UHGV virus genome: UHGV-0071542 | Source: a virus | DNA length: 40,492 nt | Strand: one strand, 5' to 3' | Shown here: positions 1-40,492 of the stretch, piece after piece | Layout of the letters: each line of letters starts with the position of its first letter | Numbering within the stretch: the stretch's first letter is position 1 | Made by a program: the position numbers and the translations under genes | The notes under the pieces: generated by a model | The model's input: only the letters and a program-made list of their open reading frames with translations | Told to the model about the DNA's origin: nothing | Databases searched by the model: none

Positions 1-22
1 GTAATGTGTATAACAAGGAATA

Positions 23-541
23 GTGATGAAATTTAAAAAATGTCTTCTGCCTGTGGCAATGTTAGCGTCATTCACTCTGGCAGGATGCCAGTCAAATGCT
101 GACGATCATGCCGCCGATGTTTATCAAACCGATCAACTGAATACCAAACAAGAAACTAAAACCGTTAATATTATTTCCATTCTTCCCGCAAAAGTTGCCG
201 TAGACAACTCCCAAAATAAACGGAACGCACAAGCCTTCGGCGCGCTTATTGGCGCAGTCGCTGGCGGTGTTATCGGCCACAACGTCGGTTCTGGCAGCAA
301 TTCCGGAACGACGGCAGGGGCAGTTGGCGGCGGAGCTGTAGGCGCGGCAGTGGGTTCTATGGTGAATGATAAAACCTTAGTGGAAGGTGTTTCTTTAACA
401 TATAAGGAAGGCACCAAAGTGTATACCTCTACCCAGGTGGGTAAAGAGTGCCAGTTTACGACAGGTTTAGCCGTTGTTATTACCACAACGTATAACGAAA
501 CGCGTATTCAGCCAAATACTAAATGTCCTGAAAAGAGCTAA
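23..541 (+). CDS. yfgH: Host outer-membrane lipoprotein with glycine-zipper domain (172 aa)
   Basis: Lipobox LAGC after signal peptide; Gly/Ala-rich glycine-zipper stretch; length and position next to guaA match E. coli yfgH from memory. Confidence 0.6.
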   Translation: MMKFKKCLLPVAMLASFTLAGCQSNADDHAADVYQTDQLNTKQETKTVNIISILPAKVAVDNSQNKRNAQAFGALIGAVAGGVIGHNVGSGSNSGTTAGAVGGGAVGAAVGSMVNDKTLVEGVSLTYKEGTKVYTSTQVGKECQFTTGLAVVITTTYNETRIQPNTKCPEKS

Positions 542-556
542 TAATCAGGAGGAGTC

Positions 557-1096
557 ATGAAGAAAGTTTTTCTTTGCGCCATCTTAGCCTCCTTAAGCTA
601 TCCGGCTATCGCCTCATCATTGCAGGATCAACTCTCTGCTGTCGCAGAAGCGGAACAGCAAGGTAAAAATGAAGAGCAAAGGCAGCATGACGAATGGGTC
701 GCGGAGCGCAACAGGGAAATCCAGCAAGAGAAGCAACGTCGCGCAAATGCCCAGGCCGCCGCTAACAAAAGAGCGGCAACGGCAGCGGCAAATAAGAAAG
801 CTCGTCAGGATAAACTGGACGCCGAAGCCACTGCGGACAAAAAACGCGATCAAAGTTATGAAGATGAGCTACGCAGCTTAGAGATTCAGAAACAAAAACT
901 GGCGCTGGCGAAAGAAGAAGCCCGCGTTAAGCGCGAAAACGAATTTATCGATCAGGAACTGAAGCACAAAGCTGCGCAAACCGATGTGGTGCAATCTGAA
1001 GCTGACGCCAACAGAAATATGACTGAAGGCGGTCGCGATCTGATGAAAAGCGTGGGCAAAGCAGAAGAGAACAAATCGGAAAGCTGGTTTAATTAA
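557..1096 (+). CDS. yfgI: Host secreted/periplasmic charged protein (179 aa)
   Basis: N-terminal signal peptide (AIASS), Lys/Glu/Ala-rich; RBS AGGAGG upstream; followed by terminator hairpin; length matches yfgI from memory. Confidence 0.55.
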   Translation: MKKVFLCAILASLSYPAIASSLQDQLSAVAEAEQQGKNEEQRQHDEWVAERNREIQQEKQRRANAQAAANKRAATAAANKKARQDKLDAEATADKKRDQSYEDELRSLEIQKQKLALAKEEARVKRENEFIDQELKHKAAQTDVVQSEADANRNMTEGGRDLMKSVGKAEENKSESWFN

Positions 1097-1140
1097 TCGA
1101 TGTTAGTAACTTCAAGCCTATGATTCTTGAAGATAAAAAA

Positions 1141-1165
1141 CCCTCTGTAGTAACAGAGGGTTTTG
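1141..1165. terminator. Bidirectional rho-independent terminator between host gene and original guaA 3' end
   Basis: Hairpin CCCTCTGT-AGTA-ACAGAGGG followed by TTTT; a diverged copy sits at 40270-40293 inside the prophage. Confidence 0.6.
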
Positions 1166-1188
1166 TTCATTCATAGTGCAGGGATCAA

Positions 1189-1205
1189 AATCATTCCCAC
1201 TCAAT
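1189..1205. repeat. attL core, 17-bp direct repeat AATCATTCCCACTCAAT
   Basis: Exact 17-mer also at 40342-40358, where it overlaps the guaA stop codon. Confidence 0.7.
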
Positions 1206-1315
1206 TATTTACGGATACCATAACCAATTGACTGATAACAACTTCCTGCAACATGATTTTCACCGTACCGTTTTATATACCGTCACCGGAAATCAGTACC
1301 ATGAAAAATGCCATG

Positions 1316-1798
1316 CTATCTCGTCAGGGTGTCATACTGTTTTTCGCAGACTCTTCCGGCTTCGGCTGCCCGGTCAGCATACTCTGCCAGTTGTCTGTTT
1401 CTCTCGAGAGATTTGCTGAGCACGTCGGCAAGCAAAACTCCGGTGTCTGCGGCTGACGTCCCAGCGCCGACAATGGCGTTATACTGCCTGAGCTGCTCAC
1501 GGATGGCAAAGAGTTGTTGCTGCAACCTGCCAGCGCGAGCGGCAGCATCAAGAGCATCATTGCGCGCCTGGTCGATTCTCTGCTGCGCTTCACGTTCATT
1601 GGTCACTTTCTCCTGTTCGTAGTACTGACGAACTTTGTCTTCTTCGTCTTTGCGGTCTTCTTCCGCCTGCGCATACCCGGCATCGTACTGGCGACTGCCG
1701 TGTATATTCCAGGCAACCACTCCGACGATGAACAGAGCAGCAAGCATCACCACGATAATCAGTTGTTTCCAATATGCTTTTACGAATGCCCAGATCAT
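1316..1798 (-). CDS. Rz-like i-spanin (inner-membrane lysis protein)
   Basis: N-terminal TM segment then charged coiled-coil; directly downstream of endolysin with overlapping start/stop. Confidence 0.7.
1324..1560 (-). CDS. Rz1-like o-spanin lipoprotein embedded in Rz in another frame
   Basis: Internal start [13 protein letters not shown] (lipobox) inside the ORF-track ORF 1324..1599; Pro-rich mature part; fully within Rz. Confidence 0.45.
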   Translation of the reverse strand: MMLLMLPLALAGCSNNSLPSVSSSGSITPLSALGRQPQTPEFCLPTCSANLSRETDNWQSMLTGQPKPEESAKNSMTP

Positions 1799-2424
1799 AT
1801 AGCCAGCACCTTACTGGCAGTGACGTACCGCGAGCGCCGGTCGTCGATGCCGTTCCGGCCACCATTGATAATCAGAGTTACACGTGCAATATCACCGGTA
1901 TACTTCATGCATCCTTTGCTGGCAAAGAACCACGCCGCGCTACGAGCCGCGTATTCGTCCTGCGCCAGCAGTTCAGGATTCTCCAGCAGGTCAACTTTCA
2001 TACCGTTTCCGCAGTCACGATAGTTATTCAAACCGGTAATCTGGATAAGCCCGCGCCCACGGTAATTCCAGCCATCGCCGGGAGCATTGTTACCCATGCG
2101 TTTGCTGTAAACCAGATTTGCGATCGCGCGCTGGCGCTCAAGTGGCAATGGTGGTTCACCAGCACGGCGCCCCAGTGCATTAGCCTGTCCCTGGGTGAGG
2201 CGTCCAGTCCTGACAAAGCTCGCCAGTCCGCTGACGCTGTAGTTGAAATTTTCCTGCAACCGGGTGAAGCCTCCAGACTCATGCCCGACCTGAGCAATAA
2301 ACATTGCCTGATCTTCTGGTTTGCTGATATCAAACTCTTTCATCGCAGAAGTTATATGCGAGAACCAGCGTGCGGCCAGCGCCTCGCTAATACCAGCAGC
2401 TCGTTGGAATTGTTTAATCTCCAT
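1795..2424 (-). CDS. Endolysin, glycoside hydrolase family 19 (chitinase-like)
   Basis: Motifs [28 protein letters not shown] typical of GH19 phage endolysins. Confidence 0.85.
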
Positions 2425-2722
2425 GTTTAGACCTCGTTATTTTGAAAATCTGAACAACGTTACCGCGAGTTTTAATAACCGCAGCTAGCATGACAGCGTT
2501 GATAATGACCTCAGATAAATCCACAGCCATTGGCGTACGTAACCAGATTGCATAGGCGACACGAACAGGAATACTGGCCGCAGCAACAATCAGGAAATAA
2601 GCAAGCCATCCTCCCCACCTTCGGTGTTGAGAGCCGTTACGCCGGAATGTGACAACGCGAATTGCTATGCCAGTGCAAATAACTGCATTGGTGATAAGCA
2701 AAAAAAACTCATGCGTTACCAT
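2414..2722 (-). CDS. Holin-like membrane protein
   Basis: About 100 aa, 2-3 predicted TM helices, immediately upstream of endolysin with overlap. Confidence 0.55.
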
Positions 2723-3122
2723 CGTCTTTTCTCCCCGGAATTAACTCGCGTGGATTATCGGAACGGTGATAAAGCCATATACCAATTCGCACAGCGACAA
2801 TTGACGACACAAATGCGCCAGCAGAGAAGACGATCCCTTTCTCGAAAGAGTCCTGCGTGATGGTAGGGATCAGGCTGGCTACACCGATAAGGATGGATGC
2901 TGTAGGTTTGTAAAAGAGAAGGCCACAGAGAAAGCTAAGCATCGACAAGAGTACGCGACGACGAATGGGATACTCTACTGCAGAGGTAACAAAAATAACC
3001 GCTCCAGCCAAAGACCCCAAAGCAACCTCAGGAGGTGCTCCTGCTATAACCGCCACCAGAGAACTCATGCTAAGCCACTGATTTAAAGACTCACTGGTTA
3101 TCTGAACTGACATAAAAACCAC
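2709..3122 (-). CDS. Holin/antiholin-like membrane protein
   Basis: Multiple hydrophobic segments; first gene of lysis cassette after a 270-bp AT-rich gap; start may be the MSVQ Met at 3110. Confidence 0.5.
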   Translation of the reverse strand: MVFMSVQITSESLNQWLSMSSLVAVIAGAPPEVALGSLAGAVIFVTSAVEYPIRRRVLLSMLSFLCGLLFYKPTASILIGVASLIPTITQDSFEKGIVFSAGAFVSSIVAVRIGIWLYHRSDNPRELIPGRKDDGNA

Positions 3123-3395
3123 CGTTTAATGTGCATATGCCCCCCTAATTTAAGGGGTTCATCATACACAATAAACCACATGTGGTTAAACAGGTAATTC
3201 ATTGTGATACTAATGTTAAACTCATTACTGCCGAAAAAGTGTCACTGATTAAAACACGGTAGAGAAATTATTAACGAGTAATTTAGGCATAATTACAATA
3301 TTTAAGTTATTAATTCACTGATTTAATCAGTAAAAGATAGCTATAACATACCACCTCCCAAGGAGGTGGTTTAGGAATAACAATAAAATATGTAC

Positions 3396-5411
3396 TTACG
3401 CACTTCGTAATAAATGTTTAGACATAGCAGCAATACAGAAACAAGATAAGTCAGCGTAATTTACACCATACATATCCGATTCTTTATCATAAGTAACCAG
3501 AGAATAGTCTGTAGGGTTAAGATTATATTTCTCCATAATCAGCATTACTTCTTGAGCCATACATCCGAAGTGATACTTATCAGATTCTGCATCTGTCCAT
3601 TTAAACTTTATCATGCTAATGGCTAATTCTAGCCCTGCACTATACTCTGCCGTAGATATCTCATACACATCTTTACATCTACCGTCAGATGTTTGTATTA
3701 CACCATTAGTTGCAAAGACAGTTTGCCATCTACGACTAGATTGACCACAAGTTCTTTGATTATCTATCTGGGGGGCAACACTACCATCTATACGCAAATA
3801 GTTATCTTCCGCTTGTGCGCCTCCCATAACACCTTCTAAAAAAGGCAATCCTTTGTGATTATTTACAATGAATTTATTGGAGGTATCTTCTGATATTCCG
3901 GTGCCAGCATCTGGACCTATAAAAATATTACCATTTCCAGTTGGTAATTTTCTTCCTGCTCTTGCTCCTATCATAACATTCAGGTCACCTGAGGATAGGG
4001 AATTGAGAGCATCAACACCAATTGCTGTATTAAAATTACCTGTGAGAGTCCCAGTGTATGGGTTCTCAGTTGATGATACTCCTCGCAATGCTCCATTACC
4101 TATAGCTGTGTTATGATCACCTTGCTTTAACTCCCTACCAGCTGCATTACCAATAAGGGTATTTCCATTACATTTATCATACCCAAGACGTACACCTTGA
4201 GGGTCTGTGTAGATGCCAGTACGCATTCCTGCAGAGCGTCCTATTGCAACATTAGCTTCTCCAGAATGGAGTTGCTGCAAAGCTGACATACCAACTGCAA
4301 CATTGAACCTACCATCCTTACACTCGTTTAGCGCATCCCTGCCAATACCAATCATGTTATTTCCAGTGGTGGCTTTCTTCAAAGCATTAATACCTATACT
4401 GATAATCTCTGTTCCAGAAAATGGCGACTTATCTGTAAGATCATCTTCTAGAGTATCTCCTGACAAACCACCCACACCAACCACGATTGTGTTAGTGCCG
4501 CTAGTTATGTTGCGACCAGAACTTGGTCCAAGCAAAACCAATTGATTACCTTTACCAGAGTCAGTGTAATTTTTTGCGGCATCATAACCTAAAATAAGGT
4601 TGCTATGAGACTGAGCTACATTGGTAAACGGAATTCGTTCCGCTCCTGTCTCTTTAATTATTTTTCCTGGGCCATAAAATCTTCCATTAATATCTTCCGG
4701 CAATAAATACGTGCCATCAGGAACATAAACACCTTGTGGCGAAGCAGATGCCGCGGCAATGAAAGCATCTGTATCATTTGTGACTCCATCACCTTTAGCG
4801 CCAAAGTCAAGAACACTGACAGTATCCCGCATCTTATCCTGAAACGTTCTATATACCGCGCCTGAACCATACTGAATAAACCAACCAAAACCACCAACAA
4901 CCCCGGCGATTGCAGCATCGACATAATTACGCATTGAGCGATTATTTACAGCGTCCTGCTCAAGTGATGGATCTGCAAGGTTAGAAATTCTGTTTTGCTT
5001 TGCATCGTAATATTTTGCAAGCAAAGATGGTTTCATCAATGCACGTCTGAACCACCCAAAACATTGCTGGATCAGCATCGTCAGGTAGTCAAAGGCATCT
5101 TCATGCACTTCGGGGAAAAACTTTCCCTGATTGCGAAGGTCTGTCTCCTGCACTACATCAAGCACACGATCTATCGTAATTCGCCATCCAGCAGCAAGCG
5201 GCGACGGAAGAACAACAGAACCGCCACTATAAGTGCCCGCCCCAGTTACCGTATAACCGGTATCCAGAACCAATTCTGTTACGTTCCCGTTCAGGTCAGA
5301 CACCTGAACAACCAGGTCGGATTTTTTGAAAATACGGAAGGTATACGGAAATGATGTCGTAACGCCGTTACCTGTGTATTCGTTGTGGTCAACTTCGGTT
5401 GAGACCGTCAT
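3396..5411 (-). CDS. Tail fibre/tailspike with C-terminal intramolecular chaperone (peptidase S74-like) domain
   Basis: N-terminal fibre anchor motif YTGNGVTTSFPYTF; Gly/Asn-rich beta-helix-like repeats; C-terminal chaperone-like segment; 3' two-thirds AT-rich. Confidence 0.75.
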   Translation of the reverse strand: MTVSTEVDHNEYTGNGVTTSFPYTFRIFKKSDLVVQVSDLNGNVTELVLDTGYTVTGAGTYSGGSVVLPSPLAAGWRITIDRVLDVVQETDLRNQGKFFPEVHEDAFDYLTMLIQQCFGWFRRALMKPSLLAKYYDAKQNRISNLADPSLEQDAVNNRSMRNYVDAAIAGVVGGFGWFIQYGSGAVYRTFQDKMRDTVSVLDFGAKGDGVTNDTDAFIAAASASPQGVYVPDGTYLLPEDINGRFYGPGKIIKETGAERIPFTNVAQSHSNLILGYDAAKNYTDSGKGNQLVLLGPSSGRNITSGTNTIVVGVGGLSGDTLEDDLTDKSPFSGTEIISIGINALKKATTGNNMIGIGRDALNECKDGRFNVAVGMSALQQLHSGEANVAIGRSAGMRTGIYTDPQGVRLGYDKCNGNTLIGNAAGRELKQGDHNTAIGNGALRGVSSTENPYTGTLTGNFNTAIGVDALNSLSSGDLNVMIGARAGRKLPTGNGNIFIGPDAGTGISEDTSNKFIVNNHKGLPFLEGVMGGAQAEDNYLRIDGSVAPQIDNQRTCGQSSRRWQTVFATNGVIQTSDGRCKDVYEISTAEYSAGLELAISMIKFKWTDAESDKYHFGCMAQEVMLIMEKYNLNPTDYSLVTYDKESDMYGVNYADLSCFCIAAMSKHLLRSA

Positions 5412-5515
5412 GTTAAATCTCCAGATAGTCGCAGCACCCGTTGCGCCGCATATCTGGTTATTCTATTACCTGAAAAACCATATATGGATAGAAAGGCTGT
5501 AAATACGAATAGATA

Positions 5516-5530
5516 TTACCTTTCAGGTAA
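5516..5530. promoter_or_regulatory. Operator-like palindrome TTACCTTTCAGGTAA
   Basis: Perfect 5-5-5 inverted repeat; identical 16-mer ATTACCTTTCAGGTAA at 22440-22455; a left-arm-only copy at 5466-5480. Confidence 0.5.
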
Positions 5531-5567
5531 TTTGCAAAACGTGCTGGATAGCAAACAAATTATTTGC

Positions 5568-5587
5568 TACTGTATAAATATACAGTT
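5568..5587 (+). promoter_or_regulatory. LexA (SOS) box TACTGTATAAATATACAGTT
   Basis: CTGT-N8-ACAG with AT-rich centre, 18/20 match to consensus TACTGTATATATATACAGTA; 20 bp upstream of the 5608 start. Confidence 0.65.
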
Positions 5588-5607
5588 ATTGCATGGAGAA
5601 GATTAAG

Positions 5608-5865
5608 ATGCAGCAGTATCACTATCCACTGGAAGACGGATTTACCGAAAGGATTCACACGCCGGGAGGCGTCAGGTCACTGGTGGAGGGATCGCACTTG
5701 ATGAAATTACTCCGGGATCTCGATAAGGATGGATTTAATGTCGATGGCCCACTTGCCGAACTGACTGCACTGATTAACTACGTCACCAGCTCACAGATGT
5801 CTATGCGGGATCTGCAAACACATCTCGACTATTGTGCCGAACAATTACGAAAACAAACCCGGTAA
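5608..5865 (+). CDS. Small SOS-regulated protein, candidate antirepressor
   Basis: ORF-track ORF 5593..5865; ATG at 5608 has RBS GGAGA; opposite strand to flanking late genes; complex hairpin plus T-run downstream. Confidence 0.5.
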   Translation: MQQYHYPLEDGFTERIHTPGGVRSLVEGSHLMKLLRDLDKDGFNVDGPLAELTALINYVTSSQMSMRDLQTHLDYCAEQLRKQTR

Positions 5866-5897
5866 ATTTAAAGGCCGCAAGAGCGGCCTGTGACATG

Positions 5898-6194
5898 TCA
5901 CGCTCTTTTTCTGAATGATAGCCATTCGAAAAATGATGACATTCCACCGCAGACAATAGCAAAGATGATCCCACCAAAGAAGAGAAGGCCAGCCTGCCAC
6001 CACTCCCACCGCCATACATCCACAGCGCCAACCATACCAACAATCGCTCCAACAAATGGAATATAGCTCACGATGAAAGCAATGGGGGCTGCAATTATCC
6101 AGTGCAATCCCCACCATGATTCAAGCCCAGCCATAATTGCTGCCAACTGAAAAAGACCAACGACGATATAAACAATGAATCCTATAGCTTGCAT
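5898..6194 (-). CDS. Small integral membrane protein (98 aa, about 3 TM)
   Basis: Highly hydrophobic, Trp-rich; lies between internal virion gene and tail fibre. Confidence 0.45.
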   Translation of the reverse strand: MQAIGFIVYIVVGLFQLAAIMAGLESWWGLHWIIAAPIAFIVSYIPFVGAIVGMVGAVDVWRWEWWQAGLLFFGGIIFAIVCGGMSSFFEWLSFRKRA

Positions 6195-6389
6195 GTAGTC
6201 ACCTATTTACCCAGTAAAAATCAGAGGCCTCCCCTCAATAAGGCTTGCAACAAGAACTATTCCCTGCACAACAAAGATGAACCAGCAAATAGCTTGAGTC
6301 TGAGGGTTAAGAAAATATTTGTAGCGGTCAATAAATAACAACCCACCAGAAATTATCACACTCAAAATAATTAAAAACACAACACTTCC

Positions 6390-8864
6390 TTATTGCGGAG
6401 TGACATCCTGAGGTCGCCACCAGTATGTCTGGTTAAACTCTTTCTTCGAACGTTGCTCCATTTTACGCAAATAGCCTGGTGAAAAATACTCCTGCATCTG
6501 GTTAAAGATCATATGATCGAGAGCCGCCTTTAAGTACCAGAGATTCGCACCTGGCATCAAACCTTTCCCCAGCTTCACCAGATCACCACCAGTCTGCTCA
6601 CTCTTCCCTTCCACAGCATTTAACGGTATGCCCTGAGCAATCTTCACTACGTCATCAACCAGACCAGCTACCGGGCCAAGCATCGACGCCAGCGCGCCGC
6701 TTCCGTACCTAGTGTGATCTGACAATAAAAAGTCACCGTAAAGGCCAAGACCACCACCTTTCAGTAGAGCACCAAGCCAAAATTTAGCAGCATCTTCTCC
6801 TGTCATCTCGCGAGGATTACGACCAGACGCAAGGTCGTTAAGTTGCTGCGACAAAGCGCCAAGAATGGTCGTACTGGCAATAAACGTCGCAATATATGCC
6901 GCACGCCCACCAGCAGACGGCATACCCATAGCGCGTGACCAGTGACGCATAACCACCGAGATAGGGAACGATTTAAACAGGAAAACACTTCTCGTTAATT
7001 CACCTTTCCATGTTCCACGCTGAATACCAGAACCGGTTATCAGTTGCTCACGTGCTCCTGGTGTAATAACAGCCATATCAACTTCTTCAGTTACGGCACC
7101 GAGCAGTTTACGCATTGCCTCAAATTTCACGCGTTCAGGCTCACCAAGATGTTTAACTGCTGAATCAGGGATACGCATAATGCTTTCCGGTGTCAGCATC
7201 GTATTATTGCCGTTCCCCCAGTCCTCCTGTTGCGCCAGCTTCCATACGCTCCAGTCTGTGTCAGTAATCCCTTTGCTTTTCAGGATACGAAAATCAGAAT
7301 CATCGAGGCTACGAAGGTCTGGTGTCCGTGACACTACTTCTCCCAGGCTTCCCATCATGGTTACGCCATAGGCGCGCTTGTGCGCATCTGACCATGCTGT
7401 AAGCCCACTGGCACGCATTACCGCCGTTGCAGCCCAACGAGATACAGACGGCCCCATATTATCCATCGCCCAGCGGTTAACGCTGCCAAGTAGAGATTCC
7501 ATCGCCAGACCAGCGCGGCGCGCCCGCGCAAGTTCTGTACGGTTCGTTGGGTCCATAGCTTCAAGCTGGTTGCGGAATAACTGGTTCATTGGAAGGTTGG
7601 TAACCTTCGCAGACAGATACATGGTTCCAAGATCAGAGAACGATGACAGCAACGCGGATCCGAGTCTGCTGGCAACCAGCCAGTTGCGGATATTGTCAGA
7701 CCATCGCGCGATGTGCGGATTCGCTACAGGCTGTGTCTTTCCGGAAATAAAGTTGTACAGATTCTCTGTGTTGTTCGCCAGCCGCTCGACTTTACCGGTT
7801 TTACTCGGGTTAGCTGTTGCCGTTTCTGCCTTCACCTGATCAAGAAGAGAGCGGAAAACATGATCGGGGTTTGGGCCATATGTTTCCACCAGTGCAATAT
7901 CTTTACTGATACCTTCAAGGTGACCGACCATGATTTCCCATAGAGAGCGATCGCCATAAAGTTGCTGATATTGCAGATAGGAATCTGCATCTTTGAAATG
8001 TATCTGTCGTGATGCATTACCACGGTTAGCACGTGCGCCGGAAATTCGCATTCCGGTATCAGTAAGCTTATTCAGCCCACCAGTAGCGATCGTGTTATAA
8101 GCCTCTCCAAGAAATGCAGACAACTCGGCATCGTTCATCAGTTGTCCATCGGCTCGGGTATAATATTTGCGATCCAGCTTACCTATAACATCGCTAACCC
8201 ATTTATCTTTTGATACCGCCCCAACCTTTTCCATAGAATGATGTTGAGGGATCCCCCAGTTTTCGAGATAGCCAATGTCCCCACCAGCATCATTAAACCG
8301 GCGGCGCAGCAGCTCTGTAACTTCTCTCCACGCCTTAGCACCTTTTCTTGCTTTAGCATTGCCAGTATTTTGCCCCCGCATTTCATATACCAGGTCACGT
8401 ACGCCCGCTTCATCTTCAAACAGACCAAAAAAGCGAGGATCAACTGCTTCGAATGCCTCCTGCAATTGACTCAATGCATAATCACGGGTGGCTTTTGTTC
8501 TGGATTCAACAGAGAGGAAATTCGATTTACCGTCTGCATTAAAAGCAATAGTACGGTTAAGAGCGCCAAGTTTCCCATCAGCCCCTTGATAGCTATTGAT
8601 AAATTTATCCAATCTCTGACGTGCGGCTATAGTGAGGGCCACACGACGTTTCTTTAATGCCGCTTCTCGCTGTAATTCTTCAGATGCCAATTGTGCTGCA
8701 CGATACAACCGTTCTGATTCGGAAAGTTGTCGCCACGACATCGGGTCATCACGAGCAATGGAGCGCATATTTCGATAAATGCGGTCTTCAATGTTCTGTA
8801 TTTCTCGCGCCGTTAACGTGCGCTGCGCCGCCTGCTGGACCGCTTGTATACATTCCTGTCTCAT
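6390..8864 (-). CDS. Internal virion/ejection protein (824 aa)
   Basis: Large protein in the block of large genes between tail-tube and tail-fibre genes, as in T7-like and epsilon15-like virions. Confidence 0.6.
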   Translation of the reverse strand: MRQECIQAVQQAAQRTLTAREIQNIEDRIYRNMRSIARDDPMSWRQLSESERLYRAAQLASEELQREAALKKRRVALTIAARQRLDKFINSYQGADGKLGALNRTIAFNADGKSNFLSVESRTKATRDYALSQLQEAFEAVDPRFFGLFEDEAGVRDLVYEMRGQNTGNAKARKGAKAWREVTELLRRRFNDAGGDIGYLENWGIPQHHSMEKVGAVSKDKWVSDVIGKLDRKYYTRADGQLMNDAELSAFLGEAYNTIATGGLNKLTDTGMRISGARANRGNASRQIHFKDADSYLQYQQLYGDRSLWEIMVGHLEGISKDIALVETYGPNPDHVFRSLLDQVKAETATANPSKTGKVERLANNTENLYNFISGKTQPVANPHIARWSDNIRNWLVASRLGSALLSSFSDLGTMYLSAKVTNLPMNQLFRNQLEAMDPTNRTELARARRAGLAMESLLGSVNRWAMDNMGPSVSRWAATAVMRASGLTAWSDAHKRAYGVTMMGSLGEVVSRTPDLRSLDDSDFRILKSKGITDTDWSVWKLAQQEDWGNGNNTMLTPESIMRIPDSAVKHLGEPERVKFEAMRKLLGAVTEEVDMAVITPGAREQLITGSGIQRGTWKGELTRSVFLFKSFPISVVMRHWSRAMGMPSAGGRAAYIATFIASTTILGALSQQLNDLASGRNPREMTGEDAAKFWLGALLKGGGLGLYGDFLLSDHTRYGSGALASMLGPVAGLVDDVVKIAQGIPLNAVEGKSEQTGGDLVKLGKGLMPGANLWYLKAALDHMIFNQMQEYFSPGYLRKMEQRSKKEFNQTYWWRPQDVTPQ

Positions 8865-8869
8865 TTAAT

Positions 8870-10672
8870 TTAACCTCTCAAGAAACACGCCACAGCAACA
8901 TCAAACAGGCTGGAATCCTGTATTGCCTGCTCACTTTCCCTGTTCGCTTCATCCAGTACTTCACGCGCACTGCGCGATTGTGGATTACCATCATCATCCA
9001 GCACGGTGATTATCATGTCAGGTGATTCAAGCAGCGAGTCTTCAGCTATGCGCAGATCAATATCTCCTGCCTGATCTGACATCATTTTTTGTTCTGCCTG
9101 TTGCAATATTTTATCAGGCTCAAAAGGAGCTACTTCGTCTGGCGTCCTGACCTCTGCTGTTTTATAGAATGAAACAGCCTGAGCATTAAGTTCACTTTCT
9201 GCCTGCTGTCTCCGAGCCAGTTCTGCTCGAGCTTCAAAAAACTGACCGCCAGGCTCGTGCGGTGCCAACGCGTTACGGGAAAATTCCAGGCGTTCTTGTG
9301 CCTGCCGGATTCGTTGATCAATATCGCGAAGTCTGGCCTGTTTATCTGATCGAGCACGAGACAAAGCTTTACCGCTACCGGTTGGCTCTTCTGCAAGAAT
9401 TTGTGCACGCTGTTCAGTGAGATTTTCAATAATTCGTTGGCTATTAGCGATTTCAGACTGGTAAACCTGTCTATCTCCACGCGGCAAAAGCTGCGCGGCC
9501 TGTTCTTCAAGCAACCGATTTTCTATAGCGCGCGCCGTTACTCCATCATCTACAGATGACAGAGCCTCATTAACTGCCTGAGACAGCAGACTCTTGCGCC
9601 CAGGAATTTCACTGAAAGATGCAGACTCAACAATGCTGGCAACGTCTACAGGTCTCCCCTGGCTAACATCAGACATAGCTTTTCGCAGAGCCTGAATGTG
9701 AGAATTGCGCGAAAGCACGTTGATCGGCACGCCGGGCGCAATATCAATTTCAGCATGATGAGCGGCATTCGCCGCCAGTGCAGCATCGATATCAACTGGT
9801 GAAAAATTTGGTGCGTTTGTAGACTCGCCGCGAGAGTTAATAAATCTGCCGACACCACCAAACGCCACCCCAAGAACAGCATCAATAGCAATTGCCTGTC
9901 GATCCAACACATCATACTGGTTAGCCATTTCGCTATAGCCACCATCACGAAGTGTTTTTGCAGTAAGCCCACGCTGTGCCATACCGAACGCAATATTTGT
10001 ACCTGCGGCATAGGCAATATCTGGCGTTGCACGTACTGCTGTTGCTGCGGCGCGTCGCACTGAACTCTCACCCGTCCGCGCAAGCTGAGCCGCCACACCT
10101 TCCGCCAGCGCACCACCAGCACGTAACCCGAGGCTCATAGGGATCAGCGTTCCGGCACCAGCAGTAATGCCCTGCACTAATCCCGCTTCCTGCGCCGTCC
10201 TGAAATCAACACCCTGTGCTGTCAGCCGTTCAAACTCAGAAAAACCCTGTAGCGAAGTTACCGCCGCTGCACCTCCGACAGGACCACCGAGCGTTGTACC
10301 GACAACAGCCTGCCCGCCCATATCGAACAACCCATAAAGAACCTGCCCAGCGGTTCCAGTTGTCGCGGCATCAGGCGTCAGCCGCTTAACCTGCTGCTCT
10401 GCTAGTTTTCTCTGCTCGGCAATGTATGAAACTGAAGTATCATTGAGCGAGGTGTTTTCGTTAACAAACTGAGCAATCGGGGATACGATTTTATCCATCC
10501 CTGCCCATAGCAACTGATCTGGCTTTGCCACCAGCCCGGAGTACAAACCAGACAATGCCGCTCCTACAGCATTGTCGAAAAAACCAACATCGCTGTTAAA
10601 GCCAGCTGGATTTGATGCTGCTTCGTCAAGCTGCTGATTCTGGTTTACTGGATTAAGGCCAAAGTAACTCAT
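8870..10672 (-). CDS. Internal virion/ejection protein (600 aa)
   Basis: Ala/Gly-rich large structural protein, translationally coupled to neighbours. Confidence 0.55.
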   Translation of the reverse strand: MSYFGLNPVNQNQQLDEAASNPAGFNSDVGFFDNAVGAALSGLYSGLVAKPDQLLWAGMDKIVSPIAQFVNENTSLNDTSVSYIAEQRKLAEQQVKRLTPDAATTGTAGQVLYGLFDMGGQAVVGTTLGGPVGGAAAVTSLQGFSEFERLTAQGVDFRTAQEAGLVQGITAGAGTLIPMSLGLRAGGALAEGVAAQLARTGESSVRRAAATAVRATPDIAYAAGTNIAFGMAQRGLTAKTLRDGGYSEMANQYDVLDRQAIAIDAVLGVAFGGVGRFINSRGESTNAPNFSPVDIDAALAANAAHHAEIDIAPGVPINVLSRNSHIQALRKAMSDVSQGRPVDVASIVESASFSEIPGRKSLLSQAVNEALSSVDDGVTARAIENRLLEEQAAQLLPRGDRQVYQSEIANSQRIIENLTEQRAQILAEEPTGSGKALSRARSDKQARLRDIDQRIRQAQERLEFSRNALAPHEPGGQFFEARAELARRQQAESELNAQAVSFYKTAEVRTPDEVAPFEPDKILQQAEQKMMSDQAGDIDLRIAEDSLLESPDMIITVLDDDGNPQSRSAREVLDEANRESEQAIQDSSLFDVAVACFLRG

Positions 10673-13182
10673 TGCGGAATATCTCCGGAGAATCTCTGAC
10701 GCTTCTGTGTCAGATTAAGAACAACGGGAGAACCATCATCTTTCAGCAGATAACCAGTACCAAGTTTCACCAGGTACTGACTATCGCCGTAACTTTGCAA
10801 ACCATACTGACCAGGCGGTGTTTTTATCCCAGAGCCGACAACTTGTTCATTCCAAGCCTGATTAACCTGCTTATCGAATTGCTCTGCAGACATTCCCCAC
10901 GGCAAAAGGACATTCCCCATTCCGTTATAGTCATGCACGCCACCTGTAGCTACGTTAACAGCCTGTTTCCAGACATCATTGTCAATTTCGCCTGATACCA
11001 CGCCTTTTTTCGCCATCACACCAGCGTAATAATCCTTTGCGATCTCGTATGCCATTGATGCCCCCTGAGCGTCACCAGCAAATGCATCCTTCACCATGTC
11101 AGAAAACTCAAGGCGAAGATCAGCATCTTTAGGCATCGGAATACCTTTCGCATCATCAGTACCTTTACGAGCCGCCGCGCCAGCAAGAATTGTCTGCGCA
11201 GCGGTTTCAGGAGACACGGAAACATCCGGATTAAACCAGTTTTTTTCTGCCAAAATACCACCTGGCTTATCCATCAGTATCCCGGCAACGGCAGCAGATG
11301 GAGCGTTGGCACTGATCTGCTGTAGTGCTGACATATACACCTGCCCACCACCAGTGCTCTGCCTGATGGTATCGAGATATGCTGCCTGTTGGGAAACGGG
11401 CGCATCACGAAAGAAAACACCGATCTGATTGGCCTCGTCTTTGGAAAAGAACGTCAGTGGAGTGCCATATGACTTAGCAAGGTCACTGACCTGAGCAGCA
11501 CGCAAGGCAACGCTCTGTCCAAAGTTATCCTTATTGCTCATGTCGATAGGCTTTGTCTGTCCGGCGGCAAGAGAGAACTGTACAGGATCAGCCTGTCGCT
11601 GCTTTATCACCTGACTTGCAGCCGACACAACGTTGTCATAAAGAGCGGCTCGTGCCGCATAACCCTCCCCTGTCTCACCAGTATCCGGGCGTAATTGCTC
11701 AACATATGCTGTAATGCTGCTTGTCGGCATGTTGCGGAAAGAGCCTATATACTGTCCGGCGATTTGCGTATTTCTGAACTCGGTATATCGCAGGTTTCCT
11801 TCTCTTACTCCATAAGCTGCAATAAAATCAGCCTCACCAGGTGGGTTAGGAAATTCAACGCCACGCATATACGCAGCTGTCGCATCGCGAACCTGGCTGT
11901 CAATCATCGTTTTATATTCAGCCTGCTGCTGCCGACGCAGTTGATCCGCCTGTCGCATAAAACTTGCCTGCGCCTCAGGAGATGCCGCATCGAATGCTGC
12001 ATTACCGGTATAGCGTTTGGTGTTGGTTGGAATTGTTGATAAACCAAGTGCTGCACTGACACCAGCAGTTAACTGCTGATCACTGTATGGCTGGCTACCG
12101 TTCTCATGATGGATAATGGCTGCACAAAGCGCCTTCAGGGTATCAGGATTAGATGCATCGAGAGGCTCATCAGCAGAAACGCCAAGTTGTTCGCACACTG
12201 CTTTGATATACGACATAGTGTCATTTTTATCAGCAGGCGGTGCCCAGCGATTAATTATCTCGCTGACGGTATCAATACCCTGCCTCTGATACGACATCAG
12301 GTTCCGCCCTAATGCACGAATCCCGTGTTCAGGTGTTTCGAATTTAGCAAATCGACCATCATCACCGGTCTGGCCTACCCACGGATTAGTTTTGCTGTAT
12401 TCGAGATTTCCTGGGTTATTGTTGCGTATGCCACGGGCACGCTCGGAAGAGTCACTATCTGCTACAGCACGGCGAGCTCCAGCAGCAGTATCACTTAACT
12501 CGCCATTACTTTGGATGAATGCGGTCGCATTGTTTGCCGACCACTGGGACAATGCAGCATCAGCAACCTTCTCTTTAAACTCGATTTTCTTGGCCTGGAT
12601 TTGCTCGTTGCTCCAGCCATGTGCAACACCGTACTCCTCAATTTGCTGGAAAGTTTGTTTGTTAGCCAATACGTATGCGGCGTTGTCGCCATACAATGCT
12701 GCGGCATTTTTACCATTGTTCAGCAGTGTCGCCTGAAACTGGCCTTCTTCGTAGGCATTAATTTGCCCTATCTCGTGTCGCCCGGCCTGCGTAGTGAACT
12801 GAATGCGCTGCTGCTGCGCCTGCTGCATGAAAGCATTACGAGCCTGTTCATCCGGCAGCGACATAGCCAGTTGTTCGACCTGAGCATCAAACTGCTGCGT
12901 ATACTCATGGCCTTTTCCAATAGCATTTTTCCCTTTCAGGTTAAGCAAACCTGTTTCAGGGTTATTCAGCAGATCACTGCTTATCTGACTGAGGTTAAGA
13001 GATGCCTCCTGAGCCAGAGCGATATTGGCACGCTGTTTTGCCTGCCCCAAAACATCAATTGCCTCTGTCCCTGCCCGAACAAAAGCATCACCAATACCTG
13101 GCTGAGAAAACGTCTGCAAGCCTGCTGACTGAACTCCACGGCTCTCAACCTGGCGTCCGGATACTGTTGGTACGACTGGCAT
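10669..13182 (-). CDS. Internal virion protein with putative peptidoglycan-hydrolase domain
   Basis: Start reassigned to ATG after RBS GGAGG (TAATG overlap with upstream stop); motif GIRNNNPGNLEY...WVGQ as in virion-associated muralytic domains. Confidence 0.6.
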   Translation of the reverse strand: MPVVPTVSGRQVESRGVQSAGLQTFSQPGIGDAFVRAGTEAIDVLGQAKQRANIALAQEASLNLSQISSDLLNNPETGLLNLKGKNAIGKGHEYTQQFDAQVEQLAMSLPDEQARNAFMQQAQQQRIQFTTQAGRHEIGQINAYEEGQFQATLLNNGKNAAALYGDNAAYVLANKQTFQQIEEYGVAHGWSNEQIQAKKIEFKEKVADAALSQWSANNATAFIQSNGELSDTAAGARRAVADSDSSERARGIRNNNPGNLEYSKTNPWVGQTGDDGRFAKFETPEHGIRALGRNLMSYQRQGIDTVSEIINRWAPPADKNDTMSYIKAVCEQLGVSADEPLDASNPDTLKALCAAIIHHENGSQPYSDQQLTAGVSAALGLSTIPTNTKRYTGNAAFDAASPEAQASFMRQADQLRRQQQAEYKTMIDSQVRDATAAYMRGVEFPNPPGEADFIAAYGVREGNLRYTEFRNTQIAGQYIGSFRNMPTSSITAYVEQLRPDTGETGEGYAARAALYDNVVSAASQVIKQRQADPVQFSLAAGQTKPIDMSNKDNFGQSVALRAAQVSDLAKSYGTPLTFFSKDEANQIGVFFRDAPVSQQAAYLDTIRQSTGGGQVYMSALQQISANAPSAAVAGILMDKPGGILAEKNWFNPDVSVSPETAAQTILAGAAARKGTDDAKGIPMPKDADLRLEFSDMVKDAFAGDAQGASMAYEIAKDYYAGVMAKKGVVSGEIDNDVWKQAVNVATGGVHDYNGMGNVLLPWGMSAEQFDKQVNQAWNEQVVGSGIKTPPGQYGLQSYGDSQYLVKLGTGYLLKDDGSPVVLNLTQKRQRFSGDIPQ

Positions 13183-13727
13183 TATAATCCTCCGGGTAAT
13201 CTGGTTCCTGCTGCTGCCCCGATTGGCGCAGGGGTGCTTTGAGTAAACGGACTCCACGTCCCACCAAACATCTGGTACGCACCGTATGCCTTCAGAGGCG
13301 CAGTGAGCAATGTTGTTGCTGCTCCCACATTCCCCTGTTTACGGGCTGAACTGGCTTCTGCTTTATAGTTGGCAGCCTGAACCTGATAACCGTAAGCCTC
13401 GCGTTGCGCGTTATTCACCGTCGTCAGCGAATCAAGAGCGCCAAACTGAGCAGTGTCACCAAATATATCCAGCGCGTTACCGGTAGATAAATCAGCGCCG
13501 GTAGCCCCCATTGTCGCCGCCTGTGTACCAAGCCGCTGTCGGGTCTCTCTGCGCCGTTGCTCAGCTTCAGCGTTACCCCTGTTTATTGCATCATTTGCCT
13601 GAGCTGTGGCTATATCTGCGTTCGCTTCTGCAACCTTCGAGGCATACTTTCCCTGTTGGTACTGGGTGTATGCCTGAATGCCACTCATGGCGAGCATTGC
13701 GCCACCAGCAATAACCGGATCGCACAT
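13182..13727 (-). CDS. Virion structural/internal protein (181 aa)
   Basis: Ala/Gln-rich; position in structural operon. Confidence 0.45.
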   Translation of the reverse strand: MCDPVIAGGAMLAMSGIQAYTQYQQGKYASKVAEANADIATAQANDAINRGNAEAEQRRRETRQRLGTQAATMGATGADLSTGNALDIFGDTAQFGALDSLTTVNNAQREAYGYQVQAANYKAEASSARKQGNVGAATTLLTAPLKAYGAYQMFGGTWSPFTQSTPAPIGAAAGTRLPGGL

Positions 13728-14191
13728 TATTTTCTCTCCATGTGAAATCTGTGGAAATTAAGACCAAGAGCACCATAAGGCGCGGCTTCTTCAAGCCTGA
13801 ATCCAAGCCAGTGCAGCCATGCTTTGGCAACATGGTTTCGCTCGTCGACATAGTTTTCCAGGCGCGGATAAACTGCCAGCATCTGCTGCAATACAGGGCG
13901 GCAGTGGCGAAGAAATGTCTTCTGATATTTTTCGATACGGCTGGTTCCGACCAGCCAGGGCGTACCATTGCCACCGATCATTGACGCCGGAGATACGCCA
14001 AACATGGTTACCAGTTCTCCGTTCGCAAATCCTGACCAGGCCATAGTCGCAGTACGCAGACCAACACGCAGCGCATCTTCGGTAGTCATCAGCGATACCG
14101 CATACAGTTCGTCAATATCAGCCTGACGAACATCCGGCAAAATCATCTGAAGATGCTCTTCGGTAGCGGGAATAATTTGAACGTCGATCAT
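13727..14191 (-). CDS. Hypothetical structural protein (154 aa)
   Basis: Coupled ORF within structural operon. Confidence 0.45.
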   Translation of the reverse strand: MIDVQIIPATEEHLQMILPDVRQADIDELYAVSLMTTEDALRVGLRTATMAWSGFANGELVTMFGVSPASMIGGNGTPWLVGTSRIEKYQKTFLRHCRPVLQQMLAVYPRLENYVDERNHVAKAWLHWLGFRLEEAAPYGALGLNFHRFHMERK

Positions 14192-16644
14192 CAGAATCCC
14201 CCAACAGTAAGGCGAGGAATAACGGCAAGAACAGACAGCGGCAACGGGTCAAGCTGACGGATTTTTACACGTCCGTTTTTGCCCCAGTTACTGTCCAGTT
14301 TCACTTCTACTTTTCCGGTAGCGTCATCAACAGGATCATCGTAGAACTCGAATTCACGCTGTGGATATTCGTACCATTTACCGCCGGGCGTAGTCGCCCA
14401 GATGCCGCGACTGGCATTCACAACCAGAGTAACGGACGGGATCACCTGTTTTTTGTCCAGCAGCGTTTCCTGTCCGTTAATGTTGATATCCAGTGTTTCG
14501 AATTCAGCAGTTATTGGCAGGCCGATGTGCACAACAGCCCCCGGTGATTCCAGCGTGACGGCACCTCCGGAAACCACTTTTTGTGGTTCCACGTTCGCAT
14601 CAGAGAGGATGTTTACGGTCTGGCCTTCAAGATGAGACAAGCCGCCAAATGTCCGGCGCGCCATCTGCCAGTTTGTGGTAGCCACATTCCTGAGGGATGG
14701 CGGGACGTTCCTGTTAGCACGAACCACTACTGCGGTATTGCTGGTTACAGAAATAATGTCGCAACGTAATTCTTTTGACACTTCATCGCCGGTATAAGGG
14801 AACTGTAGTTGCGCACCGACATCACTACTGGTGAAGTACGCACCACCAGAAACACTGATTGTATATTCCGCGCGGTAATCCCATTCACCAGAACCACCAG
14901 TGATGGTCATCGTTCTGTCAGACGTATTTCTTCCATCATAGCTAAGGCCAGAATCAACAAAGAAAGCATCTTCATCGCTGGTAAATAAACGGCTGGACAG
15001 TCGCTCGATGTATCTCACTGTTTGCCCGTTAACGGTTCGGTTAACGACGAAATACACCGCATCTTCATTGCCTTCGCTGATACTGCATGTGCTTTCATAT
15101 TTTCCGGTACTGGACTGTGGTGCCCATGCAAAAACCTGTTGATCACGCAGATAGGTCATCACCAGTAATTTACCGTCATCACGAATGCAGAAGGCGCTGG
15201 AGTAAGGGACAATAGAGAAGCACCAGTCAACAATGCTGTGCTTCTGAAAAAGATGATTGGCAAGGATGGTCAGGTCGTTCCCCTGATAGCCGTCAACATC
15301 GAATGAGTAGGCCAGATCACGGACAACACTGCCTTTCTCCTGGACGAACAGAGCAATATTCGCCACGGCAATTGGTGGGACATTGCTCGAGCCATTTGAT
15401 CCCTGAGAGCTGAATGCAAATGATGATGGGGTTAACACTTTGTTCTGGTCGCCGGTGATGACGTACTCACCTCCGGAAGTCAGTGCCACCAGCGAACCGA
15501 CATCAATCAGGTGGCGGATCTCATTAACCTGACGCCCGGCATAGGTGTAGATAATTCTGTCGTCATCCTGCGTAGGATTGCTTTTGCCAAAATCCTTATA
15601 ATCCCCGGTACGGCTGGCCCAGATAGTCTGAGGGAACGCAGTCGATGCGGCGAAGTAAAGGCGTTGTTGATAATAAACAACAGTGCCAGGATAACCGTTA
15701 ATACTGTTCCAGGCATATTTAGCCCATTTATAGCTGGCATTATCCTCGCCAACTACCTGCGAAGGGATATAGGAAATCACCTCGGCAGTTGCAGTAGTTC
15801 CATTTGCAGCAGAGATACGGGCAATGCCAAAACCACTGTGCAGATACTCCCACTCAATGCCGGTATCATCATCACCGGATCCGCCCCAGCCATCCCATGA
15901 TGTGCCTTCTGTATGCGAAGGGCGCAAAGTGCCTGTTTTGCCTGCTGTAACGGCGCGATAGTAGTTACTGTCTGCACGGCGAATATCGCCAATCGACGTA
16001 CTCTTACTGGTTTCCCATACCGGCACAGAATCCACTGCAGGCTGTTCCAGATAGAACAATTTGCCTACCTGCTCCGCGCCAAAAATTGAGGCGCTTGCCG
16101 TTAACGTAATTGTCCCGGTGCTGGCGCTGGCATAAACCGTCACTGACTCGTCAATATTGATATCTTCAAATGGCCCGTTCTTCGTTACCACATCAACCAG
16201 TTGCCAGTTGTCATGCGCATAGCGGCGCAACTCTTTCGGCGGGTATGCCGGATGAACCAGCGTAAGCACGTCTGCGCTTTGCGTGAATTTAATTCGGAAC
16301 AGATCGGCTTCAGTATATGGCGTGGCAATTTCATAAATAACATTGCTGCTGTTCAGCACCAACGCACCATCTTTGATAACGCGCATGTACTGGTGTCCGA
16401 ACTCCAGAGCATAAGTCTGAACCGTCGAGAACTGGAACGGGATCAGGCGGCATTTCCGATTTGGGTATTTGGCGGCACCGACAAAACGCGTACCAGGTCG
16501 ATTCTCAACGCCGCCATACTGCCGCACGATAAAGTTATCGCACTTGCGCAATGCCACCTGGTACTTCGCCATGTCGATACGACCGTACAACGACGGTCCA
16601 ATCTCACCACCGGCAAAGCTGGGCTGGATCCAACTGATAGCCAT
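14191..16644 (-). CDS. Large tail/nozzle structural protein (817 aa, tail tubular B-like)
   Basis: Size and position after a tail-tubular-A-like gene. Confidence 0.55.
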   Translation of the reverse strand: MAISWIQPSFAGGEIGPSLYGRIDMAKYQVALRKCDNFIVRQYGGVENRPGTRFVGAAKYPNRKCRLIPFQFSTVQTYALEFGHQYMRVIKDGALVLNSSNVIYEIATPYTEADLFRIKFTQSADVLTLVHPAYPPKELRRYAHDNWQLVDVVTKNGPFEDINIDESVTVYASASTGTITLTASASIFGAEQVGKLFYLEQPAVDSVPVWETSKSTSIGDIRRADSNYYRAVTAGKTGTLRPSHTEGTSWDGWGGSGDDDTGIEWEYLHSGFGIARISAANGTTATAEVISYIPSQVVGEDNASYKWAKYAWNSINGYPGTVVYYQQRLYFAASTAFPQTIWASRTGDYKDFGKSNPTQDDDRIIYTYAGRQVNEIRHLIDVGSLVALTSGGEYVITGDQNKVLTPSSFAFSSQGSNGSSNVPPIAVANIALFVQEKGSVVRDLAYSFDVDGYQGNDLTILANHLFQKHSIVDWCFSIVPYSSAFCIRDDGKLLVMTYLRDQQVFAWAPQSSTGKYESTCSISEGNEDAVYFVVNRTVNGQTVRYIERLSSRLFTSDEDAFFVDSGLSYDGRNTSDRTMTITGGSGEWDYRAEYTISVSGGAYFTSSDVGAQLQFPYTGDEVSKELRCDIISVTSNTAVVVRANRNVPPSLRNVATTNWQMARRTFGGLSHLEGQTVNILSDANVEPQKVVSGGAVTLESPGAVVHIGLPITAEFETLDININGQETLLDKKQVIPSVTLVVNASRGIWATTPGGKWYEYPQREFEFYDDPVDDATGKVEVKLDSNWGKNGRVKIRQLDPLPLSVLAVIPRLTVGGF

Positions 16645-17252
16645 CAGGACAACCTCGCAATGGTAAACTCGTCAACCGGTGGCTGTGGTTCCTGTGATTC
16701 ATTCTGGCTATGCGAGCCAGCACTAAGAATCACGCGATTGTACATATTGAGGGCAAACGTACCGAGGTCTGCATTCCCAGTCAGCGCCATGTTAATAGCT
16801 GCCGCAAGACGCCAGGCCAACGCCTCCATAAAAATGGCATCAAACATGTTCACATCTGAAACGCGAGAGACATACTTGAGCCATGCCTGCGGCTGGTCTG
16901 TGTAGATCAACTTTCCTGTTCCGTTGGTGTCTGCACCAACTTCGTACTGAACGCGCATTGCTGCTGTTGGATTGCGTACACCAGGAAGCATAATTTCAGT
17001 AATGCGCAGACAATCGGACGGGTACTGGTACGCATATTCCCAGTCAGGCGGTGGATTGCTCGTATCTGCAAGCGCCACGCGTTTGGTAGCAAAGTTCCAG
17101 TCAAAATCAGAAAGAACAGCATCACGGCAGGCCTCAAAGTGCAGCGAACATTCACCCGCTTCCTTGCTGGCTTCCGTCAGGCTGTTAATACTGCGGCTGT
17201 TGCCAATATTGGACAGCGCACGATTACAGATCTCTACTACAGAGGCCATCAC
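16644..17252 (-). CDS. Tail adaptor / tail tubular A-like protein (202 aa)
   Basis: Position between capsid-proximal genes and large tail protein; strong RBS GGAGGTGAGTG. Confidence 0.45.
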   Translation of the reverse strand: MMASVVEICNRALSNIGNSRSINSLTEASKEAGECSLHFEACRDAVLSDFDWNFATKRVALADTSNPPPDWEYAYQYPSDCLRITEIMLPGVRNPTAAMRVQYEVGADTNGTGKLIYTDQPQAWLKYVSRVSDVNMFDAIFMEALAWRLAAAINMALTGNADLGTFALNMYNRVILSAGSHSQNESQEPQPPVDEFTIARLS

Positions 17253-17578
17253 TCACCTCCGTTACCGTACAGAGTTTCAGCCGCTGATTTTTCTACATCC
17301 CTGGAAACAGGAGCGATCGCCATATCAGTGATCTGCAGATCGGCGCTGCGATTAACACCATCGTCAGTTTCTCTGGCAGACAGGCCTCGAATAACAGCCT
17401 TTGCAGTTATCATCACTTCTGTTCCGACGCCCTGAGGTTGCGCCTTCAGCTTATTCAATGTGTCGTTATTAAGAGTGATGCACAGCCCCCACGGGTATTC
17501 ATCGCGAGTTCTGGTTTCTCCGCTCTCATCCTGGTAGCTGTCAGTGCCGGTTTTGAGGTTTACGAGTTCCATATACAC
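17249..17578 (-). CDS. Hypothetical virion protein (109 aa)
   Basis: Coupled ORF in structural operon. Confidence 0.4.
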   Translation of the reverse strand: MYMELVNLKTGTDSYQDESGETRTRDEYPWGLCITLNNDTLNKLKAQPQGVGTEVMITAKAVIRGLSARETDDGVNRSADLQITDMAIAPVSRDVEKSAAETLYGNGGE

Positions 17579-17622
17579 TCCTGCAATAAAGGGGCCGAAG
17601 CCCCTTGTCGGATTCGCGAGGC

Positions 17623-17967
17623 TTACACGCCCAGTTCTTTACGCTTATCTGCGATCTTCTCGCGGAGCGTTTCGGCTTTAGCGTTATGGTGTGGCTTCTC
17701 GTTAAAGAGCAATTCGTACTCTTCACGGAGCTTATCCAGTTCACCATCATCTGACACATCGTTGATGATTTTGGTGCTGGTTGCTGCCATAGACACCTTT
17801 CCTGCTACCTTTGCTTTTGCCTGTCTGGCTGCATCGTTAACAGGTTCCAGTGCGCTACCAGGCTCACCTTCGTATTCGATTTCTTCCCCCTCCGGCCACA
17901 GTGTGTTATGGATATGAGAGAGGCGCAGAACGCGGTATCTTGGTTTCTCACCTGACATCGATATCAC
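17623..17967 (-). CDS. Hypothetical virion protein (114 aa)
   Basis: ORF in structural operon. Confidence 0.4.
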   Translation of the reverse strand: MISMSGEKPRYRVLRLSHIHNTLWPEGEEIEYEGEPGSALEPVNDAARQAKAKVAGKVSMAATSTKIINDVSDDGELDKLREEYELLFNEKPHHNAKAETLREKIADKRKELGV

Positions 17968-17968
17968 C

Positions 17969-18406
17969 TTAACCAGTTACTTTTGAGCGGATCGGGTACG
18001 GCGTATTGGCATCAACATCCAGACTGATACCCGCAGTGAATTTGCCGGCCGTTAGTGGGCCAGTTGCGACGGAGTAGTTAACACGCAGATATCGCTGAAC
18101 ACCGGCAGGCACCTTTGCAGAAACAACTCGTTTACCTGCTGTCAGGGTAGCCTTTGCCAGTGCGCCACTATCATAAATAGTGGACCATGAGCTGTTATTC
18201 TCACTCGTCTGCAACTGGATGTTTACAGTTGCCTCACCACTTGCCGTGGCGGCTTCGTTAACCAGCACCCAAAACTCAAGCGGATAACCCACGCCGATAT
18301 CGCGACGGTTTCCATCAATTGGACCGAGATCGATTACGTCAGTAGAAGCCGCGGTATTCGTAACCGCCTGAGCTTCGGAGAACATCAACAGTTTGTCGGT
18401 GATCAT
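17969..18406 (-). CDS. Capsid-associated/decoration-like protein (145 aa)
   Basis: Immediately downstream of major capsid gene; beta-rich Thr/Ser-rich sequence. Confidence 0.4.
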   Translation of the reverse strand: MITDKLLMFSEAQAVTNTAASTDVIDLGPIDGNRRDIGVGYPLEFWVLVNEAATASGEATVNIQLQTSENNSSWSTIYDSGALAKATLTAGKRVVSAKVPAGVQRYLRVNYSVATGPLTAGKFTAGISLDVDANTPYPIRSKVTG

Positions 18407-18457
18407 CTTCTTTCTCCATTAGTGGGTCTGTTACGACCCACAGGTTAATAACAGGCG

Positions 18458-19450
18458 TTACACCACGCGGGCTTCTGTTTCCAGAAGCGCATCAGTTTCA
18501 CGGATTGGTACACCACGGAATGAAGTCCACCACTCGCCTTCAGTCTCTTTTACGCTGATCGCCAGAGATGTTTTCTCCAGAGATTGCAGATCAAGAGCCT
18601 GGCCTACAGTGCGGTTCATGTAGAACACCGGGCGACCCATTCCACGGTTTGGAATGCGATGCAGTGCTTTAACCATCAACTTCGCAATATTTGCGGCAGA
18701 GGAAGGTTCTGAAAGATTGCTGACATCGATGTTTGCAATGCGAACAACATAACGCCAGTCACGCAGAGCAAGTCCGTTGTCCCATTTGTAATGGGTGCGA
18801 TAGCCTTCGTACTTGCCGCCATTAGCATCTTCCAGTGTCACCTGGCCTTTATCTTCCATCTGGATGCCAGCCTTCTGCCCTTTCGGGAAGATGCCATGCA
18901 CGGTGTTTTCGCCCCACACCACTAACCAGATTGAGGTGTTATCTGTACCCGTGCCACCAGCATCAATGATGTTCTGAGCATTACCCGCAGACAGGCTGGA
19001 ATAGCGGGAGGACAGTCCCATAAACTGCTGAGGGTTAACGCTGGAATCACCATAAAACAGCGTCTGCGCCATCTGCTGATTCATCGCTTCAATAAATGCG
19101 CGGTCTTCAGACAGGCGGAATTCAGCGGTATTGCCGTTCAGATCAGCCAGTGATTTATCGACTTCAGCATAGGTTTCCAGCATGCCAACGTAATCGGTTA
19201 CCTGCACTGTGGTTGATTTGCTTGGCTGTACGCCATAGTTCAGCAAACGCCAGGTAGCTGAAGGTAAACCAGAACGAATGGTGGTTCGGTGTCCGGTAGG
19301 AAGGTTCCCTTCGACAAAAGGCATATCCTGAAGGATCGGGTTAGTTTGACCGAGAAGCTCGATAATCTTATCGACTTTCCCGTTTGGATCGACGCGCTTA
19401 CCCCAGTCAGCCAGCGTTAGCGCAGTTAAGCCTTTAACAGCCATTGTCAT
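18458..19450 (-). CDS. Major capsid protein
   Basis: 330 aa, preceded by scaffold gene; typical portal-scaffold-capsid order. Confidence 0.75.
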   Translation of the reverse strand: MTMAVKGLTALTLADWGKRVDPNGKVDKIIELLGQTNPILQDMPFVEGNLPTGHRTTIRSGLPSATWRLLNYGVQPSKSTTVQVTDYVGMLETYAEVDKSLADLNGNTAEFRLSEDRAFIEAMNQQMAQTLFYGDSSVNPQQFMGLSSRYSSLSAGNAQNIIDAGGTGTDNTSIWLVVWGENTVHGIFPKGQKAGIQMEDKGQVTLEDANGGKYEGYRTHYKWDNGLALRDWRYVVRIANIDVSNLSEPSSAANIAKLMVKALHRIPNRGMGRPVFYMNRTVGQALDLQSLEKTSLAISVKETEGEWWTSFRGVPIRETDALLETEARVV

Positions 19451-19458
19451 TTCCTCTC

Positions 19459-20154
19459 TTATTTGCCATAGAGCACTTCGGCCGCACTACGCTGGCCTTC
19501 ATTACCACCGGTGACCATGCCATCTTCAGACATCGCCTTTCCGATTTTCACGAACGTTTTGACCAGATCAGGGTGATTACCCAGCCCGGTGGTGTTCAGA
19601 TATTCTTTGAGTTCAGGTGTCCCGAACTGGTCAAGCGCACGCTGTGCGGCGCTAAGGTTAGAAATCAACTTGTCGCCACCGATTTCTTTGTCAGCTTTTA
19701 CATCCGCAGCCCACTGCTCGGTTGTTTTCTGCCAGGCTTCTGCCTGGCGCTGCTGAACACCTGCCAGAATCTTCGGATAAGCATCAACCAGCTTTTGCGC
19801 TTGCTCGTTGGTCAGGTTAAGTTCTCGCGCCACCGGCTCGAATTCCTTCAACGCTTCTGTATCCAGCTCTACGCCTTCGGCAGCCTGAAACTCGTACTTC
19901 TCAGGCGCACCCTCTGGTTTATCGCCGTCCTTTTTTTCATCCTGCTTATCGTTTTCAGGCTTTTTGTCATCAGCAGGTTTATCGCCATCAGCAACAGGTT
20001 GTGGCTTATCACCTTCCTGTTGTGATGGATCACCAACTGGAGCAGGGTTATCACCTGCAGGCGCTGACGGTTCTGACGCAGCCGGAGCTGCTCCACCATC
20101 GACTGGTTGCTCATTGCAAAGACGGCTATACAGCAAACGCTCAAACAAATTCAT
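19459..20154 (-). CDS. Scaffolding protein
   Basis: Acidic, Pro/Ala/Asp-rich N-terminus and helical C-terminus; between portal and capsid; ATG at 20154 after GGAG (ORF track extends to GTG at 20160). Confidence 0.6.
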   Translation of the reverse strand: MNLFERLLYSRLCNEQPVDGGAAPAASEPSAPAGDNPAPVGDPSQQEGDKPQPVADGDKPADDKKPENDKQDEKKDGDKPEGAPEKYEFQAAEGVELDTEALKEFEPVARELNLTNEQAQKLVDAYPKILAGVQQRQAEAWQKTTEQWAADVKADKEIGGDKLISNLSAAQRALDQFGTPELKEYLNTTGLGNHPDLVKTFVKIGKAMSEDGMVTGGNEGQRSAAEVLYGK

Positions 20155-20156
20155 GA

Positions 20157-20453
20157 TCACTCCTGTTCACTGGCCTCTTTGGCCATCTTCAAATACTGTT
20201 CAGGGCAATGCGCCATAACGCGCTGAAACAGTTCCAGCGCCAGATTGCGTTGCCCCTCATTAAATGCCATTGCCATAGCGTCCATCGGTGAGATAGCGGA
20301 AAACACACGGCCTTTCTCCAGCACCGACCAGACAACGCGACGCCCCTGTTCACTGCTCATGACAAAGCGAATGTCATCAATTTCACGCTGCGCCATGTCA
20401 CGTTGCTTACGGGCGTTTTCTTCTTTCAGTTGATCGTCTTCGTAATCTGTCAT
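20157..20453 (-). CDS. Hypothetical head-assembly protein (98 aa)
   Basis: Coupled ORF between portal and scaffold. Confidence 0.4.
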   Translation of the reverse strand: MTDYEDDQLKEENARKQRDMAQREIDDIRFVMSSEQGRRVVWSVLEKGRVFSAISPMDAMAMAFNEGQRNLALELFQRVMAHCPEQYLKMAKEASEQE

Positions 20454-22129
20454 TGTGATTGCCCACCCTGACCACTAACTGCATTCGCCATAGCTGACAA
20501 AACACTCGGATCCGAAGTTTTAGCTTCGCTTAGCGTCTTGGCACCCTGTGCCGCCGCCATCCCCATCGCCATCATTTGTTGCTGCTGTTGCTGCTGTGCC
20601 CGTTGCTGGCGAGCATGCTCAACCTGTTCCTGCGGAACAATGACGGTTGGAGACACTCCGGACATATCAGCGAATGCATCGATCGCCTGATCAACGTTGA
20701 GTTTGTCGAGAGCTTCTGGTTTCGCTTGCGCAAGTTGACCAATGAAGTTAACCGTGGACGCCAGACTGGACAGGCCGATAGACTTCTGCGCCTGAGCCAT
20801 GACGGAAATGTATTCGACCTTCAGGGGCATGCCTTCCATCGCGTCAGGCGGTGGCGGCAGCGTGTTTTTACGCACCATCATCGAGAAAGCGCGGTCAATG
20901 AGAGGATTAAGACATTCGTCGTTCAGACGCTCCAGAACCGGCCCCAACATCAGAAGTTTTTCTTCTTTCATTTCGATCACCGCTTCAACAGGCATCGAGC
21001 GGGTATTGATGTTCTGCAACATCATGAACAGATCGACAAAGTAGGCGCTGTTAATGATTTGACGAGTGTCCTGAATGTCTGCCACCAAATCTGCTGTACT
21101 GGGGTTAACCAGATAAGCAGGCCTGAAGCCATCCTGACCAGTAATCTGATCGATATACGTGATGTCGCCAGGAAGAAGGGAGGCGCGCTGATTCTTGAGG
21201 GAAGTCGGAGCAACCATCGGCGGATTGGTGGCTTTATCAATCAACTGCGACTTGCGCTTCTGGAGAAGCTGCAATGCCTTAACAGGTCCAAGCGCCAGCA
21301 TACCCGGGCATGATGATCCATAAACATCTTCGCCGTTAACTTCCCAGCGCGGAGCCATAATTGGAAACTCATCGAATCCGGACTCACGCAACAACTTGTC
21401 GTTATCGCCACCAACCTCGTAATAAACCGATTTGAATGGCTTGTTCTTGCTATCCAGCTTCGATGTATCGCGGTCAATGTTCGGGTAAACCGAATGCATC
21501 ACTTCAATCCACTTCTCGTAGGTGCCGCTTTCCCACATGCTTTTTACGGATTCGCTGACGTTATTTAGCCCGAACTCCTGAACAAGCTGACGAACAGTCA
21601 TAGAGAACTTGCGAAAACAGGTGTCCACACTGCCACGAGGTGAGTTAGCCAGGTAGTAACTGCCTATCGGGAATGGCATTGTGCGAATGATGTCCTCGTC
21701 ATCCTCCAGCACTGCCATTGCACCAGTGCTGTATGTGCCGAGGCTTCCGTATAACTGCGGCAGCGACTGATAGAGATTCGACTTATTGAACATATCGTTC
21801 ATGCGGTTCTGCACCGCCTCAAGCCACAACTTAACAGGGCCATAATCCATCATTTCAGGATCTGGCGTAGCCAGGCGAAACCACGGACGCGCGGGGCTTG
21901 TGATGCCTGACATCATGCCGCTGGCGAGAGTGCGCGCCGCCATAGTCCCGGTCGAATCAATAATGCGTGTATTGCGTCGATCGTTACGGTTGACCTCAGA
22001 AGTCAGAAAGCGGGAACCACGTGGGTTGATGTAATCACTCAACTCGCGCCAGTGCGGCTCGAACGACTGACGCTCGCTTTCAAGTTGTGCGAACTGTTTG
22101 TTCAATCGCTCTTTAGTTGTTTCCGCCAT
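20450..22129 (-). CDS. Portal (head-to-tail connector) protein
   Basis: 559 aa with poly-Gln C-terminal tail; first large gene of the head module. Confidence 0.75.
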   Translation of the reverse strand: MAETTKERLNKQFAQLESERQSFEPHWRELSDYINPRGSRFLTSEVNRNDRRNTRIIDSTGTMAARTLASGMMSGITSPARPWFRLATPDPEMMDYGPVKLWLEAVQNRMNDMFNKSNLYQSLPQLYGSLGTYSTGAMAVLEDDEDIIRTMPFPIGSYYLANSPRGSVDTCFRKFSMTVRQLVQEFGLNNVSESVKSMWESGTYEKWIEVMHSVYPNIDRDTSKLDSKNKPFKSVYYEVGGDNDKLLRESGFDEFPIMAPRWEVNGEDVYGSSCPGMLALGPVKALQLLQKRKSQLIDKATNPPMVAPTSLKNQRASLLPGDITYIDQITGQDGFRPAYLVNPSTADLVADIQDTRQIINSAYFVDLFMMLQNINTRSMPVEAVIEMKEEKLLMLGPVLERLNDECLNPLIDRAFSMMVRKNTLPPPPDAMEGMPLKVEYISVMAQAQKSIGLSSLASTVNFIGQLAQAKPEALDKLNVDQAIDAFADMSGVSPTVIVPQEQVEHARQQRAQQQQQQQMMAMGMAAAQGAKTLSEAKTSDPSVLSAMANAVSGQGGQSQ

Positions 22130-22143
22130 TTCAATGACTCCGG

Positions 22144-22350
22144 TTACTGACCAAGCAGCGTTTTACCGCTGGTATTAGCGGTTGATGTGTCGCCCTGAGA
22201 ACCGGTAAGCAGCGTAGAACTACGACCAGCAGCAGCGCGACGGCGACGAGTTTCTTCGTCGCGGGCATCAACAACGGCGGCATCCTGCTCCTGTGGTGCT
22301 GCCTGAACTTCTGGTGTTGCAGGCACTGATGGTGAGCTACCCATGCACAT
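22144..22350 (-). CDS. Small low-complexity protein upstream of portal (68 aa)
   Basis: RBS GGAG 9 nt upstream of ATG; the alternative overlapping ORF 22131..22370 is less plausible. Confidence 0.35.
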   Translation of the reverse strand: MCMGSSPSVPATPEVQAAPQEQDAAVVDARDEETRRRRAAAGRSSTLLTGSQGDTSTANTSGKTLLGQ

Positions 22351-22440
22351 ATCAATGACTCCGTACGCAATTAAATTATTACCAATTTAACCACATATGA
22401 TTTATTTATCGTAGATAGTTGACATTTAACGCACAAATTA

Positions 22441-22455
22441 TTACCTTTCAGGTAA
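22441..22455. promoter_or_regulatory. Operator-like palindrome TTACCTTTCAGGTAA next to a TTGACA -35 hexamer
   Basis: Identical to the site at 5516-5530; TTGACA at 22419-22424. Confidence 0.5.
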
Positions 22456-22777
22456 GCAAAGAGTTCATTCCGGTTATTAACCTGACTGGCTTGTCGTTAA
22501 ATTGAACAGGTGGAGTGAGCTTTTATTTTGAGCAGTACGGCGTATGGCACATGCGCCGATAGCGGTCTGGATACGTTTAAGGGGCACCCTCCCTTGCTCG
22601 GGCAAACGAACCAGGTAGCCGGAATGTGCAAGTCGAGCGGTTTTATTCCGCGCACGGGGATTCACCATCCCGGCGATTCGGTGTGACGCCTCGGAAGAGA
22701 CGAGGGTACAACGATGAGAGCATTTATGGAGCCGCGACAAAGTGTGGTGCCTTAACAGGCTAAGTGCTCTCAGCGTT

Positions 22778-22854
22778 GTGGCATTAGCTCAGTTGGACAG
22801 AGCAACCGCCTTCTAAGCGGTTGGTCGCAGGTTCGAATCCTGCATGCCACGCCA
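22778..22854 (+). tRNA. tRNA-Arg (anticodon UCU), phage-encoded
   Basis: 77 nt; 7-bp acceptor stem GTGGCAT/ATGCCAC; D-arm GCTC..GAGC; anticodon loop CTTCTAA; T-arm GCAGG-TTCGAAT-CCTGC; 3' GCCA. Confidence 0.85.
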
Positions 22855-22897
22855 GAATCACGCCTAAGGACCGTGATACCAGAAGTTCCAGGTGCTT

Positions 22898-22939
22898 GGC
22901 GGTGATAGTTTCCCTTGAAGGACTATCACCGCCCTTTTT
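22898..22939 (+). terminator. Rho-independent terminator downstream of tRNA
   Basis: 12-bp perfect stem GGCGGTGATAGT/ACTATCACCGCC followed by CTTTTT. Confidence 0.7.
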
Positions 22940-23017
22940 ACAGCAGGACGCCATTGCGATGACTTCATGCTGTAAACCCGTGCAGCCACGGAAGGCATAA
23001 CTCATTGCTTCCAGTTC

Positions 23018-23041
23018 GCCCGGTTCGCCGGGCATTTTTTT
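23018..23041 (+). terminator. Second rho-independent terminator
   Basis: Hairpin GCCCGG-TTCG-CCGGGC followed by ATTTTTTT. Confidence 0.6.
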
Positions 23042-23057
23042 GCTTGATGACCGCAAA

Positions 23058-23072
23058 TTACCTTAAAGGTAT
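23058..23072. promoter_or_regulatory. Operator-like palindrome TTACCTTAAAGGTAT overlapping the moron promoter
   Basis: Lies between TTGATG (23044-23049) and TATAAT (23070-23075). Confidence 0.45.
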
Positions 23073-23076
23073 AATC

Positions 23077-23895
23077 ATGAAAAACTTCAAGGTAATTAGC
23101 ATGTTTGAATCGTTCAAAGAGCTGTTTTTATCTACTGCCAATACTGCCGTGAATCGAGCCAAAAACCCTGTGCTTGGTGCTTTTGTTATGTCCTGGTGCG
23201 CCTTCAACTGGAAATCAATTCTTTATCTATTTTTTAGCAAATCAAACATAATAGATAAAATTTCATATATCTCAGATAACAGCACATGGAAAACTGTTAT
23301 GTTTTATCCATGCTTATCTGTAATTGCTATCTGCTGCCTATTACCATGGGTAAACAATATCATTAACGTATGGCAAGCAAAGCCTCTTGATAATAATGAC
23401 TCAATCGAAAATCACCTGAAGGCAAGAAAAATCCAGCGTGAAACAAGACTGCAGAGGTTATTGGCTAAAAAAGATGTTACATACGACAAAGTTAAGACTG
23501 GCGCGGAAAAAGACATCCAAGAGATGAAAGAAGAGATTATTCGATCAAAGAATAGTATGGGGGAATTGACTGCCGAGTTGAAAGCTAAAGATGACGAATT
23601 GAGATCCGCCAGTGCTCAGTTAGCAGCTCTAAATCATTCATTAAAAGAGATATCGGAAACTCTTGGAAGAATGAATGAGGCATATAAGACCCTCCAAAAT
23701 GATTTCGACGAATACAAACTCAAATACCCTGAAAAATCTCAAATAAAAAGCCTTGCACTTGGCAACGGCCAAACAATTAGCAACTTTTTGGAGCAACACA
23801 ACTTATCCGGATTAAAATCTGGTAAGCCAAACGTTTTTAATAACTTTGGTGTTCTATCTGGATTATCAGGTTTCGAGGATAAAAATAAAGACTAA
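23077..23895 (+). CDS. AT-rich moron: membrane-anchored (2 TM) coiled-coil protein; candidate superinfection-exclusion/abortive-infection factor
   Basis: Low GC versus neighbours; two hydrophobic helices then long Lys/Glu-rich coiled coil; several AGA/AGG codons; stop overlaps terL stop convergently; true start may be ATG at 23101. Confidence 0.55.
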   Translation: MKNFKVISMFESFKELFLSTANTAVNRAKNPVLGAFVMSWCAFNWKSILYLFFSKSNIIDKISYISDNSTWKTVMFYPCLSVIAICCLLPWVNNIINVWQAKPLDNNDSIENHLKARKIQRETRLQRLLAKKDVTYDKVKTGAEKDIQEMKEEIIRSKNSMGELTAELKAKDDELRSASAQLAALNHSLKEISETLGRMNEAYKTLQNDFDEYKLKYPEKSQIKSLALGNGQTISNFLEQHNLSGLKSGKPNVFNNFGVLSGLSGFEDKNKD

Positions 23896-25367
23896 GCATA
23901 TGGATCGTACTCGGTAAGCGCCTTGCCTTGCTGGTTCTGCTGCCCGGGAAGTCGCAGGCGCTTTGACACCGGGAAAGCAAACGTCAGCAGTAGCGCATCG
24001 CCTTTACCAGGCGAACGCCCAAGTCGTTCTTTGATATCTTCCTTCGGTTCGATAACGATTTTACCGTCCACGCGAACTTTGTACTCTGCCGCCGACAGAT
24101 CGTCCGCTGTTTCCTGGTCATCCAGCATCCCGCCCAACCTCAGCCATGTCTTGCATGAGTTGAACATCTCCCCGCGCTTATTGAGCATCTGCGGGTCAGT
24201 AGACGCGCCGCCGAACGGAACAAGTTGCCAAGTACGCCCCCAGCCATCACCGATTGACTTCAAACCGGTTCCGTAACCGAAGTCGATGAACACCGCGTCA
24301 GCCTGATACTGGTCTTCAAAGTCAGCGATACGCTTCGCCATAATCAGATCGTCAGTGGTCTTGTTGCCAGTCCACAGCACCTTACTGTGTAGCCCCTGCC
24401 GCAGGTATATCACCGCGTCATCAACGCCTGAATATGCCGGGTCAACACCGATTATCACCGGAGCATGCGCCACCTGCGCAGCGGTTACCACCCGTTTCAT
24501 TGCCTCATCAGTAAGACCGGTAGGGATAAACTGCAATTCAGATGCATCAGGGAATATGCCGCGCACACGGATTTTAACGAAGTCGCTGTCTTCCCCGTAG
24601 TCATCAACCCATTTCTGCAACTGCTGTTTGTTAGTGCCTTCCACCGTCCGGCTGTCAATCTGCGCAGTTTTCCAGCGGTGTTTATATTTGCGGAAACATT
24701 CGCGGAAACGCCCGGTGTTACGTGTAGGGTTTCCGAACGCCACCCAGATAATCTCAGTGTCTTCGTCCGTAAGCGCACCCTCAGCAACTTCCCACACCAG
24801 ATCCGCAATGTTCGACGCTTCATCGAATACCACGATGATGCGTTTGCGCTCGTTGTGTAGTCCGGCGAATGCCTCAGTGTTGTGCTCAGACCAGGGGATT
24901 GCGTCAGCTCGCCACCGCTTGTCGTGCCCAGGATCATTGCTGTACATCGCGGTAGCGGTACAGGTAAACCAGTCTTTCGTGATAGCAAGGTTCGACCACT
25001 TGATAATTTCCGGCCAGGTCTTCGTTCGTAGCTGGTTGTCGGTGTTGGCGGTCACCACGACCTTACAATCCTCGCAAGTGGACATGCCCCAGTTGATCAG
25101 CATTGAGATGAATGCGGATTTACCAATACCGTGACCAGAAGCACGTGCCAGCATAAGCGGCTGATAACGCGTCTCTGGATTCTGCAGGTGATCACGTATC
25201 TCTCGGAACGCATCGGCCTGCCACTGACGTGGGCCGGTAGCATGTGCCAGTTCAGTCCCCTCTTCCCCCCACGGGAACGCATAGAGGGCATAGCCAAGCG
25301 GATCGTGAGTGAACCCTGCAATATCCTCGATTAACTGCTCTTCAGGAGATAACGCTGTATCTGTCAC
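23892..25367 (-). CDS. Terminase large subunit
   Basis: 491 aa with ATPase-like N-terminus and nuclease-like C-terminus; coupled downstream of terminase small subunit. Confidence 0.8.
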   Translation of the reverse strand: MTDTALSPEEQLIEDIAGFTHDPLGYALYAFPWGEEGTELAHATGPRQWQADAFREIRDHLQNPETRYQPLMLARASGHGIGKSAFISMLINWGMSTCEDCKVVVTANTDNQLRTKTWPEIIKWSNLAITKDWFTCTATAMYSNDPGHDKRWRADAIPWSEHNTEAFAGLHNERKRIIVVFDEASNIADLVWEVAEGALTDEDTEIIWVAFGNPTRNTGRFRECFRKYKHRWKTAQIDSRTVEGTNKQQLQKWVDDYGEDSDFVKIRVRGIFPDASELQFIPTGLTDEAMKRVVTAAQVAHAPVIIGVDPAYSGVDDAVIYLRQGLHSKVLWTGNKTTDDLIMAKRIADFEDQYQADAVFIDFGYGTGLKSIGDGWGRTWQLVPFGGASTDPQMLNKRGEMFNSCKTWLRLGGMLDDQETADDLSAAEYKVRVDGKIVIEPKEDIKERLGRSPGKGDALLLTFAFPVSKRLRLPGQQNQQGKALTEYDPYA

Positions 25368-25960
25368 TGATTACCATCCTGACGTTCTTTGAGTCGCTTC
25401 CTGGCTGCTGCTATGCGATCAGCAATTGTCACATTCACATTAACATCCAGACGTTCTTTGAACGCGTTGACATCAACATGCTTACCAATCAGCTCAAGGT
25501 TCTTCACCTTGTCAGGCCATTTAATTTTTTTGAGGATTGTCTCTATCGAATCCTCGTTCATGTTCATGATGGTCGATGACAAATCAAAGCCACTAAGCGT
25601 AGTGCGCCAGATTTTCGGCCACTCACGGATTGGTTTAAGGCTCCCATCGTCGTTGAGGATGTCGATCACGTCCATCTGGTCGATCTCCACTAGGCGCATG
25701 AGAACGTAATCAGCACTGACGCGCATTCGTTTGTTGCGCTCCTCCATCAACTCGGCAATCCGTTTTTGAATGCGTTCATCGCGCATCATGACACTGGCTT
25801 TAACTGCCGCTGTATTTGGGGAGAATCCTGCGTTAATCGCTGCCTGAGTCTGGTTTTCAGGCGTTTTGATGTATGACTGGCAATAAGCCTCCTGCATTGC
25901 TGTGAGCGGCTTAAATTGCGTTGATTTGCGTTTATAGGTTTTAGGTTCAGCAGGCATCAT
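25364..25960 (-). CDS. Terminase small subunit
   Basis: Helix-turn-helix-like N-terminus; precedes terL with overlap; start set to MMPAEP (ORF track extends upstream through a repeat region). Confidence 0.65.
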   Translation of the reverse strand: MMPAEPKTYKRKSTQFKPLTAMQEAYCQSYIKTPENQTQAAINAGFSPNTAAVKASVMMRDERIQKRIAELMEERNKRMRVSADYVLMRLVEIDQMDVIDILNDDGSLKPIREWPKIWRTTLSGFDLSSTIMNMNEDSIETILKKIKWPDKVKNLELIGKHVDVNAFKERLDVNVNVTIADRIAAARKRLKERQDGNQ

Positions 25961-25967
25961 AACCACC

Positions 25968-26000
25968 GTGGTAATAGTTACCGTTGTGGTAATAGTAACA
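25968..26000. repeat. Tandem direct repeat GTGGTAATAGT(T/A)AC x2 upstream of terS
   Basis: Copies at 25968-25981 and 25986-25999; contains GGTAA-N3-TTACC. Confidence 0.45.
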
Positions 26001-26034
26001 TGCAAAATAAAGCCGCCATAGTTGGCGGCAGCAT

Positions 26035-26268
26035 TCAAAGTCCATCAAATTCATCGTAAAAACTCTCGTCAAGATACCCTTCCCATTTACCGCGAATGAA
26101 AATTACATCCTCACCGCAAGGGTGCTGACTGTCGATAACTATATCCCTCCTGGCGCAACCATACTTGTGCATAAGAAATTTAACCTCTTTCGGAAAATTT
26201 GCTGAGTTATCTCTCATATCTTCAAGGTCGTAGCGTATTTTTGGCATAACACCTTCGTGACATGTCAC
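26035..26268 (-). CDS. Hypothetical protein (77 aa)
   Basis: Coupled ORF in early-right accessory block. Confidence 0.4.
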   Translation of the reverse strand: MTCHEGVMPKIRYDLEDMRDNSANFPKEVKFLMHKYGCARRDIVIDSQHPCGEDVIFIRGKWEGYLDESFYDEFDGL

Positions 26269-26606
26269 GCTATTAATTTCGTTTCATGCCAGCCTTTGGT
26301 CACCCAGCATTGCGAGTCACCATTACACGGGCATGAATTCACAGGAACTCTCTCGCCGCACTTACCGCAACGTTTTCTGCTGATAGATTTTATACGCCCG
26401 TGCACGCGTACATCATCCTGGCGGATCAGTAACGCGATATACTCACCAAATTCGTAAGGTGCACGCCCGGGGCGACGTGTGGCACAGTTACGCTCCAGCA
26501 TTTCAATTTCCTGAGCATCAAGCACAATCTCCAGCTTACGTACACCGGATTCAGCTTGTCTGGCTCTCTGAGCGGCTTTGCGCTCTGCTGCTGATTTAGC
26601 CATCAA
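26265..26606 (-). CDS. Hypothetical protein with C-terminal Cys-rich zinc-ribbon-like motif (113 aa)
   Basis: CGKCGE...CPCNGDSQC cluster. Confidence 0.4.
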   Translation of the reverse strand: MMAKSAAERKAAQRARQAESGVRKLEIVLDAQEIEMLERNCATRRPGRAPYEFGEYIALLIRQDDVRVHGRIKSISRKRCGKCGERVPVNSCPCNGDSQCWVTKGWHETKLIA

Positions 26607-27495
26607 TATTCACCTTTATCGCGTAAACCTTTATCGGTTTATCACCGAAGTGGGGGTGTGTGATTGTTTTCACTTCATATCCTCCATACGGAACATCAAT
26701 TCTGCGACTGGAGTCGTCGCGCTTCGGATATCCCTTTGTGATAATCAGGCGGTCATACTCGCGTAACATAATTCGCTTATTCCAGTAGTCATTACACAAG
26801 CGATACTCTTCCGTTTTCTCTCCGCGAATCATGGCATCGAAGTATTCACCTTTGACGGCAAGTTGCAGGTTAGCCACGGTTAACCTCCTGCGGCGTTCTG
26901 GTAGTGGCATCCAGTGTGTGACATTGCTAATCAGACCATATTCATTAGTTTGAGGATGGTTGCCGTTATCGTCTCCGTATTTAAGACTCTCCATAAAGCC
27001 ATAATGCCTATCACCATTAACGCTCACAAAGCCGTAATAAGCAGGTATAACGCCGATCTCACACGTAACCAGTAAAGGAAAACTAGTTCTCCAATTTAGC
27101 TCGCCAATTACAGGCATTCGCTCACTACAGCTTATCCAACCATCCGGAGTTACCGGAGAGTTGCCAGCGGCCTCGGGCATATCCGGACCTTTGCGAATAG
27201 CCTTTGCAAGCTCAACAGGGTCATCGTAAAGCCAGTCGCCAGTTTGTGGGTGATTTGCTTCTGCAAGCTGCGCAGCCCATTCAAGACCATCTTTTTGACC
27301 TTGGAGATAATCAAGCGGCAACTCTTCATGATTACTTGCAGGTTCGGCACTATCAGCTTCGCGCCGCTTCTGTAGCTCTGCTGCCATTGCTCTCACGACT
27401 TCAACTGGTGCCCTTGCAGCAAACTCTATGTTGGTGATCAGCTCATTAAGATATTGCTCGCCTGGATACTGTTTCTTATCGGTTATAGTGGTCAT
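26596..27495 (-). CDS. Ead/Ea22-like protein with DUF551-like and ASCH-like regions (299 aa)
   Basis: N-terminus MTTIT shared with 28265..28777; central motif resembling DUF551; C-terminal beta-barrel-like region. Confidence 0.45.
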   Translation of the reverse strand: MTTITDKKQYPGEQYLNELITNIEFAARAPVEVVRAMAAELQKRREADSAEPASNHEELPLDYLQGQKDGLEWAAQLAEANHPQTGDWLYDDPVELAKAIRKGPDMPEAAGNSPVTPDGWISCSERMPVIGELNWRTSFPLLVTCEIGVIPAYYGFVSVNGDRHYGFMESLKYGDDNGNHPQTNEYGLISNVTHWMPLPERRRRLTVANLQLAVKGEYFDAMIRGEKTEEYRLCNDYWNKRIMLREYDRLIITKGYPKRDDSSRRIDVPYGGYEVKTITHPHFGDKPIKVYAIKVNIDG

Positions 27496-27505
27496 GTGTT
27501 ACTCC

Positions 27506-27769
27506 TTAACCCGCAGTGCTTTCAACTGATGAGGGGAACAAAATCTTTTCATCAAACCCTGCATTCATATCATGAACAGCAACACACCAATCCATCGACG
27601 AACGATTATCAAGAGCCTCCATGATTTCATCCATGCGGCGCAGGTCATACAGGTAAATGCTTTTATCGCCAATGGTGTAAAAACCAATTTTTTTCGGTGA
27701 TGGACAGCGATCAAGAACGTCCTGTAATTCGCTCAACCATGCTTGTTCTTTTTTTGTCAAAGTTGCCAT
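27506..27769 (-). CDS. Hypothetical protein (87 aa)
   Basis: ORF with RBS; conserved junction element upstream. Confidence 0.4.
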   Translation of the reverse strand: MATLTKKEQAWLSELQDVLDRCPSPKKIGFYTIGDKSIYLYDLRRMDEIMEALDNRSSMDWCVAVHDMNAGFDEKILFPSSVESTAG

Positions 27770-27770
27770 A

Positions 27771-28262
27771 TCACTCTCCTTTGATGCGAATGCCAGTGGT
27801 ACTCATTCTCCTGATTTCCCAGAGCACACGAGGAACACCACCGTTTCCGACCGGATCGCGTTTACTCCGCAGGGCGACGCTTGATTCCGCCCAGCTTTTT
27901 CTTGGAGGAAGCTCTTTCACACGAACAAAACCAGCTGCGCGGAGAGATGCTCCTGATTCATCTGCCTGGGTGTACGTAATACAACGTTGATAACCCATAG
28001 CCTTTGCTGCCCGCCAGACAGCACCATAAAGTGCGCTGTTAGCGTTGCGTTCTCCTGTGGTACATGTGCGATTTACTTCAAGCGTTAATCCATCGTCCAA
28101 ATGTCGTGCAACAGGTCGACCAGCTGTCGCCACACCTATCAATTCTCCGGCATCATTTATCAGACCAATGCTGAATTTATGCCCCACCGGGGGTTTATTG
28201 TGTCGGTGATGTCTTGATATAAACGCCTTCGCAACACGAAGAGTAACCGGTGAAATTTGCAC
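27771..28262 (-). CDS. Hypothetical protein, possible GNAT-like fold (163 aa)
   Basis: GTG start 2 nt after upstream stop within junction AAAGGAGAGTGAGAGTG; C-terminal segment resembles GNAT core; weak. Confidence 0.4.
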   Translation of the reverse strand: MQISPVTLRVAKAFISRHHRHNKPPVGHKFSIGLINDAGELIGVATAGRPVARHLDDGLTLEVNRTCTTGERNANSALYGAVWRAAKAMGYQRCITYTQADESGASLRAAGFVRVKELPPRKSWAESSVALRSKRDPVGNGGVPRVLWEIRRMSTTGIRIKGE

Positions 28263-28264
28263 TC

Positions 28265-28777
28265 TCACTCTCCTTTGATGCCAATGTTTACAGCCTGGCA
28301 AGCCTCTTTGAGCACCCAGTCAACAGCGTCTTTCCATGCTCCGGTTTCGACTGGTGGATTTTCACGCTTAACCTGTTCATAGAAGCGCACTGCTTTAATC
28401 AATCCTTCTGGTGTCAGTGGCACAGGCGGGGCAGTGAATAACGCCTGAATTTCATAGTTCGGTCTGTCGTTGCAATCCTCTTTTGTCGGTACATATTTCC
28501 AGTCACCAACCCACGGCTCCCCCTGTGAGTCCGTAATGCTTTTTTTCACGTAGCGATATCGCCATGCCATCGGTTCTGCTTCCAGCGATGCCAGCACAAT
28601 TCGTGCCAGCTCACGCACAACTTCCGGCGGCGCGTAACGGTCATTCAGGTCATCCCACAGGCGTAGCATGTTATCGCTACCAGGGTGAACATCCTCGTTA
28701 GTTCCGGCAAGCGCACTAATAACCTCATCGGCTGCCTCAATAATTTTCAGAGCTTGTTCTCTGGTAATAGTGGTCAT
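28265..28777 (-). CDS. Ead/Ea22-like hypothetical protein (170 aa)
   Basis: N-terminus MTTITREQ; ends ...IGIKGE encoded by the junction element. Confidence 0.45.
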   Translation of the reverse strand: MTTITREQALKIIEAADEVISALAGTNEDVHPGSDNMLRLWDDLNDRYAPPEVVRELARIVLASLEAEPMAWRYRYVKKSITDSQGEPWVGDWKYVPTKEDCNDRPNYEIQALFTAPPVPLTPEGLIKAVRFYEQVKRENPPVETGAWKDAVDWVLKEACQAVNIGIKGE

Positions 28778-28983
28778 TTGTTAATCCTCAAAACTTTATG
28801 CCCGGGCGCAAAAGCACGCGTTTTGTCTTTGCTTATTCGCCAGCCATCCTTGCGCGCCTCTTTTGCACAGCCAGCCCATGACGTACCGATATACTCACCG
28901 AAGTCTGGCACTGGATATACACCTTCCGTACACTGGCGGCAGTCACAATAGAGATGCATTGTGTAACTTGCGGCAATAGCCAT
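28774..28983 (-). CDS. Small Cys-rich protein (about 70 aa)
   Basis: ATG after AAGGAGAG RBS; motif HLYCDCRQC. Confidence 0.4.
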   Translation of the reverse strand: MAIAASYTMHLYCDCRQCTEGVYPVPDFGEYIGTSWAGCAKEARKDGWRISKDKTRAFAPGHKVLRINK

Positions 28984-28984
28984 A

Positions 28985-29173
28985 TCACTCTCCTTTAGTG
29001 CGCAAGTGGTTTTTCCAGCGGTTTTGCGCCGCGCTGGGCTTTTTGCAAAAACCACAATCCATCATCCCGTAATATTTCATCAACCCCATCCGTCGGTTGC
29101 TGAGTCTCACCCACTGCCAGACGCCAGGAGCGTTTCTACGAACTAACAGAATCTTTGCTTTACGGTTTTTCAT
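28985..29173 (-). CDS. Small basic protein (62 aa)
   Basis: RBS GGAGAG; ends ...TKGE at junction element. Confidence 0.35.
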   Translation of the reverse strand: MKNRKAKILLVRRNAPGVWQWVRLSNRRMGLMKYYGMMDCGFCKKPSAAQNRWKNHLRTKGE

Positions 29174-29345
29174 CGCTTTGCTCTCCTGCGTCTCTTTGCT
29201 GCTCGTCGTGCCGCTGCAATACCGGTATGGCGGCGCTTTGGTGCCGGGATGATGTTGTCAGCCATCAGGACATACGGCTTTGCAATTAGCGCAGAAGCCC
29301 AAAAACGAGTCGGGTACGGTAACAAGCCAATACATGCCACACGCA

Positions 29346-29834
29346 CTACTCACCTCCGTTGATGCGAATGCCTGTTGCAATGCTGTTTATGATGCTGTCA
29401 GTGTATGGGGTAGAAAGCTGGGCATCTCCAGCAATTTTCATGACATCAACATCTGCATATCGAATACCGAGGTGTATCAGACCGGCTATACCTGACTTAA
29501 GCCGAGCATTTTCCATAAACAGATCCTTTGCCCGCTGTTTTTCTGCCTCAAGCTCAACGCGCAACTTCCCTACCGTTAGCGCAATATCCTCGTTCTCCTG
29601 GTCGCGTGATTTGATGTATTGCTGGTTCCTTTCCCGTTCATCCAGTAGTGCCAGCACGGTTTCTGGTCCGGCCAGAAATTTGAAGGCGTTGAGCGCATCA
29701 ATATCCACACCGTAATCTTTAAGTTCCTGTTCACTTAACAAATCATCATCAGCTGGCAACATTAACAGGCGTTCCATTGCTGGAATTGCACGTTCCGCCG
29801 CCTCACGCAGTGCCTGGTAATTAATTTCGCTCAC
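29346..29834 (-). CDS. Hypothetical coiled-coil protein
   Basis: GTG start overlapping upstream stop (GTGA); RBS AAGGAAG. Confidence 0.4.
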   Translation of the reverse strand: MSEINYQALREAAERAIPAMERLLMLPADDDLLSEQELKDYGVDIDALNAFKFLAGPETVLALLDERERNQQYIKSRDQENEDIALTVGKLRVELEAEKQRAKDLFMENARLKSGIAGLIHLGIRYADVDVMKIAGDAQLSTPYTDSIINSIATGIRINGGE

Positions 29835-30490
29835 TGGCTGCTTCCTTTGCGAATTTGTTCCGCCCATTCTTCAAGGGATTTCTCCGCATATTCACCAGAC
29901 AGGCCATCAATCGGATGCGCTTCATTAGCCAACTCTTCTTTCGCTGACAAAATCATGCGTGTAACGTCGAAAACTTCACGCAAAGACTTATTGATAAATC
30001 CGTGATTGAACGCAGCAGCAAGACGGCTGGCGGTATAGTTAATCCCCTCGTTGCGTGCTTCCGCACGAATTTCAGTCAGGAAAGCATCGGTGGCTGGAAT
30101 GGGCTTTTGTGGTGATATAGCAATGCGAATTGTCTCAAGGTCTGGATCTGTTTCCGCTGCTGGAACCTTGATATAACCCATCTGCACCCCATTCATGATG
30201 AACCTGCGACGGTCATCACATATCGCCTTTAGCCCCGCATTCTCCGCTGCCAGCGCCGAAAACTTCTCGTGTGCCAACTTAACAGCCGCATCAGCCTGCT
30301 TAATTGATTCAATCGCTTTCTGGTGGTCTTCGGCCAGCGCATTAGCACGCACCAGTTGCACTTCCAGTTGCGTTGCCAAATCGCTGATCAGCTTTGCCAC
30401 ACTGCGCATATCAACGGCACCACATTCAGCTTTCAGTTCCGAAGCCATCTCATGCCCGGCGGAAACTAACCCTTTGATATTACCGTCCAT
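29831..30490 (-). CDS. Hypothetical protein (219 aa)
   Basis: Coupled ORF downstream of DUF1064-like gene. Confidence 0.4.
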   Translation of the reverse strand: MDGNIKGLVSAGHEMASELKAECGAVDMRSVAKLISDLATQLEVQLVRANALAEDHQKAIESIKQADAAVKLAHEKFSALAAENAGLKAICDDRRRFIMNGVQMGYIKVPAAETDPDLETIRIAISPQKPIPATDAFLTEIRAEARNEGINYTASRLAAAFNHGFINKSLREVFDVTRMILSAKEELANEAHPIDGLSGEYAEKSLEEWAEQIRKGSSQ

Positions 30491-30551
30491 CTTTACCCTC
30501 GCTTATCCACATAACTTATTGATTACATTGATAACTAAAAAGATCGTCGAT

Positions 30552-30896
30552 TCAGAACTCTTCGATGTTCCAGCCACCACCTGCTTTCTTTGGCTTAACC
30601 GTTACCCCGATGATTCGGAACGGATACTGATCTGCGGCGACTTTGGTTTTCACTCTGGCGTCATCGGTCCAGAAACCTTTCACTTCGTGTAGTTCCATCT
30701 CGCCGGTGGCGAGCATCACAGCAAAATCGGGCGTATAGAACGTGTTGTCAGCTAACCGCAGCTTGATACCCTCGAATCGATACCAGGCGATTTCCCCTGC
30801 ACGTTTACGCAGCTCAAGGTGCTGGCAATACGCAGATTCTGTTTTGTTCATCTGGCCTGTTTTGAGTCGACCAAGAGCCTGTATCTGTTTTCTCAT
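30552..30896 (-). CDS. DUF1064-like protein (114 aa)
   Basis: Small protein downstream of replication genes; recalled resemblance to DUF1064; start codon 5 nt downstream of GAGGT inside operator-like site. Confidence 0.45.
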   Translation of the reverse strand: MRKQIQALGRLKTGQMNKTESAYCQHLELRKRAGEIAWYRFEGIKLRLADNTFYTPDFAVMLATGEMELHEVKGFWTDDARVKTKVAADQYPFRIIGVTVKPKKAGGGWNIEEF

Positions 30897-30899
30897 GAT

Positions 30900-30914
30900 T
30901 TACCTCTAAGGTAA
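30900..30914. promoter_or_regulatory. Operator-like palindrome TTACCTCTAAGGTAA overlapping the RBS, just downstream of TAATTA
   Basis: Minus sense: TTGATT-18nt-TTAATTACCTTAGAGGTAAATCATG, same arrangement as at 34039-34081. Confidence 0.5.
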
Positions 30915-30961
30915 TTAAAAACCACATAAGACACGAAATCAATAGAGTTTAGAATATTTTA

Positions 30962-30976
30962 TTACCCAACAGGTAA
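30962..30976. promoter_or_regulatory. Operator-like palindrome TTACCCAACAGGTAA inside a promoter spacer
   Basis: Minus sense: TTGATA-ATTACCTGTTGGGTAA-TAAAAT (16-nt spacer). Confidence 0.5.
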
Positions 30977-31013
30977 TTATCAAGGCGTAAAAAAATGCGC
31001 TATCGCGCTGGTA

Positions 31014-31814
31014 TTACTTGATAAATCCTGCCGCCTTTCCCCGCCTGTATTCCTCCATCAGCCACTGCGCCGGTGTTATTCCCCCAAGGGTGGCGGCGTT
31101 AGGCATGCACCCGAAACTTCGCCCTGGTGGATGGTAAACGTCTCTCCCTGTGTCCGGAGGCGTACTCATGGGTTCTGGCTTTGCCTGTATGCTGATCACC
31201 GGATCGGGTATCTGCTGTCCGGAAGCCACCTTTTTCGCCCAATCATCGAGCAGCCTGCGCGCGTGTTTCTCAACCTCTATCTCGCTAAGCTGGCGCTGAT
31301 ACATTGCACGGCGGGTATCACATACGACCCAGTACATAACCGGATGCCGCCACGGGAATCTTTCGGGACCACCAGGATATAAACTTTTTTCCTTGCTGTA
31401 CCGGTGAAACTCCGTCATCACATCGTCAATGGTGACGCCAAGAACCATCTTGCTGTCTTTGCACCACTTGATGAATTGCCCTGGCGACGGCCAGAACGGA
31501 GAATCACTGGCGCGGGCGTGGCGCATACCAGCAGAAACCTGTTCACGGGTTCGGATCCCCCCTTCGGCAAACGCAGCAATCCACTGCTGTTTTGCAGCAA
31601 CTTCCTGCTCTGGCGTCTTCAGGTTGGTTACCACTGCCGCCGGAAACAGTTGTTTCAACTGTTTGAAAAGGGCATCAACAAGCCTCTCTGCTGACATGTT
31701 CACTACGTTGTCATTGTTGACGTACTGATGCTCATAACCTGACATGCGAGAAAGGGCTTCTCCGTCACGGTTTTGTATTGCGGTAAAAACGTTGTTCACA
31801 AGAAATCCTCCCAT
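31014..31814 (-). CDS. Replication protein P-like helicase loader
   Basis: GMRHARASDSPFWPSPGQFIKWC aligns with lambda P GMRVARRQNRPFLPSPGQFVAWC; follows the initiator gene. Confidence 0.75.
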   Translation of the reverse strand: MGGFLVNNVFTAIQNRDGEALSRMSGYEHQYVNNDNVVNMSAERLVDALFKQLKQLFPAAVVTNLKTPEQEVAAKQQWIAAFAEGGIRTREQVSAGMRHARASDSPFWPSPGQFIKWCKDSKMVLGVTIDDVMTEFHRYSKEKSLYPGGPERFPWRHPVMYWVVCDTRRAMYQRQLSEIEVEKHARRLLDDWAKKVASGQQIPDPVISIQAKPEPMSTPPDTGRDVYHPPGRSFGCMPNAATLGGITPAQWLMEEYRRGKAAGFIK

Positions 31815-32611
31815 GCTTCAGGGCTGTTCCAGTGCGGAACGTTGTTATCAGGTAATGTTGATTGCTTCTGTCTGCTAATCTGCAGCCGCCTTGCCAGCTT
31901 CTGCTCCCACTGCGCCTGATGGTATGCCTTACCCTCAGCCATCCAGTAAATTCTGAACTCTGCAAGTTCCTGTGCCGTTGGCAGACTGTCCAGGTAGATC
32001 CCCTGCAATGAGCTTTTCCGAAGAAAGTCATCTGATGGTTGCCATTGTTCATGCATGACAAATTTGCCTAATTGCCCTGGCCCACCAGGAGGAACAAAGT
32101 TATTCATCACGGCGTTGTTTGCGCCGGGGTCATGAGGCACAGAATCCCCGCTTTTTGTCCTGCTCTCCCTCTCTTGGTTAAATGACTGGTTATATGACTG
32201 GTTCTGGATCCCGTTTTTGGGATCATTCAACATCCCGTTTTTGGGATCATTCAACATCCCGTTTTTGTGTATATTCCCGTTTTCGGTAACATTACCGTTT
32301 TCGGGTTCATTACCCCCTTCCCGGTTGCCTTTAATGTTCCCGTTTTTGGTTATATTAAGAGAGAAAACCCGCACTCTTTTCGTCGCTCCCTTTCTCTCTC
32401 CGGTATCTGAAATAAGCCCCATTTTCATGAGCGATATAAGCCCGGCCTGCACGGTTTTTTTATTCAGGCAAGTGTCTTTAACGAGGCGTTCTATGCTGGG
32501 GTAGCAGAGGTTATATTCATCGGCTCTGTCAGCCATCGAGAGCAGTATGAGCTTTAATGACGAGCTACCTGGATCTGTCTCCCAGGCCCAATCTGTTGCA
32601 TGTCTGCTCAT
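31796..32611 (-). CDS. Replication initiator (HTH N-terminus, Asn/Gly-rich middle encoded by iterons, DnaT-like C-terminus)
   Basis: Iteron array lies inside the coding region as in lambda O; precedes P-like gene. Confidence 0.6.
   Translation of the reverse strand: MSRHATDWAWETDPGSSSLKLILLSMADRADEYNLCYPSIERLVKDTCLNKKTVQAGLISLMKMGLISDTGERKGATKRVRVFSLNITKNGNIKGNREGGNEPENGNVTENGNIHKNGMLNDPKNGMLNDPKNGIQNQSYNQSFNQERESRTKSGDSVPHDPGANNAVMNNFVPPGGPGQLGKFVMHEQWQPSDDFLRKSSLQGIYLDSLPTAQELAEFRIYWMAEGKAYHQAQWEQKLARRLQISRQKQSTLPDNNVPHWNSPEAWEDFL
32209..32356. repeat. Origin iterons: about 6 copies of TCCCGTTTT(T)NGG, including two exact 24-mers TCCCGTTTTTGGGATCATTCAACA
   Basis: Exact 24-mers at 32209-32232 and 32233-32256, degenerate copies to about 32356; ATGACTGGTT x2 at 32181-32203. 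Confidence 0.7.
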
Positions 32612-32626
32612 GATTAATCTCCGCTA

Positions 32627-32827
32627 TCAGCTTGAATGTTGTGGGGAGGAATTAATCATGATCTGCTTAATCTCTGCCCTGATACGACGGTTTGATTCCA
32701 TGGTGCACTCAACACAGTGTCCGTTGTAAACCCAGCGTTCACTGTCATGTCCGTGCTTACATGTTTTTCCGGTGTAGTAGCGTTTAAGTCCGCGCTTTGC
32801 GGCATCAATACGTGTAATGATTTCCAT
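32627..32827 (-). CDS. Small zinc-ribbon-like protein (66 aa)
   Basis: ATG at 32827; motif CKHGH...CVEC. Confidence 0.4.
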   Translation of the reverse strand: MEIITRIDAAKRGLKRYYTGKTCKHGHDSERWVYNGHCVECTMESNRRIRAEIKQIMINSSPQHSS

Positions 32828-32906
32828 GGTAAGCCCTGTTATTAGTATTGGGATTACGGTTATTTTGTGCTGACACAAAAAAAAGATCAACCATATTTGG
32901 TTTTTT

Positions 32907-32921
32907 ATTACCTTTGAGGTA
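32907..32921. promoter_or_regulatory. Operator-like site TTACCTTTGAGGTAC (one arm imperfect)
   Basis: Between a hairpin after the Cro-like gene (about 32931-32960) and the next gene. Confidence 0.4.
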
Positions 32922-32977
32922 CGAATAGATATGAAAAGACCGCCGGATGGCGGTCTACAGAGGGTTGTGGCTGGATA

Positions 32978-33208
32978 TCATGAGTAGAAGAAGTATGCCA
33001 GTTCTGCTTTTGAGCGCAGCCATTGTCTTGATTTACAGGCTTTAAAAAGCCCATCCATCAATACCTTACCTGGCATTTTGCGCTTACCTGTTAAGTGAGT
33101 CTGGATATAGTGACTCGTCGTTCCGGCTTCCTGTGCGAAGGCTTCACGCTCATCCGGAGTAAGTGCAAGCCAGTGCTTTTTGAAATCGAAATGTCCGTTA
33201 TCGCTCAT
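32978..33208 (-). CDS. Cro-like HTH regulator (76 aa)
   Basis: Small HTH protein transcribed divergently from the repressor gene toward replication genes. Confidence 0.55.
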   Translation of the reverse strand: MSDNGHFDFKKHWLALTPDEREAFAQEAGTTSHYIQTHLTGKRKMPGKVLMDGLFKACKSRQWLRSKAELAYFFYS

Positions 33209-33244
33209 AGCTATTGCCTGATATTTATTTCAGATAATAAATAT

Positions 33245-33307
33245 TCACCTATAAGGTAACAAAAATCAAGGATAGTTACCCATGAGGTGCATTTACCTGT
33301 TGGGTAA
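33245..33307. promoter_or_regulatory. Divergent promoter/operator region with three operator-like sites
   Basis: TCACCTATAAGGTAA (33245-33259), TTACCCATGAGGTGC (33276-33290), TTACCTGTTGGGTAA (33293-33307); minus-sense -35 TTGTTA and -10 TATTAT overlap the first site. Confidence 0.55.
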
Positions 33308-33362
33308 TATTGCTTTAAATTGAATCATCTACTGATTCATATATGAGGCGATTTTCCAGAAA

Positions 33363-33947
33363 ATGAAAAGTATCCAGGACGTCCGCAGGCAAAATCTCAA
33401 CGACTTGATCGACCGTGAATTCAATGGTGTTCAGACGCGGATGGCCGAAAAACTTGGAACTCAGGCAAATCTGGTAAACCGCTGGGCTCTTGGTAAGAAG
33501 GTTATCGGCGATCAGGTTGCGCGAAAAATTGAAGCTGCCGCCAATAAACCCCGTAACTGGCTTGATATCGATCGCTCGCTTTCTCAGGAAGGTTTTCAGC
33601 CTGTCGGCCCAAGCGACATTGGCCAGCTGGCGGCTCACAACCTGGAACGCTGGATGAGCGAAAGCCGCGACCTTTCAACACAGGGAAAACTTCACCGCGC
33701 ATCCGGCGTAGCCCAGGTGACAATCAGCCGCCTGTTAAACAATGAGGTCAGCGTTTCCATTTCCACCCTGGAGAATGTTGCATCTGCATTCGGGCGTCAC
33801 GGATATGAACTACTGATTCACCCGCACGACCCTGCAACTATCAACTATGACCGCTCGCGCTACGCATTGTTACCTGAAACAGAGAAAGCAAAGATCGAAA
33901 GTTACATTGAATTTGTCATCAACCAGAACGAAAAAAGCAAACAATAA
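33363..33947 (+). CDS. Prophage repressor candidate: tandem HTH domains, no peptidase S24 domain
   Basis: Two HTH-like segments (residues about 10-70 and 95-160); cI-like position; no autocleavage motif seen. Confidence 0.5.
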   Translation: MKSIQDVRRQNLNDLIDREFNGVQTRMAEKLGTQANLVNRWALGKKVIGDQVARKIEAAANKPRNWLDIDRSLSQEGFQPVGPSDIGQLAAHNLERWMSESRDLSTQGKLHRASGVAQVTISRLLNNEVSVSISTLENVASAFGRHGYELLIHPHDPATINYDRSRYALLPETEKAKIESYIEFVINQNEKSKQ

Positions 33948-33967
33948 AACTATAGTTTTCAGCAAGT

Positions 33968-33992
33968 AAGCCGCCTCATGGCGGCTTTTTTA
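33968..33992 (+). terminator. Rho-independent terminator after repressor gene
   Basis: Hairpin AGCCGCC-TCAT-GGCGGCT followed by TTTTTTATT. Confidence 0.65.
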
Positions 33993-34004
33993 TTGCCAGA
34001 TAGA

Positions 34005-34081
34005 TTACCTTACGGGTAATTTTTTTAACTCATATCTATTGACACCAAACCAAATAAGCATAATTATTACCTCAACGGTAA
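34005..34081 (+). promoter_or_regulatory. Early-left promoter flanked by two operator-like sites
   Basis: TTACCTTACGGGTAA (34005-34019); -35 TTGACA (34039-34044); -10-like TAATTA (34061-34066); TTACCTCAACGGTAA (34067-34081). Confidence 0.6.
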
Positions 34082-34100
34082 CAGACCGAGGTAACAAGTT

Positions 34101-34250
34101 ATGCAGTGGAAAATCATCAACGGTTGGTACTGCGTTACTGCATGCGGATTCATGAGCTGGAAGTTCCGCACCTTACAGGAAGGCATCAAGTGGGCTTTCA
34201 TCAGCAAAGAAGCTCGCGATGTGGCAAACGATAACGAGATATGGGAGTAG
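34101..34250 (+). CDS. Small Trp-rich protein (49 aa), first gene of early-left operon
   Basis: Below ORF-track cutoff; RBS GAGGT 8 nt upstream; ends 8 nt before next gene. Confidence 0.35.
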   Translation: MQWKIINGWYCVTACGFMSWKFRTLQEGIKWAFISKEARDVANDNEIWE

Positions 34251-34258
34251 GTTAGCAA

Positions 34259-35293
34259 ATGAGTGAATTATCAATCATCGAAATCACACCAGACATGGCA
34301 CCAAGAATTTACGTTGAAAAAGGGCTGGAAAAGTTTCTCGAGCAGATCCGTGAAGGTGTTAATGAAGTGCCTGACATTAGCACAGACAAAGGCAGAAAGC
34401 GCATTGCATCTCTGGCTGCGAAGGTTTCAAGAAGTAAAACAGCGGTAGAAAAACCAGGACGTGATTATCTGAAACGCCTGAAAGAACAGCCGAAAGTAGT
34501 TGAAGCAGAGTTACGACGCTTCGTAACCGAATGCGATCGGCTTCGTGATGAAGTACGCCGCCCACTCACCGAGTGGGAAAATGCTGAGAAATTACGCACT
34601 GAAGCACTGCAACAACGCCTGACAAATTTGCGAGCACTAGCTGACGTGATCGATCTCTCCGGAAACTACTTGCCATCATCTGATATTCAGGAACGAATTC
34701 AAGAGGCTAAATCAGTAGCACTTGATGAAAGTTGGCAGGAGTACGCAGCAGAAGCTGGAGTAGCCAAGGATTCAACCATCCAGAAACTGGAAGAATCACT
34801 CGCAGTAGCTCAAAAACGCGAGCATGAAGCCGCTGAGCTGGAGCGACTTCGCAAAGAAGCGGAGGAAAAAGCGCGCATTGAGCGAGAAGAGAATATCCGA
34901 CGGGAAGCTGCTGAACAGGCCAGGCTCGAAGCTGAACAAAAAGCGAAAGCTGAAATTGAGGCTGCGGCACGCCTGGCGGCGGAAGAAAAAGCACGTGCTG
35001 AAGTAGCAGAACGTCAGCGAATTGAAGCAGAGCAGCGTGCACGACGCGAAAAAGAAGAAGCCGTTGCCGAGGAACGCCGACGCCAAGAGGCGGCAGAAAA
35101 AGCCCGCCTTGACGAACAGAAGCGTATCGCCGACGAAGAAGCGCGCCGAGCTGCAGATAAAGAGCATCGCCGTACCGTTAACCGCAGAGTAATCGCAGAT
35201 CTGATAGCCCAAGGCATTCACGAAGAATTCGCGCAGAAAGCAATGTTGGCTATCGCTGGCGGCAAAGTGCAGGACGCGTATATCAAATATTGA
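34259..35293 (+). CDS. Highly charged coiled-coil protein with EAR/EAA-rich repeats (344 aa)
   Basis: Long runs of Glu/Ala/Arg/Lys heptad-like repeats. Confidence 0.5.
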   Translation: MSELSIIEITPDMAPRIYVEKGLEKFLEQIREGVNEVPDISTDKGRKRIASLAAKVSRSKTAVEKPGRDYLKRLKEQPKVVEAELRRFVTECDRLRDEVRRPLTEWENAEKLRTEALQQRLTNLRALADVIDLSGNYLPSSDIQERIQEAKSVALDESWQEYAAEAGVAKDSTIQKLEESLAVAQKREHEAAELERLRKEAEEKARIEREENIRREAAEQARLEAEQKAKAEIEAAARLAAEEKARAEVAERQRIEAEQRARREKEEAVAEERRRQEAAEKARLDEQKRIADEEARRAADKEHRRTVNRRVIADLIAQGIHEEFAQKAMLAIAGGKVQDAYIKY

Positions 35294-35300
35294 GGTGGGT

Positions 35301-35600
35301 ATGAACGTTAATCAGCAGAAAAATCTTCAAAAAATCATGCTGGCATTCGACAAGGACTACCGCCTGTCAGAACAGCTATATGACCGACAAGTTGAACTGA
35401 TCGATAGCATCCGGCTTCATCAACTGGCCTCAACTTTTGACGCTGTAACAGGCAAAGGAGTTCGCCAGGAAGTACTGGAGGCTGCTAAAGACAGCCCTGA
35501 GTTCGAAGAACTGATGGATGCCTACCGGCGAGAGGCAATGGCAATTATCGCCCGCTGGGATCTGGCGGATCGGATTGATGGGCAGAGGGAAGCGGCATGA
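35301..35600 (+). CDS. Hypothetical protein (about 100 aa)
   Basis: ATG after GAGGTGGG RBS; ORF track starts at upstream GTG 35295. Confidence 0.45.
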   Translation: MNVNQQKNLQKIMLAFDKDYRLSEQLYDRQVELIDSIRLHQLASTFDAVTGKGVRQEVLEAAKDSPEFEELMDAYRREAMAIIARWDLADRIDGQREAA

Positions 35601-36418
35601 AACCGGGAATTTATTTCGACATCAGCAATGAGGACTACCACGCCGGTGACGGCGTGAGTAAGTCGCAACTGGACATGGTTGCCAAGAATCCGGCGCTTCT
35701 TAAATGGGTTCAGGCAGCACCAGAAGACGAAGAGAAAAAGTCTGCACTGGATATGGGAACCGCATTGCACTGTCTGCTTCTGGAGCCTGGAGAGTTCGAC
35801 AAACGCTTCATTGTTTCACCGAAATTCGATCGTCGGACGAAACAAGGTAAAGCTGACGAAGAGGCATTTCTTCGTGATGTGGCGGATATGGGGATTACGG
35901 TACTTGATGCCGAGCAGTGGCGGAAACTGGAGCTGATGCGTGATAGCGCAATGGCTCACCCGGCGGCACGCTGGATGCTGGAAGCCCCTGGTTACTGCGA
36001 AGCATCAATGTACTGGAACGATGAAGAGACGGGGGAGTTGTGCCGAATTCGTCCAGACAAATGGCTGAACGAGCACAACGTGATCGTCGACGTGAAAAAG
36101 GTTGCAGATATGGACCGTTTTGCACGCCACATCGAGGAATTCCGCTACCACGTGCAGGACGCAATGTACCGCGAAGGCGCAATGAGGGTTACTGGTCAGC
36201 CGCATGGTTTTTTCTTTCTTGCCGTGAGCGAAAGCATTGATTGTGGTCGGTATCCGGTACGCGTGTTCGAGCTGGATGCGCAGGATGTCGATGCCGGGCA
36301 CGCTCTGTTCCGCCGGGATCTGAATACCTATCACGAATGCCGCATCAATGATGAATGGGGCGGTGTGGAAATCATTAAACGCCCTGAGTGGGCACGCAAA
36401 CAGGATATGTACATATGA
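35597..36418 (+). CDS. PD-(D/E)XK-family recombination exonuclease
   Basis: Motifs IVDVKK and EYHAGDG; paired with the annealing-protein gene with ATGA overlap. Confidence 0.6.
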   Translation: MKPGIYFDISNEDYHAGDGVSKSQLDMVAKNPALLKWVQAAPEDEEKKSALDMGTALHCLLLEPGEFDKRFIVSPKFDRRTKQGKADEEAFLRDVADMGITVLDAEQWRKLELMRDSAMAHPAARWMLEAPGYCEASMYWNDEETGELCRIRPDKWLNEHNVIVDVKKVADMDRFARHIEEFRYHVQDAMYREGAMRVTGQPHGFFFLAVSESIDCGRYPVRVFELDAQDVDAGHALFRRDLNTYHECRINDEWGGVEIIKRPEWARKQDMYI

Positions 36419-37356
36419 GCAACGACATCGCAAACATCAACGCACCAGTAGACACAGCAATCGCTGGAACTGCTGCAACTATTTTCAGCCCAGACGGCTT
36501 GAACCAACTGATGAAATTCGCCGAGGTAATGGCGCAAAGCCGCGTAACGGTACCGGCGCACCTCGCCGGGAAACCAGCTGATTGCATGGCCGTGGCAATG
36601 CAGGCTGCGCAGTGGGGAATGAACCCGTTTGCCGTGGCTCAGAAAACCCATGTTGTGAACGGCACGCTAGGTTATGAAGCCCAATTAGTAAACGCAGTTA
36701 TCTCAACGATGTCGCCAACAAAAGATCGCATCAACTACGAGTGGTTCGGGCCGTGGGAACGCGTGATCGGTAAGTTTGTTGAGAAAACATCCAAAAACGG
36801 CAATCCATATATCGCACCAGGCTGGACTCTAAAAGACGAAGAAGGCTGCGGTGTTCGCGTATGGGCAACCATGAAGGGCGAGGATCAACCTCGAGTGCTT
36901 GAGTTAATGCTGTCTCAAGCACAGGTAAGAAACTCCACACTTTGGGCCAGTGATCCGAAACAACAACTCGCATACCTTGCGACAAAACGCTGGTCTCGCC
37001 TGCACTGTCCTGACGTAATCATGGGCGTCTACACCCCAGACGAATTACAGGAAACGGCACCGCGCGTTGAGCGAGACATTACTCCGCAAACGACCACTGC
37101 TGCGGGAATGAACAGTCTGATCAACGCTAAACCAGCGAAAAAGCCTGATGAGCAAACGCGTAAAGCGGATAGCCGTGATCCAGAAGAAATGCTGATGGCC
37201 TTTACCAGCGCAGCGATGAATTACAGCACTGTCTCCGAACTGGATAAGGCTTACAAATACATTGCACAAAAACTTTCAGATGATGACGAACTGCTGGCAA
37301 AAGCCACCGACGTTTACAGCGTTCGTCGGGAAGAATTAAACGAAACATCTATGTAA
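36415..37356 (+). CDS. Single-strand annealing protein, Red-beta/RecT superfamily
   Basis: Motif AAQWGMNPF...GTLGY resembles lambda Bet ANQYGLNPW; ATG at 36415 overlaps upstream stop. Confidence 0.6.
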   Translation: MSNDIANINAPVDTAIAGTAATIFSPDGLNQLMKFAEVMAQSRVTVPAHLAGKPADCMAVAMQAAQWGMNPFAVAQKTHVVNGTLGYEAQLVNAVISTMSPTKDRINYEWFGPWERVIGKFVEKTSKNGNPYIAPGWTLKDEEGCGVRVWATMKGEDQPRVLELMLSQAQVRNSTLWASDPKQQLAYLATKRWSRLHCPDVIMGVYTPDELQETAPRVERDITPQTTTAAGMNSLINAKPAKKPDEQTRKADSRDPEEMLMAFTSAAMNYSTVSELDKAYKYIAQKLSDDDELLAKATDVYSVRREELNETSM

Positions 37357-37405
37357 CCACCACCGCGGCGCCACGCGCGCCGCACTGCAACCAAGAGAGG
37401 TATTT

Positions 37406-37654
37406 ATGAAAGGTGCATTAGGTAAGAAGGAACTCCTGGCGGTGGTGCCACTGTCATGGAGCACTATCGACCGTATGGAGCGCGCAGGGGAATTTCCTAA
37501 ACGCTGGTATATCACCGATAAACGCTGCGCATGGAACCGTGATGAAGTTGAGCGTTGGCTTGATGAACGTCAGGCAGCAAGCCCGGCAGAGTTCCAGGGT
37601 AAAAAACCTCCTGTTCAGCAACGTGTATATCGTCCCGTGAGCAACGCGGCATGA
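37406..37654 (+). CDS. AlpA-family excisionase/transcriptional regulator
   Basis: Small HTH protein with PLSWSTIDRMERAGEFPKRWYI...WNRDEVERWL pattern; near integrase. Confidence 0.6.
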   Translation: MKGALGKKELLAVVPLSWSTIDRMERAGEFPKRWYITDKRCAWNRDEVERWLDERQAASPAEFQGKKPPVQQRVYRPVSNAA

Positions 37655-37763
37655 GTGTGCTGCTAAGGCACTGGAGCAAATGGTCAGGATGGTACTTATT
37701 CCTGGCCTCTGTTTCTGCATGGCTTTATCTGCTGGCATTAATTTTCAGAGAGGGTTGGATTAA

Positions 37764-38063
37764 GTGAGAAAGTTAAGCCGACTTGAAAAATATCACATGA
37801 ACAAGGTTTCAATGCGCAGCCCTTCAAAGGTTGTTGCCGTTACTCCTGCGGCGATAGAGATCGAAAAACGCGCGATTGAAAGAGAGAAAAAAGGGCAGTT
37901 CCGCATTGCCGCCCACCTTTGGCTTCAGTGTATGGATGTTGCTTCTGGTGATGTTGAGCGTGCAAGGATCGCGGTTCGCAGGGACCAATGTATCACAAAA
38001 GGTAACGGCCTTCGCCGTGGCGACTATAGCGGTATAGGATGTTGCGGGGTGGTTTATGACTAA
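37764..38063 (+). CDS. Hypothetical small regulator-like protein
   Basis: Basic, helical, about 90-100 aa; start may be MNKVS. Confidence 0.35.
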   Translation: MRKLSRLEKYHMNKVSMRSPSKVVAVTPAAIEIEKRAIEREKKGQFRIAAHLWLQCMDVASGDVERARIAVRRDQCITKGNGLRRGDYSGIGCCGVVYD

Positions 38064-38706
38064 GAAATACACACTAATCTATGCAGATCCACCCTGGGTA
38101 TACCGGGACAAAGCCGCAGATGGTAATCGCGGTGCCGGTTTTAAATATCCGGTTATGAGTGTGATGGATATCTGCCGCCTTCCTGTGTGGGATTTGGCCG
38201 ATGAAAACTGTCTGTTGGCCATGTGGTGGGTGCCAACACAACCACTCGAAGCACTAAAAGTTGTTGAAGCCTGGGGATTCCGTCTGATGACCATGAAGGG
38301 ATTCACGTGGATAAAATGTGGTAGTCGACAACCAGATAAACTGGTTATGGGTATGGGTCACATGACTCGCGCCAATAGTGAAGATTGCCTGTTTGCAGTA
38401 AAGGGAAAACTACCTCCGCGCATTAATGCAGGGATCGTTCAGTCATTTACCGCACCGCGGCTTGAGCATTCAAGAAAACCAGATGTCGTTCGTGAAAAAC
38501 TTGTGCAATTGTTAGGCGATGTTTCTCGCATTGAACTGTTCGCCCGCCAGTCGTCTCATGGCTTCGATGTTTGGGGTAATCAGTGCGAAGACCCGGCAGT
38601 GCAACTACACCCTGGATACGCGTTGGATATTGCCAGATTAACAAATGCATTCAGCAATGCTCCGCTGTCACCAACAGACAACCAGGGGCGGGAGCGTGCA
38701 GCATGA
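38056..38706 (+). CDS. Orphan DNA N6-adenine methyltransferase (MT-A70-like)
   Basis: N-terminal catalytic motif DPPW; no restriction partner seen. Confidence 0.75.
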   Translation: MTKKYTLIYADPPWVYRDKAADGNRGAGFKYPVMSVMDICRLPVWDLADENCLLAMWWVPTQPLEALKVVEAWGFRLMTMKGFTWIKCGSRQPDKLVMGMGHMTRANSEDCLFAVKGKLPPRINAGIVQSFTAPRLEHSRKPDVVREKLVQLLGDVSRIELFARQSSHGFDVWGNQCEDPAVQLHPGYALDIARLTNAFSNAPLSPTDNQGRERAA

Positions 38707-38897
38707 ACCGGGCATCACCAGCAGATTTAAGGAAATGCCTTGAAACTGCAAACATGCTTGCACACAGCGGGATCAGGTTTGTTCCAATTCCCGCTGTCAC
38801 CGATGCTGAATTTGCAACGCTGTCAGCAATATTCGCAGACAAAATTGAATCACTGGCAGCAGAAGCCGAGATGGAAGAAAATCAGCAGAATAATTAA
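38703..38897 (+). CDS. Small hypothetical protein (64 aa) coupled to methyltransferase
   Basis: ATGA stop/start overlap with MTase; in-frame internal start of ORF-track ORF 38583..38897. Confidence 0.4.
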   Translation: MNRASPADLRKCLETANMLAHSGIRFVPIPAVTDAEFATLSAIFADKIESLAAEAEMEENQQNN

Positions 38898-38900
38898 ACG

Positions 38901-40151
38901 TTATTCCCCCGCCATCCACTTCTCAAACTTCGACGGGGAGAACGGAATCAGATCCGTATGCTCCCCGTCAATCCAAGAATCAATCATATCGGCCCACTGC
39001 TGCAACATGTAGGCGCGCTGTCTGGCGTATTCCGCTTTGTTATATACGGCGCGCACACCTTTCTGCTCATGTGCCAGAGCCTTTTCAATCCAGTCTGAAG
39101 GATAACCAGCCTCATGCAACAACGTACTGGCTGTACGGCGCATATCGTGTACGGTGAAGTCCTGAATATGCTCACCATCTTCATTTATTATTTTCACCGT
39201 TCTGTCGATCAGAGAGTTCAGTGCGGCATTAGATAATGGCTTCCGGAAATTGTAACGACCAGGAACCAGGTATTCACTTCCACCAGCGCACATCTGCAAC
39301 CCGACCAATATATCCTGTGCCTGTTTAGGCAGGTAAATAACGTGCGCCCGGCTTCCTTTCATGCGGTCTGAAGGAATTGTCCATGTCCATTTTTTAAAAT
39401 CTATTTCATCCCACGTTGCATTGGTGAATTCGCCCTTACGAACCATAGTGATAAGCACCAGTTTTAAAGCCATTTTCATAGTGCCCATAGCACCAATGGC
39501 ATCCAGCGTGCGGAAGAACAGGCCAATTTCTTCTGGTGTCAGTGTTCGCTCTCGTGGTTTAAATATGGCGATAGACGAAGGTTTAATGTCAGCCGCAGGA
39601 TTAAACAAACCATGACCACGGTCATTGGCGTGACGGTATACGCTACTGATGATCTCCCTGGCCTGCACTGCTGTTGCCCGGCCACCGCGTTCGACAATCC
39701 GGTCACACAAATCACGAACCATCGATGTGGTAATTTCAGCCATCATTTTATTGCCAAGAACCGGAAGTATGTCACGGTCGATCACCGCCTGTTTCATTGC
39801 GCGGGTACTGTCAGCCAGGATGACGTGTTTCATATAACTGTCGGTATGTACCGCAAACGTCTCGGCACCACGAATCTTTTTGATACCGTCACGTTTAGCC
39901 GCAGCCGGTGACTGGCCTGCTTTAAGCAGCTTCTTTGCAGCAATCAGTTCTTCTCGCGCTTCTGCCAGGCTGATACCGTCACGCCCATACTGCCCGATTA
40001 CCAGCGTTTCGCGGCGACCGTTGATACGGTAGTCGTAGCGAAACGAGACCGTGCCTGACGTAAGCACAGCTACATACAGCCCGTCACGATCGGAGACCTT
40101 GTACAGTTTGTCCTGCGGCTTGAGGTTTTTTAATTTTGTATCGGTAAGCAC
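38901..40151 (-). CDS. Tyrosine integrase (P4-like family)
   Basis: N-terminal arm-binding-like domain and C-terminal catalytic region ending HDMRRTASTLLHEAGY; adjacent to attR. Confidence 0.85.
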   Translation of the reverse strand: MLTDTKLKNLKPQDKLYKVSDRDGLYVAVLTSGTVSFRYDYRINGRRETLVIGQYGRDGISLAEAREELIAAKKLLKAGQSPAAAKRDGIKKIRGAETFAVHTDSYMKHVILADSTRAMKQAVIDRDILPVLGNKMMAEITTSMVRDLCDRIVERGGRATAVQAREIISSVYRHANDRGHGLFNPAADIKPSSIAIFKPRERTLTPEEIGLFFRTLDAIGAMGTMKMALKLVLITMVRKGEFTNATWDEIDFKKWTWTIPSDRMKGSRAHVIYLPKQAQDILVGLQMCAGGSEYLVPGRYNFRKPLSNAALNSLIDRTVKIINEDGEHIQDFTVHDMRRTASTLLHEAGYPSDWIEKALAHEQKGVRAVYNKAEYARQRAYMLQQWADMIDSWIDGEHTDLIPFSPSKFEKWMAGE

Positions 40152-40193
40152 AATTCACCCGTATAGAAACCATTTTCATGACGGTATGAGAGT

Positions 40194-40208
40194 ATACCTT
40201 TAAGGTAA
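40194..40208. promoter_or_regulatory. Operator-like site ATACCTTTAAGGTAA upstream of integrase
   Basis: About 40 bp upstream of int start on the sense strand. Confidence 0.4.
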
Positions 40209-40269
40209 TACCGTCACCTGTACCGCCGAAAAATATGGTGTAGAGTGAATAGAAATGAATACATAAAAA

Positions 40270-40293
40270 CAAAAACCCTCTGTAAAAACAGAG
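40270..40293. terminator. Phage-borne copy of the guaA-region terminator hairpin
   Basis: CCCTCTGT-AAAA-ACAGAGGG + TTT, near-identical to host hairpin at 1141-1165. Confidence 0.55.
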
Positions 40294-40341
40294 GGTTTAG
40301 TTAGTATCTGAATAGGAATGACTTGCTATGAGTTAGCTGTT

Positions 40342-40358
40342 AATCATTCCCACTCAAT
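40342..40358. repeat. attR core, 17-bp direct repeat AATCATTCCCACTCAAT
   Basis: Identical to 1189-1205; contains guaA stop codon (TCA on + strand at 40344-40346). Confidence 0.7.
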
Positions 40359-40492
40359 GGTAGCTGGTGGCTTGCCGCTGATGTCATACACCACGCGGGA
40401 AATACCGTTCACTTCATTGATAATGCGGTTGGAAACGCGACCGAGGAAATCGTACGGCAGATGCGCCCAGTGTGCGGTCATAAAGTCGATGG
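40344..40492 (-). CDS. guaA: GMP synthase, C-terminal fragment (runs off window)
   Basis: Reverse-strand translation ends ...[42 protein letters not shown]. Confidence 0.85.

Follow-up and report, generated by a model that had tools for sequence, protein, structure and literature searches.

What becomes of a gene's 3′ end, and of the terminator behind it, when a prophage is inserted at its stop codon? The question is raised by the virus genome UHGV-0071542, a stretch of 40,492 nucleotides that was analysed here as a whole (the window) and in which a prophage separates guaA from its convergent neighbour yfgI. A preliminary description of this DNA had proposed that a 17-bp direct repeat brackets the element, that the right copy contains the guaA stop codon and that the phage supplies a surrogate 3′ end and terminator for guaA. 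The features that define the two junctions are:

23–541, plus strand: yfgH, host gene for a glycine-zipper lipoprotein (open reading frame; Pfam glycine-zipper families; RefSeq annotation of the empty site)
557–1096, plus strand: yfgI (DUF5384), host gene convergent with guaA (open reading frame; Pfam DUF5384, 8e-62; RefSeq annotation)
1189–1205, no strand assigned: int-distal copy of the 17-bp core, joining the host flank to the phage P′ arm (exact match and four-way alignment)
1206–40341, no strand assigned: prophage body, Uetakevirus (phiV10/epsilon15-like), 39,136 bp between the cores (nucleotide identity and PHROG matches)
40342–40358, no strand assigned: int-proximal copy of the 17-bp core, holding the final four codons of guaA (IEWE) plus its stop (exact match and four-way alignment)
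40344–40492, minus strand: 3′ end of guaA (GMP synthase), incomplete at the window end (translation; RefSeq annotation of matching genomes)

The repeat was borne out: the 17-mer AATCATTCCCACTCAAT occurred in exactly two copies, at 1189–1205 and 40342–40358, with no third copy in the window at up to 2 mismatches, and two core matches were seen in none of 100 shuffled sequences. Identity between the copies ended at exactly 17 bp, the left neighbours being A and T and the right neighbours T and G. Joining the left and right outer flanks through one core recreated the yfgI–guaA junction, which 4463 of 5426 complete E. coli genomes have in contiguous form; the empty site rebuilt in this way had a best identity of 99.4% to these genomes, in which it is annotated as yfgI and guaA. 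The inner flanks joined at one core gave the attP of phiV10, where the core lies at 26720–26736 of the record, between Rz and int, and attB, attL, attR and attP were mutually consistent in a four-way alignment. Contiguous sequence spanned the int-proximal junction in 568 genomes and the int-distal one in 352, and this prophage family occupies the guaA site in about 6–10% of complete E. coli genomes. The same 17-mer has been published as attP/attB of phiV10, epsilon15 and vB_EcoP_ZX5; for ZX5, which is near-identical, induction and junction PCR have been performed, and attB, attL and attR were verified by PCR and Sanger sequencing (PMC9782041).

The core consists of the last 12 coding nucleotides of guaA, the stop codon and 2 nt. 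Its right copy does hold the guaA stop, the TGA being the complement of 40344–40346, and the C-terminus read from the minus strand (40344–40490), which ends in KPPATIEWE and the stop, is the same in the lysogen as in the empty-site strain, leaving reading frame and protein unaltered. Judged from the sequence, the 3′ end that the phage brings to E. coli guaA is only 12 coding nucleotides and the stop, the same as the host's. That such phages carry a surrogate 3′ end is supported by a Klebsiella lysogen of a related phage (MK422448), in which the last guaA codon and stop changed synonymously from GAG TAA to GAA TGA.

The gene content and the putative attachment-site elements of the prophage are:

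1316–2722, minus strand: lysis cassette, reading toward the left junction (Pfam and phiV10 annotation), made up of the three genes that follow
1316–1798, minus strand: Rz-like gene (DUF2514)
1795–2424, minus strand: endolysin
2414–2722, minus strand: holin
38901–40151, minus strand: tyrosine integrase (int) of 416 aa, starting 190 nt from the core and directed away from guaA (Pfam)
1277–1286, plus strand: ATACCGTCAC, probable integrase site of the arm type, within the P′ arm (motif enrichment; position equal to an epsilon15 protein_bind 'integrase' feature)
39630–40217, plus strand at 39883, 39973 and 40208, minus strand at 39630 and 40178 (1 mismatch): putative P-arm cluster of ATACCGTCAC sites (motif enrichment)

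The integrase carries the Pfam domains Arm-DNA-bind_3 (4e-20), Phage_int_M and Phage_integrase (1e-19). Three of the five P-arm ATACCGTCAC sites fall within the int coding sequence, and the integrase protein_bind features of the epsilon15 record correspond to those at 39883, 39973 and 40208. Nucleotide identity of the prophage to phiv142-3, PAS61, ZX5 and phiV10 was 93–98%, with 76–100% coverage at 95–98% identity for the first three, and the int region was 98% identical to that of phiV10 and ZX5. PHROG matches included a tailspike, a terminase, O-like and P-like replication proteins and a repressor; both the size (39.1 kb) and the gene content (lysis cassette, tailspike, terminase, O/P-like replication genes, repressor and methylase) fit a Uetakevirus. 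Compared with phiV10, the prophage diverges mainly in the tailspike and accessory region, where only 61% of 1206–8000 is covered by phiV10 and 76% by phiv142-3, and shows no differences at the attachment site. By these matches the element is a complete epsilon15/phiV10-type podovirus prophage of an ordinary, already described kind. A defective or remnant prophage was ruled out by the full length, the perfect cores and the 95–98% identity to plaque-forming phages.

Each junction bears a hairpin on the strand of guaA:

1137–1164, minus strand: predicted terminator hairpin native to guaA, AAAACCCTCTGT-TACT-ACAGAGGGTTTT with a U-run behind it (terminator scan and fold; identical in the empty site)
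40273–40298, minus strand: phage-borne hairpin, AAACCCTCTGT-TTTT-ACAGAGGGTTT followed by UUGUUUUUAU at 40263–40272 (scan, fold and phiV10/epsilon15 annotation)

The claim that a diverged copy of the host hairpin lies inside the prophage stood, since 1136–1167 and 40271–40302 are equal at 29 of 32 positions and have the same stem, CCCTCTG/CAGAGGG (host, 1141–1147/1154–1160; phage, 40276–40282/40289–40295), but its right-hand coordinates did not: the interval 40270–40293 begins 6 nt ahead of the core stem and omits the final 2 nt of the 3′ arm, and is corrected here to 40273–40298. In the empty site the native hairpin begins 27 nt past the guaA stop, and in the lysogen it is found downstream of the prophage lysis operon; because it is also 3′ of yfgI on the plus strand, it may act bidirectionally. 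The phage hairpin begins 46 nt past the guaA stop. Hairpins are 39135 nt apart and cores 39153 nt, the phage hairpin being 18 nt farther from its core.

On the minus strand the host hairpin folded at −20.1 kcal/mol (z −5.5) and the phage hairpin at −19.1 kcal/mol (z about −5), and none of 200 shuffles was as stable. Terminator-like calls on this strand ran from 1164 to 1137 with the tail TTATCTTCAA and from 40298 to 40273 with the tail TTGTTTTTAT, and both hairpins have the sequence features of intrinsic terminators, with 12 pairs and then UUUUUU in the host and 11 pairs and then UUUUUGUUUUU in the phage. The GenBank records of phiV10 and epsilon15 annotate the phage hairpin as a rho-independent terminator; that of epsilon15 places IHF and integrase sites as well as the terminator in the corresponding positions, and annotates RNase III sites in the attP/hairpin region. 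An Rfam search of both junctions returned no known RNA family. The terminator-like folding, the guaA-sense U-tract and the phage annotation support the proposal that the phage carries a terminator for guaA.

The signal also has a direction. The U-run of the phage hairpin is conserved only on the guaA/lysis-sense strand, the opposite-strand tail varying between phages, and one-sided stem substitutions of all four kinds (ACAGGGGG, CGGAGGG, GCAGAGGG and the native ATAGAGGG) give G·U in guaA-sense RNA and C·A on the opposite strand; for four substitution types this amounts to roughly p = 0.06 (1/16, by our own reckoning and assuming that the four are independent). Within Uetakevirus, stem changes were one-sided only. 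The CCCTCTG-type hairpin is common to phages of E. coli, Salmonella, Klebsiella and Enterobacter, and the Uetakevirus stem equals that of the native terminator behind guaA in E. coli and in K. pneumoniae, the only second native site obtained. A scan of genome contigs with the core 17-mer for the native Salmonella guaA terminator returned no Salmonella, and every IMG/VR attL flank bearing the CCCTCTG hairpin came from E. coli, with 97–99% identity to the window flank.

We propose that the phage hairpin very probably replaces the guaA terminator, which the insertion displaced by 39 kb, and we hold it to be likely, with good confidence, that the two hairpins were swapped reciprocally by Campbell-type integration at the core and that guaA transcripts stop at the phage hairpin. 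A P4-like tyrosine integrase would carry out site-specific recombination at the 17-bp core common to attP and the guaA end. Both partners present the same layout on the same strand, the end of an upstream gene followed by the core and a predicted terminator hairpin (guaA, core and hairpin at +27 in the chromosome; holin–endolysin–Rz, core, hairpin at +46 and int in the phage), so that recombination would exchange the hairpins. In the lysogen, guaA transcripts would stop at the phage hairpin, 46 nt past the stop codon and short of int, and the prophage lysis operon would end at the old guaA/yfgI hairpin; the phage hairpin would serve both as a replacement terminator for guaA and as an insulator for int. 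We infer from these sequence features that both hairpins act as terminators in vivo, and that retention of the phage one is owed partly to protection of the guaBA 3′ end and to keeping guaBA read-through out of int. Because in the free phage it follows the lysis cassette and precedes int on the same strand, service to guaA need not be its sole or original role. ZX5 lysogeny had no measurable phenotype (PMC9782041), which fits a good replacement terminator and equally fits an indifference of guaA.

The same site is used by other elements. Integrases of the epsilon15 cluster are reported to target the guaA 3′ flank, and guaA-associated genomic islands and integrative and conjugative elements (ICEs), for example CMGI-3, carry integrases of this cluster (IntSXT subgroup) (PMC8138268); on guaA-associated islands, PMC4482086 cites Song et al. 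2012. In arms of the TGCCAGAC type with an adjacent integrase homologue, a terminator-like hairpin stood at +45 to +48 nt past the stop in 9 of 11 non-independent sequences, with at least five different complementary stems; such a hairpin at this position occurred in only 0.12% of random 100-nt windows. Between lineages the stems differ in both arms at the same position, a pattern for which a covariance test would be circular because the hairpins were preselected by hairpin search, and MAFFT with RNAalifold on 14 hairpins from different elements gave a meaningless consensus of 4 pairs with the arms out of register owing to differing loop lengths. Of 19 further integrase-linked arms at this core, alpha-proteobacterial ones among them, none had a canonical hairpin, and a replacement terminator is thus no universal requirement of integration at guaA.

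A broader reading, which we put forward tentatively and at somewhat less than even confidence, is that the terminator hairpin is an old P-arm module in the TGCCAGAC-type branch, fixed 45–48 nt past the guaA stop, with stems changed compensatorily between lineages; as the Uetakevirus stem is the native Escherichia/Klebsiella stem, sequence would have passed between attP and the guaA 3′ UTR. If so, either a host terminator was captured by the phage or an ancient attR survives as the native terminator of enterobacteria, and selection to end guaBA transcription before int would shape attP in this integrase cluster. A search of E. coli genomes for a scar of prophage loss by hairpin–hairpin recombination (host flank, hairpin, phage spacer, core and guaA) revealed none, the best matches being ordinary empty sites at 93% identity.

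Several other explanations of the hairpin bear on these readings. It could be purely a phage device that ends the late lysis operon and shields int in the replicating phage, with guaA termination an unselected by-product of attP position. In keeping with this, phiV10, epsilon15, Tyrion, BUCT711, SPN1S, PAT1 and BUCT554 all have the hairpin between Rz and int, in the same strand orientation, and its CCCTCTG type tracks phage lineage across E. coli, Salmonella, Klebsiella and Enterobacter hosts. However, guaA elements of the genomic-island type, in which a lysis operon is probably missing upstream of attP, have a hairpin at +45 to +48 all the same, and the identity of the Uetakevirus stem with the native E. 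coli/K. pneumoniae guaA stem points to a link with guaA. We regard the purely phage role as rather unlikely, and it is compatible with a replacement of the guaA terminator.

That the hairpin acts as DNA within attP, as a binding or bending site for IHF, Xis or integrase or as a cruciform, its likeness to the host reflecting common protein-binding needs, we consider improbable. The IHF site of the epsilon15 record overlaps the stem-loop (581–603 and 565–594, respectively, in locus L123), and across elements the hairpin keeps a constant 45–48 nt from the core, as for an intasome component, but stems wholly different between element lineages with pairing kept would favour a structure over a sequence-specific protein site. 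Moreover, the one-sided changes yield G·U on one strand only, the strand on which the conserved U-run follows; the native attB hairpin is 19 nt nearer the core, and an attB of the lambda type is not expected to need arm sites. Convergence or chance, by which two unrelated GC-rich terminators came to the same 7-bp stem with no homology, might account for hairpin–core spacers that are only about 50% alike and differ by 18–19 nt in length, and hairpins of terminators, with A-runs and T-runs on either side, belong to a constrained class of sequence. This, too, we think very doubtful: the copies share 29 of 32 positions, with no difference in the 7-bp stem, and agree in orientation and in the side of the core on which they lie; a chance match over such a stem has a probability of order 1e-4, and the stem is native to K. 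pneumoniae guaA while other guaA elements use other stems.

The guaA site, the core, the phage family and the terminator annotation are all previously known, and beyond correct annotation the locus has little importance. A literature search for a surrogate terminator at attP returned nothing relevant. The locus is a clean worked example of how guaA, a gene of an essential pathway (GMP synthesis), stays intact under phage integration; mildly new are the fixed-distance hairpin in many unrelated guaA-targeting elements and the stem common to a phage and a native enterobacterial terminator. Comparing hairpins across elements yields a testable idea on the form of the attP arm.

The closest relatives of the site are the attP/attB of phiV10, epsilon15 and vB_EcoP_ZX5, whose 17-bp core, attgagtgggaatgatt, is identical and was found at both prophage ends; as in the prophage, the core is 190 nt from the int start, with the hairpin and ATACCGTCAC arm sites equally placed. 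The guaA islands and ICEs share with the prophage the target, the exact core 17-mer, integrase homologues (44–67% identity) that start about 290–370 nt from the core and read away from guaA and, in arms of the TGCCAGAC type, a hairpin at +45 to +48. They differ in stems such as GCCCGCG, CCCATTG and GCCCGTG among others, in a cargo that is not that of a podovirus and in GTCTGGCA-type repeats instead of the Uetakevirus spacer; alpha-proteobacterial arms at guaA, unlike those of Uetakevirus, are without a hairpin. As at lambda sib, an RNA hairpin beside attP changes its transcriptional context upon integration, but sib is situated 3′ of int, on the far side of attP, and lowers the stability of int mRNA, whereas the prophage hairpin lies 5′ of int. 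Retroregulation of the sib type was ruled out by this geometry, int (40151 to 38901) reading away from the core. Reconstitution of a gene 3′ end is known for phage 21 and e14 in icd and for P4-, P22- and L5-type elements in tRNA genes, and reportedly was treated for integrating elements by Campbell in 1992 and 2003 and by Williams in 2002. Like these icd- and tRNA-type elements, the prophage has an attP that copies the gene 3′ end and leaves the gene intact, with the displaced host copy at the far junction; it differs from many tRNA sites in that a very short identity of 17 bp, followed by a diverged spacer and by a hairpin conserved separately, takes the place of a long continuous duplicate.

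The prophage is bracketed by two exact copies of a 17-bp core, AATCATTCCCACTCAAT (1189–1205, int-distal, and 40342–40358, int-proximal), and no third copy was found in the window even when two mismatches were allowed; two copies occurred in none of 100 shuffled sequences. The bases flanking the two copies are unlike on both sides, and the identity is therefore exactly 17 bp. The right copy belongs to guaA, whose stop codon is the complement of 40344–40346 and whose frame terminates in ...KPPATIEWE, as it does in a prophage-free strain. This confirms the preliminary description, which had reported a 17-bp direct repeat around the element with the guaA stop codon in its right copy. The host genes at the ends, which were assigned from their ORFs, from Pfam and from how RefSeq annotates matching genomes, and the two hairpins are as follows:

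23–541, + strand: yfgH, host gene
557–1096, + strand: yfgI, host gene
1137–1164: host hairpin, core stem CCCTCTG/CAGAGGG at 1141–1147/1154–1160
40273–40298: phage hairpin, same stem CCCTCTG/CAGAGGG at 40276–40282/40289–40295
40344–40492, − strand: last 49 codons of guaA, at the window end

The hairpin copy that had been noticed inside the prophage as a diverged version of the host hairpin is real, matching it at 29 of 32 positions (1136–1167 versus 40271–40302); the interval first proposed for it, 40270–40293, needs a small coordinate correction of a few bases. Folding of the guaA-sense (minus) strand gave −20.1 kcal/mol for the host hairpin and −19.1 kcal/mol for the phage hairpin, approximately 5 standard deviations below shuffles. 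UUUUUU follows the former and UUUUUGUUUUU the latter, and a terminator scan of this strand picked up both. They start 27 nt (host) and 46 nt (phage) past the guaA stop. Three observations support the prediction that the hairpin acts as RNA on this strand. The U-run is conserved on the guaA-sense strand only, the opposite-strand tail differing between phages. The one-sided stem changes found in relatives all give G·U pairs in the guaA-sense RNA and C·A on the other strand: epsilon15 and Klebsiella prophages have ACAGGGGG, Tyrion has CGGAGGG, IMG/VR contigs have GCAGAGGG and one native site has ATAGAGGG. Last, the phiV10 and epsilon15 records annotate a rho-independent terminator at this hairpin. 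In the first 100 nt past the core, one attL flank (L242, an IMG/VR contig) opens with TTTGACCCTGCACTATGAATGAA, as in the native spacer of E. coli, before turning to a different hairpin, CCTCCGGC-ATA-GCCGGAGG, and an unrelated flank; the region downstream of guaA is here a variant or rearranged one.

The preliminary description had proposed a comparison with an uninterrupted guaA–yfgI junction. An artificial empty site of 342 nt was assembled by placing a single core between the left and right flanks. This rebuilt site was contiguous in 4,463 of 5,426 complete E. coli genomes, with identity up to 99.4%, and in the matching genomes yfgI is annotated adjoining guaA. Conversely, fusing the inner flanks across a single core recovers the genome sequence of phage phiV10, in which the core lies at record positions 26720–26736 between the Rz-like gene and int. 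Aligned four ways, attB, attP and the left and right junctions show a clean Campbell exchange. The int-proximal junction was contiguous in 568 complete E. coli genomes and the int-distal junction in only 352, and the element is therefore common. Approximately 395 complete genomes had neither the empty site nor the window's int-proximal junction; the guaA end in E. coli is therefore occupied by other elements or diverged arms as well.

The free phage carries, on one strand (phiV10), holin, endolysin, Rz, core, hairpin and int, and the chromosome carries guaA, core and hairpin on the same strand. Because both have the core followed by a hairpin in the same orientation, recombination within the core would exchange the host and phage hairpins. 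In the lysogen, guaA transcripts would then reach the phage hairpin ahead of int, and the prophage lysis operon (2722→1316, minus strand) would run into the old guaA/yfgI hairpin. The replacement terminator postulated in the preliminary description is thus most likely one half of a reciprocal exchange.

In E. coli the guaA end is unchanged by the insertion because the phage and host cores are identical. In MK422448, from Klebsiella pneumoniae lysogenic for a related phage, ATTGAGTGGGAGTAATC (Glu GAG, stop TAA) stands in the displaced host copy and ATTGAGTGGGAATGATT (GAA, TGA) in the copy now joined to guaA; therefore, the phage does supply the last guaA codon and stop. From these sequences, strand exchange must occur inside ATTGAGTGGGA (TCCCACTCAAT on the window's + strand), that is, in the portion of the core that is coding. 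This record also contains the native guaA terminator of Klebsiella, AAACCCTCTGTGTTTACAGAGGGTTTTTTT, which lies approximately 25 nt past the stop and has the same stem as those of E. coli and the phage.

Exact matches to the 17-mer, scanned in one genome per species, gave at least 120 loci; those listed span Gammaproteobacteria, Betaproteobacteria, Alphaproteobacteria, Clostridia, archaeal MAGs and other groups, and in at least 106 guaA lies on the right-hand side of the core. Among the matches listed, at least about 36 loci carry a homologue of the prophage integrase (44–67% identity over most of its length), starting 290–370 nt from the core and reading away from guaA. The downstream arms of the listed loci (L003–L122) sort into a few recurrent types: GTCTGGCA (TGCCAGAC) repeats with a hairpin, alpha-proteobacterial CGATAG repeats without one, and Clostridia GTTGCCA repeats with a long hairpin approximately 95–100 nt out. 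This grouping suggests that many of these loci with the exact 17-mer contain an integrated element or what remains of one. Of the listed integrase-linked TGCCAGAC-type arms, 9 of 11 have a terminator-like hairpin 45–48 nt past the stop, the same position as in the window's prophage, with stems that differ yet are fully complementary (GCCCGCG/TGCGGGC, CCCATTG/CAATGGG, GCCCGTG/CACGGGC and GCCCATG/CATGGGC). Among random 100-nt windows taken from these loci, 0.12% have such a hairpin at such a position, a figure that is no probability, since the TGCCAGAC-type arms are related to one another; none of the 19 alpha-proteobacterial and other integrase-linked arms listed has one. Within one large branch of the elements that target guaA, the hairpin thus seems to be an old, fixed component of the P arm (the int-side attP flank). 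Element-type arms by guaA, with the GCCCGCG hairpin or TGCCAGAC repeats and no integrase homologue detected in the examined flank, were seen at L003 (Raoultella terrigena, 3830–3947), L027, L030, L040, L051 and L057, mostly Pseudomonas, with L030 labelled Gordonia; these may be relic junctions now acting as the resident guaA 3′ region.

The Uetakevirus hairpin shares its stem with the native enterobacterial guaA terminator: the phage may have acquired the stem from its host, or the host may have retained it after an ancient prophage. Among E. coli genomes, no deletion scar between the two hairpins was found.

Around attP, ATACCGTCAC occurs in five exact copies and one with a single mismatch within about 700 bp, compared with 1.4 near-matches expected in the whole window; three copies lie within the int coding sequence:

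1277–1286: ATACCGTCAC copy
39630–39639, − strand: ATACCGTCAC copy
39883–39892: ATACCGTCAC copy
39973–39982: ATACCGTCAC copy
40178–40187, − strand: ATACCGTCAC copy
40208–40217: ATACCGTCAC copy

The epsilon15 record already marks a terminator stem-loop, IHF sites, RNase III sites and four 10-bp integrase sites, and these four protein_bind sites map exactly to the copies at 39883, 39973, 40208 and 1277. The inverted copies (39630 and 40178) match none of the four in the examined stretch of that record.

The phage DNA between the host flanks amounts to 39.1 kb. Its int-to-core region is 98% identical to phiV10, vB_EcoP_ZX5, TL-2011b and phiv142-3, and its structural and replication region matches PAS61, O157 typing phages 9 and 10, phiv142-3 and ZX5 at 97–98% identity over 77–84% of the length. 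It encodes an integrase with Arm-DNA-bind_3, Phage_int_M and Phage_integrase domains, holin, endolysin, an Rz-like protein, tailspike, large terminase, an O-like initiator, a P-like loader, repressor and methylase. Judged by these matches, the element is a full-length Uetakevirus prophage. It also carries a tRNA-Arg with anticodon TCT (22778–22854, + strand; Rfam score 73 bits); the structural and packaging genes around it lie on the opposite, minus strand. The O-like replication initiator gene (31796–32611, minus strand), which adjoins the P-like helicase loader gene, contains at least six tandem 18–24-bp iterons, ATCCCGTTTTTGGGATCATTC and variants (32208–32357), which resemble a lambda-style origin inside the initiator gene. 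Repeated 29–37-nt blocks (for example, ..CATATCACTCTCCTTTGATGC..) at 27756–27792, 28250–28286 and 28970–29006, and also at 27481–27509 and 28763–28791, occur where successive small ORFs of the minus strand begin and look like reused ribosome-binding/start regions of an early gene cluster.

The 17-bp core has been published as attP of phiV10 and epsilon15 (PMC9782041), and for vB_EcoP_ZX5, in which it lies at the guaA 3′ end 190 bp from int, attB, attL and attR were verified by PCR and Sanger sequencing (PMC9782041). TL-2011b was reported inserted in guaA (PMC3293862), the guaA 3′ flank has been described as the target of epsilon15-cluster integrases and CMGI-3 (PMC8138268), and guaA-associated islands have been surveyed (Song et al. 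2012, as cited in PMC4482086). At the sequence level, our data support the preliminary interpretation that the phage carries a surrogate guaA 3′ end and terminator, which is already known; the positionally conserved hairpin across guaA-targeting elements is a modest, testable addition to this picture. Rebuilding of the target gene's 3′ end by an integrating element is textbook behaviour (Campbell; Williams). A mechanism like that of lambda sib does not fit since, in contrast to lambda sib, the prophage hairpin lies upstream of int.

What the first reader, a model, noticed from the sequence alone, without database searches (positions are those of the whole stretch)
5560..5865. Near-consensus LexA box in front of a small late-region gene: candidate SOS-controlled antirepressor
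TACTGTATAAATATACAGTT (5568-5587) is a textbook CTGT-N8-ACAG SOS box, 20 bp upstream of an 86-aa ORF on the strand opposite the surrounding late genes. The repressor candidate (33363..33947) has two HTH domains but no peptidase S24 domain, so RecA-stimulated autocleavage is unlikely. A LexA-controlled antirepressor would then be the induction trigger, as in Gifsy-type and 186/Fels-2-type phages. The gene is far from the immunity region and has its own terminator.
Basis: partly seen in the sequence, partly recalled or inferred. Interest (0 to 1): 0.68.

Follow-up and report, generated by a model that had tools for sequence, protein, structure and literature searches.

The report
Known LexA-controlled phage antirepressor (Ant)
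The SOS box and small gene are real, but they are the E. coli phiV10-type copy of an induction switch already worked out in Salmonella phage SPC32H: LexA holds down a small antirepressor that disables a non-cleavable repressor, so the finding is correct but ordinary.

Summary
TACTGTATAAATATACAGTT (5568-5587) is the only strong LexA box in the window. It has 2 mismatches to the 20-mer consensus, none of 100 shuffles produced a match, and it scores 28.0 bits on a PWM against 9.9 for the next site. It lies 20 nt upstream of a small plus-strand gene set among minus-strand late genes.

The gene (ATG 5608 to stop 5865, 85 aa) is 85-87% identical to Ant of Salmonella phage SPC32H (PDB 5D50 chain E, E=1.6e-46). 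The 194-aa protein at 33363-33947 is a full-length homologue of SPC32H Rep (5D50 chain A, E=3.5e-42) and has no S24 domain. The window is a phiV10-like Uetakevirus prophage, and ant sits between the tailspike gene and a virion gene exactly as in SPC32H, epsilon15 and phiV10.

An intact box lies 19-22 bp upstream of ant in 87 of 90 loci and across at least 8 genera. The natural mutant SPC32N carries a C-to-A change in the ACAG arm.

Gifsy and 186 Tum are functional analogues, not relatives. Corrections: the protein is 85 aa, and the terminator hairpin is shared with the convergent gene. Novelty: already known. Interest is low.

The parts
5568..5587 (.). LexA (SOS) box TACTGTATAAATATACAGTT
   Evidence: It has 2 mismatches to the consensus, is unique in the window, and 0 of 100 shuffles matched. 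PWM score is 28.0 bits against 9.9 for the next site. An intact box is conserved 19-22 bp upstream of ant in 87 of 90 loci and in 10 of 12 taxa from at least 8 genera. The SPC32N mutant changes the C of the ACAG arm.
5545..5573 (+). Candidate ant promoter (inferred): -35 TGGATA 5545-5550, 17-bp spacer, -10 TACTGT 5568-5573. The -10 is the left arm of the LexA box, so the predicted start of transcription (about 5580) lies inside the box.
   Evidence: Both hexamers fall in blocks that are invariant in the 5-phage alignment and nearly invariant across 12 taxa, and the spacer length is constant. The match is only 8 of 12, so the 9-of-12 promoter scan did not list it. This is an inference, not a mapped start site.
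5595..5598 (+). Shine-Dalgarno GGAG, 9 nt before ATG 5608
   Evidence: Read directly from the sequence. The GCATGGAGAAG block is conserved in most relatives.
5608..5865 (+). ant: 85-aa antirepressor, orthologue of SPC32H Ant
   Evidence: PDB 5D50_E, E=1.6e-46. Identity is 99% to phiV10 p24, 85% to SPC32H Ant and 81% to epsilon15 gp19. It matches PHROG 450 at E=7e-48. Start-codon choice rests.
5872..5889 (.). GC-rich hairpin AGGCCGC-AAGA-GCGGCCT between the convergent genes ant (+) and 5898-6194 (-); probable bidirectional terminator
   Evidence: The terminator scan lists it on the minus strand. Folds of both strands keep the 7-bp stem. The epsilon15 record annotates the equivalent stem-loop as a rho-independent terminator.
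5516..5530 (.). Operator-like palindrome TTACCTTTCAGGTAA (putative Rep site) between the tailspike gene and ant
   Evidence: The motif TTACCT-N3-AGGTAA has 16 matches at 2 or fewer mismatches against 0.93 expected. It is conserved in all 12 taxa. The epsilon15 record annotates the equivalent site as 'repressor' protein_bind. On the minus strand it fills the 16-bp spacer of TTGCAA(5537-5532)...TATCTA(5515-5510), which would make it part of a tailspike-directed promoter; that reading is an inference.
33363..33947 (+). rep: 194-aa repressor with no S24 domine, homologue of SPC32H Rep and the presumed target of Ant
   Evidence: PDB 5D50_A, E=3.5e-42 over residues 1-190. Pfam finds HTH_3 and no S24. 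Identity to SPC32H Rep is 44% overall, 54% in the N-terminal domain and 40% in the C-terminal domain. Invariant residues include the NLVNRW helix and a C-terminal YE..I / I.YD / LP..EK.KI cluster.
33245..33307 (.). Two operator-like palindromes (33245-33259 and 33293-33307) in the rep/cro-like divergent intergenic region
   Evidence: The cro-like gene 32978-33208(-) matches PHROG 35 'transcriptional repressor'.
34005..34081 (.). Two operator-like palindromes (34005-34019 and 34067-34081) bracketing a TTGACA-16-TAATTA promoter for the operon that starts at 34259
   Evidence: The equivalent sites beside the epsilon15 repressor gene are annotated as 'repressor'.

Best explanation
This is the SOS-sensing arm of the lysis-lysogeny switch of a phiV10-like (Uetakevirus) prophage of E. 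coli.

In the lysogen, host LexA binds the near-consensus box at 5568-5587. The box overlaps the -10 and start region of the ant promoter, so the monocistronic ant gene (5608-5865) stays silent. Meanwhile Rep (33363-33947) occupies TTACCT-N3-AGGTAA operators around the immunity region and in front of other transcription units. Rep is a two-domain HTH repressor with no S24 protease domain.

DNA damage activates RecA, LexA cleaves itself, and ant is transcribed. The 85-aa Ant protein then binds Rep and releases it from its operators, which starts lytic development. In SPC32H, an Ant tetramer binds the C-terminal domains of two Rep dimers and breaks up the DNA-binding Rep tetramer. Because Rep is sequestered rather than cleaved, the switch is in principle reversible.

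Shown here: the box, its uniqueness and its conservation; orthology of both proteins to the crystallised pair; synteny; absence of S24 in Rep; co-occurrence of ant and rep. Inferred from the SPC32H work and not tested in this phage: LexA binding, SOS induction, Ant-Rep complex formation and the exact promoter.
For: - Box: exact sequence; unique and never matched in shuffles; PWM 28.0 bits against 9.9 for the next site.
- Ant matches 5D50_E at E=1.6e-46 and Rep matches 5D50_A at E=3.5e-42 over its full length.
- The ant gene sits between the tailspike gene and a virion gene, on the opposite strand, as in the SPC32H record (gene 'ant', product 'anti-repressor protein'), epsilon15 and phiV10.
- An intact box lies 19-22 bp upstream of ant in 87 of 90 loci. 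It is the single strong LexA site in the SPC32H, epsilon15 and Tyrion genomes.
- SPC32N differs from SPC32H in this 3.5-kb region at only two bases, and one is the C-to-A change in the ACAG arm. From memory, the Kim & Ryu 2013 abstract says a single LexA-box mutation makes Ant constitutive.
- Rep has no S24 domain.
- Ant and Rep occur in the same Uetakevirus phage records, 35 and 36 respectively.
- Literature held here: SOS/LexA-dependent Ant synthesis inactivating the repressor by protein-protein contact, citing Kim & Ryu 2013 (PMC7380047). An Ant tetramer binds two Rep dimers and breaks the Rep tetramer (PMC9638917). The Rep C-terminal 'CAD' domain mediates both tetramerisation and Ant binding (PMC9986798).
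Against: - No experiment exists for this phage or for phiV10.
- Rep is only 43-44% identical to the SPC32H protein (40% in the C-terminal domain that binds Ant) while Ant is 85-87% identical. Conservation of the interface is therefore assumed, not shown.
- The candidate promoter matches the sigma-70 consensus at only 8 of 12 positions and was not picked up by the scan.
- The primary papers (J Virol 2013, PNAS 2016) were not held in the library. Their details are cited from secondary papers and from memory.
Confidence: 0.9

Rival explanations
1. The Ant homologue is present and LexA-controlled, but in this phiV10-type phage it is not the necessary trigger or not the only one. The diverged Rep may be bound poorly, or may be inactivated by another route, with Ant acting mainly in trans on other Uetakevirus repressors or on another target.
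For: Rep is 43-44% identical to SPC32H Rep while Ant is 85-87% identical. Ant identity does not track Rep identity: Tyrion has Rep at 78% and Ant at 85.5%, while SPC32H has Rep at 43% and Ant at 86.7%. Many relatives carry a second, Bro-N-fused Ant-like protein downstream, which hints at redundancy. Trans-acting antirepressors are documented in Gifsy prophages (PMC3121763).
Against: ant and rep co-occur strictly in all Uetakevirus genomes found. Residues invariant across four Rep types cluster in the C-terminal segment reported to bind Ant. Rep has no S24 domain, so no alternative SOS input is visible. This window lacks the second Ant-like gene.
Confidence: 0.07
2. The small SOS-boxed gene is a DinI-like or other SOS-modulating accessory gene. 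Such genes are commonly found divergent from tail-fibre genes in temperate phages, and this one would have no role in repressor inactivation.
For: Phage dinI-like genes are small, preceded by LexA boxes and divergently oriented relative to tail-fibre genes in PhiKO2, OS31 and others (PMC7556043). This is the same superficial anatomy.
Against: Pfam gives no DinI hit, and the only weak hit (DUF724) is below threshold. The protein is 85-87% identical to a crystallised antirepressor bound to its repressor. It also matches the C-terminal part of PHROG 'anti-repressor' families.
Confidence: 0.02
3. The palindrome is a chance or non-LexA element, or it controls the divergent tailspike gene rather than ant.
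For: The bare CTGT-N8-ACAG core is not significant on its own. The site is palindromic and lies in a divergent intergenic region.
Against: The full 20-mer is never matched in shuffles and outscores all training SOS boxes. It keeps a fixed 19-22 bp distance from the ant start across genera, while lying about 157 bp from the tailspike start codon. The SPC32N mutation lies in it.
Confidence: 0.01

Closest known systems
Salmonella phage SPC32H Ant/Rep antirepression system (Kim & Ryu 2013, J Virol 87:11775; Kim et al. 2016 PNAS; PDB 5D50 and 5D4Z)
   Same: Ant is orthologous (85-87% identity, same length). Rep is homologous over its full length, with the same two-domain layout and no S24 domain. 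The LexA box sits in the same place (19-22 bp upstream of ant). The gene has the same position and orientation between the tailspike gene and a virion protein gene. The operator consensus TTACCT-N3-AGGTAA is the same, and the phage genus (Uetakevirus) is the same.
   Different: The host is E. coli and the phage is phiV10-type. Rep is only 43-44% identical. The box-to-ATG spacing is 20 nt rather than 22. The downstream membrane-protein gene is longer (98 aa against 46 aa). Nothing has been tested experimentally in this phage.
Gifsy-1/-2/-3 LexA-controlled antirepressors GfoA, GftA and GfhA (Lemire et al. 2011, PMC3121763)
   Same: The logic is the same: a non-cleaved repressor, a small antirepressor gene far from the immunity region, repression by LexA, and induction by protein-protein inactivation that is potentially reversible.
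   Different: There is no detectable sequence similarity. The Gifsy antirepressor is the second gene of a dinI-ant-irsA operon located 1.3 kb downstream of the replication genes. Here the gene is monocistronic, has no dinI, and sits in the late region next to the tailspike gene. Gifsy repressors resemble only the N-terminal domain of lambda CI.
Coliphage 186 Tum (also Fels-2 and PSP3)
   Same: It is a LexA-repressed antirepressor that binds its repressor and prevents operator binding.
   Different: Tum is 146 aa and its second half is DinI-like. The window protein is 85 aa, has no DinI domain and gave no tblastn match to P2/186-type phages. The phage family and repressor type are different.
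Bro-N / P22-type large antirepressors (PHROG 130, 1760 and others)
   Same: The 85-aa Ant aligns with the C-terminal roughly 80 residues of Bro-N-domain antirepressor-like proteins. These are encoded just downstream of ant in many relatives (43% identity, E=3e-16), and Ant also matches PHROG 1760 'anti-repressor' (E=6.6e-7).
   Different: The window protein lacks the Bro-N domain entirely and is a stand-alone module. P22 ant is controlled by Mnt/Arc and is not needed for SOS induction.
Phage-borne DinI-like SOS genes (PhiKO2 and others)
   Same: They are small genes with a LexA box, divergent from the tail-fibre gene.
   Different: There is no DinI homology, and the protein family and function are different.

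Membership tests
SPC32H-type Ant/Rep/LexA antirepression module (Uetakevirus) | Small (about 86 aa) Ant protein homologous to SPC32H Ant | tested here: met
   PDB 5D50_E, E=1.6e-46, residues 7-89 against 3-85. Identity is 85-87%.
SPC32H-type Ant/Rep/LexA antirepression module (Uetakevirus) | Rep of about 195 aa with an N-terminal HTH domain plus a C-terminal HTH and tetramerisation/Ant-binding region, homologous to SPC32H Rep over its full length | tested here: met
   5D50_A, E=3.5e-42, residues 1-190 against 2-197; 5D4Z_A (Rep 92-198), E=3.6e-20. Identity is 43-44%.
SPC32H-type Ant/Rep/LexA antirepression module (Uetakevirus) | Rep lacks the S24 autocleavage domain | tested here: met
   Pfam finds only HTH families at E<=0.01. 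NCBIfam gives nothing above its cut-offs.
SPC32H-type Ant/Rep/LexA antirepression module (Uetakevirus) | LexA box immediately upstream of ant, overlapping its promoter | tested here: met
   Box at 5568-5587, 20 nt before the ATG. Statistics are, and alignment in register with the SPC32H box and the SPC32N mutation is. Overlap with the promoter is inferred, not mapped.
SPC32H-type Ant/Rep/LexA antirepression module (Uetakevirus) | ant located between the tailspike gene and the virion-protein/membrane-protein genes, on the opposite strand and far from rep | tested here: met
SPC32H-type Ant/Rep/LexA antirepression module (Uetakevirus) | Conservation of the Rep surface that binds Ant (C-terminal 'CAD' region) | tested here: inconclusive
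   The C-terminal domain is only 40% identical. However, residues invariant across 5 Reps cluster in the last 45 or so residues: Y148, E149, I160, Y162, D163, Y167, L170, P171, E174, K175, K177, I178, I182, F184, Q188, N189. The interface residues of 5D50 could not be read with these tools.
SPC32H-type Ant/Rep/LexA antirepression module (Uetakevirus) | LexA binds the box, ant is SOS-induced, and Ant binds Rep and releases it from DNA | not testable with these tools
   This needs EMSA or footprinting, RT-qPCR in lexA+ and lexA(Ind-) hosts, and pull-down or SEC.
186 Tum / Fels-2 / PSP3 antirepressors | Sequence homology to Tum, including the DinI-like C-terminal half | tested here: not met
   No DinI Pfam hit. 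tblastn against 50,697 phage records at E<=1 hits only Uetakevirus genomes plus 3 chance-level matches.
Gifsy-type antirepressors (GfoA/GftA) | Antirepressor encoded in a LexA-controlled dinI-ant-irsA operon, with homology to GfoA/GftA | tested here: not met
   The gene is monocistronic between a LexA box and a hairpin, with no dinI. No non-Uetakevirus homologue was found. The operon description comes from PMC3121763. I did not confirm that Gifsy sequences are in the phage collection.
DinI family | DinI domain (Pfam PF06183) | tested here: not met
   Absent from the Pfam scan at E<=0.01.
Bro-N / KilA-N type large antirepressors | N-terminal Bro-N domain | tested here: not met
   The window's Ant has no Pfam domain. 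Bro-N is present only in the 231-aa paralogue found in relatives.
Lambda CI / LexA-type autocleaving repressors (for Rep) | C-terminal Peptidase_S24 domain with a Ser-Lys dyad | tested here: not met
   No S24 hit. The best PDB relatives are only the SPC32H Rep chains.

The most novel reading that the evidence does not exclude
Ant may be a generalist module rather than a strictly cognate partner. It stays 64-87% identical across genera while Rep drops to 43-45%, and the same fold recurs as the C-terminal domain of Bro-N antirepressor-like proteins encoded next to it in relatives. One Ant could therefore cross-induce Uetakevirus prophages that carry different Reps, as happens in Gifsy crosstalk.

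Separately, a conserved Rep-operator palindrome lies between the divergent ant and tailspike promoters. Rep might therefore directly gate a late structural gene, and possibly modulate ant itself, which would give a feedback or feed-forward loop not described for SPC32H as far as I could check.
Probability: 0.2. Interest if true: 0.35.

Novelty: already known. Interest (0 to 1): 0.12.

Why it matters
As a discovery it matters little. The mechanism was published for SPC32H in 2013, crystal structures followed in 2016, and this is a close, syntenic orthologue.

The practical value is in annotation. Ant has no Pfam or NCBIfam model, PHROG 450 is labelled 'unknown function', and RefSeq calls the gene 'hypothetical protein' in the roughly 10% of complete E. 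coli genomes (534 of 5,426) that carry this locus. Several phiV10-like phages used or proposed for O157 typing and biocontrol carry it as well. Recognising it identifies these prophages as SOS-inducible through LexA and Ant, not through repressor cleavage.

Tried and rejected
- The bare CTGT-N8-ACAG core is not significant as a statistic (2 found, 0.75 expected), so I used the full 20-mer and a PWM instead.
- The second core match at 18428 is a GC hairpin, not an SOS box.
- The sigma-70 scan at 9 of 12 found no ant promoter. Alternative -10 candidates inside the box (TATAAA at 5573-5578, TATACA at 5579-5584) have no conserved -35 at 16-18 bp. I kept TGGATA-17-TACTGT because both hexamers lie in conserved blocks, but it remains an inference.
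- ATG 5593 was rejected as the start because it is in frame only through a 1-nt insertion peculiar to this sequence and 17 close relatives.
- The DinI, Tum and Gifsy family hypotheses were rejected on sequence.
- The primary papers could not be opened: J Virol 2013 by DOI or PMC3807360, PNAS 2016 by DOI, and the epsilon15 genome paper PMC2698709. I relied on secondary citations and on my memory of the abstracts.
- My first pass at counting LexA boxes kept the wrong tblastn HSP for each locus. This was corrected.
- Rfam found only a tRNA in the window.
- I did not run the large protein-database searches, structure prediction or fold search, because 85% identity to a solved complex made them unnecessary.

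Full report
**Observation**

The sequence TACTGTATAAATATACAGTT lies at 5568-5587, as reported. It differs from the 20-mer E. coli SOS-box consensus TACTGTATATATATACAGTA at two positions. It is the only site in the 40.5-kb window within three mismatches of that consensus, and none of 100 dinucleotide-preserving shuffles produced such a site.

The minimal core CTGT-N8-ACAG is not significant by itself: 2 matches against 0.75 expected. The other core match, at 18428, is simply the stem of an intergenic GC hairpin.

I built a symmetric position weight matrix from 22 E. coli SOS boxes recalled from memory, so it is approximate. It gives this site 28.0 bits, higher than every training site (12.9-26.7). 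The next best site in the window scores 9.9 bits, and the best score over 200 shuffles was 22.7.

The box ends 20 nt before an ATG at 5608. That ATG opens a plus-strand ORF ending at 5865, surrounded by minus-strand late genes: tailspike 3396-5411, a 98-aa membrane protein 5898-6194, and an 824-aa virion protein 6390-8864.

**Corrections to the anatomy**

The mechanical ORF begins at ATG 5593 (90 aa). That codon is in frame only because this sequence has one extra T at 5603-5604. In phiV10, SPC32H and epsilon15 the same ATG is out of frame, and the annotated start aligns with 5608. RefSeq calls the 85-aa form in an E. coli chromosome that is 100% identical over this region. A GGAG at 5595-5598 is the likely ribosome-binding site.

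The 'own terminator' is a 7-bp GC hairpin (5872-5889) that starts six bases after the stop codon. It lies between ant and the convergent gene 5898-6194(-). The terminator scan lists it only on the minus strand, where TTTAAATTT follows directly. On the plus strand a second small hairpin comes before the T-run. It is best described as a shared, probably bidirectional terminator, and the epsilon15 record annotates the equivalent stem-loop as one.

**What it is**

The ORF product matches chain E of PDB 5D50, 'Anti-repressor protein', with E=1.6e-46 over essentially its whole length. The protein encoded at 33363-33947 matches chain A of the same entry, 'Repressor', with E=3.5e-42 over residues 1-190, and also matches 5D4Z, which is Rep residues 92-198. 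These are the Ant and Rep proteins of Salmonella phage SPC32H.

DNA searches show that the window is a phiV10-like member of the genus Uetakevirus. It is 97% identical to phiv142-3, HEMP4, ZX5 and phiV10 over the late region. It is integrated in E. coli: one chromosome, strain FT130, is 100% identical over the ant locus.

In the SPC32H record the syntenic gene is named ant, with product 'anti-repressor protein'. It lies between tsp and a small membrane-protein gene, on the opposite strand, exactly as here. Ant is 99% identical to phiV10 p24, 85% to SPC32H Ant and 81% to epsilon15 gp19.

**Conservation of the box**

The five-phage alignment of the intergenic region puts the LexA box in the same register in the window, phiV10, SPC32H and epsilon15. 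Across 90 loci that encode Ant relatives, 87 have an intact CTGT-N8-ACAG 19-22 bp upstream of the start codon. The loci comprise 80 IMG/VR contigs, 6 genomes of other genera, reference phages and the window.

The three exceptions are:
- SPC32N;
- one viral contig whose left arm is replaced;
- a Superficieibacter prophage with an ATGT left arm. A Klebsiella phage shares that variant.

In the complete genomes of SPC32H, epsilon15 and Enterobacter phage Tyrion, this box is the only strong LexA site.

SPC32N differs from SPC32H at only two positions in the 3.5 kb around ant. One is a C-to-A change in the ACAG arm. This agrees with my recollection of the Kim & Ryu 2013 abstract: a single LexA-box mutation makes Ant constitutive and the phage lytic.

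**Mechanism**

The primary papers were not available in the library. Papers that are held state the following:
- In these Salmonella phages, SOS induction and LexA self-cleavage lead to synthesis of an antirepressor that inactivates the repressor by protein-protein contact, citing Kim & Ryu 2013 (PMC7380047).
- Rep binds DNA as a tetramer, and tetrameric Ant binds two Rep dimers and breaks the tetramer (PMC9638917).
- The C-terminal 'CAD' domain of Rep mediates both tetramerisation and Ant binding (PMC9986798).

Rep in the window has HTH_3 at residues 106-147, a weaker HTH-like hit in the N-terminal domain, and no Peptidase_S24. RecA-stimulated self-cleavage is therefore not expected.

The model for this window has four steps. 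LexA sits on 5568-5587. DNA damage removes LexA. An ant mRNA of about 300 nt is made. Ant then sequesters Rep, and the early and late promoters are released.

The most plausible promoter is -35 TGGATA (5545-5550), a 17-bp spacer, and -10 TACTGT (5568-5573, the left arm of the box). Both hexamers fall in blocks that are conserved across at least 8 genera while the spacer sequence varies. The match to consensus is only 8 of 12 and the start site has not been mapped, so this step is inferred.

**Comparison with other systems**

A tblastn search of 50,697 phage records at E<=1 finds Ant only in 35 Uetakevirus genomes (from Escherichia, Salmonella, Klebsiella and Enterobacter) plus three chance-level hits. 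Essentially the same set of records carries Rep.

- Tum of phage 186 is 146 aa with a DinI-like half.
- Gifsy antirepressors lie in dinI-ant-irsA operons near the replication genes (PMC3121763).
- The window gene is monocistronic and has no DinI domain.
- The look-alike hypothesis of a phage dinI gene (small, SOS-boxed, divergent from the tail-fibre gene; PMC7556043) is excluded by the same evidence.

**Residual uncertainty**

Rep is only 44% identical to SPC32H Rep: 54% in the N-terminal DNA-binding domain and 40% in the C-terminal domain. Ant, by contrast, is 85-87% identical.

Residues invariant across five Reps of four types include the NLVNRW helix, which fits the shared operator consensus. 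They also include a cluster in the last 45 or so residues, the region reported to bind Ant. This supports a conserved interaction but does not prove it. No experiment exists for phiV10-type phages as far as I could find.

**Seen along the way**

The palindrome TTACCT-N3-AGGTAA occurs 16 times at 2 or fewer mismatches against 0.93 expected. It flanks rep on both sides and precedes most transcription units. The epsilon15 record annotates the equivalent sites as repressor-binding sites.

One perfect copy (5516-5530) lies between the tailspike gene and ant and is conserved in all 12 taxa compared. On the minus strand it fills the spacer of a TTGCAA-16-TATCTA promoter-like element. The copy at 30962 has the same architecture, with TTGATA-16-TAAAAT. 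It more likely gates the tailspike gene than ant.

Many relatives encode, about 0.3 kb downstream of ant, a 231-aa Bro-N protein whose C-terminal 80 residues are 43% identical to Ant. The window lacks this gene.

Ant has no Pfam or NCBIfam model, and PHROG 450 is labelled 'unknown function'. The gene is 'hypothetical protein' in RefSeq, although 534 of 5,426 complete E. coli genomes carry the locus.

**Verdict**

It is already known, and interest is low (0.12). The value lies in annotation and in a few minor open questions: how specific Ant is across different Rep types, and what the Rep operator next to ant does.

Noticed in passing
window 5516-5530, 22441-22455, 23058-23072, 30900-30914, 30962-30976, 32908-32922, 33245-33259, 33293-33307, 34005-34019, 34067-34081, 40194-40208: The palindrome TTACCT-N3-AGGTAA is strongly over-represented: 16 hits at 2 or fewer mismatches against 0.93 expected. 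It clusters around rep and in front of most transcription units, and pairs are spaced 62 bp (twice) and 48 bp apart. SPC32H and epsilon15 have the same consensus although Rep is only 43-44% identical. The epsilon15 record annotates these sites as repressor sites. At 30962(-) and 34067(+) the palindrome sits inside or on a good sigma-70 core promoter.
   Followed up: partly
window 5460-5537 (minus strand): There are two candidate tailspike promoters divergent from ant. The first is TCCATA(5488-5483)-17-TAGAAT(5465-5460), which lies in a block conserved across 12 taxa and has an operator half-site TTACC next to the -10. The second is TTGCAA(5537-5532)-16-TATCTA(5515-5510), whose spacer is filled by the full operator. 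The late operon appears to be interrupted by ant and its terminator, so the tailspike gene may need its own Rep-gated promoter.
   Followed up: partly
L017:2074-2769 (+), with equivalents in 48 of 90 related loci; phiV10 p23/p22 (L003:2278-2957); Tyrion gp20 (L094:20417-21121): Many relatives encode a 231-aa protein downstream of ant on the same strand. It has an N-terminal Bro-N domain (Pfam E=2e-21) and a C-terminal domain 43% identical to Ant (E=3e-16). It matches PHROG 130 and 1760 'anti-repressor' and also PHROG 450. The stand-alone Ant therefore looks like the C-terminal module of Bro-N antirepressors. No second LexA box precedes this gene, and the window lacks it.
   Followed up: partly
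window 5608-5865 against 33363-33947, compared with L091-L094: Conservation is asymmetric. Ant is 64-87% identical across Escherichia, Salmonella, Enterobacter and Klebsiella phages, while its target Rep is 43-45% identical (78% in Tyrion). Ant identity does not track Rep identity. This may mean Ant recognises a small conserved Rep surface or is selected for compatibility with several Rep types.
   Followed up: partly
L093 (Klebsiella phage BUCT711) 382-401 and 17016-17035: In the Klebsiella lineage the box upstream of ant has a degenerate left arm (ATATGT..., PWM 18.8 bits). A much stronger LexA box (TACTGTATATTTAAACAGTA, 27.4 bits) lies upstream of a different small gene, CDS 34-363(-), near the genome end. 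This may be a second SOS-controlled gene, or one that replaces ant in that role.
   Followed up: no
window 5603-5604; loci: There is a 1-nt length polymorphism between the LexA box and the ant start codon: 20 nt in the window and 17 relatives, 19 nt in most E. coli relatives, and 22 nt in the Salmonella and Citrobacter types. It changes which upstream ATG is in frame, so mechanical ORF callers give 90 aa here and 126 aa in L017. The conserved protein is 85-86 aa in every case.
   Followed up: yes
window 22778-22854 (+): A tRNA-Arg (anticodon TCT) lies on the strand opposite the late genes. About 330 nt upstream there is a TTGACA hexamer, and a perfect operator palindrome lies at 22441-22455. 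SPC32H and the O157 typing phages annotate a tRNA-Arg at the same place.
   Followed up: no
window 18420-18445: The only other CTGT-N8-ACAG in the window is the stem of a hairpin, GTGGGTC-TGTTAC-GACCCAC, in the short gap just downstream of the 330-aa minus-strand ORF 18458-19450, which matches the epsilon15 major capsid protein in size and position. It is probably an RNA or terminator element and not a LexA site.
   Followed up: yes
window 1-1188: The left end of the window is not matched by phiV10-type phage genomes; matches begin at 1189. It encodes a glycine-zipper/TraT-like protein (23-541) and a DUF5384 protein (557-1096) next to the lysis cassette. These could be accessory genes carried by the prophage or flanking host DNA.
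   Followed up: no
window 5608-5865; E. coli RefSeq genomes: There is an annotation gap. Ant has no Pfam or NCBIfam model, PHROG 450 is labelled 'unknown function', and the gene is 'hypothetical protein' in RefSeq and in most phage records. Yet the locus is present in 534 of 5,426 complete E. coli genomes.
   Followed up: yes

Follow-up and report, generated by a model that had tools for sequence, protein, structure and literature searches.

Gene order at the end of the late operon

The window analyzed here, the whole 40,492-nucleotide stretch of virus genome UHGV-0071542, is a Uetakevirus (epsilon15/phiV10-like) genome of the E. coli prophage type, and its late genes lie on the minus strand. 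The late operon's final large gene encodes an 824-aa gp17-like protein, 27.7% identical to epsilon15 gp17, which has been assigned as a homologue of T7 internal virion protein D (PMC4819975). In the direction of transcription, the 3' end of this operon reads gp17, a 57-aa ORF, a 98-aa ORF (hereafter, m98), a palindrome and a terminator. The features of the region are as follows.

3396..5411, minus strand: tail fibre/tailspike, 671 aa (PHROG tail-spike families; Pfam Pect-lyase_RHGA_epim; weak Peptidase_S74)
5593..5865, plus strand: convergent 90-aa gene, epsilon15 gp19-like (phrog_450, E=2e-48; phrog_1760 'anti-repressor', E=5e-7)
5872..5889, no strand assigned: G+C-rich hairpin AGGCCGC-UCUU-GCGGCCU (terminator scan of the minus strand only; fold)
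5890..5901, no strand assigned: 12-bp perfect palindrome GTGACATGTCAC, conserved 3' boundary of the slot described below
5898..6194, minus strand: m98, 98-aa membrane protein (ORF list; phrog_3075)
6199..6204, minus strand: Shine-Dalgarno AGGTGA for m98 (read from the minus strand)
6207..6380, minus strand: two-helix membrane protein, 57 aa (ORF list; GTG start)
6385..6391, minus strand: Shine-Dalgarno AAGGAAG for the 57-aa ORF (read from the minus strand)
6390..8864, minus strand: gp17-like internal virion/ejection protein, 824 aa (phrog_684 'virion structural protein', full length)

An earlier sequence-only reading had described small membrane proteins on the late strand, in the interval from the internal virion gene to the tail fibre and just upstream of the latter. 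The proteins, their strand and the interval are borne out, but the ORFs are not directly upstream of the tail fibre, because the terminator (5889..5872) and the convergent gene (5593..5865) intervene. The product of the convergent gene resembles the C-terminal part of anti-repressors, and the gene is part of an opposite-strand variable region in which relatives carry Bro-N anti-repressors (annotations and contexts in phiV10, epsilon15 and Cronobacter); the Bro-N anti-repressor of this variable region works in the relative ZX5 (PMC9782041). The N-terminal anchor of the tail fibre is conserved, whereas its receptor-binding part is variable. Beyond the tail fibre, across an AT-rich gap of 274 nt, lies a complete lysis cassette (1316..3122) encoding two holin-family proteins, an endolysin and Rz.

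The palindrome overlaps the TGA stop codon of m98 and is present twice in the window, where 0.1 copies are expected by chance. Epsilon15, phiV10, the Cronobacter and Klebsiella relatives, and 73 of 80 IMG/VR loci have it at the equivalent position, irrespective of which genes precede it. The adjoining hairpin has seven pairs, six of them G-C, followed by a T-rich tail in the minus-strand terminator scan, and folds with -17.3 kcal/mol. It is apparently a bidirectional terminator that ends both the late operon and the convergent plus-strand gene, with termination on the plus strand read from the sequence (a downstream T-run) and not from a scan match. The terminator that follows the cassette doubles as the late operon's own, and similarity to the Klebsiella phage stops just beyond it.

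At the thresholds used, no sigma-70 promoter was found upstream of either ORF. The only candidate, a weak TGnGATAAT within the 57-aa ORF (-10 at 6357-6352), was discounted because the Klebsiella phage has a degraded version of it. Neither a promoter nor a conserved island was found within the gp17 3' end, and identity to the Klebsiella phage is even throughout the region, where a search for Rfam RNA families found none.

Two genes for small inner-membrane proteins

Both ORFs are genuine genes, each encoding a small integral protein of the inner membrane. The larger had been proposed as a 98-aa polytopic membrane protein, and it lies exactly at 5898..6194 on the minus strand, with three long hydrophobic stretches in the hydropathy profile and four predicted helices. 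Its ATG start (6194) follows the Shine-Dalgarno by 4 nt, and 12 nt separate it from the 57-aa ORF. In an AlphaFold2 model (pLDDT 91.2) the helices span residues 2-28, 32-42, 46-59 and 65-97, an arrangement in which a short helical hairpin, which looks re-entrant in the predicted fold, is flanked by two long helices. Two of the loops are rich in Trp, and the chain ends in a basic tail of five residues, FRKRA. An internal duplication within m98 was considered and rejected.

The second hydrophobic ORF, previously thought possible at about 6216..6370 with about 50 aa, is likewise real but somewhat larger (6207..6380, 57 aa). Its hydrophobic helices span residues 1-19 and 28-50, and both termini are likely in the periplasm, as the positive charges of the sequence sit in the DRYKY loop. 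The ORF starts 9 nt past the gp17 stop codon, and its Shine-Dalgarno overlaps that stop (TAA, 6392-6390) and precedes the GTG at 6380 by 4 nt. The start position is kept in relatives as GTG, TTG or ATG.

Alignment with Klebsiella phage BUCT711 indicates that both ORFs are under purifying selection. For m98, 44 of the 49 nucleotide differences fall at third codon positions (dN/dS 0.018); for the 57-aa ORF, 32 differences leave frame and length intact (dN/dS 0.19). In RefSeq, an identical copy has no annotation for the 57-aa ORF, and the GenBank annotation of phiv142-3 gives the 98-aa ORF a wrong start, as might be expected of chance ORFs in an intergenic spacer. This reading nevertheless has next to no probability, and the substitution pattern refutes it: both ORFs show a third-position bias and a low dN/dS, and neither frame nor length nor start position changes over 17-18% nucleotide divergence. 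In addition, Shine-Dalgarno sites precede both, there is a full-length PHROG match, and the 57-aa protein is annotated in other genomes.

The two proteins differ in the breadth of their families. The 57-aa family is narrow (at least 74% identity); its members come from E. coli, Citrobacter, Klebsiella, Salmonella and Enterobacter, and gp17 is invariably the gene immediately before them. The protein has no match in Pfam, NCBIfam or PADLOC. Homology with the phiV10p21 family was considered and rejected, the comparison doing no better than a reversed control. In m98, by comparison, residues 1-97 align to positions 1-97 of the 98 in the phrog_3075 profile (E=2.2e-54), a PHROG of unknown function, and the domain family comprises at least 742 representatives at 50% clustering. 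Residues G13, Q16, A19, W27, G29, P46, G53, G56, A57, W63, A68, L71 and F72 are invariant. The family has no Pfam model, and the predicted fold has no match among solved or predicted viral structures. Close homologues (54-94% identity) reside in Klebsiella, Cronobacter, Yersinia and Salmonella prophages. Other members are known from Alphaproteobacteria, Desulfovibrio and Chloroflexi, both within islands and at chromosomal positions, and also outside phages; distant ones are fused to RDD, DUF805 or MORN modules, fusions that gave no functional lead. A scan of genome contigs with a single peptide pattern gave at least nine loci. One metagenomic homologue lies by itself next to an integrase, away from any ejection gene and preceded by a spacer of 185 nt.

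A slot for exchangeable envelope proteins

A census of 80 IMG/VR loci whose gp17 is at least 94% identical shows what may lie between gp17 and the palindrome. The 57-aa and 98-aa pair occupies 36 of these loci, a phiV10p21-like two-helix protein of 46-48 aa another 25, and lipoproteins the other 19 (a 137-aa type, n=11, and a 126-aa type, n=8), so that the cargo is an envelope protein in 80 of 80. Neither the two ORFs nor the alternative cargo received a functional assignment from Pfam, NCBIfam, PADLOC or PHROGs. phiV10 lacks both ORFs. The two genes are accessory cargo and not virion parts, because phages with near-identical gp17 hold the pair, another two-helix protein or lipoproteins in the slot; like morons, they are present, absent or replaced among near-identical phages.

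Moreover, each of the two genes recombines with other cargo independently of its partner. A 58-aa homologue of the smaller protein is partnered by a 93-aa membrane protein together with m98, by a homologue of epsilon15 gp18, by the 126-aa lipoprotein or by a 92-aa membrane protein, and prophages of Cronobacter, Salmonella and Yersinia have m98 but lack the 57-aa ORF. The first two of these lineages place m98 (54-61% identity) immediately after a gp17 homologue of only 24-26% identity. In Yersinia, m98 is 60% identical and gp17 27% over 215 residues, with one opposite-strand gene between them. The exact cassette is found in 216 of 5426 complete E. coli genomes (~4%), and the cassette occurs also in prophages of Klebsiella, Salmonella, Citrobacter, Cronobacter and Yersinia. 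We are highly confident that the 57-aa and 98-aa ORFs are real, accessory genes for inner-membrane cargo in a swap slot.

Superinfection exclusion as a candidate role

Superinfection exclusion, which the sequence-only reading had listed as a further possibility, is the most plausible role for the pair, the grounds being just its position, its membrane location and the cassette-swapping pattern. We tentatively propose, at rather less than even confidence, that the pair blocks the entry of rival phages, and that the slot is a swap site for protective envelope proteins. Such a site would guard an infected or lysogenic cell from the entry of other phages. In this arrangement, both termini of m98, placed in the inner membrane, would be cytoplasmic, with the two Trp-rich loops on the periplasmic side, and m98 might interfere with the making or use of the inner-membrane DNA channel built by podovirus ejection proteins. 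Since conservation of m98 greatly exceeds that of the neighboring ejection protein, the partner of m98 would more likely be a conserved host membrane component, or m98 itself as an oligomer, than a fast-evolving ejection protein. The 57-aa protein may be an independent small membrane protein with a role similar to that of m98.

Several observations favor the entry block: all cargo types are envelope proteins, the two genes assort independently, m98 recurs after diverged gp17 homologues, the gene order parallels that around P22 sieA, and the metagenomic homologue beside the integrase is apparently transcribed separately. Others speak against it. The genes share the strand of the late operon, are tightly spaced with it and have no detected sigma-70 promoter upstream; from the late-strand position and tight spacing it follows that transcription may be late only, which is poor timing for exclusion. 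The cross-genus conservation of m98 and the existence of non-phage and fused family members fit a general membrane function too. PADLOC defence models matched neither ORF, the searches turned up no homologue among known exclusion proteins, and tblastn of 50,697 phage records with m98 as the query matched only those of the Uetakevirus type. A more specific proposal is that m98 is the first phage-linked member of a large unnamed family and blocks the passage of DNA across the inner membrane by binding a host factor needed by T7 IVP-D-type ejection, in an anti-entry exchange site bounded by GTGACATGTCAC; this we consider an unlikely extension.

The best surviving alternative is that the proteins are host-fitness cargo, altering the membrane physiology of the lysogen (ion leak, stress tolerance, envelope homeostasis) with no specific anti-phage role, and that the slot collects any small gene tolerated at the operon end. 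The size of the m98 family, its wide taxonomic range, its island and chromosomal sites and its fusions to membrane modules are consistent with this, as is strong conservation of m98 with no co-variation with gp17. The whole cassette-bearing prophage phiv142-3, moreover, affects serum survival, but the study of that prophage credits the effect to orf6 and orf10 and does not report on Orf12. None of the known fitness factors resembles the proteins, m98 recurs after gp17 homologues that have diverged to about 25% identity, and the alternative cargo consists entirely of envelope proteins, a bias typical of entry blockers. On balance we find the host-fitness explanation doubtful.

The proteins could instead tune the timing of lysis, as extra late proteins of the holin, antiholin or pinholin kind that adjust membrane depolarization. 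They are small multi-helix membrane proteins, m98 ends in a basic tail, co-transcription with the late genes is probable, and m98 has a weak match to Phage_holin_5_2 (E=0.027). That match, however, scores 15.2 bits against a Pfam threshold of 29.2 and recurs in only two of 28 family members, and it was rejected accordingly. A complete lysis cassette is encoded elsewhere, the pair is not adjacent to the endolysin or spanin genes, and the two genes are dispensable in close relatives, where lipoproteins can take their place. A part in lysis timing is improbable.

Slightly weaker still is the idea that the pair serves the ejection apparatus itself, either guarding the producing cell from pore-forming gp15-gp17 or acting as a minor virion part that aids membrane insertion during entry. 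Tight spacing with gp17 and the long-standing order gp17 to m98 would be explained in this way, but viable isolates such as phiV10 have gp17 at least 94% identical and lack both genes, the lipoprotein replacements could not do the same job, m98 and gp17 show no co-evolution, and m98 occurs also away from any ejection gene. We therefore give this explanation little credence.

The sequence-only reading had looked to serotype conversion, in which small membrane proteins near the tailspike gene modify O-antigen synthesis; the pair would then inhibit or modify that synthesis in the manner of epsilon15 gp22 or gp28. Known polymerase inhibitors are indeed tiny membrane proteins (epsilon15 gp22 has 66 aa), gp22 and gp28 come from the same phage genus, and the window has no recognizable O-antigen conversion module, the stretch between tail fibre and lysis genes being the AT-rich gap noted above. 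The proposal nevertheless fares poorly and we judge it very improbable. Neither protein resembles gp21, gp22, gp28, Oac or Gtr: tblastn of epsilon15 gp21, gp22 and gp28, phiV10 Oac and P22 GtrA/B against the window gave no match below E=0.03, and within 5866..6390 only a chance Oac fragment (E=0.45). In epsilon15, the conversion genes lie across the tailspike from the slot, with gp22 and gp28 beyond it or near the integrase and on the opposite strand. The cassette is not tied to one tailspike type and accompanies at least nine receptor-binding types (nine types or clusters among ten typable m98-bearing loci). In E. coli FT130, a 100% identical cassette lies beside a different tail protein, in a genome with an acyltransferase of its own; other m98-bearing relatives already have Gtr or acyltransferase modules, and homologues span genera with unrelated O-antigens.

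If the pair does block entry, the host range of O-antigen-specific podophages used in typing, detection and therapy (the phiV10, PAS61 and SPN1S group) would be affected, and the slot would be a compact site at which exclusion genes are swapped. If no effect is found, the pair would be ordinary accessory genes of unknown function. In either case, m98 belongs to a widespread domain family with no assigned function.

Comparison with known systems

The nearest counterparts by position are epsilon15 gp18 (64 aa) and phiV10 p21 (46 aa), which fill the same slot, immediately downstream of gp17 and ahead of the same palindrome and terminator, and are also two-helix membrane proteins of unknown function; a gp18 homologue comes after the 58-aa homologue in a Salmonella prophage. 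They belong to other PHROGs (phrog_29212 and phrog_7892) and have no detectable homology to either ORF.

Small inner-membrane proteins that block phage DNA entry include T4 Imm and HK97 gp15, the latter a moron within the late morphogenetic operon for which its own promoter is reported; both come from phages unrelated to Uetakevirus. T5 Llp and the Cor proteins of phi80 and N15 are exclusion lipoproteins that act on the outer-membrane receptor and are encoded beside the genes for the entry machinery they protect against. They recall the two lipoproteins that replace the pair in sister phages, a likeness that bears on the alternative cargo only, and no similarity was detected.

A further parallel to the proposed entry block is P22 SieA, a polytopic inner-membrane superinfection exclusion protein expressed by the prophage from its own promoter (PMC10883804). 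Members of the SieA family prevent related phages from injecting their DNA and have about 160-200 aa, three to four membrane helices, a cytoplasmic C-terminal region and the cytoplasmic motif FxRYPxEAxxFNK. In both phages the genes lie between the last ejection gene and the anti-repressor/tailspike region, P22 having gene 16, sieA, mnt/arc/ant and gene 9 where the window has gp17, the 57-aa ORF, m98, the terminator, the gp19-like gene and the tail fibre. P22 is, moreover, a temperate podovirus specific for O-antigen, and its SieA is small and accessory, with several unrelated sequence types.

Sequence comparison reveals no kinship: an hhalign comparison of the m98 family profile with P22 SieA gave a probability of 0.2%, tblastn of SieA against the window gave no match below E=0.1, and on reading, both ORFs lack the FxRYPxEAxxFNK motif. 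SieA has 162-164 aa and three membrane helices, compared with 98 and 57 aa for the two proteins here. It is encoded on the opposite strand with a promoter of its own, whereas m98 is on the late strand with none found, and m98 is much more conserved than the SieA types. As a proposed entry block, the pair would be analogous to P22 SieA, and not homologous to it.

Genome organization around the cassette

The region shares 97–98% nucleotide identity with the Uetakevirus phages phiV10, phiv142-3, HEMP4, PAS61 and YDC107_2, and its late genes lie on the minus strand in the order seen in epsilon15:

13182..14191, minus strand, internal virion proteins
10669..13257, minus strand, gp15-like protein bearing a transglycosylase
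8870..10672, minus strand, gp16-like protein
6390..8864, minus strand, gp17-like protein
6207..6380, minus strand, 57-aa ORF
5898..6194, minus strand, 98-aa ORF
5593..5865, plus strand, epsilon15 gp19-like gene
3396..5411, minus strand, tail fibre
1316..3122, complete lysis cassette (gp23-like protein, holin, endolysin, Rz)

The gp23-like protein and the holin are 91% and 83% identical to their epsilon15 counterparts. The sequence-only reading had reported a small membrane-protein ORF, and a possible second one, following an internal virion gene on the late strand. Both are present, at 98 and 57 aa, and the label of the upstream gene is correct, because epsilon15 gp17 has been assigned as a homologue of T7 internal virion protein D, an ejection protein of that class (PMC4819975). 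Elsewhere, the left end carries, past Rz, a DNA methyltransferase-like gene and a phrog_1094 gene (23-1096, plus strand), and the integrase occupies the far right end (38901-40151, minus strand), so the order here differs from that of epsilon15 (Rz, attP, int, gp28, methyltransferase); the record may be permuted or include prophage junctions. The phage genome also carries a tRNA-Arg (anticodon TCT) gene at 22778-22854 (plus strand), opposite to the late genes.

Two conserved membrane-protein genes

The gp17 stop codon (TAA, 6392-6390) is followed by AAGGAAG and by the GTG at 6380 that starts the 57-aa ORF; 12 bases past the end of that ORF, and preceded by AGGTGA, the ATG at 6194 starts the 98-aa ORF. 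Both ORFs are real genes. The divergent Klebsiella phage BUCT711 keeps both at unchanged length, and 44 of the 49 nucleotide differences in the 98-aa ORF fall at third codon positions (dN 0.027, dN/dS 0.018), compared with a dN of 0.10 for the adjoining gp17. In the 57-aa ORF there are 32 differences (9, 6 and 17 at codon positions 1, 2 and 3; dN/dS 0.19), and its start is GTG, TTG or ATG depending on the relative, at a constant position. Public annotations of the cassette are inconsistent: Orf12 of phiv142-3 (L003 3028-3384) is called from an upstream TTG, so that it reads through the 57-aa ORF in another frame, several database entries are 118–149 aa long for the same reason, and RefSeq omits the 57-aa ORF in E. 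coli FT130, although it is annotated in other genomes.

In the 57-aa product, residues 1-19 and 28-50 form two hydrophobic helices, and the loop between them, DRYKY, bears the positive charges. Hydropathy shows three long hydrophobic stretches in the 98-aa product, and its AlphaFold2 model (28 homologues, mean pLDDT 91.2) places four helices at 2-28, 32-42, 46-59 and 65-97. To judge by the charges, basic in the tail (FRKRA) and acidic in the Trp-rich loops, both termini are probably cytoplasmic, which would place the two Trp-rich loops at the periplasmic side and make of the second and third helices a short hairpin, probably not long enough to cross the membrane twice. Conserved positions of the family (G13, Q16, A19, W27, G29, P46, G53, G56, A57, W63, A68, L71, F72) are located within the helices and Trp-rich loops, and the G-x3-G-x2-GA pattern of helix 3 may reflect close packing of helices or self-association.

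The 98-aa protein is a full-length match to phrog_3075, a family without known function. A word-indexed search returned 52 relatives of about 95–100 aa, all unnamed and from Enterobacterales, and a profile search of 1.84 billion representatives returned 742 at E<=0.001 (311 at E<=1e-10). Among them are longer proteins in which RDD, DUF805, MORN or additional membrane segments are fused to the domain of about 90 residues, and one protein with several copies. No Pfam, NCBIfam or PADLOC model matched, and fold searches gave no significant match. Microvirga and Desulfovibrio carry distant members in islands and prophages, Buttiauxella at a chromosomal site, and a single metagenomic copy lies alone beside an integrase with a 185-nt spacer in front. 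At two alphaproteobacterial loci (L101 7308-7646, L103 7304-7594) the family member is immediately followed by a small membrane protein with the motif KxPYGYYxxLRIV, perhaps a partner that recurs within the clade.

An exchangeable slot behind the ejection genes

Both ORFs are accessory, and the site after gp17 is a swap slot. In phiV10 a 46-aa two-helix protein takes the place of both ORFs, and epsilon15 has the 64-aa two-helix gp18. The gene starting about 10 nt past the gp17 stop encodes an envelope protein in all 80 IMG/VR loci surveyed (gp17 94–100% identical to that of the window): the 57-aa and 98-aa pair in 36, a phiV10p21-like two-helix protein of 46–48 aa in 25, a 137-aa lipoprotein (lipobox ISAC) in 11 and a 126/138-aa lipoprotein (lipobox LVGC) in 8.

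The two ORFs are not an obligate pair. What follows the 58-aa homologue varies: in Citrobacter it is the 126-aa lipoprotein, in Klebsiella oxytoca a 92-aa membrane protein that is uncalled, and of two Salmonella prophages one has a 93-aa membrane protein plus the 98-aa protein there and the other a homologue of epsilon15 gp18; prophages of Cronobacter, Salmonella and Yersinia carry the 98-aa protein without the small ORF. Between the 58-aa ORF and four unrelated second genes lies a conserved spacer of about 95 nt with the inverted repeat CTGGTG...CACCAG (relatives' loci L108 5178-5274, L109 5178-5274, L112 5178-5278, L110 5172-5270), which could be a promoter, processing site or recombination linker; the window lacks it, with 12 nt separating its two ORFs.

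In the Cronobacter and Salmonella lineages the 98-aa gene directly follows a gp17 homologue far more diverged (24% and 26% identity) than the 98-aa protein itself (61% and 54%), and in Yersinia (27% over 215 residues, against 60%) one opposite-strand gene intervenes. The order recurs after strongly diverged gp17 in further lineages and is therefore old or has been re-created repeatedly. By these identities, the 98-aa protein does not track gp17 as arms-race binding of gp17 would predict.

The slot is closed by a perfect 12-bp palindrome, GTGACATGTCAC (5890-5901), which contains the stop codon of the 98-aa ORF, and directly after it by a G+C-rich hairpin (5872-5889) with T-rich flanks on both strands. 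The convergent gp19-like gene, which resembles the C-terminal part of an anti-repressor, ends at this hairpin, so the late transcription unit closes with the two ORFs. The cassette lies between the internal virion gene and the tail fibre, as the sequence-only reading had it, but does not adjoin the latter, since the terminator and the opposite-strand gene intervene. Similarity to the Klebsiella phage is even over gp17 and the cassette and is lost just beyond the hairpin. Palindrome and hairpin mark the end of the slot irrespective of what it carries, both in 73 of the 80 IMG/VR loci and in relatives ranging from epsilon15 to Cronobacter. The window holds two copies of the palindrome (0.1 expected by chance), each overlapping a TGA stop codon that ends a transcription unit; the second (26257-26268) ends the gene of a 113-aa regulator like N15 gp46 and epsilon15 gp49, just upstream of the small terminase gene. 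In epsilon15 (L004) three copies occupy equivalent places (2142, 19517, 39612), none annotated, and the element may bind a regulator or mark a boundary.

The opposite-strand region between terminator and tail fibre is a second variable zone, occupied in the window only by the 90-aa gp19-like gene and in relatives (L001, L005, L013, L017, L108) by Bro-N anti-repressors, a HicA/HicB-type pair, DUF2335 or small membrane proteins.

Possible functions

The 3' end of the ejection-gene operon thus carries, as exchangeable cargo, two real, conserved genes for small inner-membrane proteins. We infer that the slot holds envelope proteins acting on phage entry, and that the inner membrane is where the 98-aa protein acts, probably by oligomerizing or through a conserved host partner. 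A block on entry is possible, and we favour it tentatively. Its main weakness is expression: no sigma-70 promoter was found upstream of the two ORFs, whose spacing implies co-transcription with the late genes, and in this the cassette differs from sieA of P22.

A general membrane or fitness role is unlikely. Control of lysis timing is less probable again; a candidate holin assignment was rejected, as the single weak Pfam match lies below threshold, appears in only 2 of 28 family members, and a full lysis cassette lies elsewhere. Slightly less credence still goes to a helper of ejection or a self-protection factor.

Serotype conversion, preferred by the sequence-only reading, is very improbable. 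Searches of the window for epsilon15 gp21, gp22 and gp28, phiV10 Oac and P22 GtrA/B found no counterpart. Epsilon15 has these conversion genes on the far side of the tailspike or close to the integrase, and the cassette is not tied to a tailspike type: the 10 of 36 cassette-bearing loci whose receptor-binding part falls in the fetched DNA represent 9 tailspike clusters. An identical (100%) cassette in E. coli FT130 (L113) sits beside a different tail protein and an acyltransferase, and Cronobacter relatives also have Gtr-type or acyltransferase modules, all of which speaks against a function bound to one particular O-antigen. In favour of conversion, the window has no other recognisable O-antigen conversion module anywhere. 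The gap between tail fibre and first lysis gene (3123-3395), where epsilon15, phiV10, P22-like phages and several relatives carry O-antigen conversion genes, measures just 274 nt in this phage and is rich in AT (G+C about 0.30).

In kind, these are ordinary accessory genes of unknown function at a module boundary of a temperate phage, and our literature search found no paper describing the two proteins. What is notable is a strictly envelope-directed cargo slot with a conserved palindromic boundary, and a large unnamed domain family whose fold is confidently predicted and has no known relative.

Superinfection exclusion, the second suggestion of the earlier reading, fares better by position than by homology: no homology to SieA, to PADLOC models or to any non-Uetakevirus phage record was found, but the site of the cassette matches the logic of P22. 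In that phage the gene for SieA, an inner-membrane protein, sits after gene 16, the last of the ejection genes, and before the mnt/arc/ant and tailspike region; SieA blocks DNA injection, and escape mutations lie in the ejection proteins gp16 and gp20 (PMC10883804). The equivalent inter-module region of the Uetakeviruses carries Bro-N anti-repressors, one of which, in phage ZX5, promotes the lytic cycle (PMC9782041).

Follow-up and report, generated by a model that had tools for sequence, protein, structure and literature searches.

Between two minus-strand genes of a phage genome lies a plus-strand region that encodes no evident protein, and the question raised by this locus is what such a region makes. 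It was found in the 40,492-nt stretch of viral DNA (UHGV-0071542) that was analysed here and that we call the window. The original prediction, made from the sequence alone, placed a tRNA-Arg here, preceded by about 320 bp (22456-22777) of structured non-coding DNA that would be either a long tRNA leader or an independent small RNA. Our data indicate that positions 22535-22777 are a member of a conserved, pseudoknotted RNA family of about 243 nt, consisting of a core plus the long hairpin P6. The family is undescribed, and is absent from Rfam 15 and from current annotation.

The tRNA-Arg(UCU) at 22778-22854 (+) is genuine and ordinary. It is 77 nt long with an encoded 3' CCA, and is the only ARAGORN tRNA call in the window (anticodon TCT). 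The Rfam scan by which the prediction was to be checked accepts it, with 73.3 bits for the tRNA model RF00005 against a gathering score of 29, which places it in that family. A well-formed tRNA on the plus strand between terL and portal had been predicted, and both programs agree with this. Its neighbours are both on the minus strand, namely the portal gene at 20450-22129 (Pfam Head-tail_con, E = 5e-187) and a homologue of the phiV10 terL gene at 23892-25367. The tRNA gene is annotated already in related GenBank records. The next plus-strand gene is a moron (cargo gene) at 23077-23895, which encodes 272 aa with a predicted coiled coil and has 36.5% GC. It had been described as carrying several AGA/AGG codons, and five of its eight Arg codons are of this kind (four AGA and one AGG). 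AGA is found at 14.7 per 1000 codons in the moron and at 6.5 per 1000 in fifteen large phage ORFs, E. coli K-12 having about 2 per 1000. The AGA-rich usage is genuine yet phage-wide, so the codon claim holds for the counts and not as a trait peculiar to the moron.

The region upstream of the tRNA starts with an early-promoter-like sequence at 22419-22455 (+), recognized by reading the sequence, and its promoter activity is a prediction. The TTGACA hexamer and the operator-like palindrome that had been pointed out are both present. The hexamer (-35; 22419-22424) is followed by a 17-nt spacer and a -10-like TACCTT (22442-22447) that is too weak to pass a consensus scan, and the palindrome TTACCT-N3-AGGTAA (22441-22455) overlaps the latter. 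This region is nearly invariant in five Uetakeviruses (alignment A3), and the same palindrome is annotated as a repressor binding site in the epsilon15 record. A leader of about 80 nt (22456-22534, +) runs from the predicted transcription start to the structured core and is kept only within Uetakeviruses (alignment A3). Epsilon15 retains this leader and the first hairpin, a stretch that its record calls an RNase III processing site, and has a mere remnant of the RNA element (35.6 bits with the covariance model R1 described below).

No credible ORF is found in the ~320 bp, as had been claimed. The only ORF of the upstream region, 87 aa long with a TTG start at 22477-22740 on the minus strand, has no Pfam match and its frame is not kept among the homologues, whose core lengths fall 14/10/10 into the three classes modulo 3 and differ by lengths not divisible by three. 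We considered and rejected a protein-coding gene over the RNA element on these grounds and because the substitutions keep base pairs. Dubious "hypothetical protein" ORFs overlie the element in several deposited records, and the mEp460 record has a hypothetical protein annotated across its copy.

The structured core (22535-22708, +) is 174 nt long and double-pseudoknotted, based on an alignment of 34 diverse homologues (alignment A2) and the covariance model R1, which finds one copy in the window with 139 bits. The family is built of the covarying helices P1, P2, P4 and P5, a variable hairpin P3, two pseudoknots, an invariant 19-mer and the hairpin P6. In the window, the conserved helix P1 is at 22538-43/22553-58, and its loop forms the pseudoknot PK1, in which GCACAU (22547-52) pairs with AUGUGC (22624-29) of the 19-mer. 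P2 (22567-70/22611-14) closes a variable arm and is followed by the invariant 19-mer GGUAGCCGGAAUGUGCAAG (22614-32), which contains both AUGUGC and CGGAAT. Then come P3 (22637-51), P4 (22657-71) with the loop UUCACCA, the pseudoknot PK2 between CACC (22663-66) and GGUG (22680-83), and P5 (22689-22705) with the loop GAAGAGA, all on the plus strand. P6 (22709-22777, +), formed by CAACGAUGAGAGCA...UGCUCUCAGCGUUG, has a variable tip, and its last pair overlaps G1 of the tRNA.

This fold is well supported by compensatory changes. In alignment A2 95.2% of the cells are paired, versus 26-48% with the partners slid, and 13 pairs are altered on both sides; the observed values were reached in none of 500 shuffles. 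PK2 has a compensatory change from CACC/GGUG to AACC/GGUU, and the PK1 pairing is invariant among the homologues aligned. PK1, P2, P4 and P5 were also predicted independently by RNAalifold. The CAAC/GUUG closure of P6 is found in 42 of 42 distinct homologues, while its stems vary in a compensatory manner, e.g. UAAGAG/CUCUUU and GAGAGCGCAC/GUGCGCUC. The folding z-score of the upstream region is -4.2 on the plus strand and -2.8 on the minus strand, and the many G-U pairs establish the plus strand as the folded one. Among the hairpins named in the original prediction, CGGCG/CGCCG is P1 and CCTCG/CGAGG is P5, both conserved; the third, CGGAAT/ATTCCG, can form but is not conserved, as CGGAAT belongs to the invariant 19-mer, in which AUGUGC is engaged with the loop of P1, and ATTCCG sits in the variable P3.

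Rfam 15 has nothing on the region 22440-22777, either at the gathering score or at E <= 10, apart from the tRNA and sub-threshold noise. In eight related loci it gave no match to the RNA element or to the tRNA-like module described below, and its C4 and isrK matches in mEp460 and ST64B fall elsewhere in these phages, off the element. A literature search that included the literal sequences did not find the element described, a mention by King et al. being possible.

The RNA element is widespread in enterobacterial genomes and phages. Copies were found in 1840 of 5426 complete E. coli genomes (34%) and in at least 86 phage records, the carriers including Shiga-toxin phages, phage P1, the phiV10-like O157 typing phages 9 and 10, and Klebsiella and Salmonella phages. 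Three unrelated phage types have homologues, i.e. Uetakeviruses, N-less lambdoid phages and P1-like phages, all of them in repressor-controlled early operons, and the element is always co-oriented with the downstream genes. In the Uetakevirus context, that of the window, the order is a promoter with a repressor palindrome, the element and then the tRNA-Arg. In the lambdoid context the element lies a few dozen bases 3' of a predicted PL promoter and a tRNA-like module comes next. S24/HTH repressors make up 38 of the 64 distinct upstream same-strand ORFs at the lambdoid loci, and mEp460 has the order cI terminator, OL-like operators and PL-like promoter, the element starting about 50 nt further on. 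Promoter-like hexamers are found 34-57 nt upstream of the P1 hairpin in several immunity types. In phage P1 the element is in the C1-controlled ban operon right behind a tRNA-Ile; the promoter annotated there is about 2.3 kb away, and the stretch from the element to ban has no predicted terminator. No N-like gene was found among the 96 distinct first downstream ORFs and the annotated early-left operons examined. A terminator is present within 600 nt of the element in 75 of 111 contexts versus 53 of 212 random windows, an enrichment that we count as supportive only because the loci are related and it is partly phylogenetic. The model R1 finds nothing in the N-less lambdoid phage ST64B, where by sequence reading the leader has P6 and the closing stem of the tRNA-like module with a different 5' domain.

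The element directly adjoins a tRNA or a tRNA-like module in all three contexts. We rejected adjacency to a tRNA itself as a universal trait, since a tRNA is found at only about half of the loci. The independent small RNA is nearer the truth than the tRNA leader, because the RNA occurs without a tRNA in most lambdoid loci and after a different tRNA in phage P1. It is not a mere tRNA leader, though it would be co-transcribed with the tRNA.

In the lambdoid homologues the slot of the tRNA is filled by a module with a tRNA-like fold: an acceptor-like stem is set on a T-arm-like hairpin, a D-arm-like hairpin begins 2 nt past the acceptor strand, and the D and T loops are in contact. ARAGORN does not call this module as a tRNA. 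Among its alignment cells 94.1% are paired and 7 pairs are altered on both sides. Covariation is seen in the D-like and T-like stems, and a single compensatory change in the GCUGA/UCAGC loop-loop pairing, whereas the acceptor-like stem does not vary and so carries no information. We speculate that the module would direct RNase P to make a defined end of the RNA.

The tRNA is followed by a conserved 3' tail (22857-22939, +) made of a hairpin, a single-stranded linker and an intrinsic terminator, an architecture that resembles that of an sRNA. The hairpin AUCACG-CCUAAGGAC-CGUGAU (22857-22877, +) is conserved. The strong terminator with a 12-bp stem that had been seen after the tRNA is at 22898-22939 (+) and was found by both a consensus scan and sequence reading (UUGGCGGUGAUAGU...ACUAUCACCGCCCUUUUU); it has a perfect 12-bp stem, GGCGGTGATAGT/ACTATCACCGCC, and then CTTTTT. 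The tail hairpin and the UUGGCGG...CCGCCCUUUUU terminator occur after a tRNA or tRNA-like module in 20 distinct contexts. A second intrinsic terminator, GCCCGGUUCGCCGGGC then AUUUUUUU, was found by the consensus scan at 23018-23041 (+), just 5' of the moron start. Related Uetakevirus loci have Phage_gp49_66 or Tad2-like genes in the slot of the moron. Positions ~22454-22939 (+) appear to be one transcription unit of RNA genes only, probably under an operator-controlled early promoter, with the leader, the core, P6, the tRNA-Arg(UCU) and the sRNA-like tail with its intrinsic terminator in this order.

Our analysis suggests that the element might be an enlarged put-like processive antiterminator that is freed by RNase P at the tRNA, a tentative reading to which we give slightly less than an even chance. 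The put RNAs (HK022 putL and putR, and the HK639 putL-like RNA) share with the element the first-hairpin motif ACGGCG...CAUGCGUCG (ACGGCG...CAUGCGYCG). We searched 3.07 Mb of fetched sequence for ACGGCG-N5-20-CATGCG[TC]CG and found it only at element starts (80 copies) and in six of six put RNAs, against a chance expectation of 0.02 matches. Within the motif lies the AUG context of put U28, which the cryo-EM structure shows inserted into the zinc-binding domain of the polymerase beta-prime subunit (PMC9378689). The put RNA is still functional once cut from the transcript (PMC9378689), and therefore an excision at the tRNA fits a put-like mechanism.

In this antiterminator model the RNA would fold while emerging from RNA polymerase, and its put-like first hairpin would bind the polymerase and make it resistant to terminators. 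In the window, read-through past 22898-22939 and 23018-23041 would reach the downstream gene or genes, the moron being the presumed beneficiary, and in N-less lambdoid phages it would extend across the whole early-left operon. RNase P may cut at the 5' end of the tRNA (U22777/G22778), or at the lambdoid tRNA-like module, and so free the RNA from the growing transcript. The position in repressor-controlled early operons in which no N-like gene was found argues for this model, and so does a conserved intrinsic terminator between the element and the first gene, the window having two terminators before the moron. Several observations argue against it. Beyond the first hairpin there is no likeness to put; the phage P1 copy is remote from the annotated promoter and has no predicted terminator before ban; read-through in the window would go antisense into terL; the -10 of the window's promoter is weak and the terminator enrichment partly phylogenetic; and the flanks of tRNA or tRNA-like module and terminator would equally suit an excised RNA that acts in trans. 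We regard as doubtful, and offer as a speculation, the further idea that the element represents a new class of large polymerase-riding RNA, in which a pseudoknotted body surrounds a put-like hairpin and a built-in tRNA or tRNA mimic recruits RNase P.

An excised RNA acting in trans is the main rival to the antiterminator; it is possible, but we consider it rather unlikely. Cleavage by RNase P and processing at the tRNA 3' end would yield three products, namely the structured RNA in a stable form, the tRNA or its tRNA-like counterpart, and an sRNA that carries the terminator. Early in the infection the structured RNA would bind some conserved factor of the host or the phage and serve, for example, as a decoy, to block a host defence or in regulation. 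The constant junction with a tRNA or tRNA-like module and the unit's own terminator would be expected of such an RNA, the invariant 19-mer and the conserved loops suggest a conserved binding partner, and the neighbouring cargo in Uetakeviruses includes Tad2-like anti-defence genes. RNase P-matured phage ncRNAs are also known, e.g. the C4 RNA of P1/P7. However, this model leaves unexplained both the put-specific hairpin motif and the strict early placement between promoter and terminator in N-less phages, and no candidate target was found. The two models can both hold, as they are not mutually exclusive.

We judge it improbable that the element merely leads into the tRNA, or that it serves only in the processing or stability of mRNA, for example as a cleavage site of RNase III or RNase E or by stabilising the 5' end. 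The RNase III label in the epsilon15 record covers the leader and P1, and in the window the element is immediately 5' of the tRNA. But the epsilon15 copy is the remnant noted above, most copies are without a tRNA, and a fold kept across three phage lineages far exceeds what a processing site needs. Still less probable is a riboswitch-like sensor, whose core would recognize either a small molecule or the neighbouring tRNA, set the terminator read-through and so couple early phage transcription to host physiology. The conserved junctions and pseudoknots are aptamer-like, a terminator lies downstream, and alternative structures are possible since GUUG can pair inside P6 but also with the tRNA-like module at its 3' end (CACCACAAC). 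This terminator, however, is 125-600 nt off at a variable distance, with P6 and the tRNA in between and no overlap with the core; the downstream genes are heterogeneous and tied to no single metabolite, and the core matches no aptamer class of Rfam 15. Hardly credible, finally, is a non-RNA function, i.e. a cryptic protein gene or an element that works as single-stranded DNA, for instance in priming, for which the 87-aa ORF, the hypothetical protein in the mEp460 record and the position of the phage P1 element upstream of a DnaB-like helicase gene could be cited, since that ORF has no Pfam match, the indels among the homologues are not in multiples of three, the substitutions preserve pairs that include G-U pairs possible on the plus strand only, and the element is always co-directional with transcription, behind promoters, in phages with unrelated replication systems.

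The read-through of early terminators in N-less lambdoid phages has been stated as an open question (PMC12315714), and the RNA element is a concrete candidate for it. If the element does represent the proposed new class of polymerase-riding RNA, it would supply the many N-less lambdoid prophages, among them Stx2c and some Stx2a phages, with the early antitermination device that they seemed to lack. Phage P1 and the phiV10-like typing phages 9 and 10 of E. coli O157 would then have in it a regulator that had been overlooked. It would also offer a new RNA-polymerase-binding fold as a structural target. If the RNA acts in trans instead, it would still be a common and well-supported structured RNA family missed by current annotation.

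Processive antitermination by RNA only is not known beyond two small systems, put and EAR. The read-through by put requires no factor besides RNA polymerase and relies on the zinc-binding domain of beta-prime, and the rpoC-Y75N change in this domain blocks HK022 and HK639. The put RNA and the lambdoid element are alike in being part of the nascent early transcript just 3' of PL in N-less lambdoid phages with terminators following; this position just after PL/PR was found for the lambdoid homologues, and in the window the corresponding promoter is predicted. Besides the first-hairpin motif, an invariant GGCG further on is common to both. The put RNA has two stem-loops in about 70 nt (126 nt in the HK639 annotation), whereas the element, at about 243 nt, has 2-3 times this size and folds into five helices, two pseudoknots and P6. 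In put the partner of the stem I loop is the RNA's own 5' end, while the loop of the element pairs with the downstream invariant AUGUGC, and only the element is coupled to a tRNA or tRNA-like module. The put RNA is rare (about 24 phage records) and the element family common (at least 86). The model R1 gave no real match in HK022 and HK639, and a BLAST search of putL and the HK639 putL-like RNA against phages did not reach the element. The two share the frame of stem I only, as no counterpart of put stem II was found in the element. A likeness to stem II (GGCG.UUC.GG..G.AC) was rejected as too weak, these bases being better explained by PK2 with its compensatory change, and the "M3-like RNA" of HK639 was considered as a relative and found unrelated. 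A put-like RNA in a third of the complete E. coli genomes would, if the reading is true, make RNA-only antitermination mainstream in enterobacterial prophages.

In Bacillus, EAR (eps-associated RNA) is a structured RNA that acts in cis from within an operon and promotes transcription through distant terminators. It differs from the element in host range, has no similarity to it in sequence or structure, and gave no match in the Rfam 15 search. ROOL and GOLLD are large structured prophage RNAs of about 580-800 nt near tRNAs, mostly in Firmicutes and relatives; like the element they are phage-borne, often tRNA-adjacent and complex in fold, but they are much larger, and Rfam 15 gave no match to them either. 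The DicF sRNA of the Qin prophage (RF00039) is similar, in its 5' half and its UUGGCGG...CCGCCCUUUUU terminator, to the tail that follows the tRNA, both being in prophage early operons. The DicF model gives the tail (22887-22934) 16.9 bits, E = 0.09 in a 101-nt search, and because this is below the gathering score of 48 the tail is not a DicF family member by the Rfam criterion.

The MALAT1-mascRNA system of eukaryotes and the C4 RNA of P1/P7, which is matured by RNase P, are ncRNAs whose maturation depends on an adjacent tRNA or tRNA-like structure. The C4 model has its matches in mEp460 and ST64B at other places, as mentioned, and the likeness to the element is one of arrangement: a structured RNA adjoins a tRNA in the window and a cloverleaf-like module in the lambdoid loci, the cleavage here being predicted. 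If the proposed new class is real, it would do in bacteria what MALAT1-mascRNA processing does in eukaryotes and would link this to processive antitermination.

The region upstream of the tRNA-Arg gene is a conserved structured RNA and not a spacer. The original prediction had described these roughly 320 bp as structured and non-coding, which holds in our data except that one of the proposed hairpins, CGGAAT/ATTCCG, is not conserved. The element covers 22535-22777 on the + strand and consists of a core (22535-22708) followed by a long hairpin, P6 (22709-22777, +). When 34 diverse copies of the core were aligned (A2), invariant blocks alternated with hairpins whose length and sequence vary. The first hairpin is helix P1 (22538-43/22553-58), whose loop GCACAU (22547-52) forms the pseudoknot PK1 with AUGUGC (22624-29) of an invariant 19-mer, GGUAGCCGGAAUGUGCAAG (22614-32). 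Helix P2 (22567-70/22611-14) closes a variable arm; the variable hairpin P3 (22637-51), P4 with the loop UUCACCA (22657-71) and P5 with the loop GAAGAGA (22689-22705) follow, and a second pseudoknot, PK2, pairs CACC (22663-66) with GGUG (22680-83).

Standard pairs fill 95.2% of the cells of A2, versus 26-48% when the partners are slid by 1-3 columns, and in 13 of the 29 pairs both partners have changed. The observed pairing values were not reached by any of 500 shuffles. PK2 has a compensatory change, CACC/GGUG to AACC/GGUU; PK1 is invariant and hence outside covariation testing, and RNAalifold predicted it independently. The closure CAAC/GUUG of P6 is found in all 42 distinct homologues, with its stems varying in a compensatory way. 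G-U pairs are abundant and would be A-C mismatches on the opposite strand, which identifies the + strand as the one that folds. The Rfam scan suggested with the original prediction matched the tRNA model to tRNA-Arg and nothing in Rfam 15 to the upstream region, even at E <= 10. The structured RNA was not found in the literature either, including by literal sequence strings, with older work covered in part.

BLAST matched 22537-22780, at 70-84% identity, to phages of very different kinds: lambdoid phages (mEp460, cdtI, 2H10, Stx2c and some Stx2a converting phages), the phage P1 group (P1, P7, D6, SJ46 and RCS47) and phages of Klebsiella, Salmonella and Enterobacter. Among 5426 complete E. coli genomes 1840 encode the element, and none of these has it annotated. 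An exact 16-mer search of IMG/VR gave at least 120 contigs, and a 19-mer search with one genome per species gave 24 stretches, 22 in Enterobacterales and two in MAGs labelled Bacillota and Oscillospiraceae. Of these two MAGs, L156 has a full-length copy (162 bits) and L144 a fragment only (15.7 bits). A full-length copy is also found in the Stenotrophomonas phage BUCT708 (locus L011, 2441-2592), where the flanking genes look lambdoid. These three records may reflect host misassignment or contamination.

The phage of the window is a phiV10/epsilon15-like podovirus of the genus Uetakevirus, and phiV10, TL-2011b and the E. coli O157 typing phages 9 and 10 share 98-99% identity with 22350-23041. 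The predicted tRNA-Arg(UCU) on the + strand between the portal and terL genes was recovered by ARAGORN as the sole tRNA of the window (tRNA-Arg(TCT), 22778-22854, +; 73.3 bits with the Rfam tRNA model), flanked by the portal gene (Head-tail_con, 20450-22129, -) and the terL homologue (23892-25367, -). This tRNA gene is already known and is annotated in records of related phages. AGA and AGG make up five of the eight Arg codons of the neighbouring AT-rich moron, as proposed, but AGA is also frequent across the phage (over 15 large ORFs it makes up 6.5 of every 1000 codons), so the tRNA plausibly serves general codon supply.

The other predicted signals are in place. The TTGACA hexamer (22419-22424, +) and the operator-like palindrome TTACCT-N3-AGGTAA (22441-22455), a repressor site according to the epsilon15 record, are near-invariant among Uetakeviruses, and the terminator with a 12-bp stem lies 3' of tRNA-Arg at 22898-22939. 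A second terminator (23018-23041) precedes the moron (23077-23895, +, start ATG 23077), which has a GC content of 36.5% versus 49% for the window, overlaps the stop of the convergent terL and encodes 272 aa with a predicted coiled-coil. Its protein has weak, sub-threshold matches only, to SMC-like coiled-coil regions (DndD, LmuB, JetC). TATAAT (23070-23075) stands immediately 5' of its ATG. In related Uetakevirus loci (A5) the first + strand ORF 3' of the tRNA is highly variable, with Phage_gp49_66 in nine distinct ORFs, Tad2-like Thoeris anti-defence domain genes in seven, and others; this is suggestive of a slot for accessory or anti-defence genes that are expressed early.

The unit extends beyond what was originally described. 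In lambdoid loci the slot of tRNA-Arg holds a cloverleaf-like module (mEp460, locus L002, 3238-3375, and 16 other loci; alignment A6), which neither ARAGORN nor Rfam recognised as a tRNA. It consists of an acceptor-like 5' strand GUGGUGA, then AU, a D-arm-like hairpin GCGCA-GGCUGA-UGCGC, a variable middle, a T-arm-like hairpin CCGG-AGAUCAGCA-CCGG and an acceptor-like 3' strand (U/C)CACCAC; the loops GCUGA and UCAGC are mutually complementary. Pairing holds in 94.1% of cells, with both-side changes in seven pairs (17 distinct sequences). RNase P recognises in tRNA the acceptor stem stacked on the T-arm and two nucleotides before the D-arm, and the geometry of the module matches these features. 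The tail, found after the tRNA or the module in 20 distinct contexts, has in the window a hairpin AUCACG...CGUGAU (22857-22877, +), a linker and the terminator UUGGCGG...CCGCCCUUUUU (22898-22939, +). Its likeness to DicF, in the 5' half and terminator of that RNA (window 22887-22934, +), is weak, at 16.9 bits versus a gathering score of 48. In phage P1 the ban operon, which carries the element, also contains a stretch annotated "dicF-like region" (locus L004, 769-870). The parts therefore follow one conserved order: promoter, core and P6, then the tRNA or its mimic, the sRNA-like tail with its terminator, and last the protein genes.

Of 64 distinct ORFs lying upstream of the element on its strand in lambdoid loci, 38 encode S24/HTH repressors, with a median spacer of 153 nt to the element; these repressors share only 17-28% identity, so many immunity types are involved. 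mEp460 has cI, its own terminator, OL-like operators matching the OR ones, a PL-like promoter (TTGCAT-17-TATCTT) and, ~50 nt further, the start of the element. Other immunity types have good promoter matches (e.g. TTGACA-16-CATAAT) 34-57 nt upstream of helix P1. This position places the lambdoid element at the 5' end of the early-left (PL) transcript, as its leader, with the promoter presumed active. In phage P1 the element starts 15 nt after tRNA-Ile (trnI), upstream of ban, whose operon is under C1-repressor control, and in Uetakeviruses it follows the operator-bearing promoter (TTGACA plus palindrome). In all three contexts the operon is an early one under repressor control, and in every case the element runs in the same direction as the genes that follow it. 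Of 111 contexts, which are not phylogenetically independent, 75 have a terminator in the 600 nt downstream of the element; of 212 random windows drawn from these loci, 53 do.

How lambdoid phages without the antiterminator protein N antiterminate was explicitly left open by a 2025 analysis (PMC12315714). HK022 and HK639 lack N, and their put RNAs, from just downstream of PL, render polymerase terminator-resistant (PMC9378689). No N-like gene was found among 96 distinct first downstream ORFs or in the annotated early-left operons of our loci, yet a conserved intrinsic terminator separates PL from every early-left gene, so an antitermination device is needed. The element, between promoter and terminator and with the put-specific hairpin, is the obvious candidate. 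We tentatively propose, at a little below even chances, that it is a put-like processive antiterminator RNA. It would let polymerase pass the intrinsic terminator into the early-left genes, and in the window the same logic would apply to the moron behind its two terminators. We infer promoter activity, polymerase binding and antitermination alike, as well as an RNase P cut at U22777/G22778; put RNA is active even after severing from its transcript (PMC9378689), so such a cut is compatible with the antiterminator role.

The main alternative hypothesis, which we consider rather unlikely, is that excision of a stable trans-acting RNA is the purpose of the tRNA or its mimic and of the terminator; the two models can coexist. 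Another remaining rival is a plain processing site. In epsilon15 (2548-2638) only the leader, helix P1 and the start of P2 are present (35.6 bits with our covariance model), with no tRNA, and the record calls the stretch a site of RNase III processing; it looks like what a deletion left of the element. Less likely still, the element could be a riboswitch-like sensor. The last rivals are a DNA element, against which stands the folding of the + strand, and a coding gene, rejected because homologues differ in core length modulo three (14/10/10) and no family was found for the 87-aa ORF (- strand) over the element. The records of phiV10 (PhiV10p04), SPN1S and mEp460 list equivalents of that ORF (22477-22740, -) and of one antisense to tRNA-Arg (22784-23056, -, 90 aa) as hypothetical proteins; these ORFs are probably spurious calls.

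The likeness of the putative antiterminator to put RNAs, one of which is annotated "putL-like antiterminator RNA" in the HK639 record, is concentrated in the first hairpin. Stem I of put (ACGGCGCG...AAACCAUGCGUCGG) and helix P1 of the element (ACGGCGUAUGGCACAUGCGUCG) share one frame, and 10 of 11 positions are identical in the stretch adjoining the 3' strand, including an AUG whose U is put U28, the base inserting into the beta-prime zinc-binding domain (PMC9378689). A search of both strands of the 3.07 Mb fetched found the motif ACGGCG-N5-20-CATGCG[TC]CG at the start of 80 element copies, within all six put RNAs fetched and nowhere else (chance expectation 0.02). In contrast, put stem II has no equivalent in the element, the loop of the first hairpin pairs downstream in the element but with the 5' end in put, neither the covariance model nor BLAST connected the two, and put is rare (~24 phage records) whereas the element is common. 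ST64B (locus L164, 7238-8054, -) has the same OL operators as mEp460 and retains P6 and the closing stem GUUGUGGUG...CACCACAAC, with a different ~330-nt 5' domain, containing bits like GUAGCC and GUGCAAGC, in place of the core. This leader may belong to a sister family of RNAs at the start of PL transcripts, which hints at a wider superfamily. Unrelated to the element, C4 antisense RNA and isrK RNA score above the Rfam gathering scores in the regulator/antirepressor region of the rightward operon of mEp460 (L002, 706-894, -) and ST64B (L164, 10005-10193, +). The element fails the structural membership test for put, yet position, genomic logic and the first hairpin are common to both, so we file it as a putative variant of RNA-mediated processive antitermination.

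What the first reader, a model, noticed from the sequence alone, without database searches (positions are those of the whole stretch)
23044..23895. AT-rich membrane/coiled-coil moron with its own repressible promoter between terminase and portal
The 23077/23101..23895 ORF is on the opposite strand to the late operon and visibly lower in GC than its neighbours. It encodes two predicted TM helices followed by a long Lys/Glu-rich coiled coil. It has its own promoter (TTGATG...TATAAT) overlapped by an operator-like palindrome and is preceded by two terminators. Its stop codon overlaps the terL stop convergently. This is the expected architecture for a lysogen-expressed accessory gene such as superinfection exclusion or abortive infection; I do not recognise the protein family.
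Basis: partly seen in the sequence, partly recalled or inferred. Interest (0 to 1): 0.66.

Follow-up and report, generated by a model that had tools for sequence, protein, structure and literature searches.

The report
Repressor-gated membrane coiled-coil phage cargo gene
A real, mobile accessory gene of an E. coli phiV10/epsilon15-like prophage encodes an uncharacterised membrane-anchored coiled-coil protein, and its promoter carries the prophage repressor's own operator, so it is probably switched on at infection or induction, not in the quiet lysogen.

Summary
The start codon is ATG 23101, not 23077. The conserved -35 is ATGACC at 17-bp spacing, not TTGATG.

The window is a phiV10/epsilon15-like (Uetakevirus) E. 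coli prophage. Positions 23042-23895 are one of at least five alternative cargoes in a slot between terL and tRNA-Arg.

The 264-aa protein has two N-terminal membrane helices, a strongly constrained juxtamembrane helix and a cytoplasmic coiled coil of about 90 residues that evolves fast. It belongs to a large family (PHROG 4780 and relatives; 415 cluster representatives at E<=1e-10). That family has no Pfam, PDB, PADLOC or fold match, and no homology to P22 SieA or SieB.

The "operator-like palindrome" is real. TACC-N5-GGTA occurs 11 times in the window (0.21 expected), including at OL, OR and other promoters. It is the motif annotated as the repressor site in epsilon15. The window encodes the cognate repressor, a homologue of SPC32H Rep.

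The promoter is therefore repressible, but most likely by the prophage repressor itself. That argues against constitutive expression in the lysogen. The protein's function (phage exclusion or abortive infection at the membrane, versus host takeover) is inferred, not shown.

The parts
22419..22454 (+). Putative Rep-controlled promoter pointing at tRNA-Arg: TTGACA (22419-22424), 17 nt, TACCTT. The -10 position is the left half of operator 22442-22454.
   Evidence: Sequence. The equivalent site is annotated 'repressor' in epsilon15. Promoter assignment is inference.
22778..22854 (+). tRNA-Arg (anticodon TCT), part of the conserved backbone
   Evidence: ARAGORN; Rfam tRNA, 73 bits
22898..22940 (+). 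Intrinsic terminator 1: 14-bp stem followed by a T-run, ending the tRNA unit
22937..22976 (.). Conserved imperfect hairpin (18-nt arms) between the two terminators; function unknown
   Evidence: fold z = -2.8 for 22934-23042; conserved in all slot types and in escaped cassettes
23018..23041 (+). Intrinsic terminator 2 (GCCCGG/CCGGGC followed by T7). The backbone/cargo junction lies directly after it.
   Evidence: Homology to phiV10 and to other cargo types stops at 23041.
23047..23052 (+). -35 hexamer ATGACC; the core xTGACx is conserved throughout the family
23059..23071 (.). Rep-type operator TACCTTAAAGGTA, a perfect 6-1-6 palindrome. It fills the promoter spacer, and its last two bases (TA) are the first two bases of the -10.
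   Evidence: 11 copies in the window against 0.21 expected. Same motif as the annotated epsilon15 repressor sites. Conserved in cassettes.
23070..23075 (+). -10 hexamer TATAAT
   Evidence: TAnnAT conserved in the family
23082..23094 (.). Degenerate second site AAACTTCAAGGTA, 23 bp after the first, over the expected transcript start and the SD (AAGG 23089-23092)
   Evidence: (repeats D1 and I2). Its role is inference.
23101..23895 (+). Cargo ORF, 264 aa plus stop; member of PHROG 4780
   Evidence: dN/dS 0.01-0.48
23101..23385 (+). aa 1-95: family-defining two-helix membrane domain (invariant G26, N36, W37, P82). Predicted topology is N-in/C-in with a periplasmic loop of about 17 aa.
   Evidence: Topology comes from the positive-inside rule and is inference.
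23386..23580 (+). aa 96-160: the most constrained segment among enterobacterial members (dN/dS 0.01-0.04)
23476..23745 (+). aa 126-215: continuous heptad coiled coil. From about aa 160 onward it is hypervariable or replaced between alleles.
23892..25367 (-). terL (large terminase). Its stop overlaps the cargo stop in a 4-nt convergent overlap at 23892-23895.

Best explanation
Positions 23042-23895 are a horizontally mobile accessory-gene cassette. It fills a variable cargo slot between terL and the tRNA-Arg/portal module of a phiV10/epsilon15-like prophage.

The cassette has three parts:
- a sigma-70 promoter (-35 ATGACC, 17 bp, -10 TATAAT);
- a perfect copy of the genus-wide Rep (prophage repressor) operator TACC-N5-GGTA, which occupies the promoter spacer;
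- a 264-codon gene that starts at 23101.

The protein is anchored in the inner membrane by a conserved two-helix domain. It exposes to the cytoplasm a strongly constrained juxtamembrane helix and a coiled coil of about 90 residues that evolves fast.

Most likely mode of working (inferred): Rep keeps the gene off or low in the stable lysogen. The gene fires together with PL and PR when Rep is absent or is removed by antirepressor, that is, on fresh infection or induction. Convergent late transcription, and perhaps the Cro-like protein if it shares these operators, would then cut expression short, giving an early pulse.

The membrane-anchored oligomer then acts at the cytoplasmic face of the membrane on DNA entry or development of competing phages (superinfection exclusion or abortive infection). 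The conserved membrane domain would be the effector and the swappable coiled coil would set specificity. In phages that lack Rep, where the cassette has escaped, expression would be constitutive.
For: Shown:
- Cargo status. In 78 prophages with terL at least 98% identical, the slot holds five cargo types or is empty: 30, 24, 10, 6 and 2 loci, plus 6 empty. All cargo genes are on the anti-late strand.
- Real, constrained gene. 415 cluster representatives at E<=1e-10; dN/dS 0.01-0.48.
- Membrane plus coiled-coil architecture.
- Operator. The motif occurs 11 times against 0.21 expected. It lies at OR, at PL (two sites 62 bp apart) and at the DUF1064 promoter (two sites 62 bp apart). phiV10 has 10 sites at the equivalent places. 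The epsilon15 RefSeq record annotates ATTACC-N5-GGTAAT as repressor sites.
- Cognate repressor. It is 99% identical to phiV10 p40 and is a full-length homologue of SPC32H Rep, PDB 5D50. According to PMC9782041, the ZX5 repressor ORF21 has the same sequence as phiV10 ORF40, and its overexpression abolished free phage.
- Conserved layout. The promoter/operator layout is kept across cassettes whose proteins are only 26-30% identical.
- Decay outside Uetakevirus. The palindrome is degenerate in 4 of 8 cassettes outside Uetakevirus backbones against 1 of 26 inside (Fisher p = 0.007; 0.045 with the distant subfamily; the sequences are not independent).

Suggestive for an anti-phage role:
- Alleles 26-75% identical sit beside terL genes 85-95% identical.
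- The cassette has repeatedly escaped into accessory regions of lambdoid phages. In two of these it lies close to a SIR2 defence-type gene or a STAND-like ATPase.
- The architecture parallels P22 sieA.
Against: - No experiment or transcript data exist. Rep binding to this site is inferred from motif identity only.
- The site is single, with at best a degenerate partner 23 bp away. SPC32H Rep is described as binding DNA as a tetramer, with the dimer binding weakly (PMC9638917), so occupancy in the lysogen could be partial.
- There is no homology to any known exclusion, Abi or defence protein and no structural match.
- The AF2 model is of low overall confidence (pTM 0.23).
- No dN/dS above 1 was found. 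The C-terminal variability could reflect low constraint on a coiled coil rather than an arms race.
- The palindrome is still intact in about half of the cassettes that sit in phages without the regulon.
Confidence: 0.45

Rival explanations
1. One reading: a classical moron expressed constitutively from the repressed prophage, giving the lysogen superinfection exclusion or abortive infection. On this view the palindrome serves only to shut the gene off during lytic growth (for example through the Cro-like protein), or is bound too weakly by Rep to matter.
For: - Own promoter with a perfect -10, deviant GC and anti-late orientation.
- Same layout as P22 sieA, inside the late region.
- The cassette persists, with promoter intact, in lambdoid prophages that lack the TACC-N5-GGTA regulon. 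There it must be constitutive and tolerated.
- The operator is single, whereas Rep is reported to bind as a tetramer (PMC9638917).
Against: - The operator is the most symmetric copy in the genome. It sits in the spacer and -10, as in PR, a position that blocks RNA polymerase.
- The same motif marks the epsilon15 sites annotated as repressor/lysogeny sites.
- Rep is encoded in the same prophage.
Confidence: 0.25
2. An early lytic-cycle helper for the phage itself rather than an anti-phage weapon. It would be a membrane protein made at derepression that counters a membrane-based host defence, or modulates envelope, division or lysis timing (host takeover or counter-defence).
For: - Co-regulation with PL and PR through the Rep operator.
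- Early accessory genes of temperate phages are commonly host-takeover or anti-defence functions (general knowledge, e.g. lambda and P22 ral, kil, abc).
- Rapid allele turnover beside a conserved terL.
Against: - The gene is dispensable. Phages with almost identical terL carry other cargo or an empty slot.
- No similarity to known anti-defence, holin or spanin families.
- In lambdoid prophages it would be expressed constitutively, which suggests a benefit in the lysogen.
Confidence: 0.2
3. No specific function: a decaying or selfish AT-rich insert, or a mis-called ORF.
For: No recognised domain; low-confidence structure model.
Against: - Hundreds of homologues with invariant residues.
- dN/dS well below 1 in every segment.
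- Conserved promoter, SD and start codon.
Confidence: 0.02

Closest known systems
P22 sieA (superinfection exclusion gene inside the late region)
   Same: - A small inner-membrane protein gene on the strand opposite to the surrounding late genes, with its own promoter.
- An accessory gene of a temperate podovirus.
   Different: - No sequence similarity (hhalign probability below 1%; Pfam).
- sieA carries no repressor operator in the record's annotation.
- This protein is larger, with a long cytoplasmic coiled coil, and its promoter holds the Rep operator.
T4 Imm/Sp and other exclusion proteins made early in infection
   Same: A membrane protein predicted to be made in an early pulse of infection rather than from a resting prophage. 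This is a functional analogy only (own knowledge).
   Different: - Different phage type; no homology found in the Pfam scan.
- Exclusion has not been demonstrated here.
Rep operator regulon of epsilon15/SPC32H-type phages
   Same: - Identical palindrome, ATTACC-N5-GGTA(AT), and position over the core promoter.
- The cognate Rep is encoded in the window.
   Different: In epsilon15 and phiV10 the sites flank backbone genes (terS, gp3, OL, OR and others), and the cargo slot has none. Here an extra site travels with the cargo cassette.
PHROG 4780 / 13369 / 35327 (phage protein families of unknown function)
   Same: Full-length HMM match (E = 3e-137) to PHROG 4780. The N-terminal domain matches the other two.
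   Different: These families carry no functional annotation, so membership names the protein without explaining it.
phiV10 p03 / epsilon15 p50 (Pfam Phage_gp49_66), the commonest cargo of the same slot
   Same: Same slot, same strand, mutually exclusive with this gene.
   Different: - An unrelated 123-aa soluble protein.
- It has no promoter or operator of its own: it starts 11-17 nt after terminator 2.
- It keeps the terL-proximal bidirectional terminator.

Membership tests
Moron (Hendrix/Juhala sense) | Extra gene present in some but not all closely related phages at the same position | tested here: met
   The slot holds five cargo types or is empty among 78 loci with terL at least 98% identical.
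Moron (Hendrix/Juhala sense) | Own promoter | tested here: met
   Consensus match of 10/12. The -35/-10 layout is conserved across cassettes down to 26% protein identity. Not tested experimentally.
Moron (Hendrix/Juhala sense) | Own downstream terminator | tested here: not met
   The ORF stop overlaps the terL stop. The terL-proximal bidirectional terminator seen with other cargoes is missing.
Moron (Hendrix/Juhala sense) | Base composition unlike the neighbours | tested here: met
   GC 0.33-0.40 against 0.52-0.56
Moron (Hendrix/Juhala sense) | Expressed from the repressed prophage | not testable with these tools
   No transcript data. The Rep operator in the promoter spacer argues against it.
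Rep (SPC32H/epsilon15/phiV10) operator regulon | Palindrome ATTACC-N5-GGTAAT | tested here: met
   23057-23073 reads ATTACCTTAAAGGTATA; the core TACC-N5-GGTA is exact. Motif count is 11 against 0.21 expected. It matches the annotated epsilon15 sites.
Rep (SPC32H/epsilon15/phiV10) operator regulon | Cognate repressor encoded in the same genome | tested here: met
   33363-33947 is 99% identical to phiV10 p40 and matches PDB 5D50 at E = 3.5e-42.
Rep (SPC32H/epsilon15/phiV10) operator regulon | Site overlaps the core promoter | tested here: met
   The operator at 23059-23071 lies between the -35 (23047-52) and the -10 (23070-75). PR has the same arrangement.
Rep (SPC32H/epsilon15/phiV10) operator regulon | Rep binds the site and represses transcription | not testable with these tools
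   Needs EMSA, ChIP or a reporter assay.
P22 SieA / SieB | Sequence homology | tested here: not met
   hhalign probability 0.2% for both. No Pfam SieB hit.
P22 SieA / SieB | Exclusion phenotype | not testable with these tools
   Needs a phage challenge.
Known anti-phage defence systems (PADLOC-DB v2.0.0) | HMM match beyond coiled-coil noise | tested here: not met
   Best hits (DndD, PbeC, LmuB, JetC; E >= 2e-5) cover only the coiled-coil stretch.
Holin / spanin | Family HMM match and position in the lysis cassette | tested here: not met
   No Pfam, NCBIfam or PHROG lysis hit. In phiV10 the lysis genes lie elsewhere in the genome.
PHROG 4780 | Full-length HMM match | tested here: met
   E = 3.2e-137, profile positions 1-267 of 275

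The most novel reading that the evidence does not exclude
The protein founds a widespread, unnamed class of phage-borne membrane effectors. Each has a conserved two-helix 'FNW' membrane domain plus an exchangeable cytoplasmic coiled coil that sets specificity, and excludes or aborts competing phages.

In Uetakeviruses this weapon is wired directly to the master repressor's operator. It would therefore act as an infection- or induction-phase immunity pulse rather than as lysogenic conversion. The operator travels with the cargo as part of a plug-in promoter module.
Probability: 0.25. Interest if true: 0.7.

Novelty: new variant of a known kind. Interest (0 to 1): 0.52.

Why it matters
If the inference holds, three things follow.
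- It adds an uncharacterised and very common protein family, with hundreds of clusters and no Pfam model, to the list of phage-encoded membrane effectors.
- It gives a clean natural system of allele swapping, with a conserved membrane domain and exchangeable coiled coils beside a nearly invariant terL, for studying specificity.
- It shows that a 'moron'-like cargo can carry the resident repressor's operator, so that accessory genes are not necessarily lysogen-expressed. This affects how prophage cargo is interpreted in genome scans.

The operator map also gives a testable regulon for a phage group used in O157 and Salmonella detection and typing.

Tried and rejected
- Domain and family searches: Pfam, NCBIfam, PADLOC and a PDB sequence profile gave only coiled-coil noise. 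Ten distant homologues scanned against Pfam also showed no shared domain.
- Structure: the AF2 model was of low confidence (pLDDT 66.5, pTM 0.23). Foldseek against PDB and BFVD found nothing with E<1. The afdb50 library was unavailable.
- Known exclusion proteins: hhalign against P22 SieA and SieB found no relation.
- RNA: Rfam, at gathering and at permissive thresholds, found no RNA family other than the tRNA around the terminators and leader.
- Positive selection: dN/dS was below 1 everywhere and dS was partly saturated.
The narrower one returned only 4 loci.
- Literature: there were no hits for the family or accession. The primary epsilon15 and SPC32H papers are not held. The accessory-gene screen preprint does not cover this phage group.
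- TTGATG as the -35 was rejected: it needs a 20-bp spacer and is not conserved.
- A MerR-type activation reading of the spacer operator was considered and dropped, because the conserved -35 gives a normal 17-bp spacer.
- ATG 23077 as the start codon was rejected.

Full report
**Setting**

The window is an E. coli prophage of the phiV10/epsilon15 type (genus Uetakevirus).
- The 2-kb region 22100-24100 is 99-100% identical to chromosomal prophages in 38 of 5,426 complete E. coli genomes. A further ~1,065 genomes (1,103 with any match) share only part of it.
- In sequenced phages (phiV10, ZX5 and others) only the flanks match, 54-58% of the query.
- The late genes run on the - strand: terS 25364-26038, terL 23892-25367, a 68-aa gene 22144-22350 and portal 20450-22129.
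- Between terL and the 68-aa gene, on the + strand, lie tRNA-Arg(TCT) at 22778-22854, two intrinsic terminators and the ORF in question.

**Check of the observation**

- GC falls to 0.33-0.40 over the ORF, against 0.52-0.56 on either side.
- The protein has two hydrophobic segments at about aa 24-46 and 64-91.
- It has an unbroken heptad register from about aa 126 to 215 that no shuffle of 500 reaches. AF2 models aa 134-208 as one helix with pLDDT 85-90, although the overall model is poor (pLDDT 66.5, pTM 0.23).
- The stop codon TAA at 23893-23895 overlaps the terL stop.

Two corrections follow from comparison with homologues.
- The start is ATG 23101. Every homologue starts there, and the PHROG 4780 match starts at that Met.
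- ATG 23077 is absent from related cassettes and lies 1 nt after the -10.
- The conserved -35 is (A/G)TGAC(C/T) at 23047-23052 with a 17-bp spacer, not TTGATG with 20 bp.

**What the locus is**

Homology to phiV10 and to all other slot variants ends at 23041, immediately after the T-run of terminator 2. It resumes at the terL stop. The cargo is therefore 23042-23891. The two terminators belong to the backbone (the tRNA unit).

I took an unbiased sample of 78 IMG/VR contigs whose terL is at least 98% identical. The slot contents were as follows.

| Slot content | Loci |
|---|---|
| 123-aa Phage_gp49_66 protein (phiV10 p03 type) | 30 |
| 103-aa ORF | 24 |
| This gene | 10 |
| p03 variant | 6 |
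| Empty slot (129 nt) | 6 |
| 115-aa repeat protein | 2 |

All cargo genes are on the anti-late strand.

**The protein family**

No Pfam, NCBIfam, PADLOC, PDB-sequence or fold match exists beyond coiled-coil noise. There is no relation to P22 SieA or SieB.

The protein is a full-length member of PHROG 4780 (unknown function, E = 3e-137), with N-terminal matches to PHROGs 13369 and 35327.
- A word-indexed search gave at least 200 relatives. Every one that carries a source name (about half of the 120 listed) is from an enterobacterial genus, and none has a functional name.
- A profile of the N-terminal 165 aa, searched against 1.84 billion cluster representatives, gave 2,530 hits at E<=1e-3 and 415 at E<=1e-10. 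Among the 150 best hits most are 200-350 aa, apart from some shorter, apparently partial sequences, and most match from residue 1.

Across the family the conserved core is the first ~95 residues, with invariant G26, N36, W37 and P82 and near-invariant R19, P23, F28, W32 and P70. What follows is always coiled coil but often cannot be aligned.

Among enterobacterial members aa 96-160 are almost invariant. Nei-Gojobori estimates on five full-length alleles are below.

| Segment | dN/dS |
|---|---|
| aa 1-95 | 0.05-0.13 |
| aa 96-160 | 0.01-0.04 |
| aa 161-264 | 0.12-0.48 |

The gene is therefore real and constrained. Its tail is relaxed or exchanged, but positive selection was not demonstrated.

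Charge distribution favours an N-in/C-in topology with a periplasmic loop of about 17 aa and a cytoplasmic coiled coil: the N-terminus and the post-TM2 stretch are basic, and the loop is acidic or neutral. This is inference.

**Mobility**

Of 70 IMG/VR loci that encode relatives, almost all sit in the same slot of Uetakevirus-like prophages of E. coli, Klebsiella and relatives, next to terL with the gene's 3' end at or overlapping the terL stop.
- Alleles only 26-30% identical to this protein occupy the same slot in Rahnella-type prophages whose terL is 85% identical.
- The cassette has also escaped into lambdoid phages, between the replication and nin regions or near the immunity region. There it is followed by a 26-150-aa remnant of the terL 3' end and preceded by the backbone segment 22937-23041. 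These are footprints of illegitimate recombination out of the Uetakevirus slot.
- A distant relative lies in the accessory region of a Vibrio inovirus.
- In two lambdoid loci the gene lies close to a defence-type SIR2 gene, with one small ORF between them, or near a STAND-like ATPase. This is weak guilt by association.

**The palindrome is the prophage repressor's operator**

TACC-N5-GGTA occurs 11 times in the 40.5-kb window against 0.21 expected; none of 100 shuffles exceeded 2. With the tighter pattern and one mismatch there are 12 sites against 0.56 expected.

The sites lie at the following places.
- In the intergenic region between a Cro-like gene and the repressor gene (three sites, two of them with one mismatch). 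One of them lies in the spacer of PR.
- Flanking PL, two sites 62 bp apart.
- Flanking the promoter of the DUF1064 gene, again two sites 62 bp apart.
- After the cro terminator.
- Just upstream of the true terS start.
- Upstream of the 68-aa/portal genes, next to a TTGACA that points at the tRNA.
- Upstream of int.
- In the tailspike-proximal divergent region.
- In the cargo promoter.

phiV10 has 10 sites at the equivalent positions and none in its slot. The epsilon15 RefSeq record annotates ATTACC-N5-GGTAAT sites as 'protein_bind: repressor, lysogeny' at these same kinds of position.

The window's repressor (33363-33947) carries an HTH_3 domain and a weaker N-terminal Cro-like (YdaS) match.
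- It is 99% identical to phiV10 p40.
- The ZX5 paper states that phiV10 ORF40 and its ORF21 have the same sequence. ORF21 overexpression abolished free phage and cut holin and endolysin transcripts by more than 99.9% (PMC9782041).
- It is a full-length homologue of SPC32H Rep, PDB 5D50. Rep is described as a tetramer that binds palindromic sites and is removed by an antirepressor (PMC9638917, discussing Kim et al. 2016, which I could not read).

**The operator in the cargo promoter**

The operator, TACCTTAAAGGTA, is a perfect 6-1-6 palindrome. It fills the spacer, and its last two bases are the first two of the -10.

The layout (A/G)TGAC(C/T)-N6-TACC-N5-GG[TA]nnAT is conserved in essentially all cassettes, including those whose proteins are only 26-30% identical.

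The palindrome is degenerate in 4 of 8 distinct cassettes outside Uetakevirus backbones, against 1 of 26 inside (p = 0.007; 0.045 if the distant subfamily is added; the sequences are not independent). This fits a constraint imposed by a Uetakevirus regulator.

**Interpretation**

The most likely repressor, however, is the prophage's own Rep.
- The expected behaviour is off or low in the lysogen, with a pulse of expression on infection or induction alongside PL and PR.
- That pulse would be curtailed by convergent late transcription and perhaps by the Cro-like protein, if it shares these operators as in lambda.
- This departs from the classical lysogen-expressed moron.

The caveat is that the site is single. 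Its only candidate partner is a degenerate site 23 bp downstream at 23082-23094, and Rep is said to bind well only as a tetramer. Partial expression in lysogens therefore cannot be excluded.

Three points favour a role in phage-phage or phage-host conflict at the cytoplasmic face of the inner membrane:
- the invariant polar and proline positions inside the membrane helices;
- the fast turnover of the coiled coil beside an almost invariant terL;
- the repeated spread of the cassette into accessory regions.

I commit to exclusion or abortive infection of competing phages as the most likely role, at roughly 0.45 for the whole model. A self-serving early host-takeover or counter-defence role is the main functional rival, and constitutive lysogenic expression is the main regulatory rival.

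**Comparison and novelty**

P22 sieA is the closest analogue in architecture, and T4 Imm/Sp in predicted timing. Neither is related in sequence.

The operator regulon is already annotated for epsilon15. What is new here is that a copy of the operator rides with a cargo cassette, and that the cargo belongs to a very large family that has no Pfam or functional name.

I rate it a new variant of a known kind, of moderate interest.

Noticed in passing
window 5517, 22442, 23059, 25979, 30901, 30963, 32909, 33294, 34006, 34068, 40195 (one-mismatch sites at 25961, 33246, 33277): A phage-wide operator regulon. TACC-N5-GGTA occurs 11 times against 0.21 expected, and many of the sites lie directly after a rho-independent terminator. 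The pairs at PL and at the DUF1064 promoter are each exactly 62 bp apart, which fits one Rep tetramer bridging two sites.
   Followed up: yes
window 22419-22777: A perfect TTGACA at 22419-22424, then 17 nt, then TACCTT (the left half of the operator) points at tRNA-Arg. It is followed by about 320 nt of GC-rich leader with no Rfam match. The tRNA may itself be Rep-controlled and preceded by an unknown structured RNA.
   Followed up: partly
window 22934-23042: A segment of about 100 nt between the two terminators contains an 18-nt-arm hairpin. It is conserved in all slot types and is even carried along into lambdoid phages. It folds better than shuffles (z = -2.8) but has no obvious promoter. 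It could be a tandem-terminator insulator or a small RNA.
   Followed up: partly
window 25958-26038: The terS start is probably the MMPAEP methionine near 25960, not the annotated TTG at 26038. The 5' extension contains two Rep-type sites and follows a terminator. EC.W1-9 and epsilon15 annotate the shorter terS.
   Followed up: partly
L002/L159 (phiV10) 2630-2660 in record coordinates; slot types in L084 and L106: The commonest cargo (p03, Pfam Phage_gp49_66) starts 11-17 nt after the T-run of terminator 2 and has no promoter of its own. It must depend on read-through of two terminators or on an unrecognised promoter.
   Followed up: no
L003 5794-5949; L039 6804-7217; L048 6739-7035; also L038, L040-L042: Cassettes that moved into lambdoid phages drag along a 26-150-aa fragment of the terL 3' end. 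In L048 it is an intact 98-aa ORF. These are fossils of the recombination that exported the cassette.
   Followed up: partly
E. coli HL15 and SF10 (NZ_CP079771.1, NZ_CP079768.1): The same locus (99% identical over the 2-kb query) appears both in the chromosome and on a separate 41,027-bp record in the same assemblies. The phage was probably excised or replicating when the strain was sequenced.
   Followed up: no
L073 6001-6717: One family member sits on the same strand as the structural genes, between a scaffold-like gene and a capsid-like gene of a different phage type whose portal is only 27% identical. Its palindrome is degenerate.
   Followed up: no
window 24100-38000 versus NZ_AP022222.1: The best-matching E. 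coli prophage is not collinear with the window over its whole length. There is an offset of about 2.5 kb in the early/integrase region, so the early region of the window differs from that record.
   Followed up: no

What the first reader, a model, noticed from the sequence alone, without database searches (positions are those of the whole stretch)
33209..34081. Immunity region with lambda-like operator arrangement but a non-cleavable two-HTH repressor
Three operator-like sites lie between the divergent Cro-like and repressor genes, and two more flank the downstream early-left promoter, mirroring OR1-3 and OL. The repressor candidate is built from two HTH modules with no C-terminal peptidase domain. 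A single polypeptide could contact both half-sites of TTACC-N5-GGTAA.
Basis: partly seen in the sequence, partly recalled or inferred. Interest (0 to 1): 0.5.

Follow-up and report, generated by a model that had tools for sequence, protein, structure and literature searches.

The report
Known Rep–Ant phage immunity switch
This is the immunity region of an epsilon15/phiV10-type prophage. Its non-cleavable repressor, palindromic operators and SOS-controlled antirepressor match the published Rep–Ant switch of Salmonella phage SPC32H, so the feature is real but already known.

Summary
Three TTACC-N5-GGTAA sites lie between the divergent cro-like gene (32978-33208, -) and the repressor gene (33363-33947, +). 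Two more bracket the early-left promoter. The repressor has two HTH_3-type modules and no S24 peptidase.

The system is not new. The window is a Uetakevirus prophage, about 97% identical to phiV10, phiv142-3 and ZX5 across this region. The repressor matches the crystallised SPC32H Rep over its full length (PDB 5D50/5D4Z, E 3.5e-42). A LexA-boxed gene at 5608-5865 encodes a homologue of SPC32H Ant (E 1.6e-46).

In the solved homologue the N-terminal HTH is the DNA-binding domain. The second HTH-like module is a dimerisation domain, followed by a tetramerisation and Ant-binding tail.

The operator is also not confined to OR and OL. Fourteen sites occupy eight intergenic loci, at positions syntenic in six diverged relatives and already annotated as repressor sites in the epsilon15 RefSeq record.

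Induction most likely runs: LexA cleavage, then Ant expression, then Rep tetramer disassembly.

Verdict: already known, low interest. The only mildly open point is a strictly conserved 62-bp spacing of promoter-flanking operator pairs.

The parts
33363..33947 (+). rep: 194-aa prophage repressor. It has an N-terminal XRE-type HTH DNA-binding domain (about 1-70), a flexible linker (74-83), a middle HTH-fold dimerisation domain (about 85-152) and a C-terminal tetramerisation/Ant-binding tail (about 156-192).
   Evidence: Pfam HTH_3 with two stretches and no S24. Full-length match to PDB 5D50_A, the SPC32H Repressor, at E 3.5e-42. AF2 model with pLDDT 79.9; top Foldseek hits are 5D50 and 5D4Z. Domain names are taken from PMC9986798.
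32978..33208 (-). cro-like first gene of the early-right operon (76 aa).
   Evidence: Divergent from rep. PHROG 35 'transcriptional repressor' at E 8.7e-13. No Pfam or PDB match. It is the homologue of epsilon15 gp39 / phiV10 p41.
33245..33259 (.). OR operator TCACCTATAAGGTAA. It lies inside the core of the rightward (minus-strand) promoter.
   Evidence: The promoter-like site TTGTTA-17-TATTAT at 33262..33234 (-) overlaps it. Conserved in six genomes.
33276..33290 (.). OR operator TTACCCATGAGGTGC, the weak middle site.
   Evidence: Two mismatches. TTACC and GGT are invariant in six genomes, and the site is a perfect palindrome in epsilon15 and SPC32H.
33293..33307 (.). OR operator TTACCTGTTGGGTAA, next to the rep promoter region and 17 bp from the middle site.
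   Evidence: Perfect match. Conserved in six genomes.
33968..33987 (+). Intrinsic terminator after rep.
   Evidence: 8-bp G+C-rich stem followed by a T run. Annotated as a terminator in phiV10.
34005..34019 (.). OL operator TTACCTTACGGGTAA, upstream of the -35 of the early-left promoter.
   Evidence: Perfect match. Conserved in six genomes.
34039..34067 (+). Early-left promoter-like site TTGACA-17-AATTAT.
   Evidence: 10 of 12 consensus matches. CTATTGAC and ATTATTACC are invariant in six genomes.
34067..34081 (.). OL operator TTACCTCAACGGTAA, overlapping the -10/+1 region. It is 62 bp centre-to-centre from the upstream OL site.
   Evidence: Perfect match. The 62-bp spacing is conserved.
5608..5865 (+). 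ant: 85-aa antirepressor. The ORF opens at 5593, but the GGAG Shine-Dalgarno favours the ATG at 5608.
   Evidence: PDB 5D50_E 'Anti-repressor protein' at E 1.6e-46. About 87% identical to the gene annotated 'ant' in SPC32H. PHROG 450, and the C-terminal part of PHROG 1760 'anti-repressor'.
5570..5585 (.). LexA box CTGTATAAATATACAG (20-mer TACTGTATAAATATACAGTT at 5568-5587), just upstream of ant.
   Evidence: This is one of two exact CTGT-N8-ACAG matches in the window, and the only one with the A/T-rich centre typical of LexA boxes. The box is kept upstream of ant in five of the six genomes; the Klebsiella copy has ATGT in place of CTGT.
5516..5530 (.). Rep operator TTACCTTTCAGGTAA in the intergenic region between the tail-fibre gene and ant, abutting a TTGCAA -35-like hexamer.
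   Evidence: Perfect match. Invariant position in six genomes. The syntenic site is annotated 'protein_bind repressor' in epsilon15.
30900..30976 (.). Operator pair (30900-30914 and 30962-30976, 62 bp apart) around a minus-strand promoter-like site, downstream of the replication genes.
   Evidence: TTGATA-16-TAAAAT at 30983..30956. Syntenic pairs with 62-bp spacing occur in all six genomes.
32908..32922 (.). Operator TTACCTTTGAGGTAC, just past the terminator that follows the cro-like gene.
   Evidence: The terminator lies at 32956..32937.
25960..25992 (.). Two adjacent operators (25960-25974 and 25978-25992), upstream of the small terminase gene.
   Evidence: A syntenic site is annotated as a repressor site at epsilon15 12-27.
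22441..22455 (.). Operator upstream of the portal/structural operon. A further 1-mismatch site lies at 23058-23072.
   Evidence: Syntenic with the annotated epsilon15 repressor site at 2931-2947.
40194..40208 (.). Operator-like site ATACCTTTAAGGTAA upstream of the integrase gene.
   Evidence: One-mismatch sites occur at the syntenic position in epsilon15, SPC32H, Tyrion and the Klebsiella phage.

Best explanation
This is the immunity switch of an integrated epsilon15/phiV10-type podophage (genus Uetakevirus). It is an orthologue of the SPC32H Rep-Ant antirepression system.

Rep (33363-33947) is a three-part protein. It has an N-terminal XRE-type HTH DNA-binding domain, a middle domain with an HTH-like fold that serves dimerisation, and a C-terminal strand-helix tail that tetramerises the protein and is the docking site for Ant.

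Rep tetramers use pairs of N-terminal domains to read the symmetric operator aTTACC-N5-GGTAAt. These operators overlap or bracket the rightward promoter (three sites), the early-left promoter (two sites) and at least six further intergenic control regions. Those include the ant promoter, the terminase and structural operons and the promoter after the replication genes. One repressor therefore silences most transcription units directly.

Rep has no autocleavage domain. Induction works through the 85-aa Ant (5608-5865), whose promoter carries a near-consensus LexA box. DNA damage leads to RecA-stimulated LexA cleavage. Ant is then made, binds the C-terminal domains of Rep, breaks up the tetramer and releases it from DNA.

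Shown here: homology, domain layout, operator statistics, synteny, and the LexA box.
Shown in close relatives by others: repressor function (ZX5), tetramer and Ant complex (SPC32H structures).
Inferred for this prophage: DNA binding by the N-terminal domain, Ant action, and LexA control.
For: Identity of the element. The region is 96-98% identical to phiv142-3, phiV10, TL-2011b and ZX5. att core repeats at 1189 and 40342 show an integrated prophage.

Rep. Full-length match to 5D50_A at E 3.5e-42, and to 5D4Z (Rep 92-198) at E 3.6e-20. The AF2 model retrieves those entries as the top 12 Foldseek hits. The aromatic tetramer-interface residues reported for SPC32H, F187 and F190, align to Y181 and the invariant F184 here.

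Ant. Match to 5D50_E at E 1.6e-46. The homologous gene is annotated 'ant' in SPC32H and SPC32N. An exact LexA box sits 22 bp upstream of the ATG. The operator, -35-like hexamer and LexA-box layout is conserved in six genomes.

Operators. Eight perfect and six near-perfect sites, all intergenic, with a symmetric consensus. The same motif is the top palindrome, at syntenic positions, in phiv142-3, SPC32H, epsilon15, Tyrion and a Klebsiella phage. Seven of these positions are annotated 'protein_bind: repressor' in epsilon15 NC_004775.2. The N-terminal recognition helix is invariant alongside the invariant half-site.

Literature. Rep binds palindromic sites as a tetramer, and Ant is a tetramer that breaks it (PMC9638917). 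The DBD-MDD-CAD architecture is described in PMC9986798. ZX5 repressor over-expression blocks the lytic cycle (PMC9782041).
Against: - No experiment exists for this particular prophage.
- Rep here is only about 42% identical to SPC32H Rep, so details of oligomerisation or Ant docking could differ.
- I could not read the primary SPC32H papers (J Virol 2013; PNAS 2016), which are not held. What they show about operator sequences is known to me only second-hand or from memory.
- A Rep operator abutting the ant -35 (5516-5530) raises an unanswered question. How is ant expressed after LexA cleavage if Rep is still bound there?
- The cro-like protein may share some of the OR sites.
- The epsilon15 'repressor' site annotations may be predictions rather than footprints.
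Confidence: 0.88

Rival explanations
1. A single Rep polypeptide acts as a 'single-chain dimer', with its two HTH modules each reading one half-site of TTACC-N5-GGTAA.
For: Two HTH_3-type modules are detected in one 194-aa chain. The phiV10 annotation also notes two HTH motifs. The two half-site centres are one helical turn apart.
Against: - The operator is symmetric at every informative position, whereas the two modules have no detectable similarity and different putative recognition helices.
- Across diverged homologues the half-site and the N-terminal helix NLVNRW stay fixed while the second helix varies. For example, the otherwise invariant Q118 is a proline in SPC32H.
- In the solved homologue the second module is a dimerisation domain, and the DNA-binding form is a tetramer.
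Confidence: 0.03
2. The middle HTH-like domain keeps a second, distinct DNA-binding activity in addition to dimerisation. It might bind non-specifically or to another motif, helping to bridge or compact DNA.
For: The domain scores above the Pfam HTH_3 gathering threshold. Q118 and R123 in its third helix are invariant in 36 close homologues.
Against: - No second over-represented motif was found among intergenic 9-mers; the repeated words were parts of the Rep operator, terminator stems or the att-flank duplications.
- Q118 is replaced by proline in SPC32H Rep.
- Published descriptions assign this domain to dimerisation only.
Confidence: 0.05
3. The TTACC-N5-GGTAA sites are mainly the targets of another regulator, such as the cro-like protein or a late-gene regulator, and not of Rep.
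For: In lambda-type switches Cro and CI share operators. The cro-like protein matches a PHROG annotated as transcriptional repressor. Many sites sit in front of late or structural operons.
Against: - The epsilon15 record assigns these sites to the repressor.
- Rep of SPC32H is reported to bind palindromic sites.
- Site positions over core promoters fit repression.
- Sharing by Cro at OR would add to Rep binding rather than replace it.
Confidence: 0.04

Closest known systems
Rep-Ant antirepression switch of Salmonella phage SPC32H (PDB 5D4Z, 5D50; Kim & Ryu 2013 J Virol; Kim et al. 2016 PNAS)
   Same: - Same genus and same gene order.
- Rep is homologous over its full length, with the DBD-MDD-CAD layout.
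- Ant is about 87% identical.
- The LexA box lies in front of ant.
- The operator half-sites TTACC/GGTAA are identical and at syntenic positions.
   Different: - Rep is only about 42% identical.
- The operator spacers here are less A/T-rich.
- OL has two sites here against three in SPC32H and epsilon15.
- The host is E. coli rather than Salmonella.
Immunity regions of phiV10, phiv142-3, TL-2011b and vB_EcoP_ZX5 (E. coli Uetakevirus)
   Same: 96-98% nucleotide identity over 32900-34300. The repressor is annotated with two HTH motifs. The ZX5 repressor was tested by over-expression.
   Different: This prophage lacks the about 2-kb module carrying the BRO-N 'anti-repressor' (phiv142-3 Orf8, ZX5 ORF4) and keeps only the small Ant.
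Salmonella phage epsilon15 (NC_004775.2)
   Same: Its record already annotates ATTACC-N5-GGTAAT as repressor-binding sites at the terminase, structural-operon, gp19 (ant)/tail-fibre, OL and post-replication positions, all syntenic with the sites here.
   Different: The epsilon15 record does not annotate the three OR sites, although they are present in its sequence (33341, 33358, 33388). Its gp19 (the Ant homologue) is annotated only as hypothetical.
Lambda CI/Cro switch
   Same: - Divergent repressor and cro genes with a tripartite OR.
- The repressor gene is followed by OL/PL on the same strand.
- Operators overlap core promoters.
   Different: - There is no S24 autocleavage domain.
- Induction is by antirepressor.
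- The operators are spread over eight loci rather than two.
- The tetramer is built by a p53-like tail rather than by CI C-terminal domain contacts.
LexA-controlled antirepressor systems with non-cleavable repressors (Gifsy-1/3 and Fels-2 prophages, coliphage 186 Tum; PMC3121763)
   Same: The logic is the same: a stable repressor, an antirepressor gene placed outside the immunity region near tail genes, and direct LexA control.
   Different: Ant here belongs to the SPC32H structural class. From memory of the abstract of Kim & Ryu 2013, that class was described as distinct from the sipho- and myovirus antirepressors. I did not test homology to GfoA or Tum.

Membership tests
SPC32H-type Rep-Ant antirepression system | Repressor homologous over its full length to SPC32H Rep | tested here: met
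   phmmer against PDB: 5D50_A at E 3.5e-42, residues 1-190 aligned to 2-197. Top 12 Foldseek hits.
SPC32H-type Rep-Ant antirepression system | Three-part architecture: N-terminal DBD, middle dimerisation domain, C-terminal tetramerisation/Ant-binding tail with an aromatic interface (F187/F190 in SPC32H) | tested here: met
   The AF2 model shows two helical bundles, a disordered linker at 74-83 and a long C-terminal helix at 172-193. 5D4Z (Rep 92-198) aligns to 89-190. Y181 and the invariant F184 align to F187 and F190.
SPC32H-type Rep-Ant antirepression system | Small Ant protein homologous to SPC32H Ant, encoded next to the tail-fibre gene | tested here: met
   5D50_E at E 1.6e-46. The gene at 5608-5865 is divergent from the tail-fibre gene at 3396-5411.
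SPC32H-type Rep-Ant antirepression system | LexA box at the ant promoter | tested here: met
   CTGTATAAATATACAG at 5570-5585, an exact match. The box aligns in all six genomes, with an ATGT variant in the Klebsiella copy.
SPC32H-type Rep-Ant antirepression system | Repressor not cleaved on SOS induction; Ant binds Rep and releases it from DNA | not testable with these tools
   Only the absence of an S24 domain could be checked. The biochemistry rests on the SPC32H literature as summarised in PMC9638917 and PMC9986798.
SPC32H-type Rep-Ant antirepression system | Tetrameric Rep binds palindromic operators | tested here: inconclusive
   Symmetric, strongly over-represented, intergenic and syntenic palindromes are present. 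Binding and stoichiometry could not be tested.
Lambda CI / LexA-like autocleaving repressors | C-terminal S24 peptidase domain with a Ser-Lys dyad | tested here: not met
   No S24 match in Pfam at E<=1. The C-terminal half matches 5D4Z instead.
Lambda CI / LexA-like autocleaving repressors | Tripartite OR between divergent repressor and cro genes, plus OL before the early-left operon | tested here: met
   Sites at 33245, 33276 and 33293, and at 34005 and 34067.
Lambda CI / LexA-like autocleaving repressors | Operators confined to OL and OR | tested here: not met
   Nine further sites at six other intergenic loci.

The most novel reading that the evidence does not exclude
Operator pairs that bracket a promoter are spaced exactly 62 bp centre-to-centre. 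This holds at two different promoters (early-left, and the one after the replication genes) in all six diverged Uetakevirus genomes examined, with a single 63-bp exception. The intervening sequence has diverged without indels.

62 bp is about six helical turns. Rep is a tetramer with two DNA-binding pairs whose middle domains sit about 100 Angstrom apart. One tetramer may therefore clamp both operators and enclose the promoter in a very small loop or bend. Together with the eight-locus operator set, this would make Rep a direct, genome-wide silencer rather than a two-promoter switch.
Probability: 0.3. Interest if true: 0.4.

Novelty: already known. Interest (0 to 1): 0.12.

Why it matters
It matters mainly as a correct annotation. 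This E. coli prophage carries the SPC32H-type Rep-Ant switch. Its induction is therefore expected to depend on LexA and a small antirepressor, not on repressor cleavage. The gene at 5608-5865, annotated 'hypothetical' in most phiV10-like records, is that antirepressor.

phiV10-type phages are used as O157 reporter and biocontrol chassis. Knowing the full operator set (14 sites) and the ant/LexA control point is practically useful for engineering lytic or non-inducible derivatives. It does not open a new biological question beyond the geometry of promoter-flanking operator pairs.

Tried and rejected
- Primary papers. I tried to read Kropinski 2007 (PMC2698709), Kim & Ryu 2013 (PMC3807360) and Kim 2016 (PMC4983836). 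None is held, so I relied on secondary descriptions and on the PDB and GenBank records.
- Internal duplication of the two HTH modules. BLASTP found no alignment at E<=100, so this was rejected.
- Covariation between recognition helix and operator across homologues. This was uninformative in the strict sense: both the half-site and the core of the N-terminal helix (N36, R40, W41) are invariant down to 52% identity. It gives co-conservation only.
- S24 peptidase search: none found.
- A second antirepressor (BRO-N type) in the window: absent. Only the small Ant gives a hit.
- The cro-like protein against Pfam, NCBIfam and PDB: no significant hit. Only PHROG 35 matches, so 'Cro-like' rests on position and that match.
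- A second intergenic motif that the middle domain might bind: none found.
- Promoter assignments for the rep promoter and several late sites could not be fixed with the consensus scan.

Full report
**What is there**

The stretch 32978-34250 holds the following, in order:
- a minus-strand 76-aa gene (32978-33208);
- a 154-bp intergenic region;
- a plus-strand 194-aa gene (33363-33947);
- an intrinsic terminator (33968-33987);
- a strong promoter-like site, TTGACA-17-AATTAT (34039-67);
- a string of plus-strand early genes leading into RecE/RecT-type recombination genes.

To the left of the 76-aa gene lie a short gene and O/P-type replication genes on the minus strand.

**The operator observation**

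TTACC-N5-GGTAA occurs in the divergent intergenic region at 33245 (1 mismatch), 33276 (2 mismatches) and 33293 (perfect). Perfect copies at 34005 and 34067 sit on either side of the early-left promoter.

The motif is far beyond chance:
- There are eight perfect copies in 40.5 kb, where I calculate about 0.04 expected.
- No other 5-N5-5 palindrome arm exceeds two copies.
- All 14 sites with at most 1 mismatch (plus the syntenically supported 33276 site) are intergenic, in a window that is about 89% coding under my approximate gene model.
- The consensus is symmetric, a-TTACC-t...a-GGTAA-t, with ACC and GGT invariant in all 14.

Further sites are:
- 5516, between the tail-fibre gene and a small plus-strand gene;
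- 22441 and 23058, upstream of the structural operon;
- 25960 and 25978, upstream of the small terminase gene;
- 30900 and 30962, after the replication genes;
- 32908, just past the terminator that follows the 76-aa gene;
- 40194, upstream of the integrase gene.

**What the element is**

The region is 96-98% identical to E. coli phages phiv142-3, phiV10, TL-2011b and vB_EcoP_ZX5, and about 77% identical to Enterobacter phages. All belong to genus Uetakevirus, the epsilon15-like podophages. A 17-bp att core is repeated at 1189 and 40342, so the window is an integrated prophage with host flanks. The core matches the guaA attachment core reported for ZX5.

**The repressor**

Pfam finds two HTH_3-type stretches and no S24 peptidase. 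The phiV10 record already says 'two helix-turn-helix motifs'.

The protein matches chain A of PDB 5D50, 'Repressor' in the Rep-Ant complex of Salmonella phage SPC32H, over its full length (E 3.5e-42). It also matches 5D4Z, which is Rep residues 92-198.

An AlphaFold model built on 36 homologues (pLDDT 79.9) shows two helical bundles joined by a disordered linker (74-83), then a long C-terminal helix. Its 12 best PDB matches are those two entries.

According to PMC9986798, SPC32H Rep has three parts:
- an N-terminal DNA-binding domain;
- a middle dimerisation domain (MDD);
- a C-terminal domain (CAD, or 'TetDloop') that makes the tetramer through Phe187 and Phe190 and binds the antirepressor.

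Those two residues align to Tyr181 and the invariant Phe184 here.

PMC9638917 summarises that Rep binds DNA as a tetramer and that the dimer binds only weakly. The DNA-binding pairs that read the palindromic sites come from different dimers. [quoted passage not shown]

In ZX5, over-expression of the same repressor removed free phage and cut endolysin and holin transcripts by more than 99.9% (PMC9782041). The ZX5 gene is 96.7% identical at the nucleotide level.

**The induction arm**

An exact LexA box, CTGTATAAATATACAG, lies at 5570-5585. It is one of two exact CTGT-N8-ACAG matches in the window and the only one with the A/T-rich centre typical of LexA boxes. It sits 22 bp upstream of an 85-aa gene (5608-5865).

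The product of that gene matches chain E of 5D50, 'Anti-repressor protein', at E 1.6e-46. It is about 87% identical to the gene annotated ant in SPC32H and SPC32N.

The upstream region is conserved across six genomes: a Rep operator abutting a TTGCA -35-like element, then the LexA box.

The mechanism that best fits is therefore the published one. LexA cleavage frees ant, and Ant then disassembles Rep.

This prophage lacks the about 2-kb module that, in phiv142-3 and ZX5, carries a BRO-N 'anti-repressor'. The C-terminal part of that protein is itself Ant-like (43% identity, E 1e-17).

The idea that one chain reads both half-sites fails on four independent counts:
1. The operator is symmetric.
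2. The two modules are not similar to each other.
3. Across five repressors diverged to about 42% identity, the half-site and the N-terminal helix NLVNRW are constant, while the second module's helix changes.
4. The solved homologue assigns the second module to dimerisation.

I could not do a true covariation test, because neither the half-site nor the core of the N-terminal helix varies among available homologues.

**Comparison with relatives**

TTACC-N5-GGTAA is the top palindrome, with 8-11 perfect copies, in phiv142-3, SPC32H, epsilon15, Tyrion and Klebsiella phage BUCT711. It occupies the same syntenic control regions in each.

The epsilon15 RefSeq record already marks seven of these as 'protein_bind: repressor'. 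The operator set is therefore known too, at least as annotation.

**What remains mildly open**

Operator pairs flanking the early-left promoter and the post-replication promoter are 62 bp apart in every genome, with one 63-bp case, despite sequence divergence between them. The inner OR pair is 17 bp apart.

This fits a tetramer with two DNA-binding pairs clamping both sites. PMC9986798 notes that the structural mechanism of repression 'has not been extensively characterized'.

It is also unclear how ant escapes Rep bound at 5516-5530 once LexA is gone.

**Verdict**

The system is an already described one, the SPC32H-type Rep-Ant switch with the epsilon15/phiV10 immunity region. Interest is low.

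Noticed in passing
window 1189-1205 and 40342-40358: A 17-bp direct repeat, AATCATTCCCACTCAAT. It is the reverse complement of the attP/attB core reported for phage ZX5 at the 3' end of guaA. It marks the prophage ends, and 1-1188 carries two host-type lipoprotein/secreted-protein genes.
   Followed up: partly
window 32208-32312: Five tandem copies (24- and 18-bp spacing) of ATCCCGTTTTTGGGATCATTC inside the DnaT/HTH_36 replication-initiator gene (31796-32611). They look like origin iterons embedded in the initiator gene, as in lambda O.
   Followed up: no
window 30900/30962 and 34005/34067; syntenic pairs in L002-L006: Promoter-flanking operator pairs are spaced exactly 62 bp (one case 63 bp) in all six Uetakevirus genomes compared, at two different promoters. 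This suggests a geometric constraint from the Rep tetramer.
   Followed up: partly
window 5865-5871 versus L002 (phiv142-3) 5106-7067: The about 2-kb module that carries a BRO-N 'anti-repressor' and small ORFs in phiv142-3 and ZX5 is absent here. The C-terminal 80 residues of that BRO-N protein are 43% identical to the small Ant, so those phages carry two Ant-domain proteins and this prophage carries one.
   Followed up: partly
window 5890-5907 and 26257-26274: The palindrome-containing sequence GTGACATGTCACGCT occurs twice, both times at a boundary where the window stops being collinear with phiv142-3. It may be a recombination or module-junction sequence.
   Followed up: no
window 5608-5865 versus 33363-33947: Ant is about 87% identical to SPC32H Ant, while its partner Rep is only about 42% identical. 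This hints that Ant may act across heterologous Reps (cross-induction), or that only a small Rep surface is constrained.
   Followed up: no
window 22778-22854: A tRNA-Arg(tct) lies on the plus strand within the 1.5-kb mostly non-coding stretch between the terminase and portal operons. This stretch also holds two Rep operator sites and two terminator-like hairpins.
   Followed up: no
window 5455-5480: ATTCTATTACC...AACC.TATATG is invariant in six genomes, between the tail-fibre start codon and the ant operator. It contains a lone TTACC half-site and a TAGAAT -10-like element on the tail-fibre strand. It is possibly the tail-fibre promoter.
   Followed up: no
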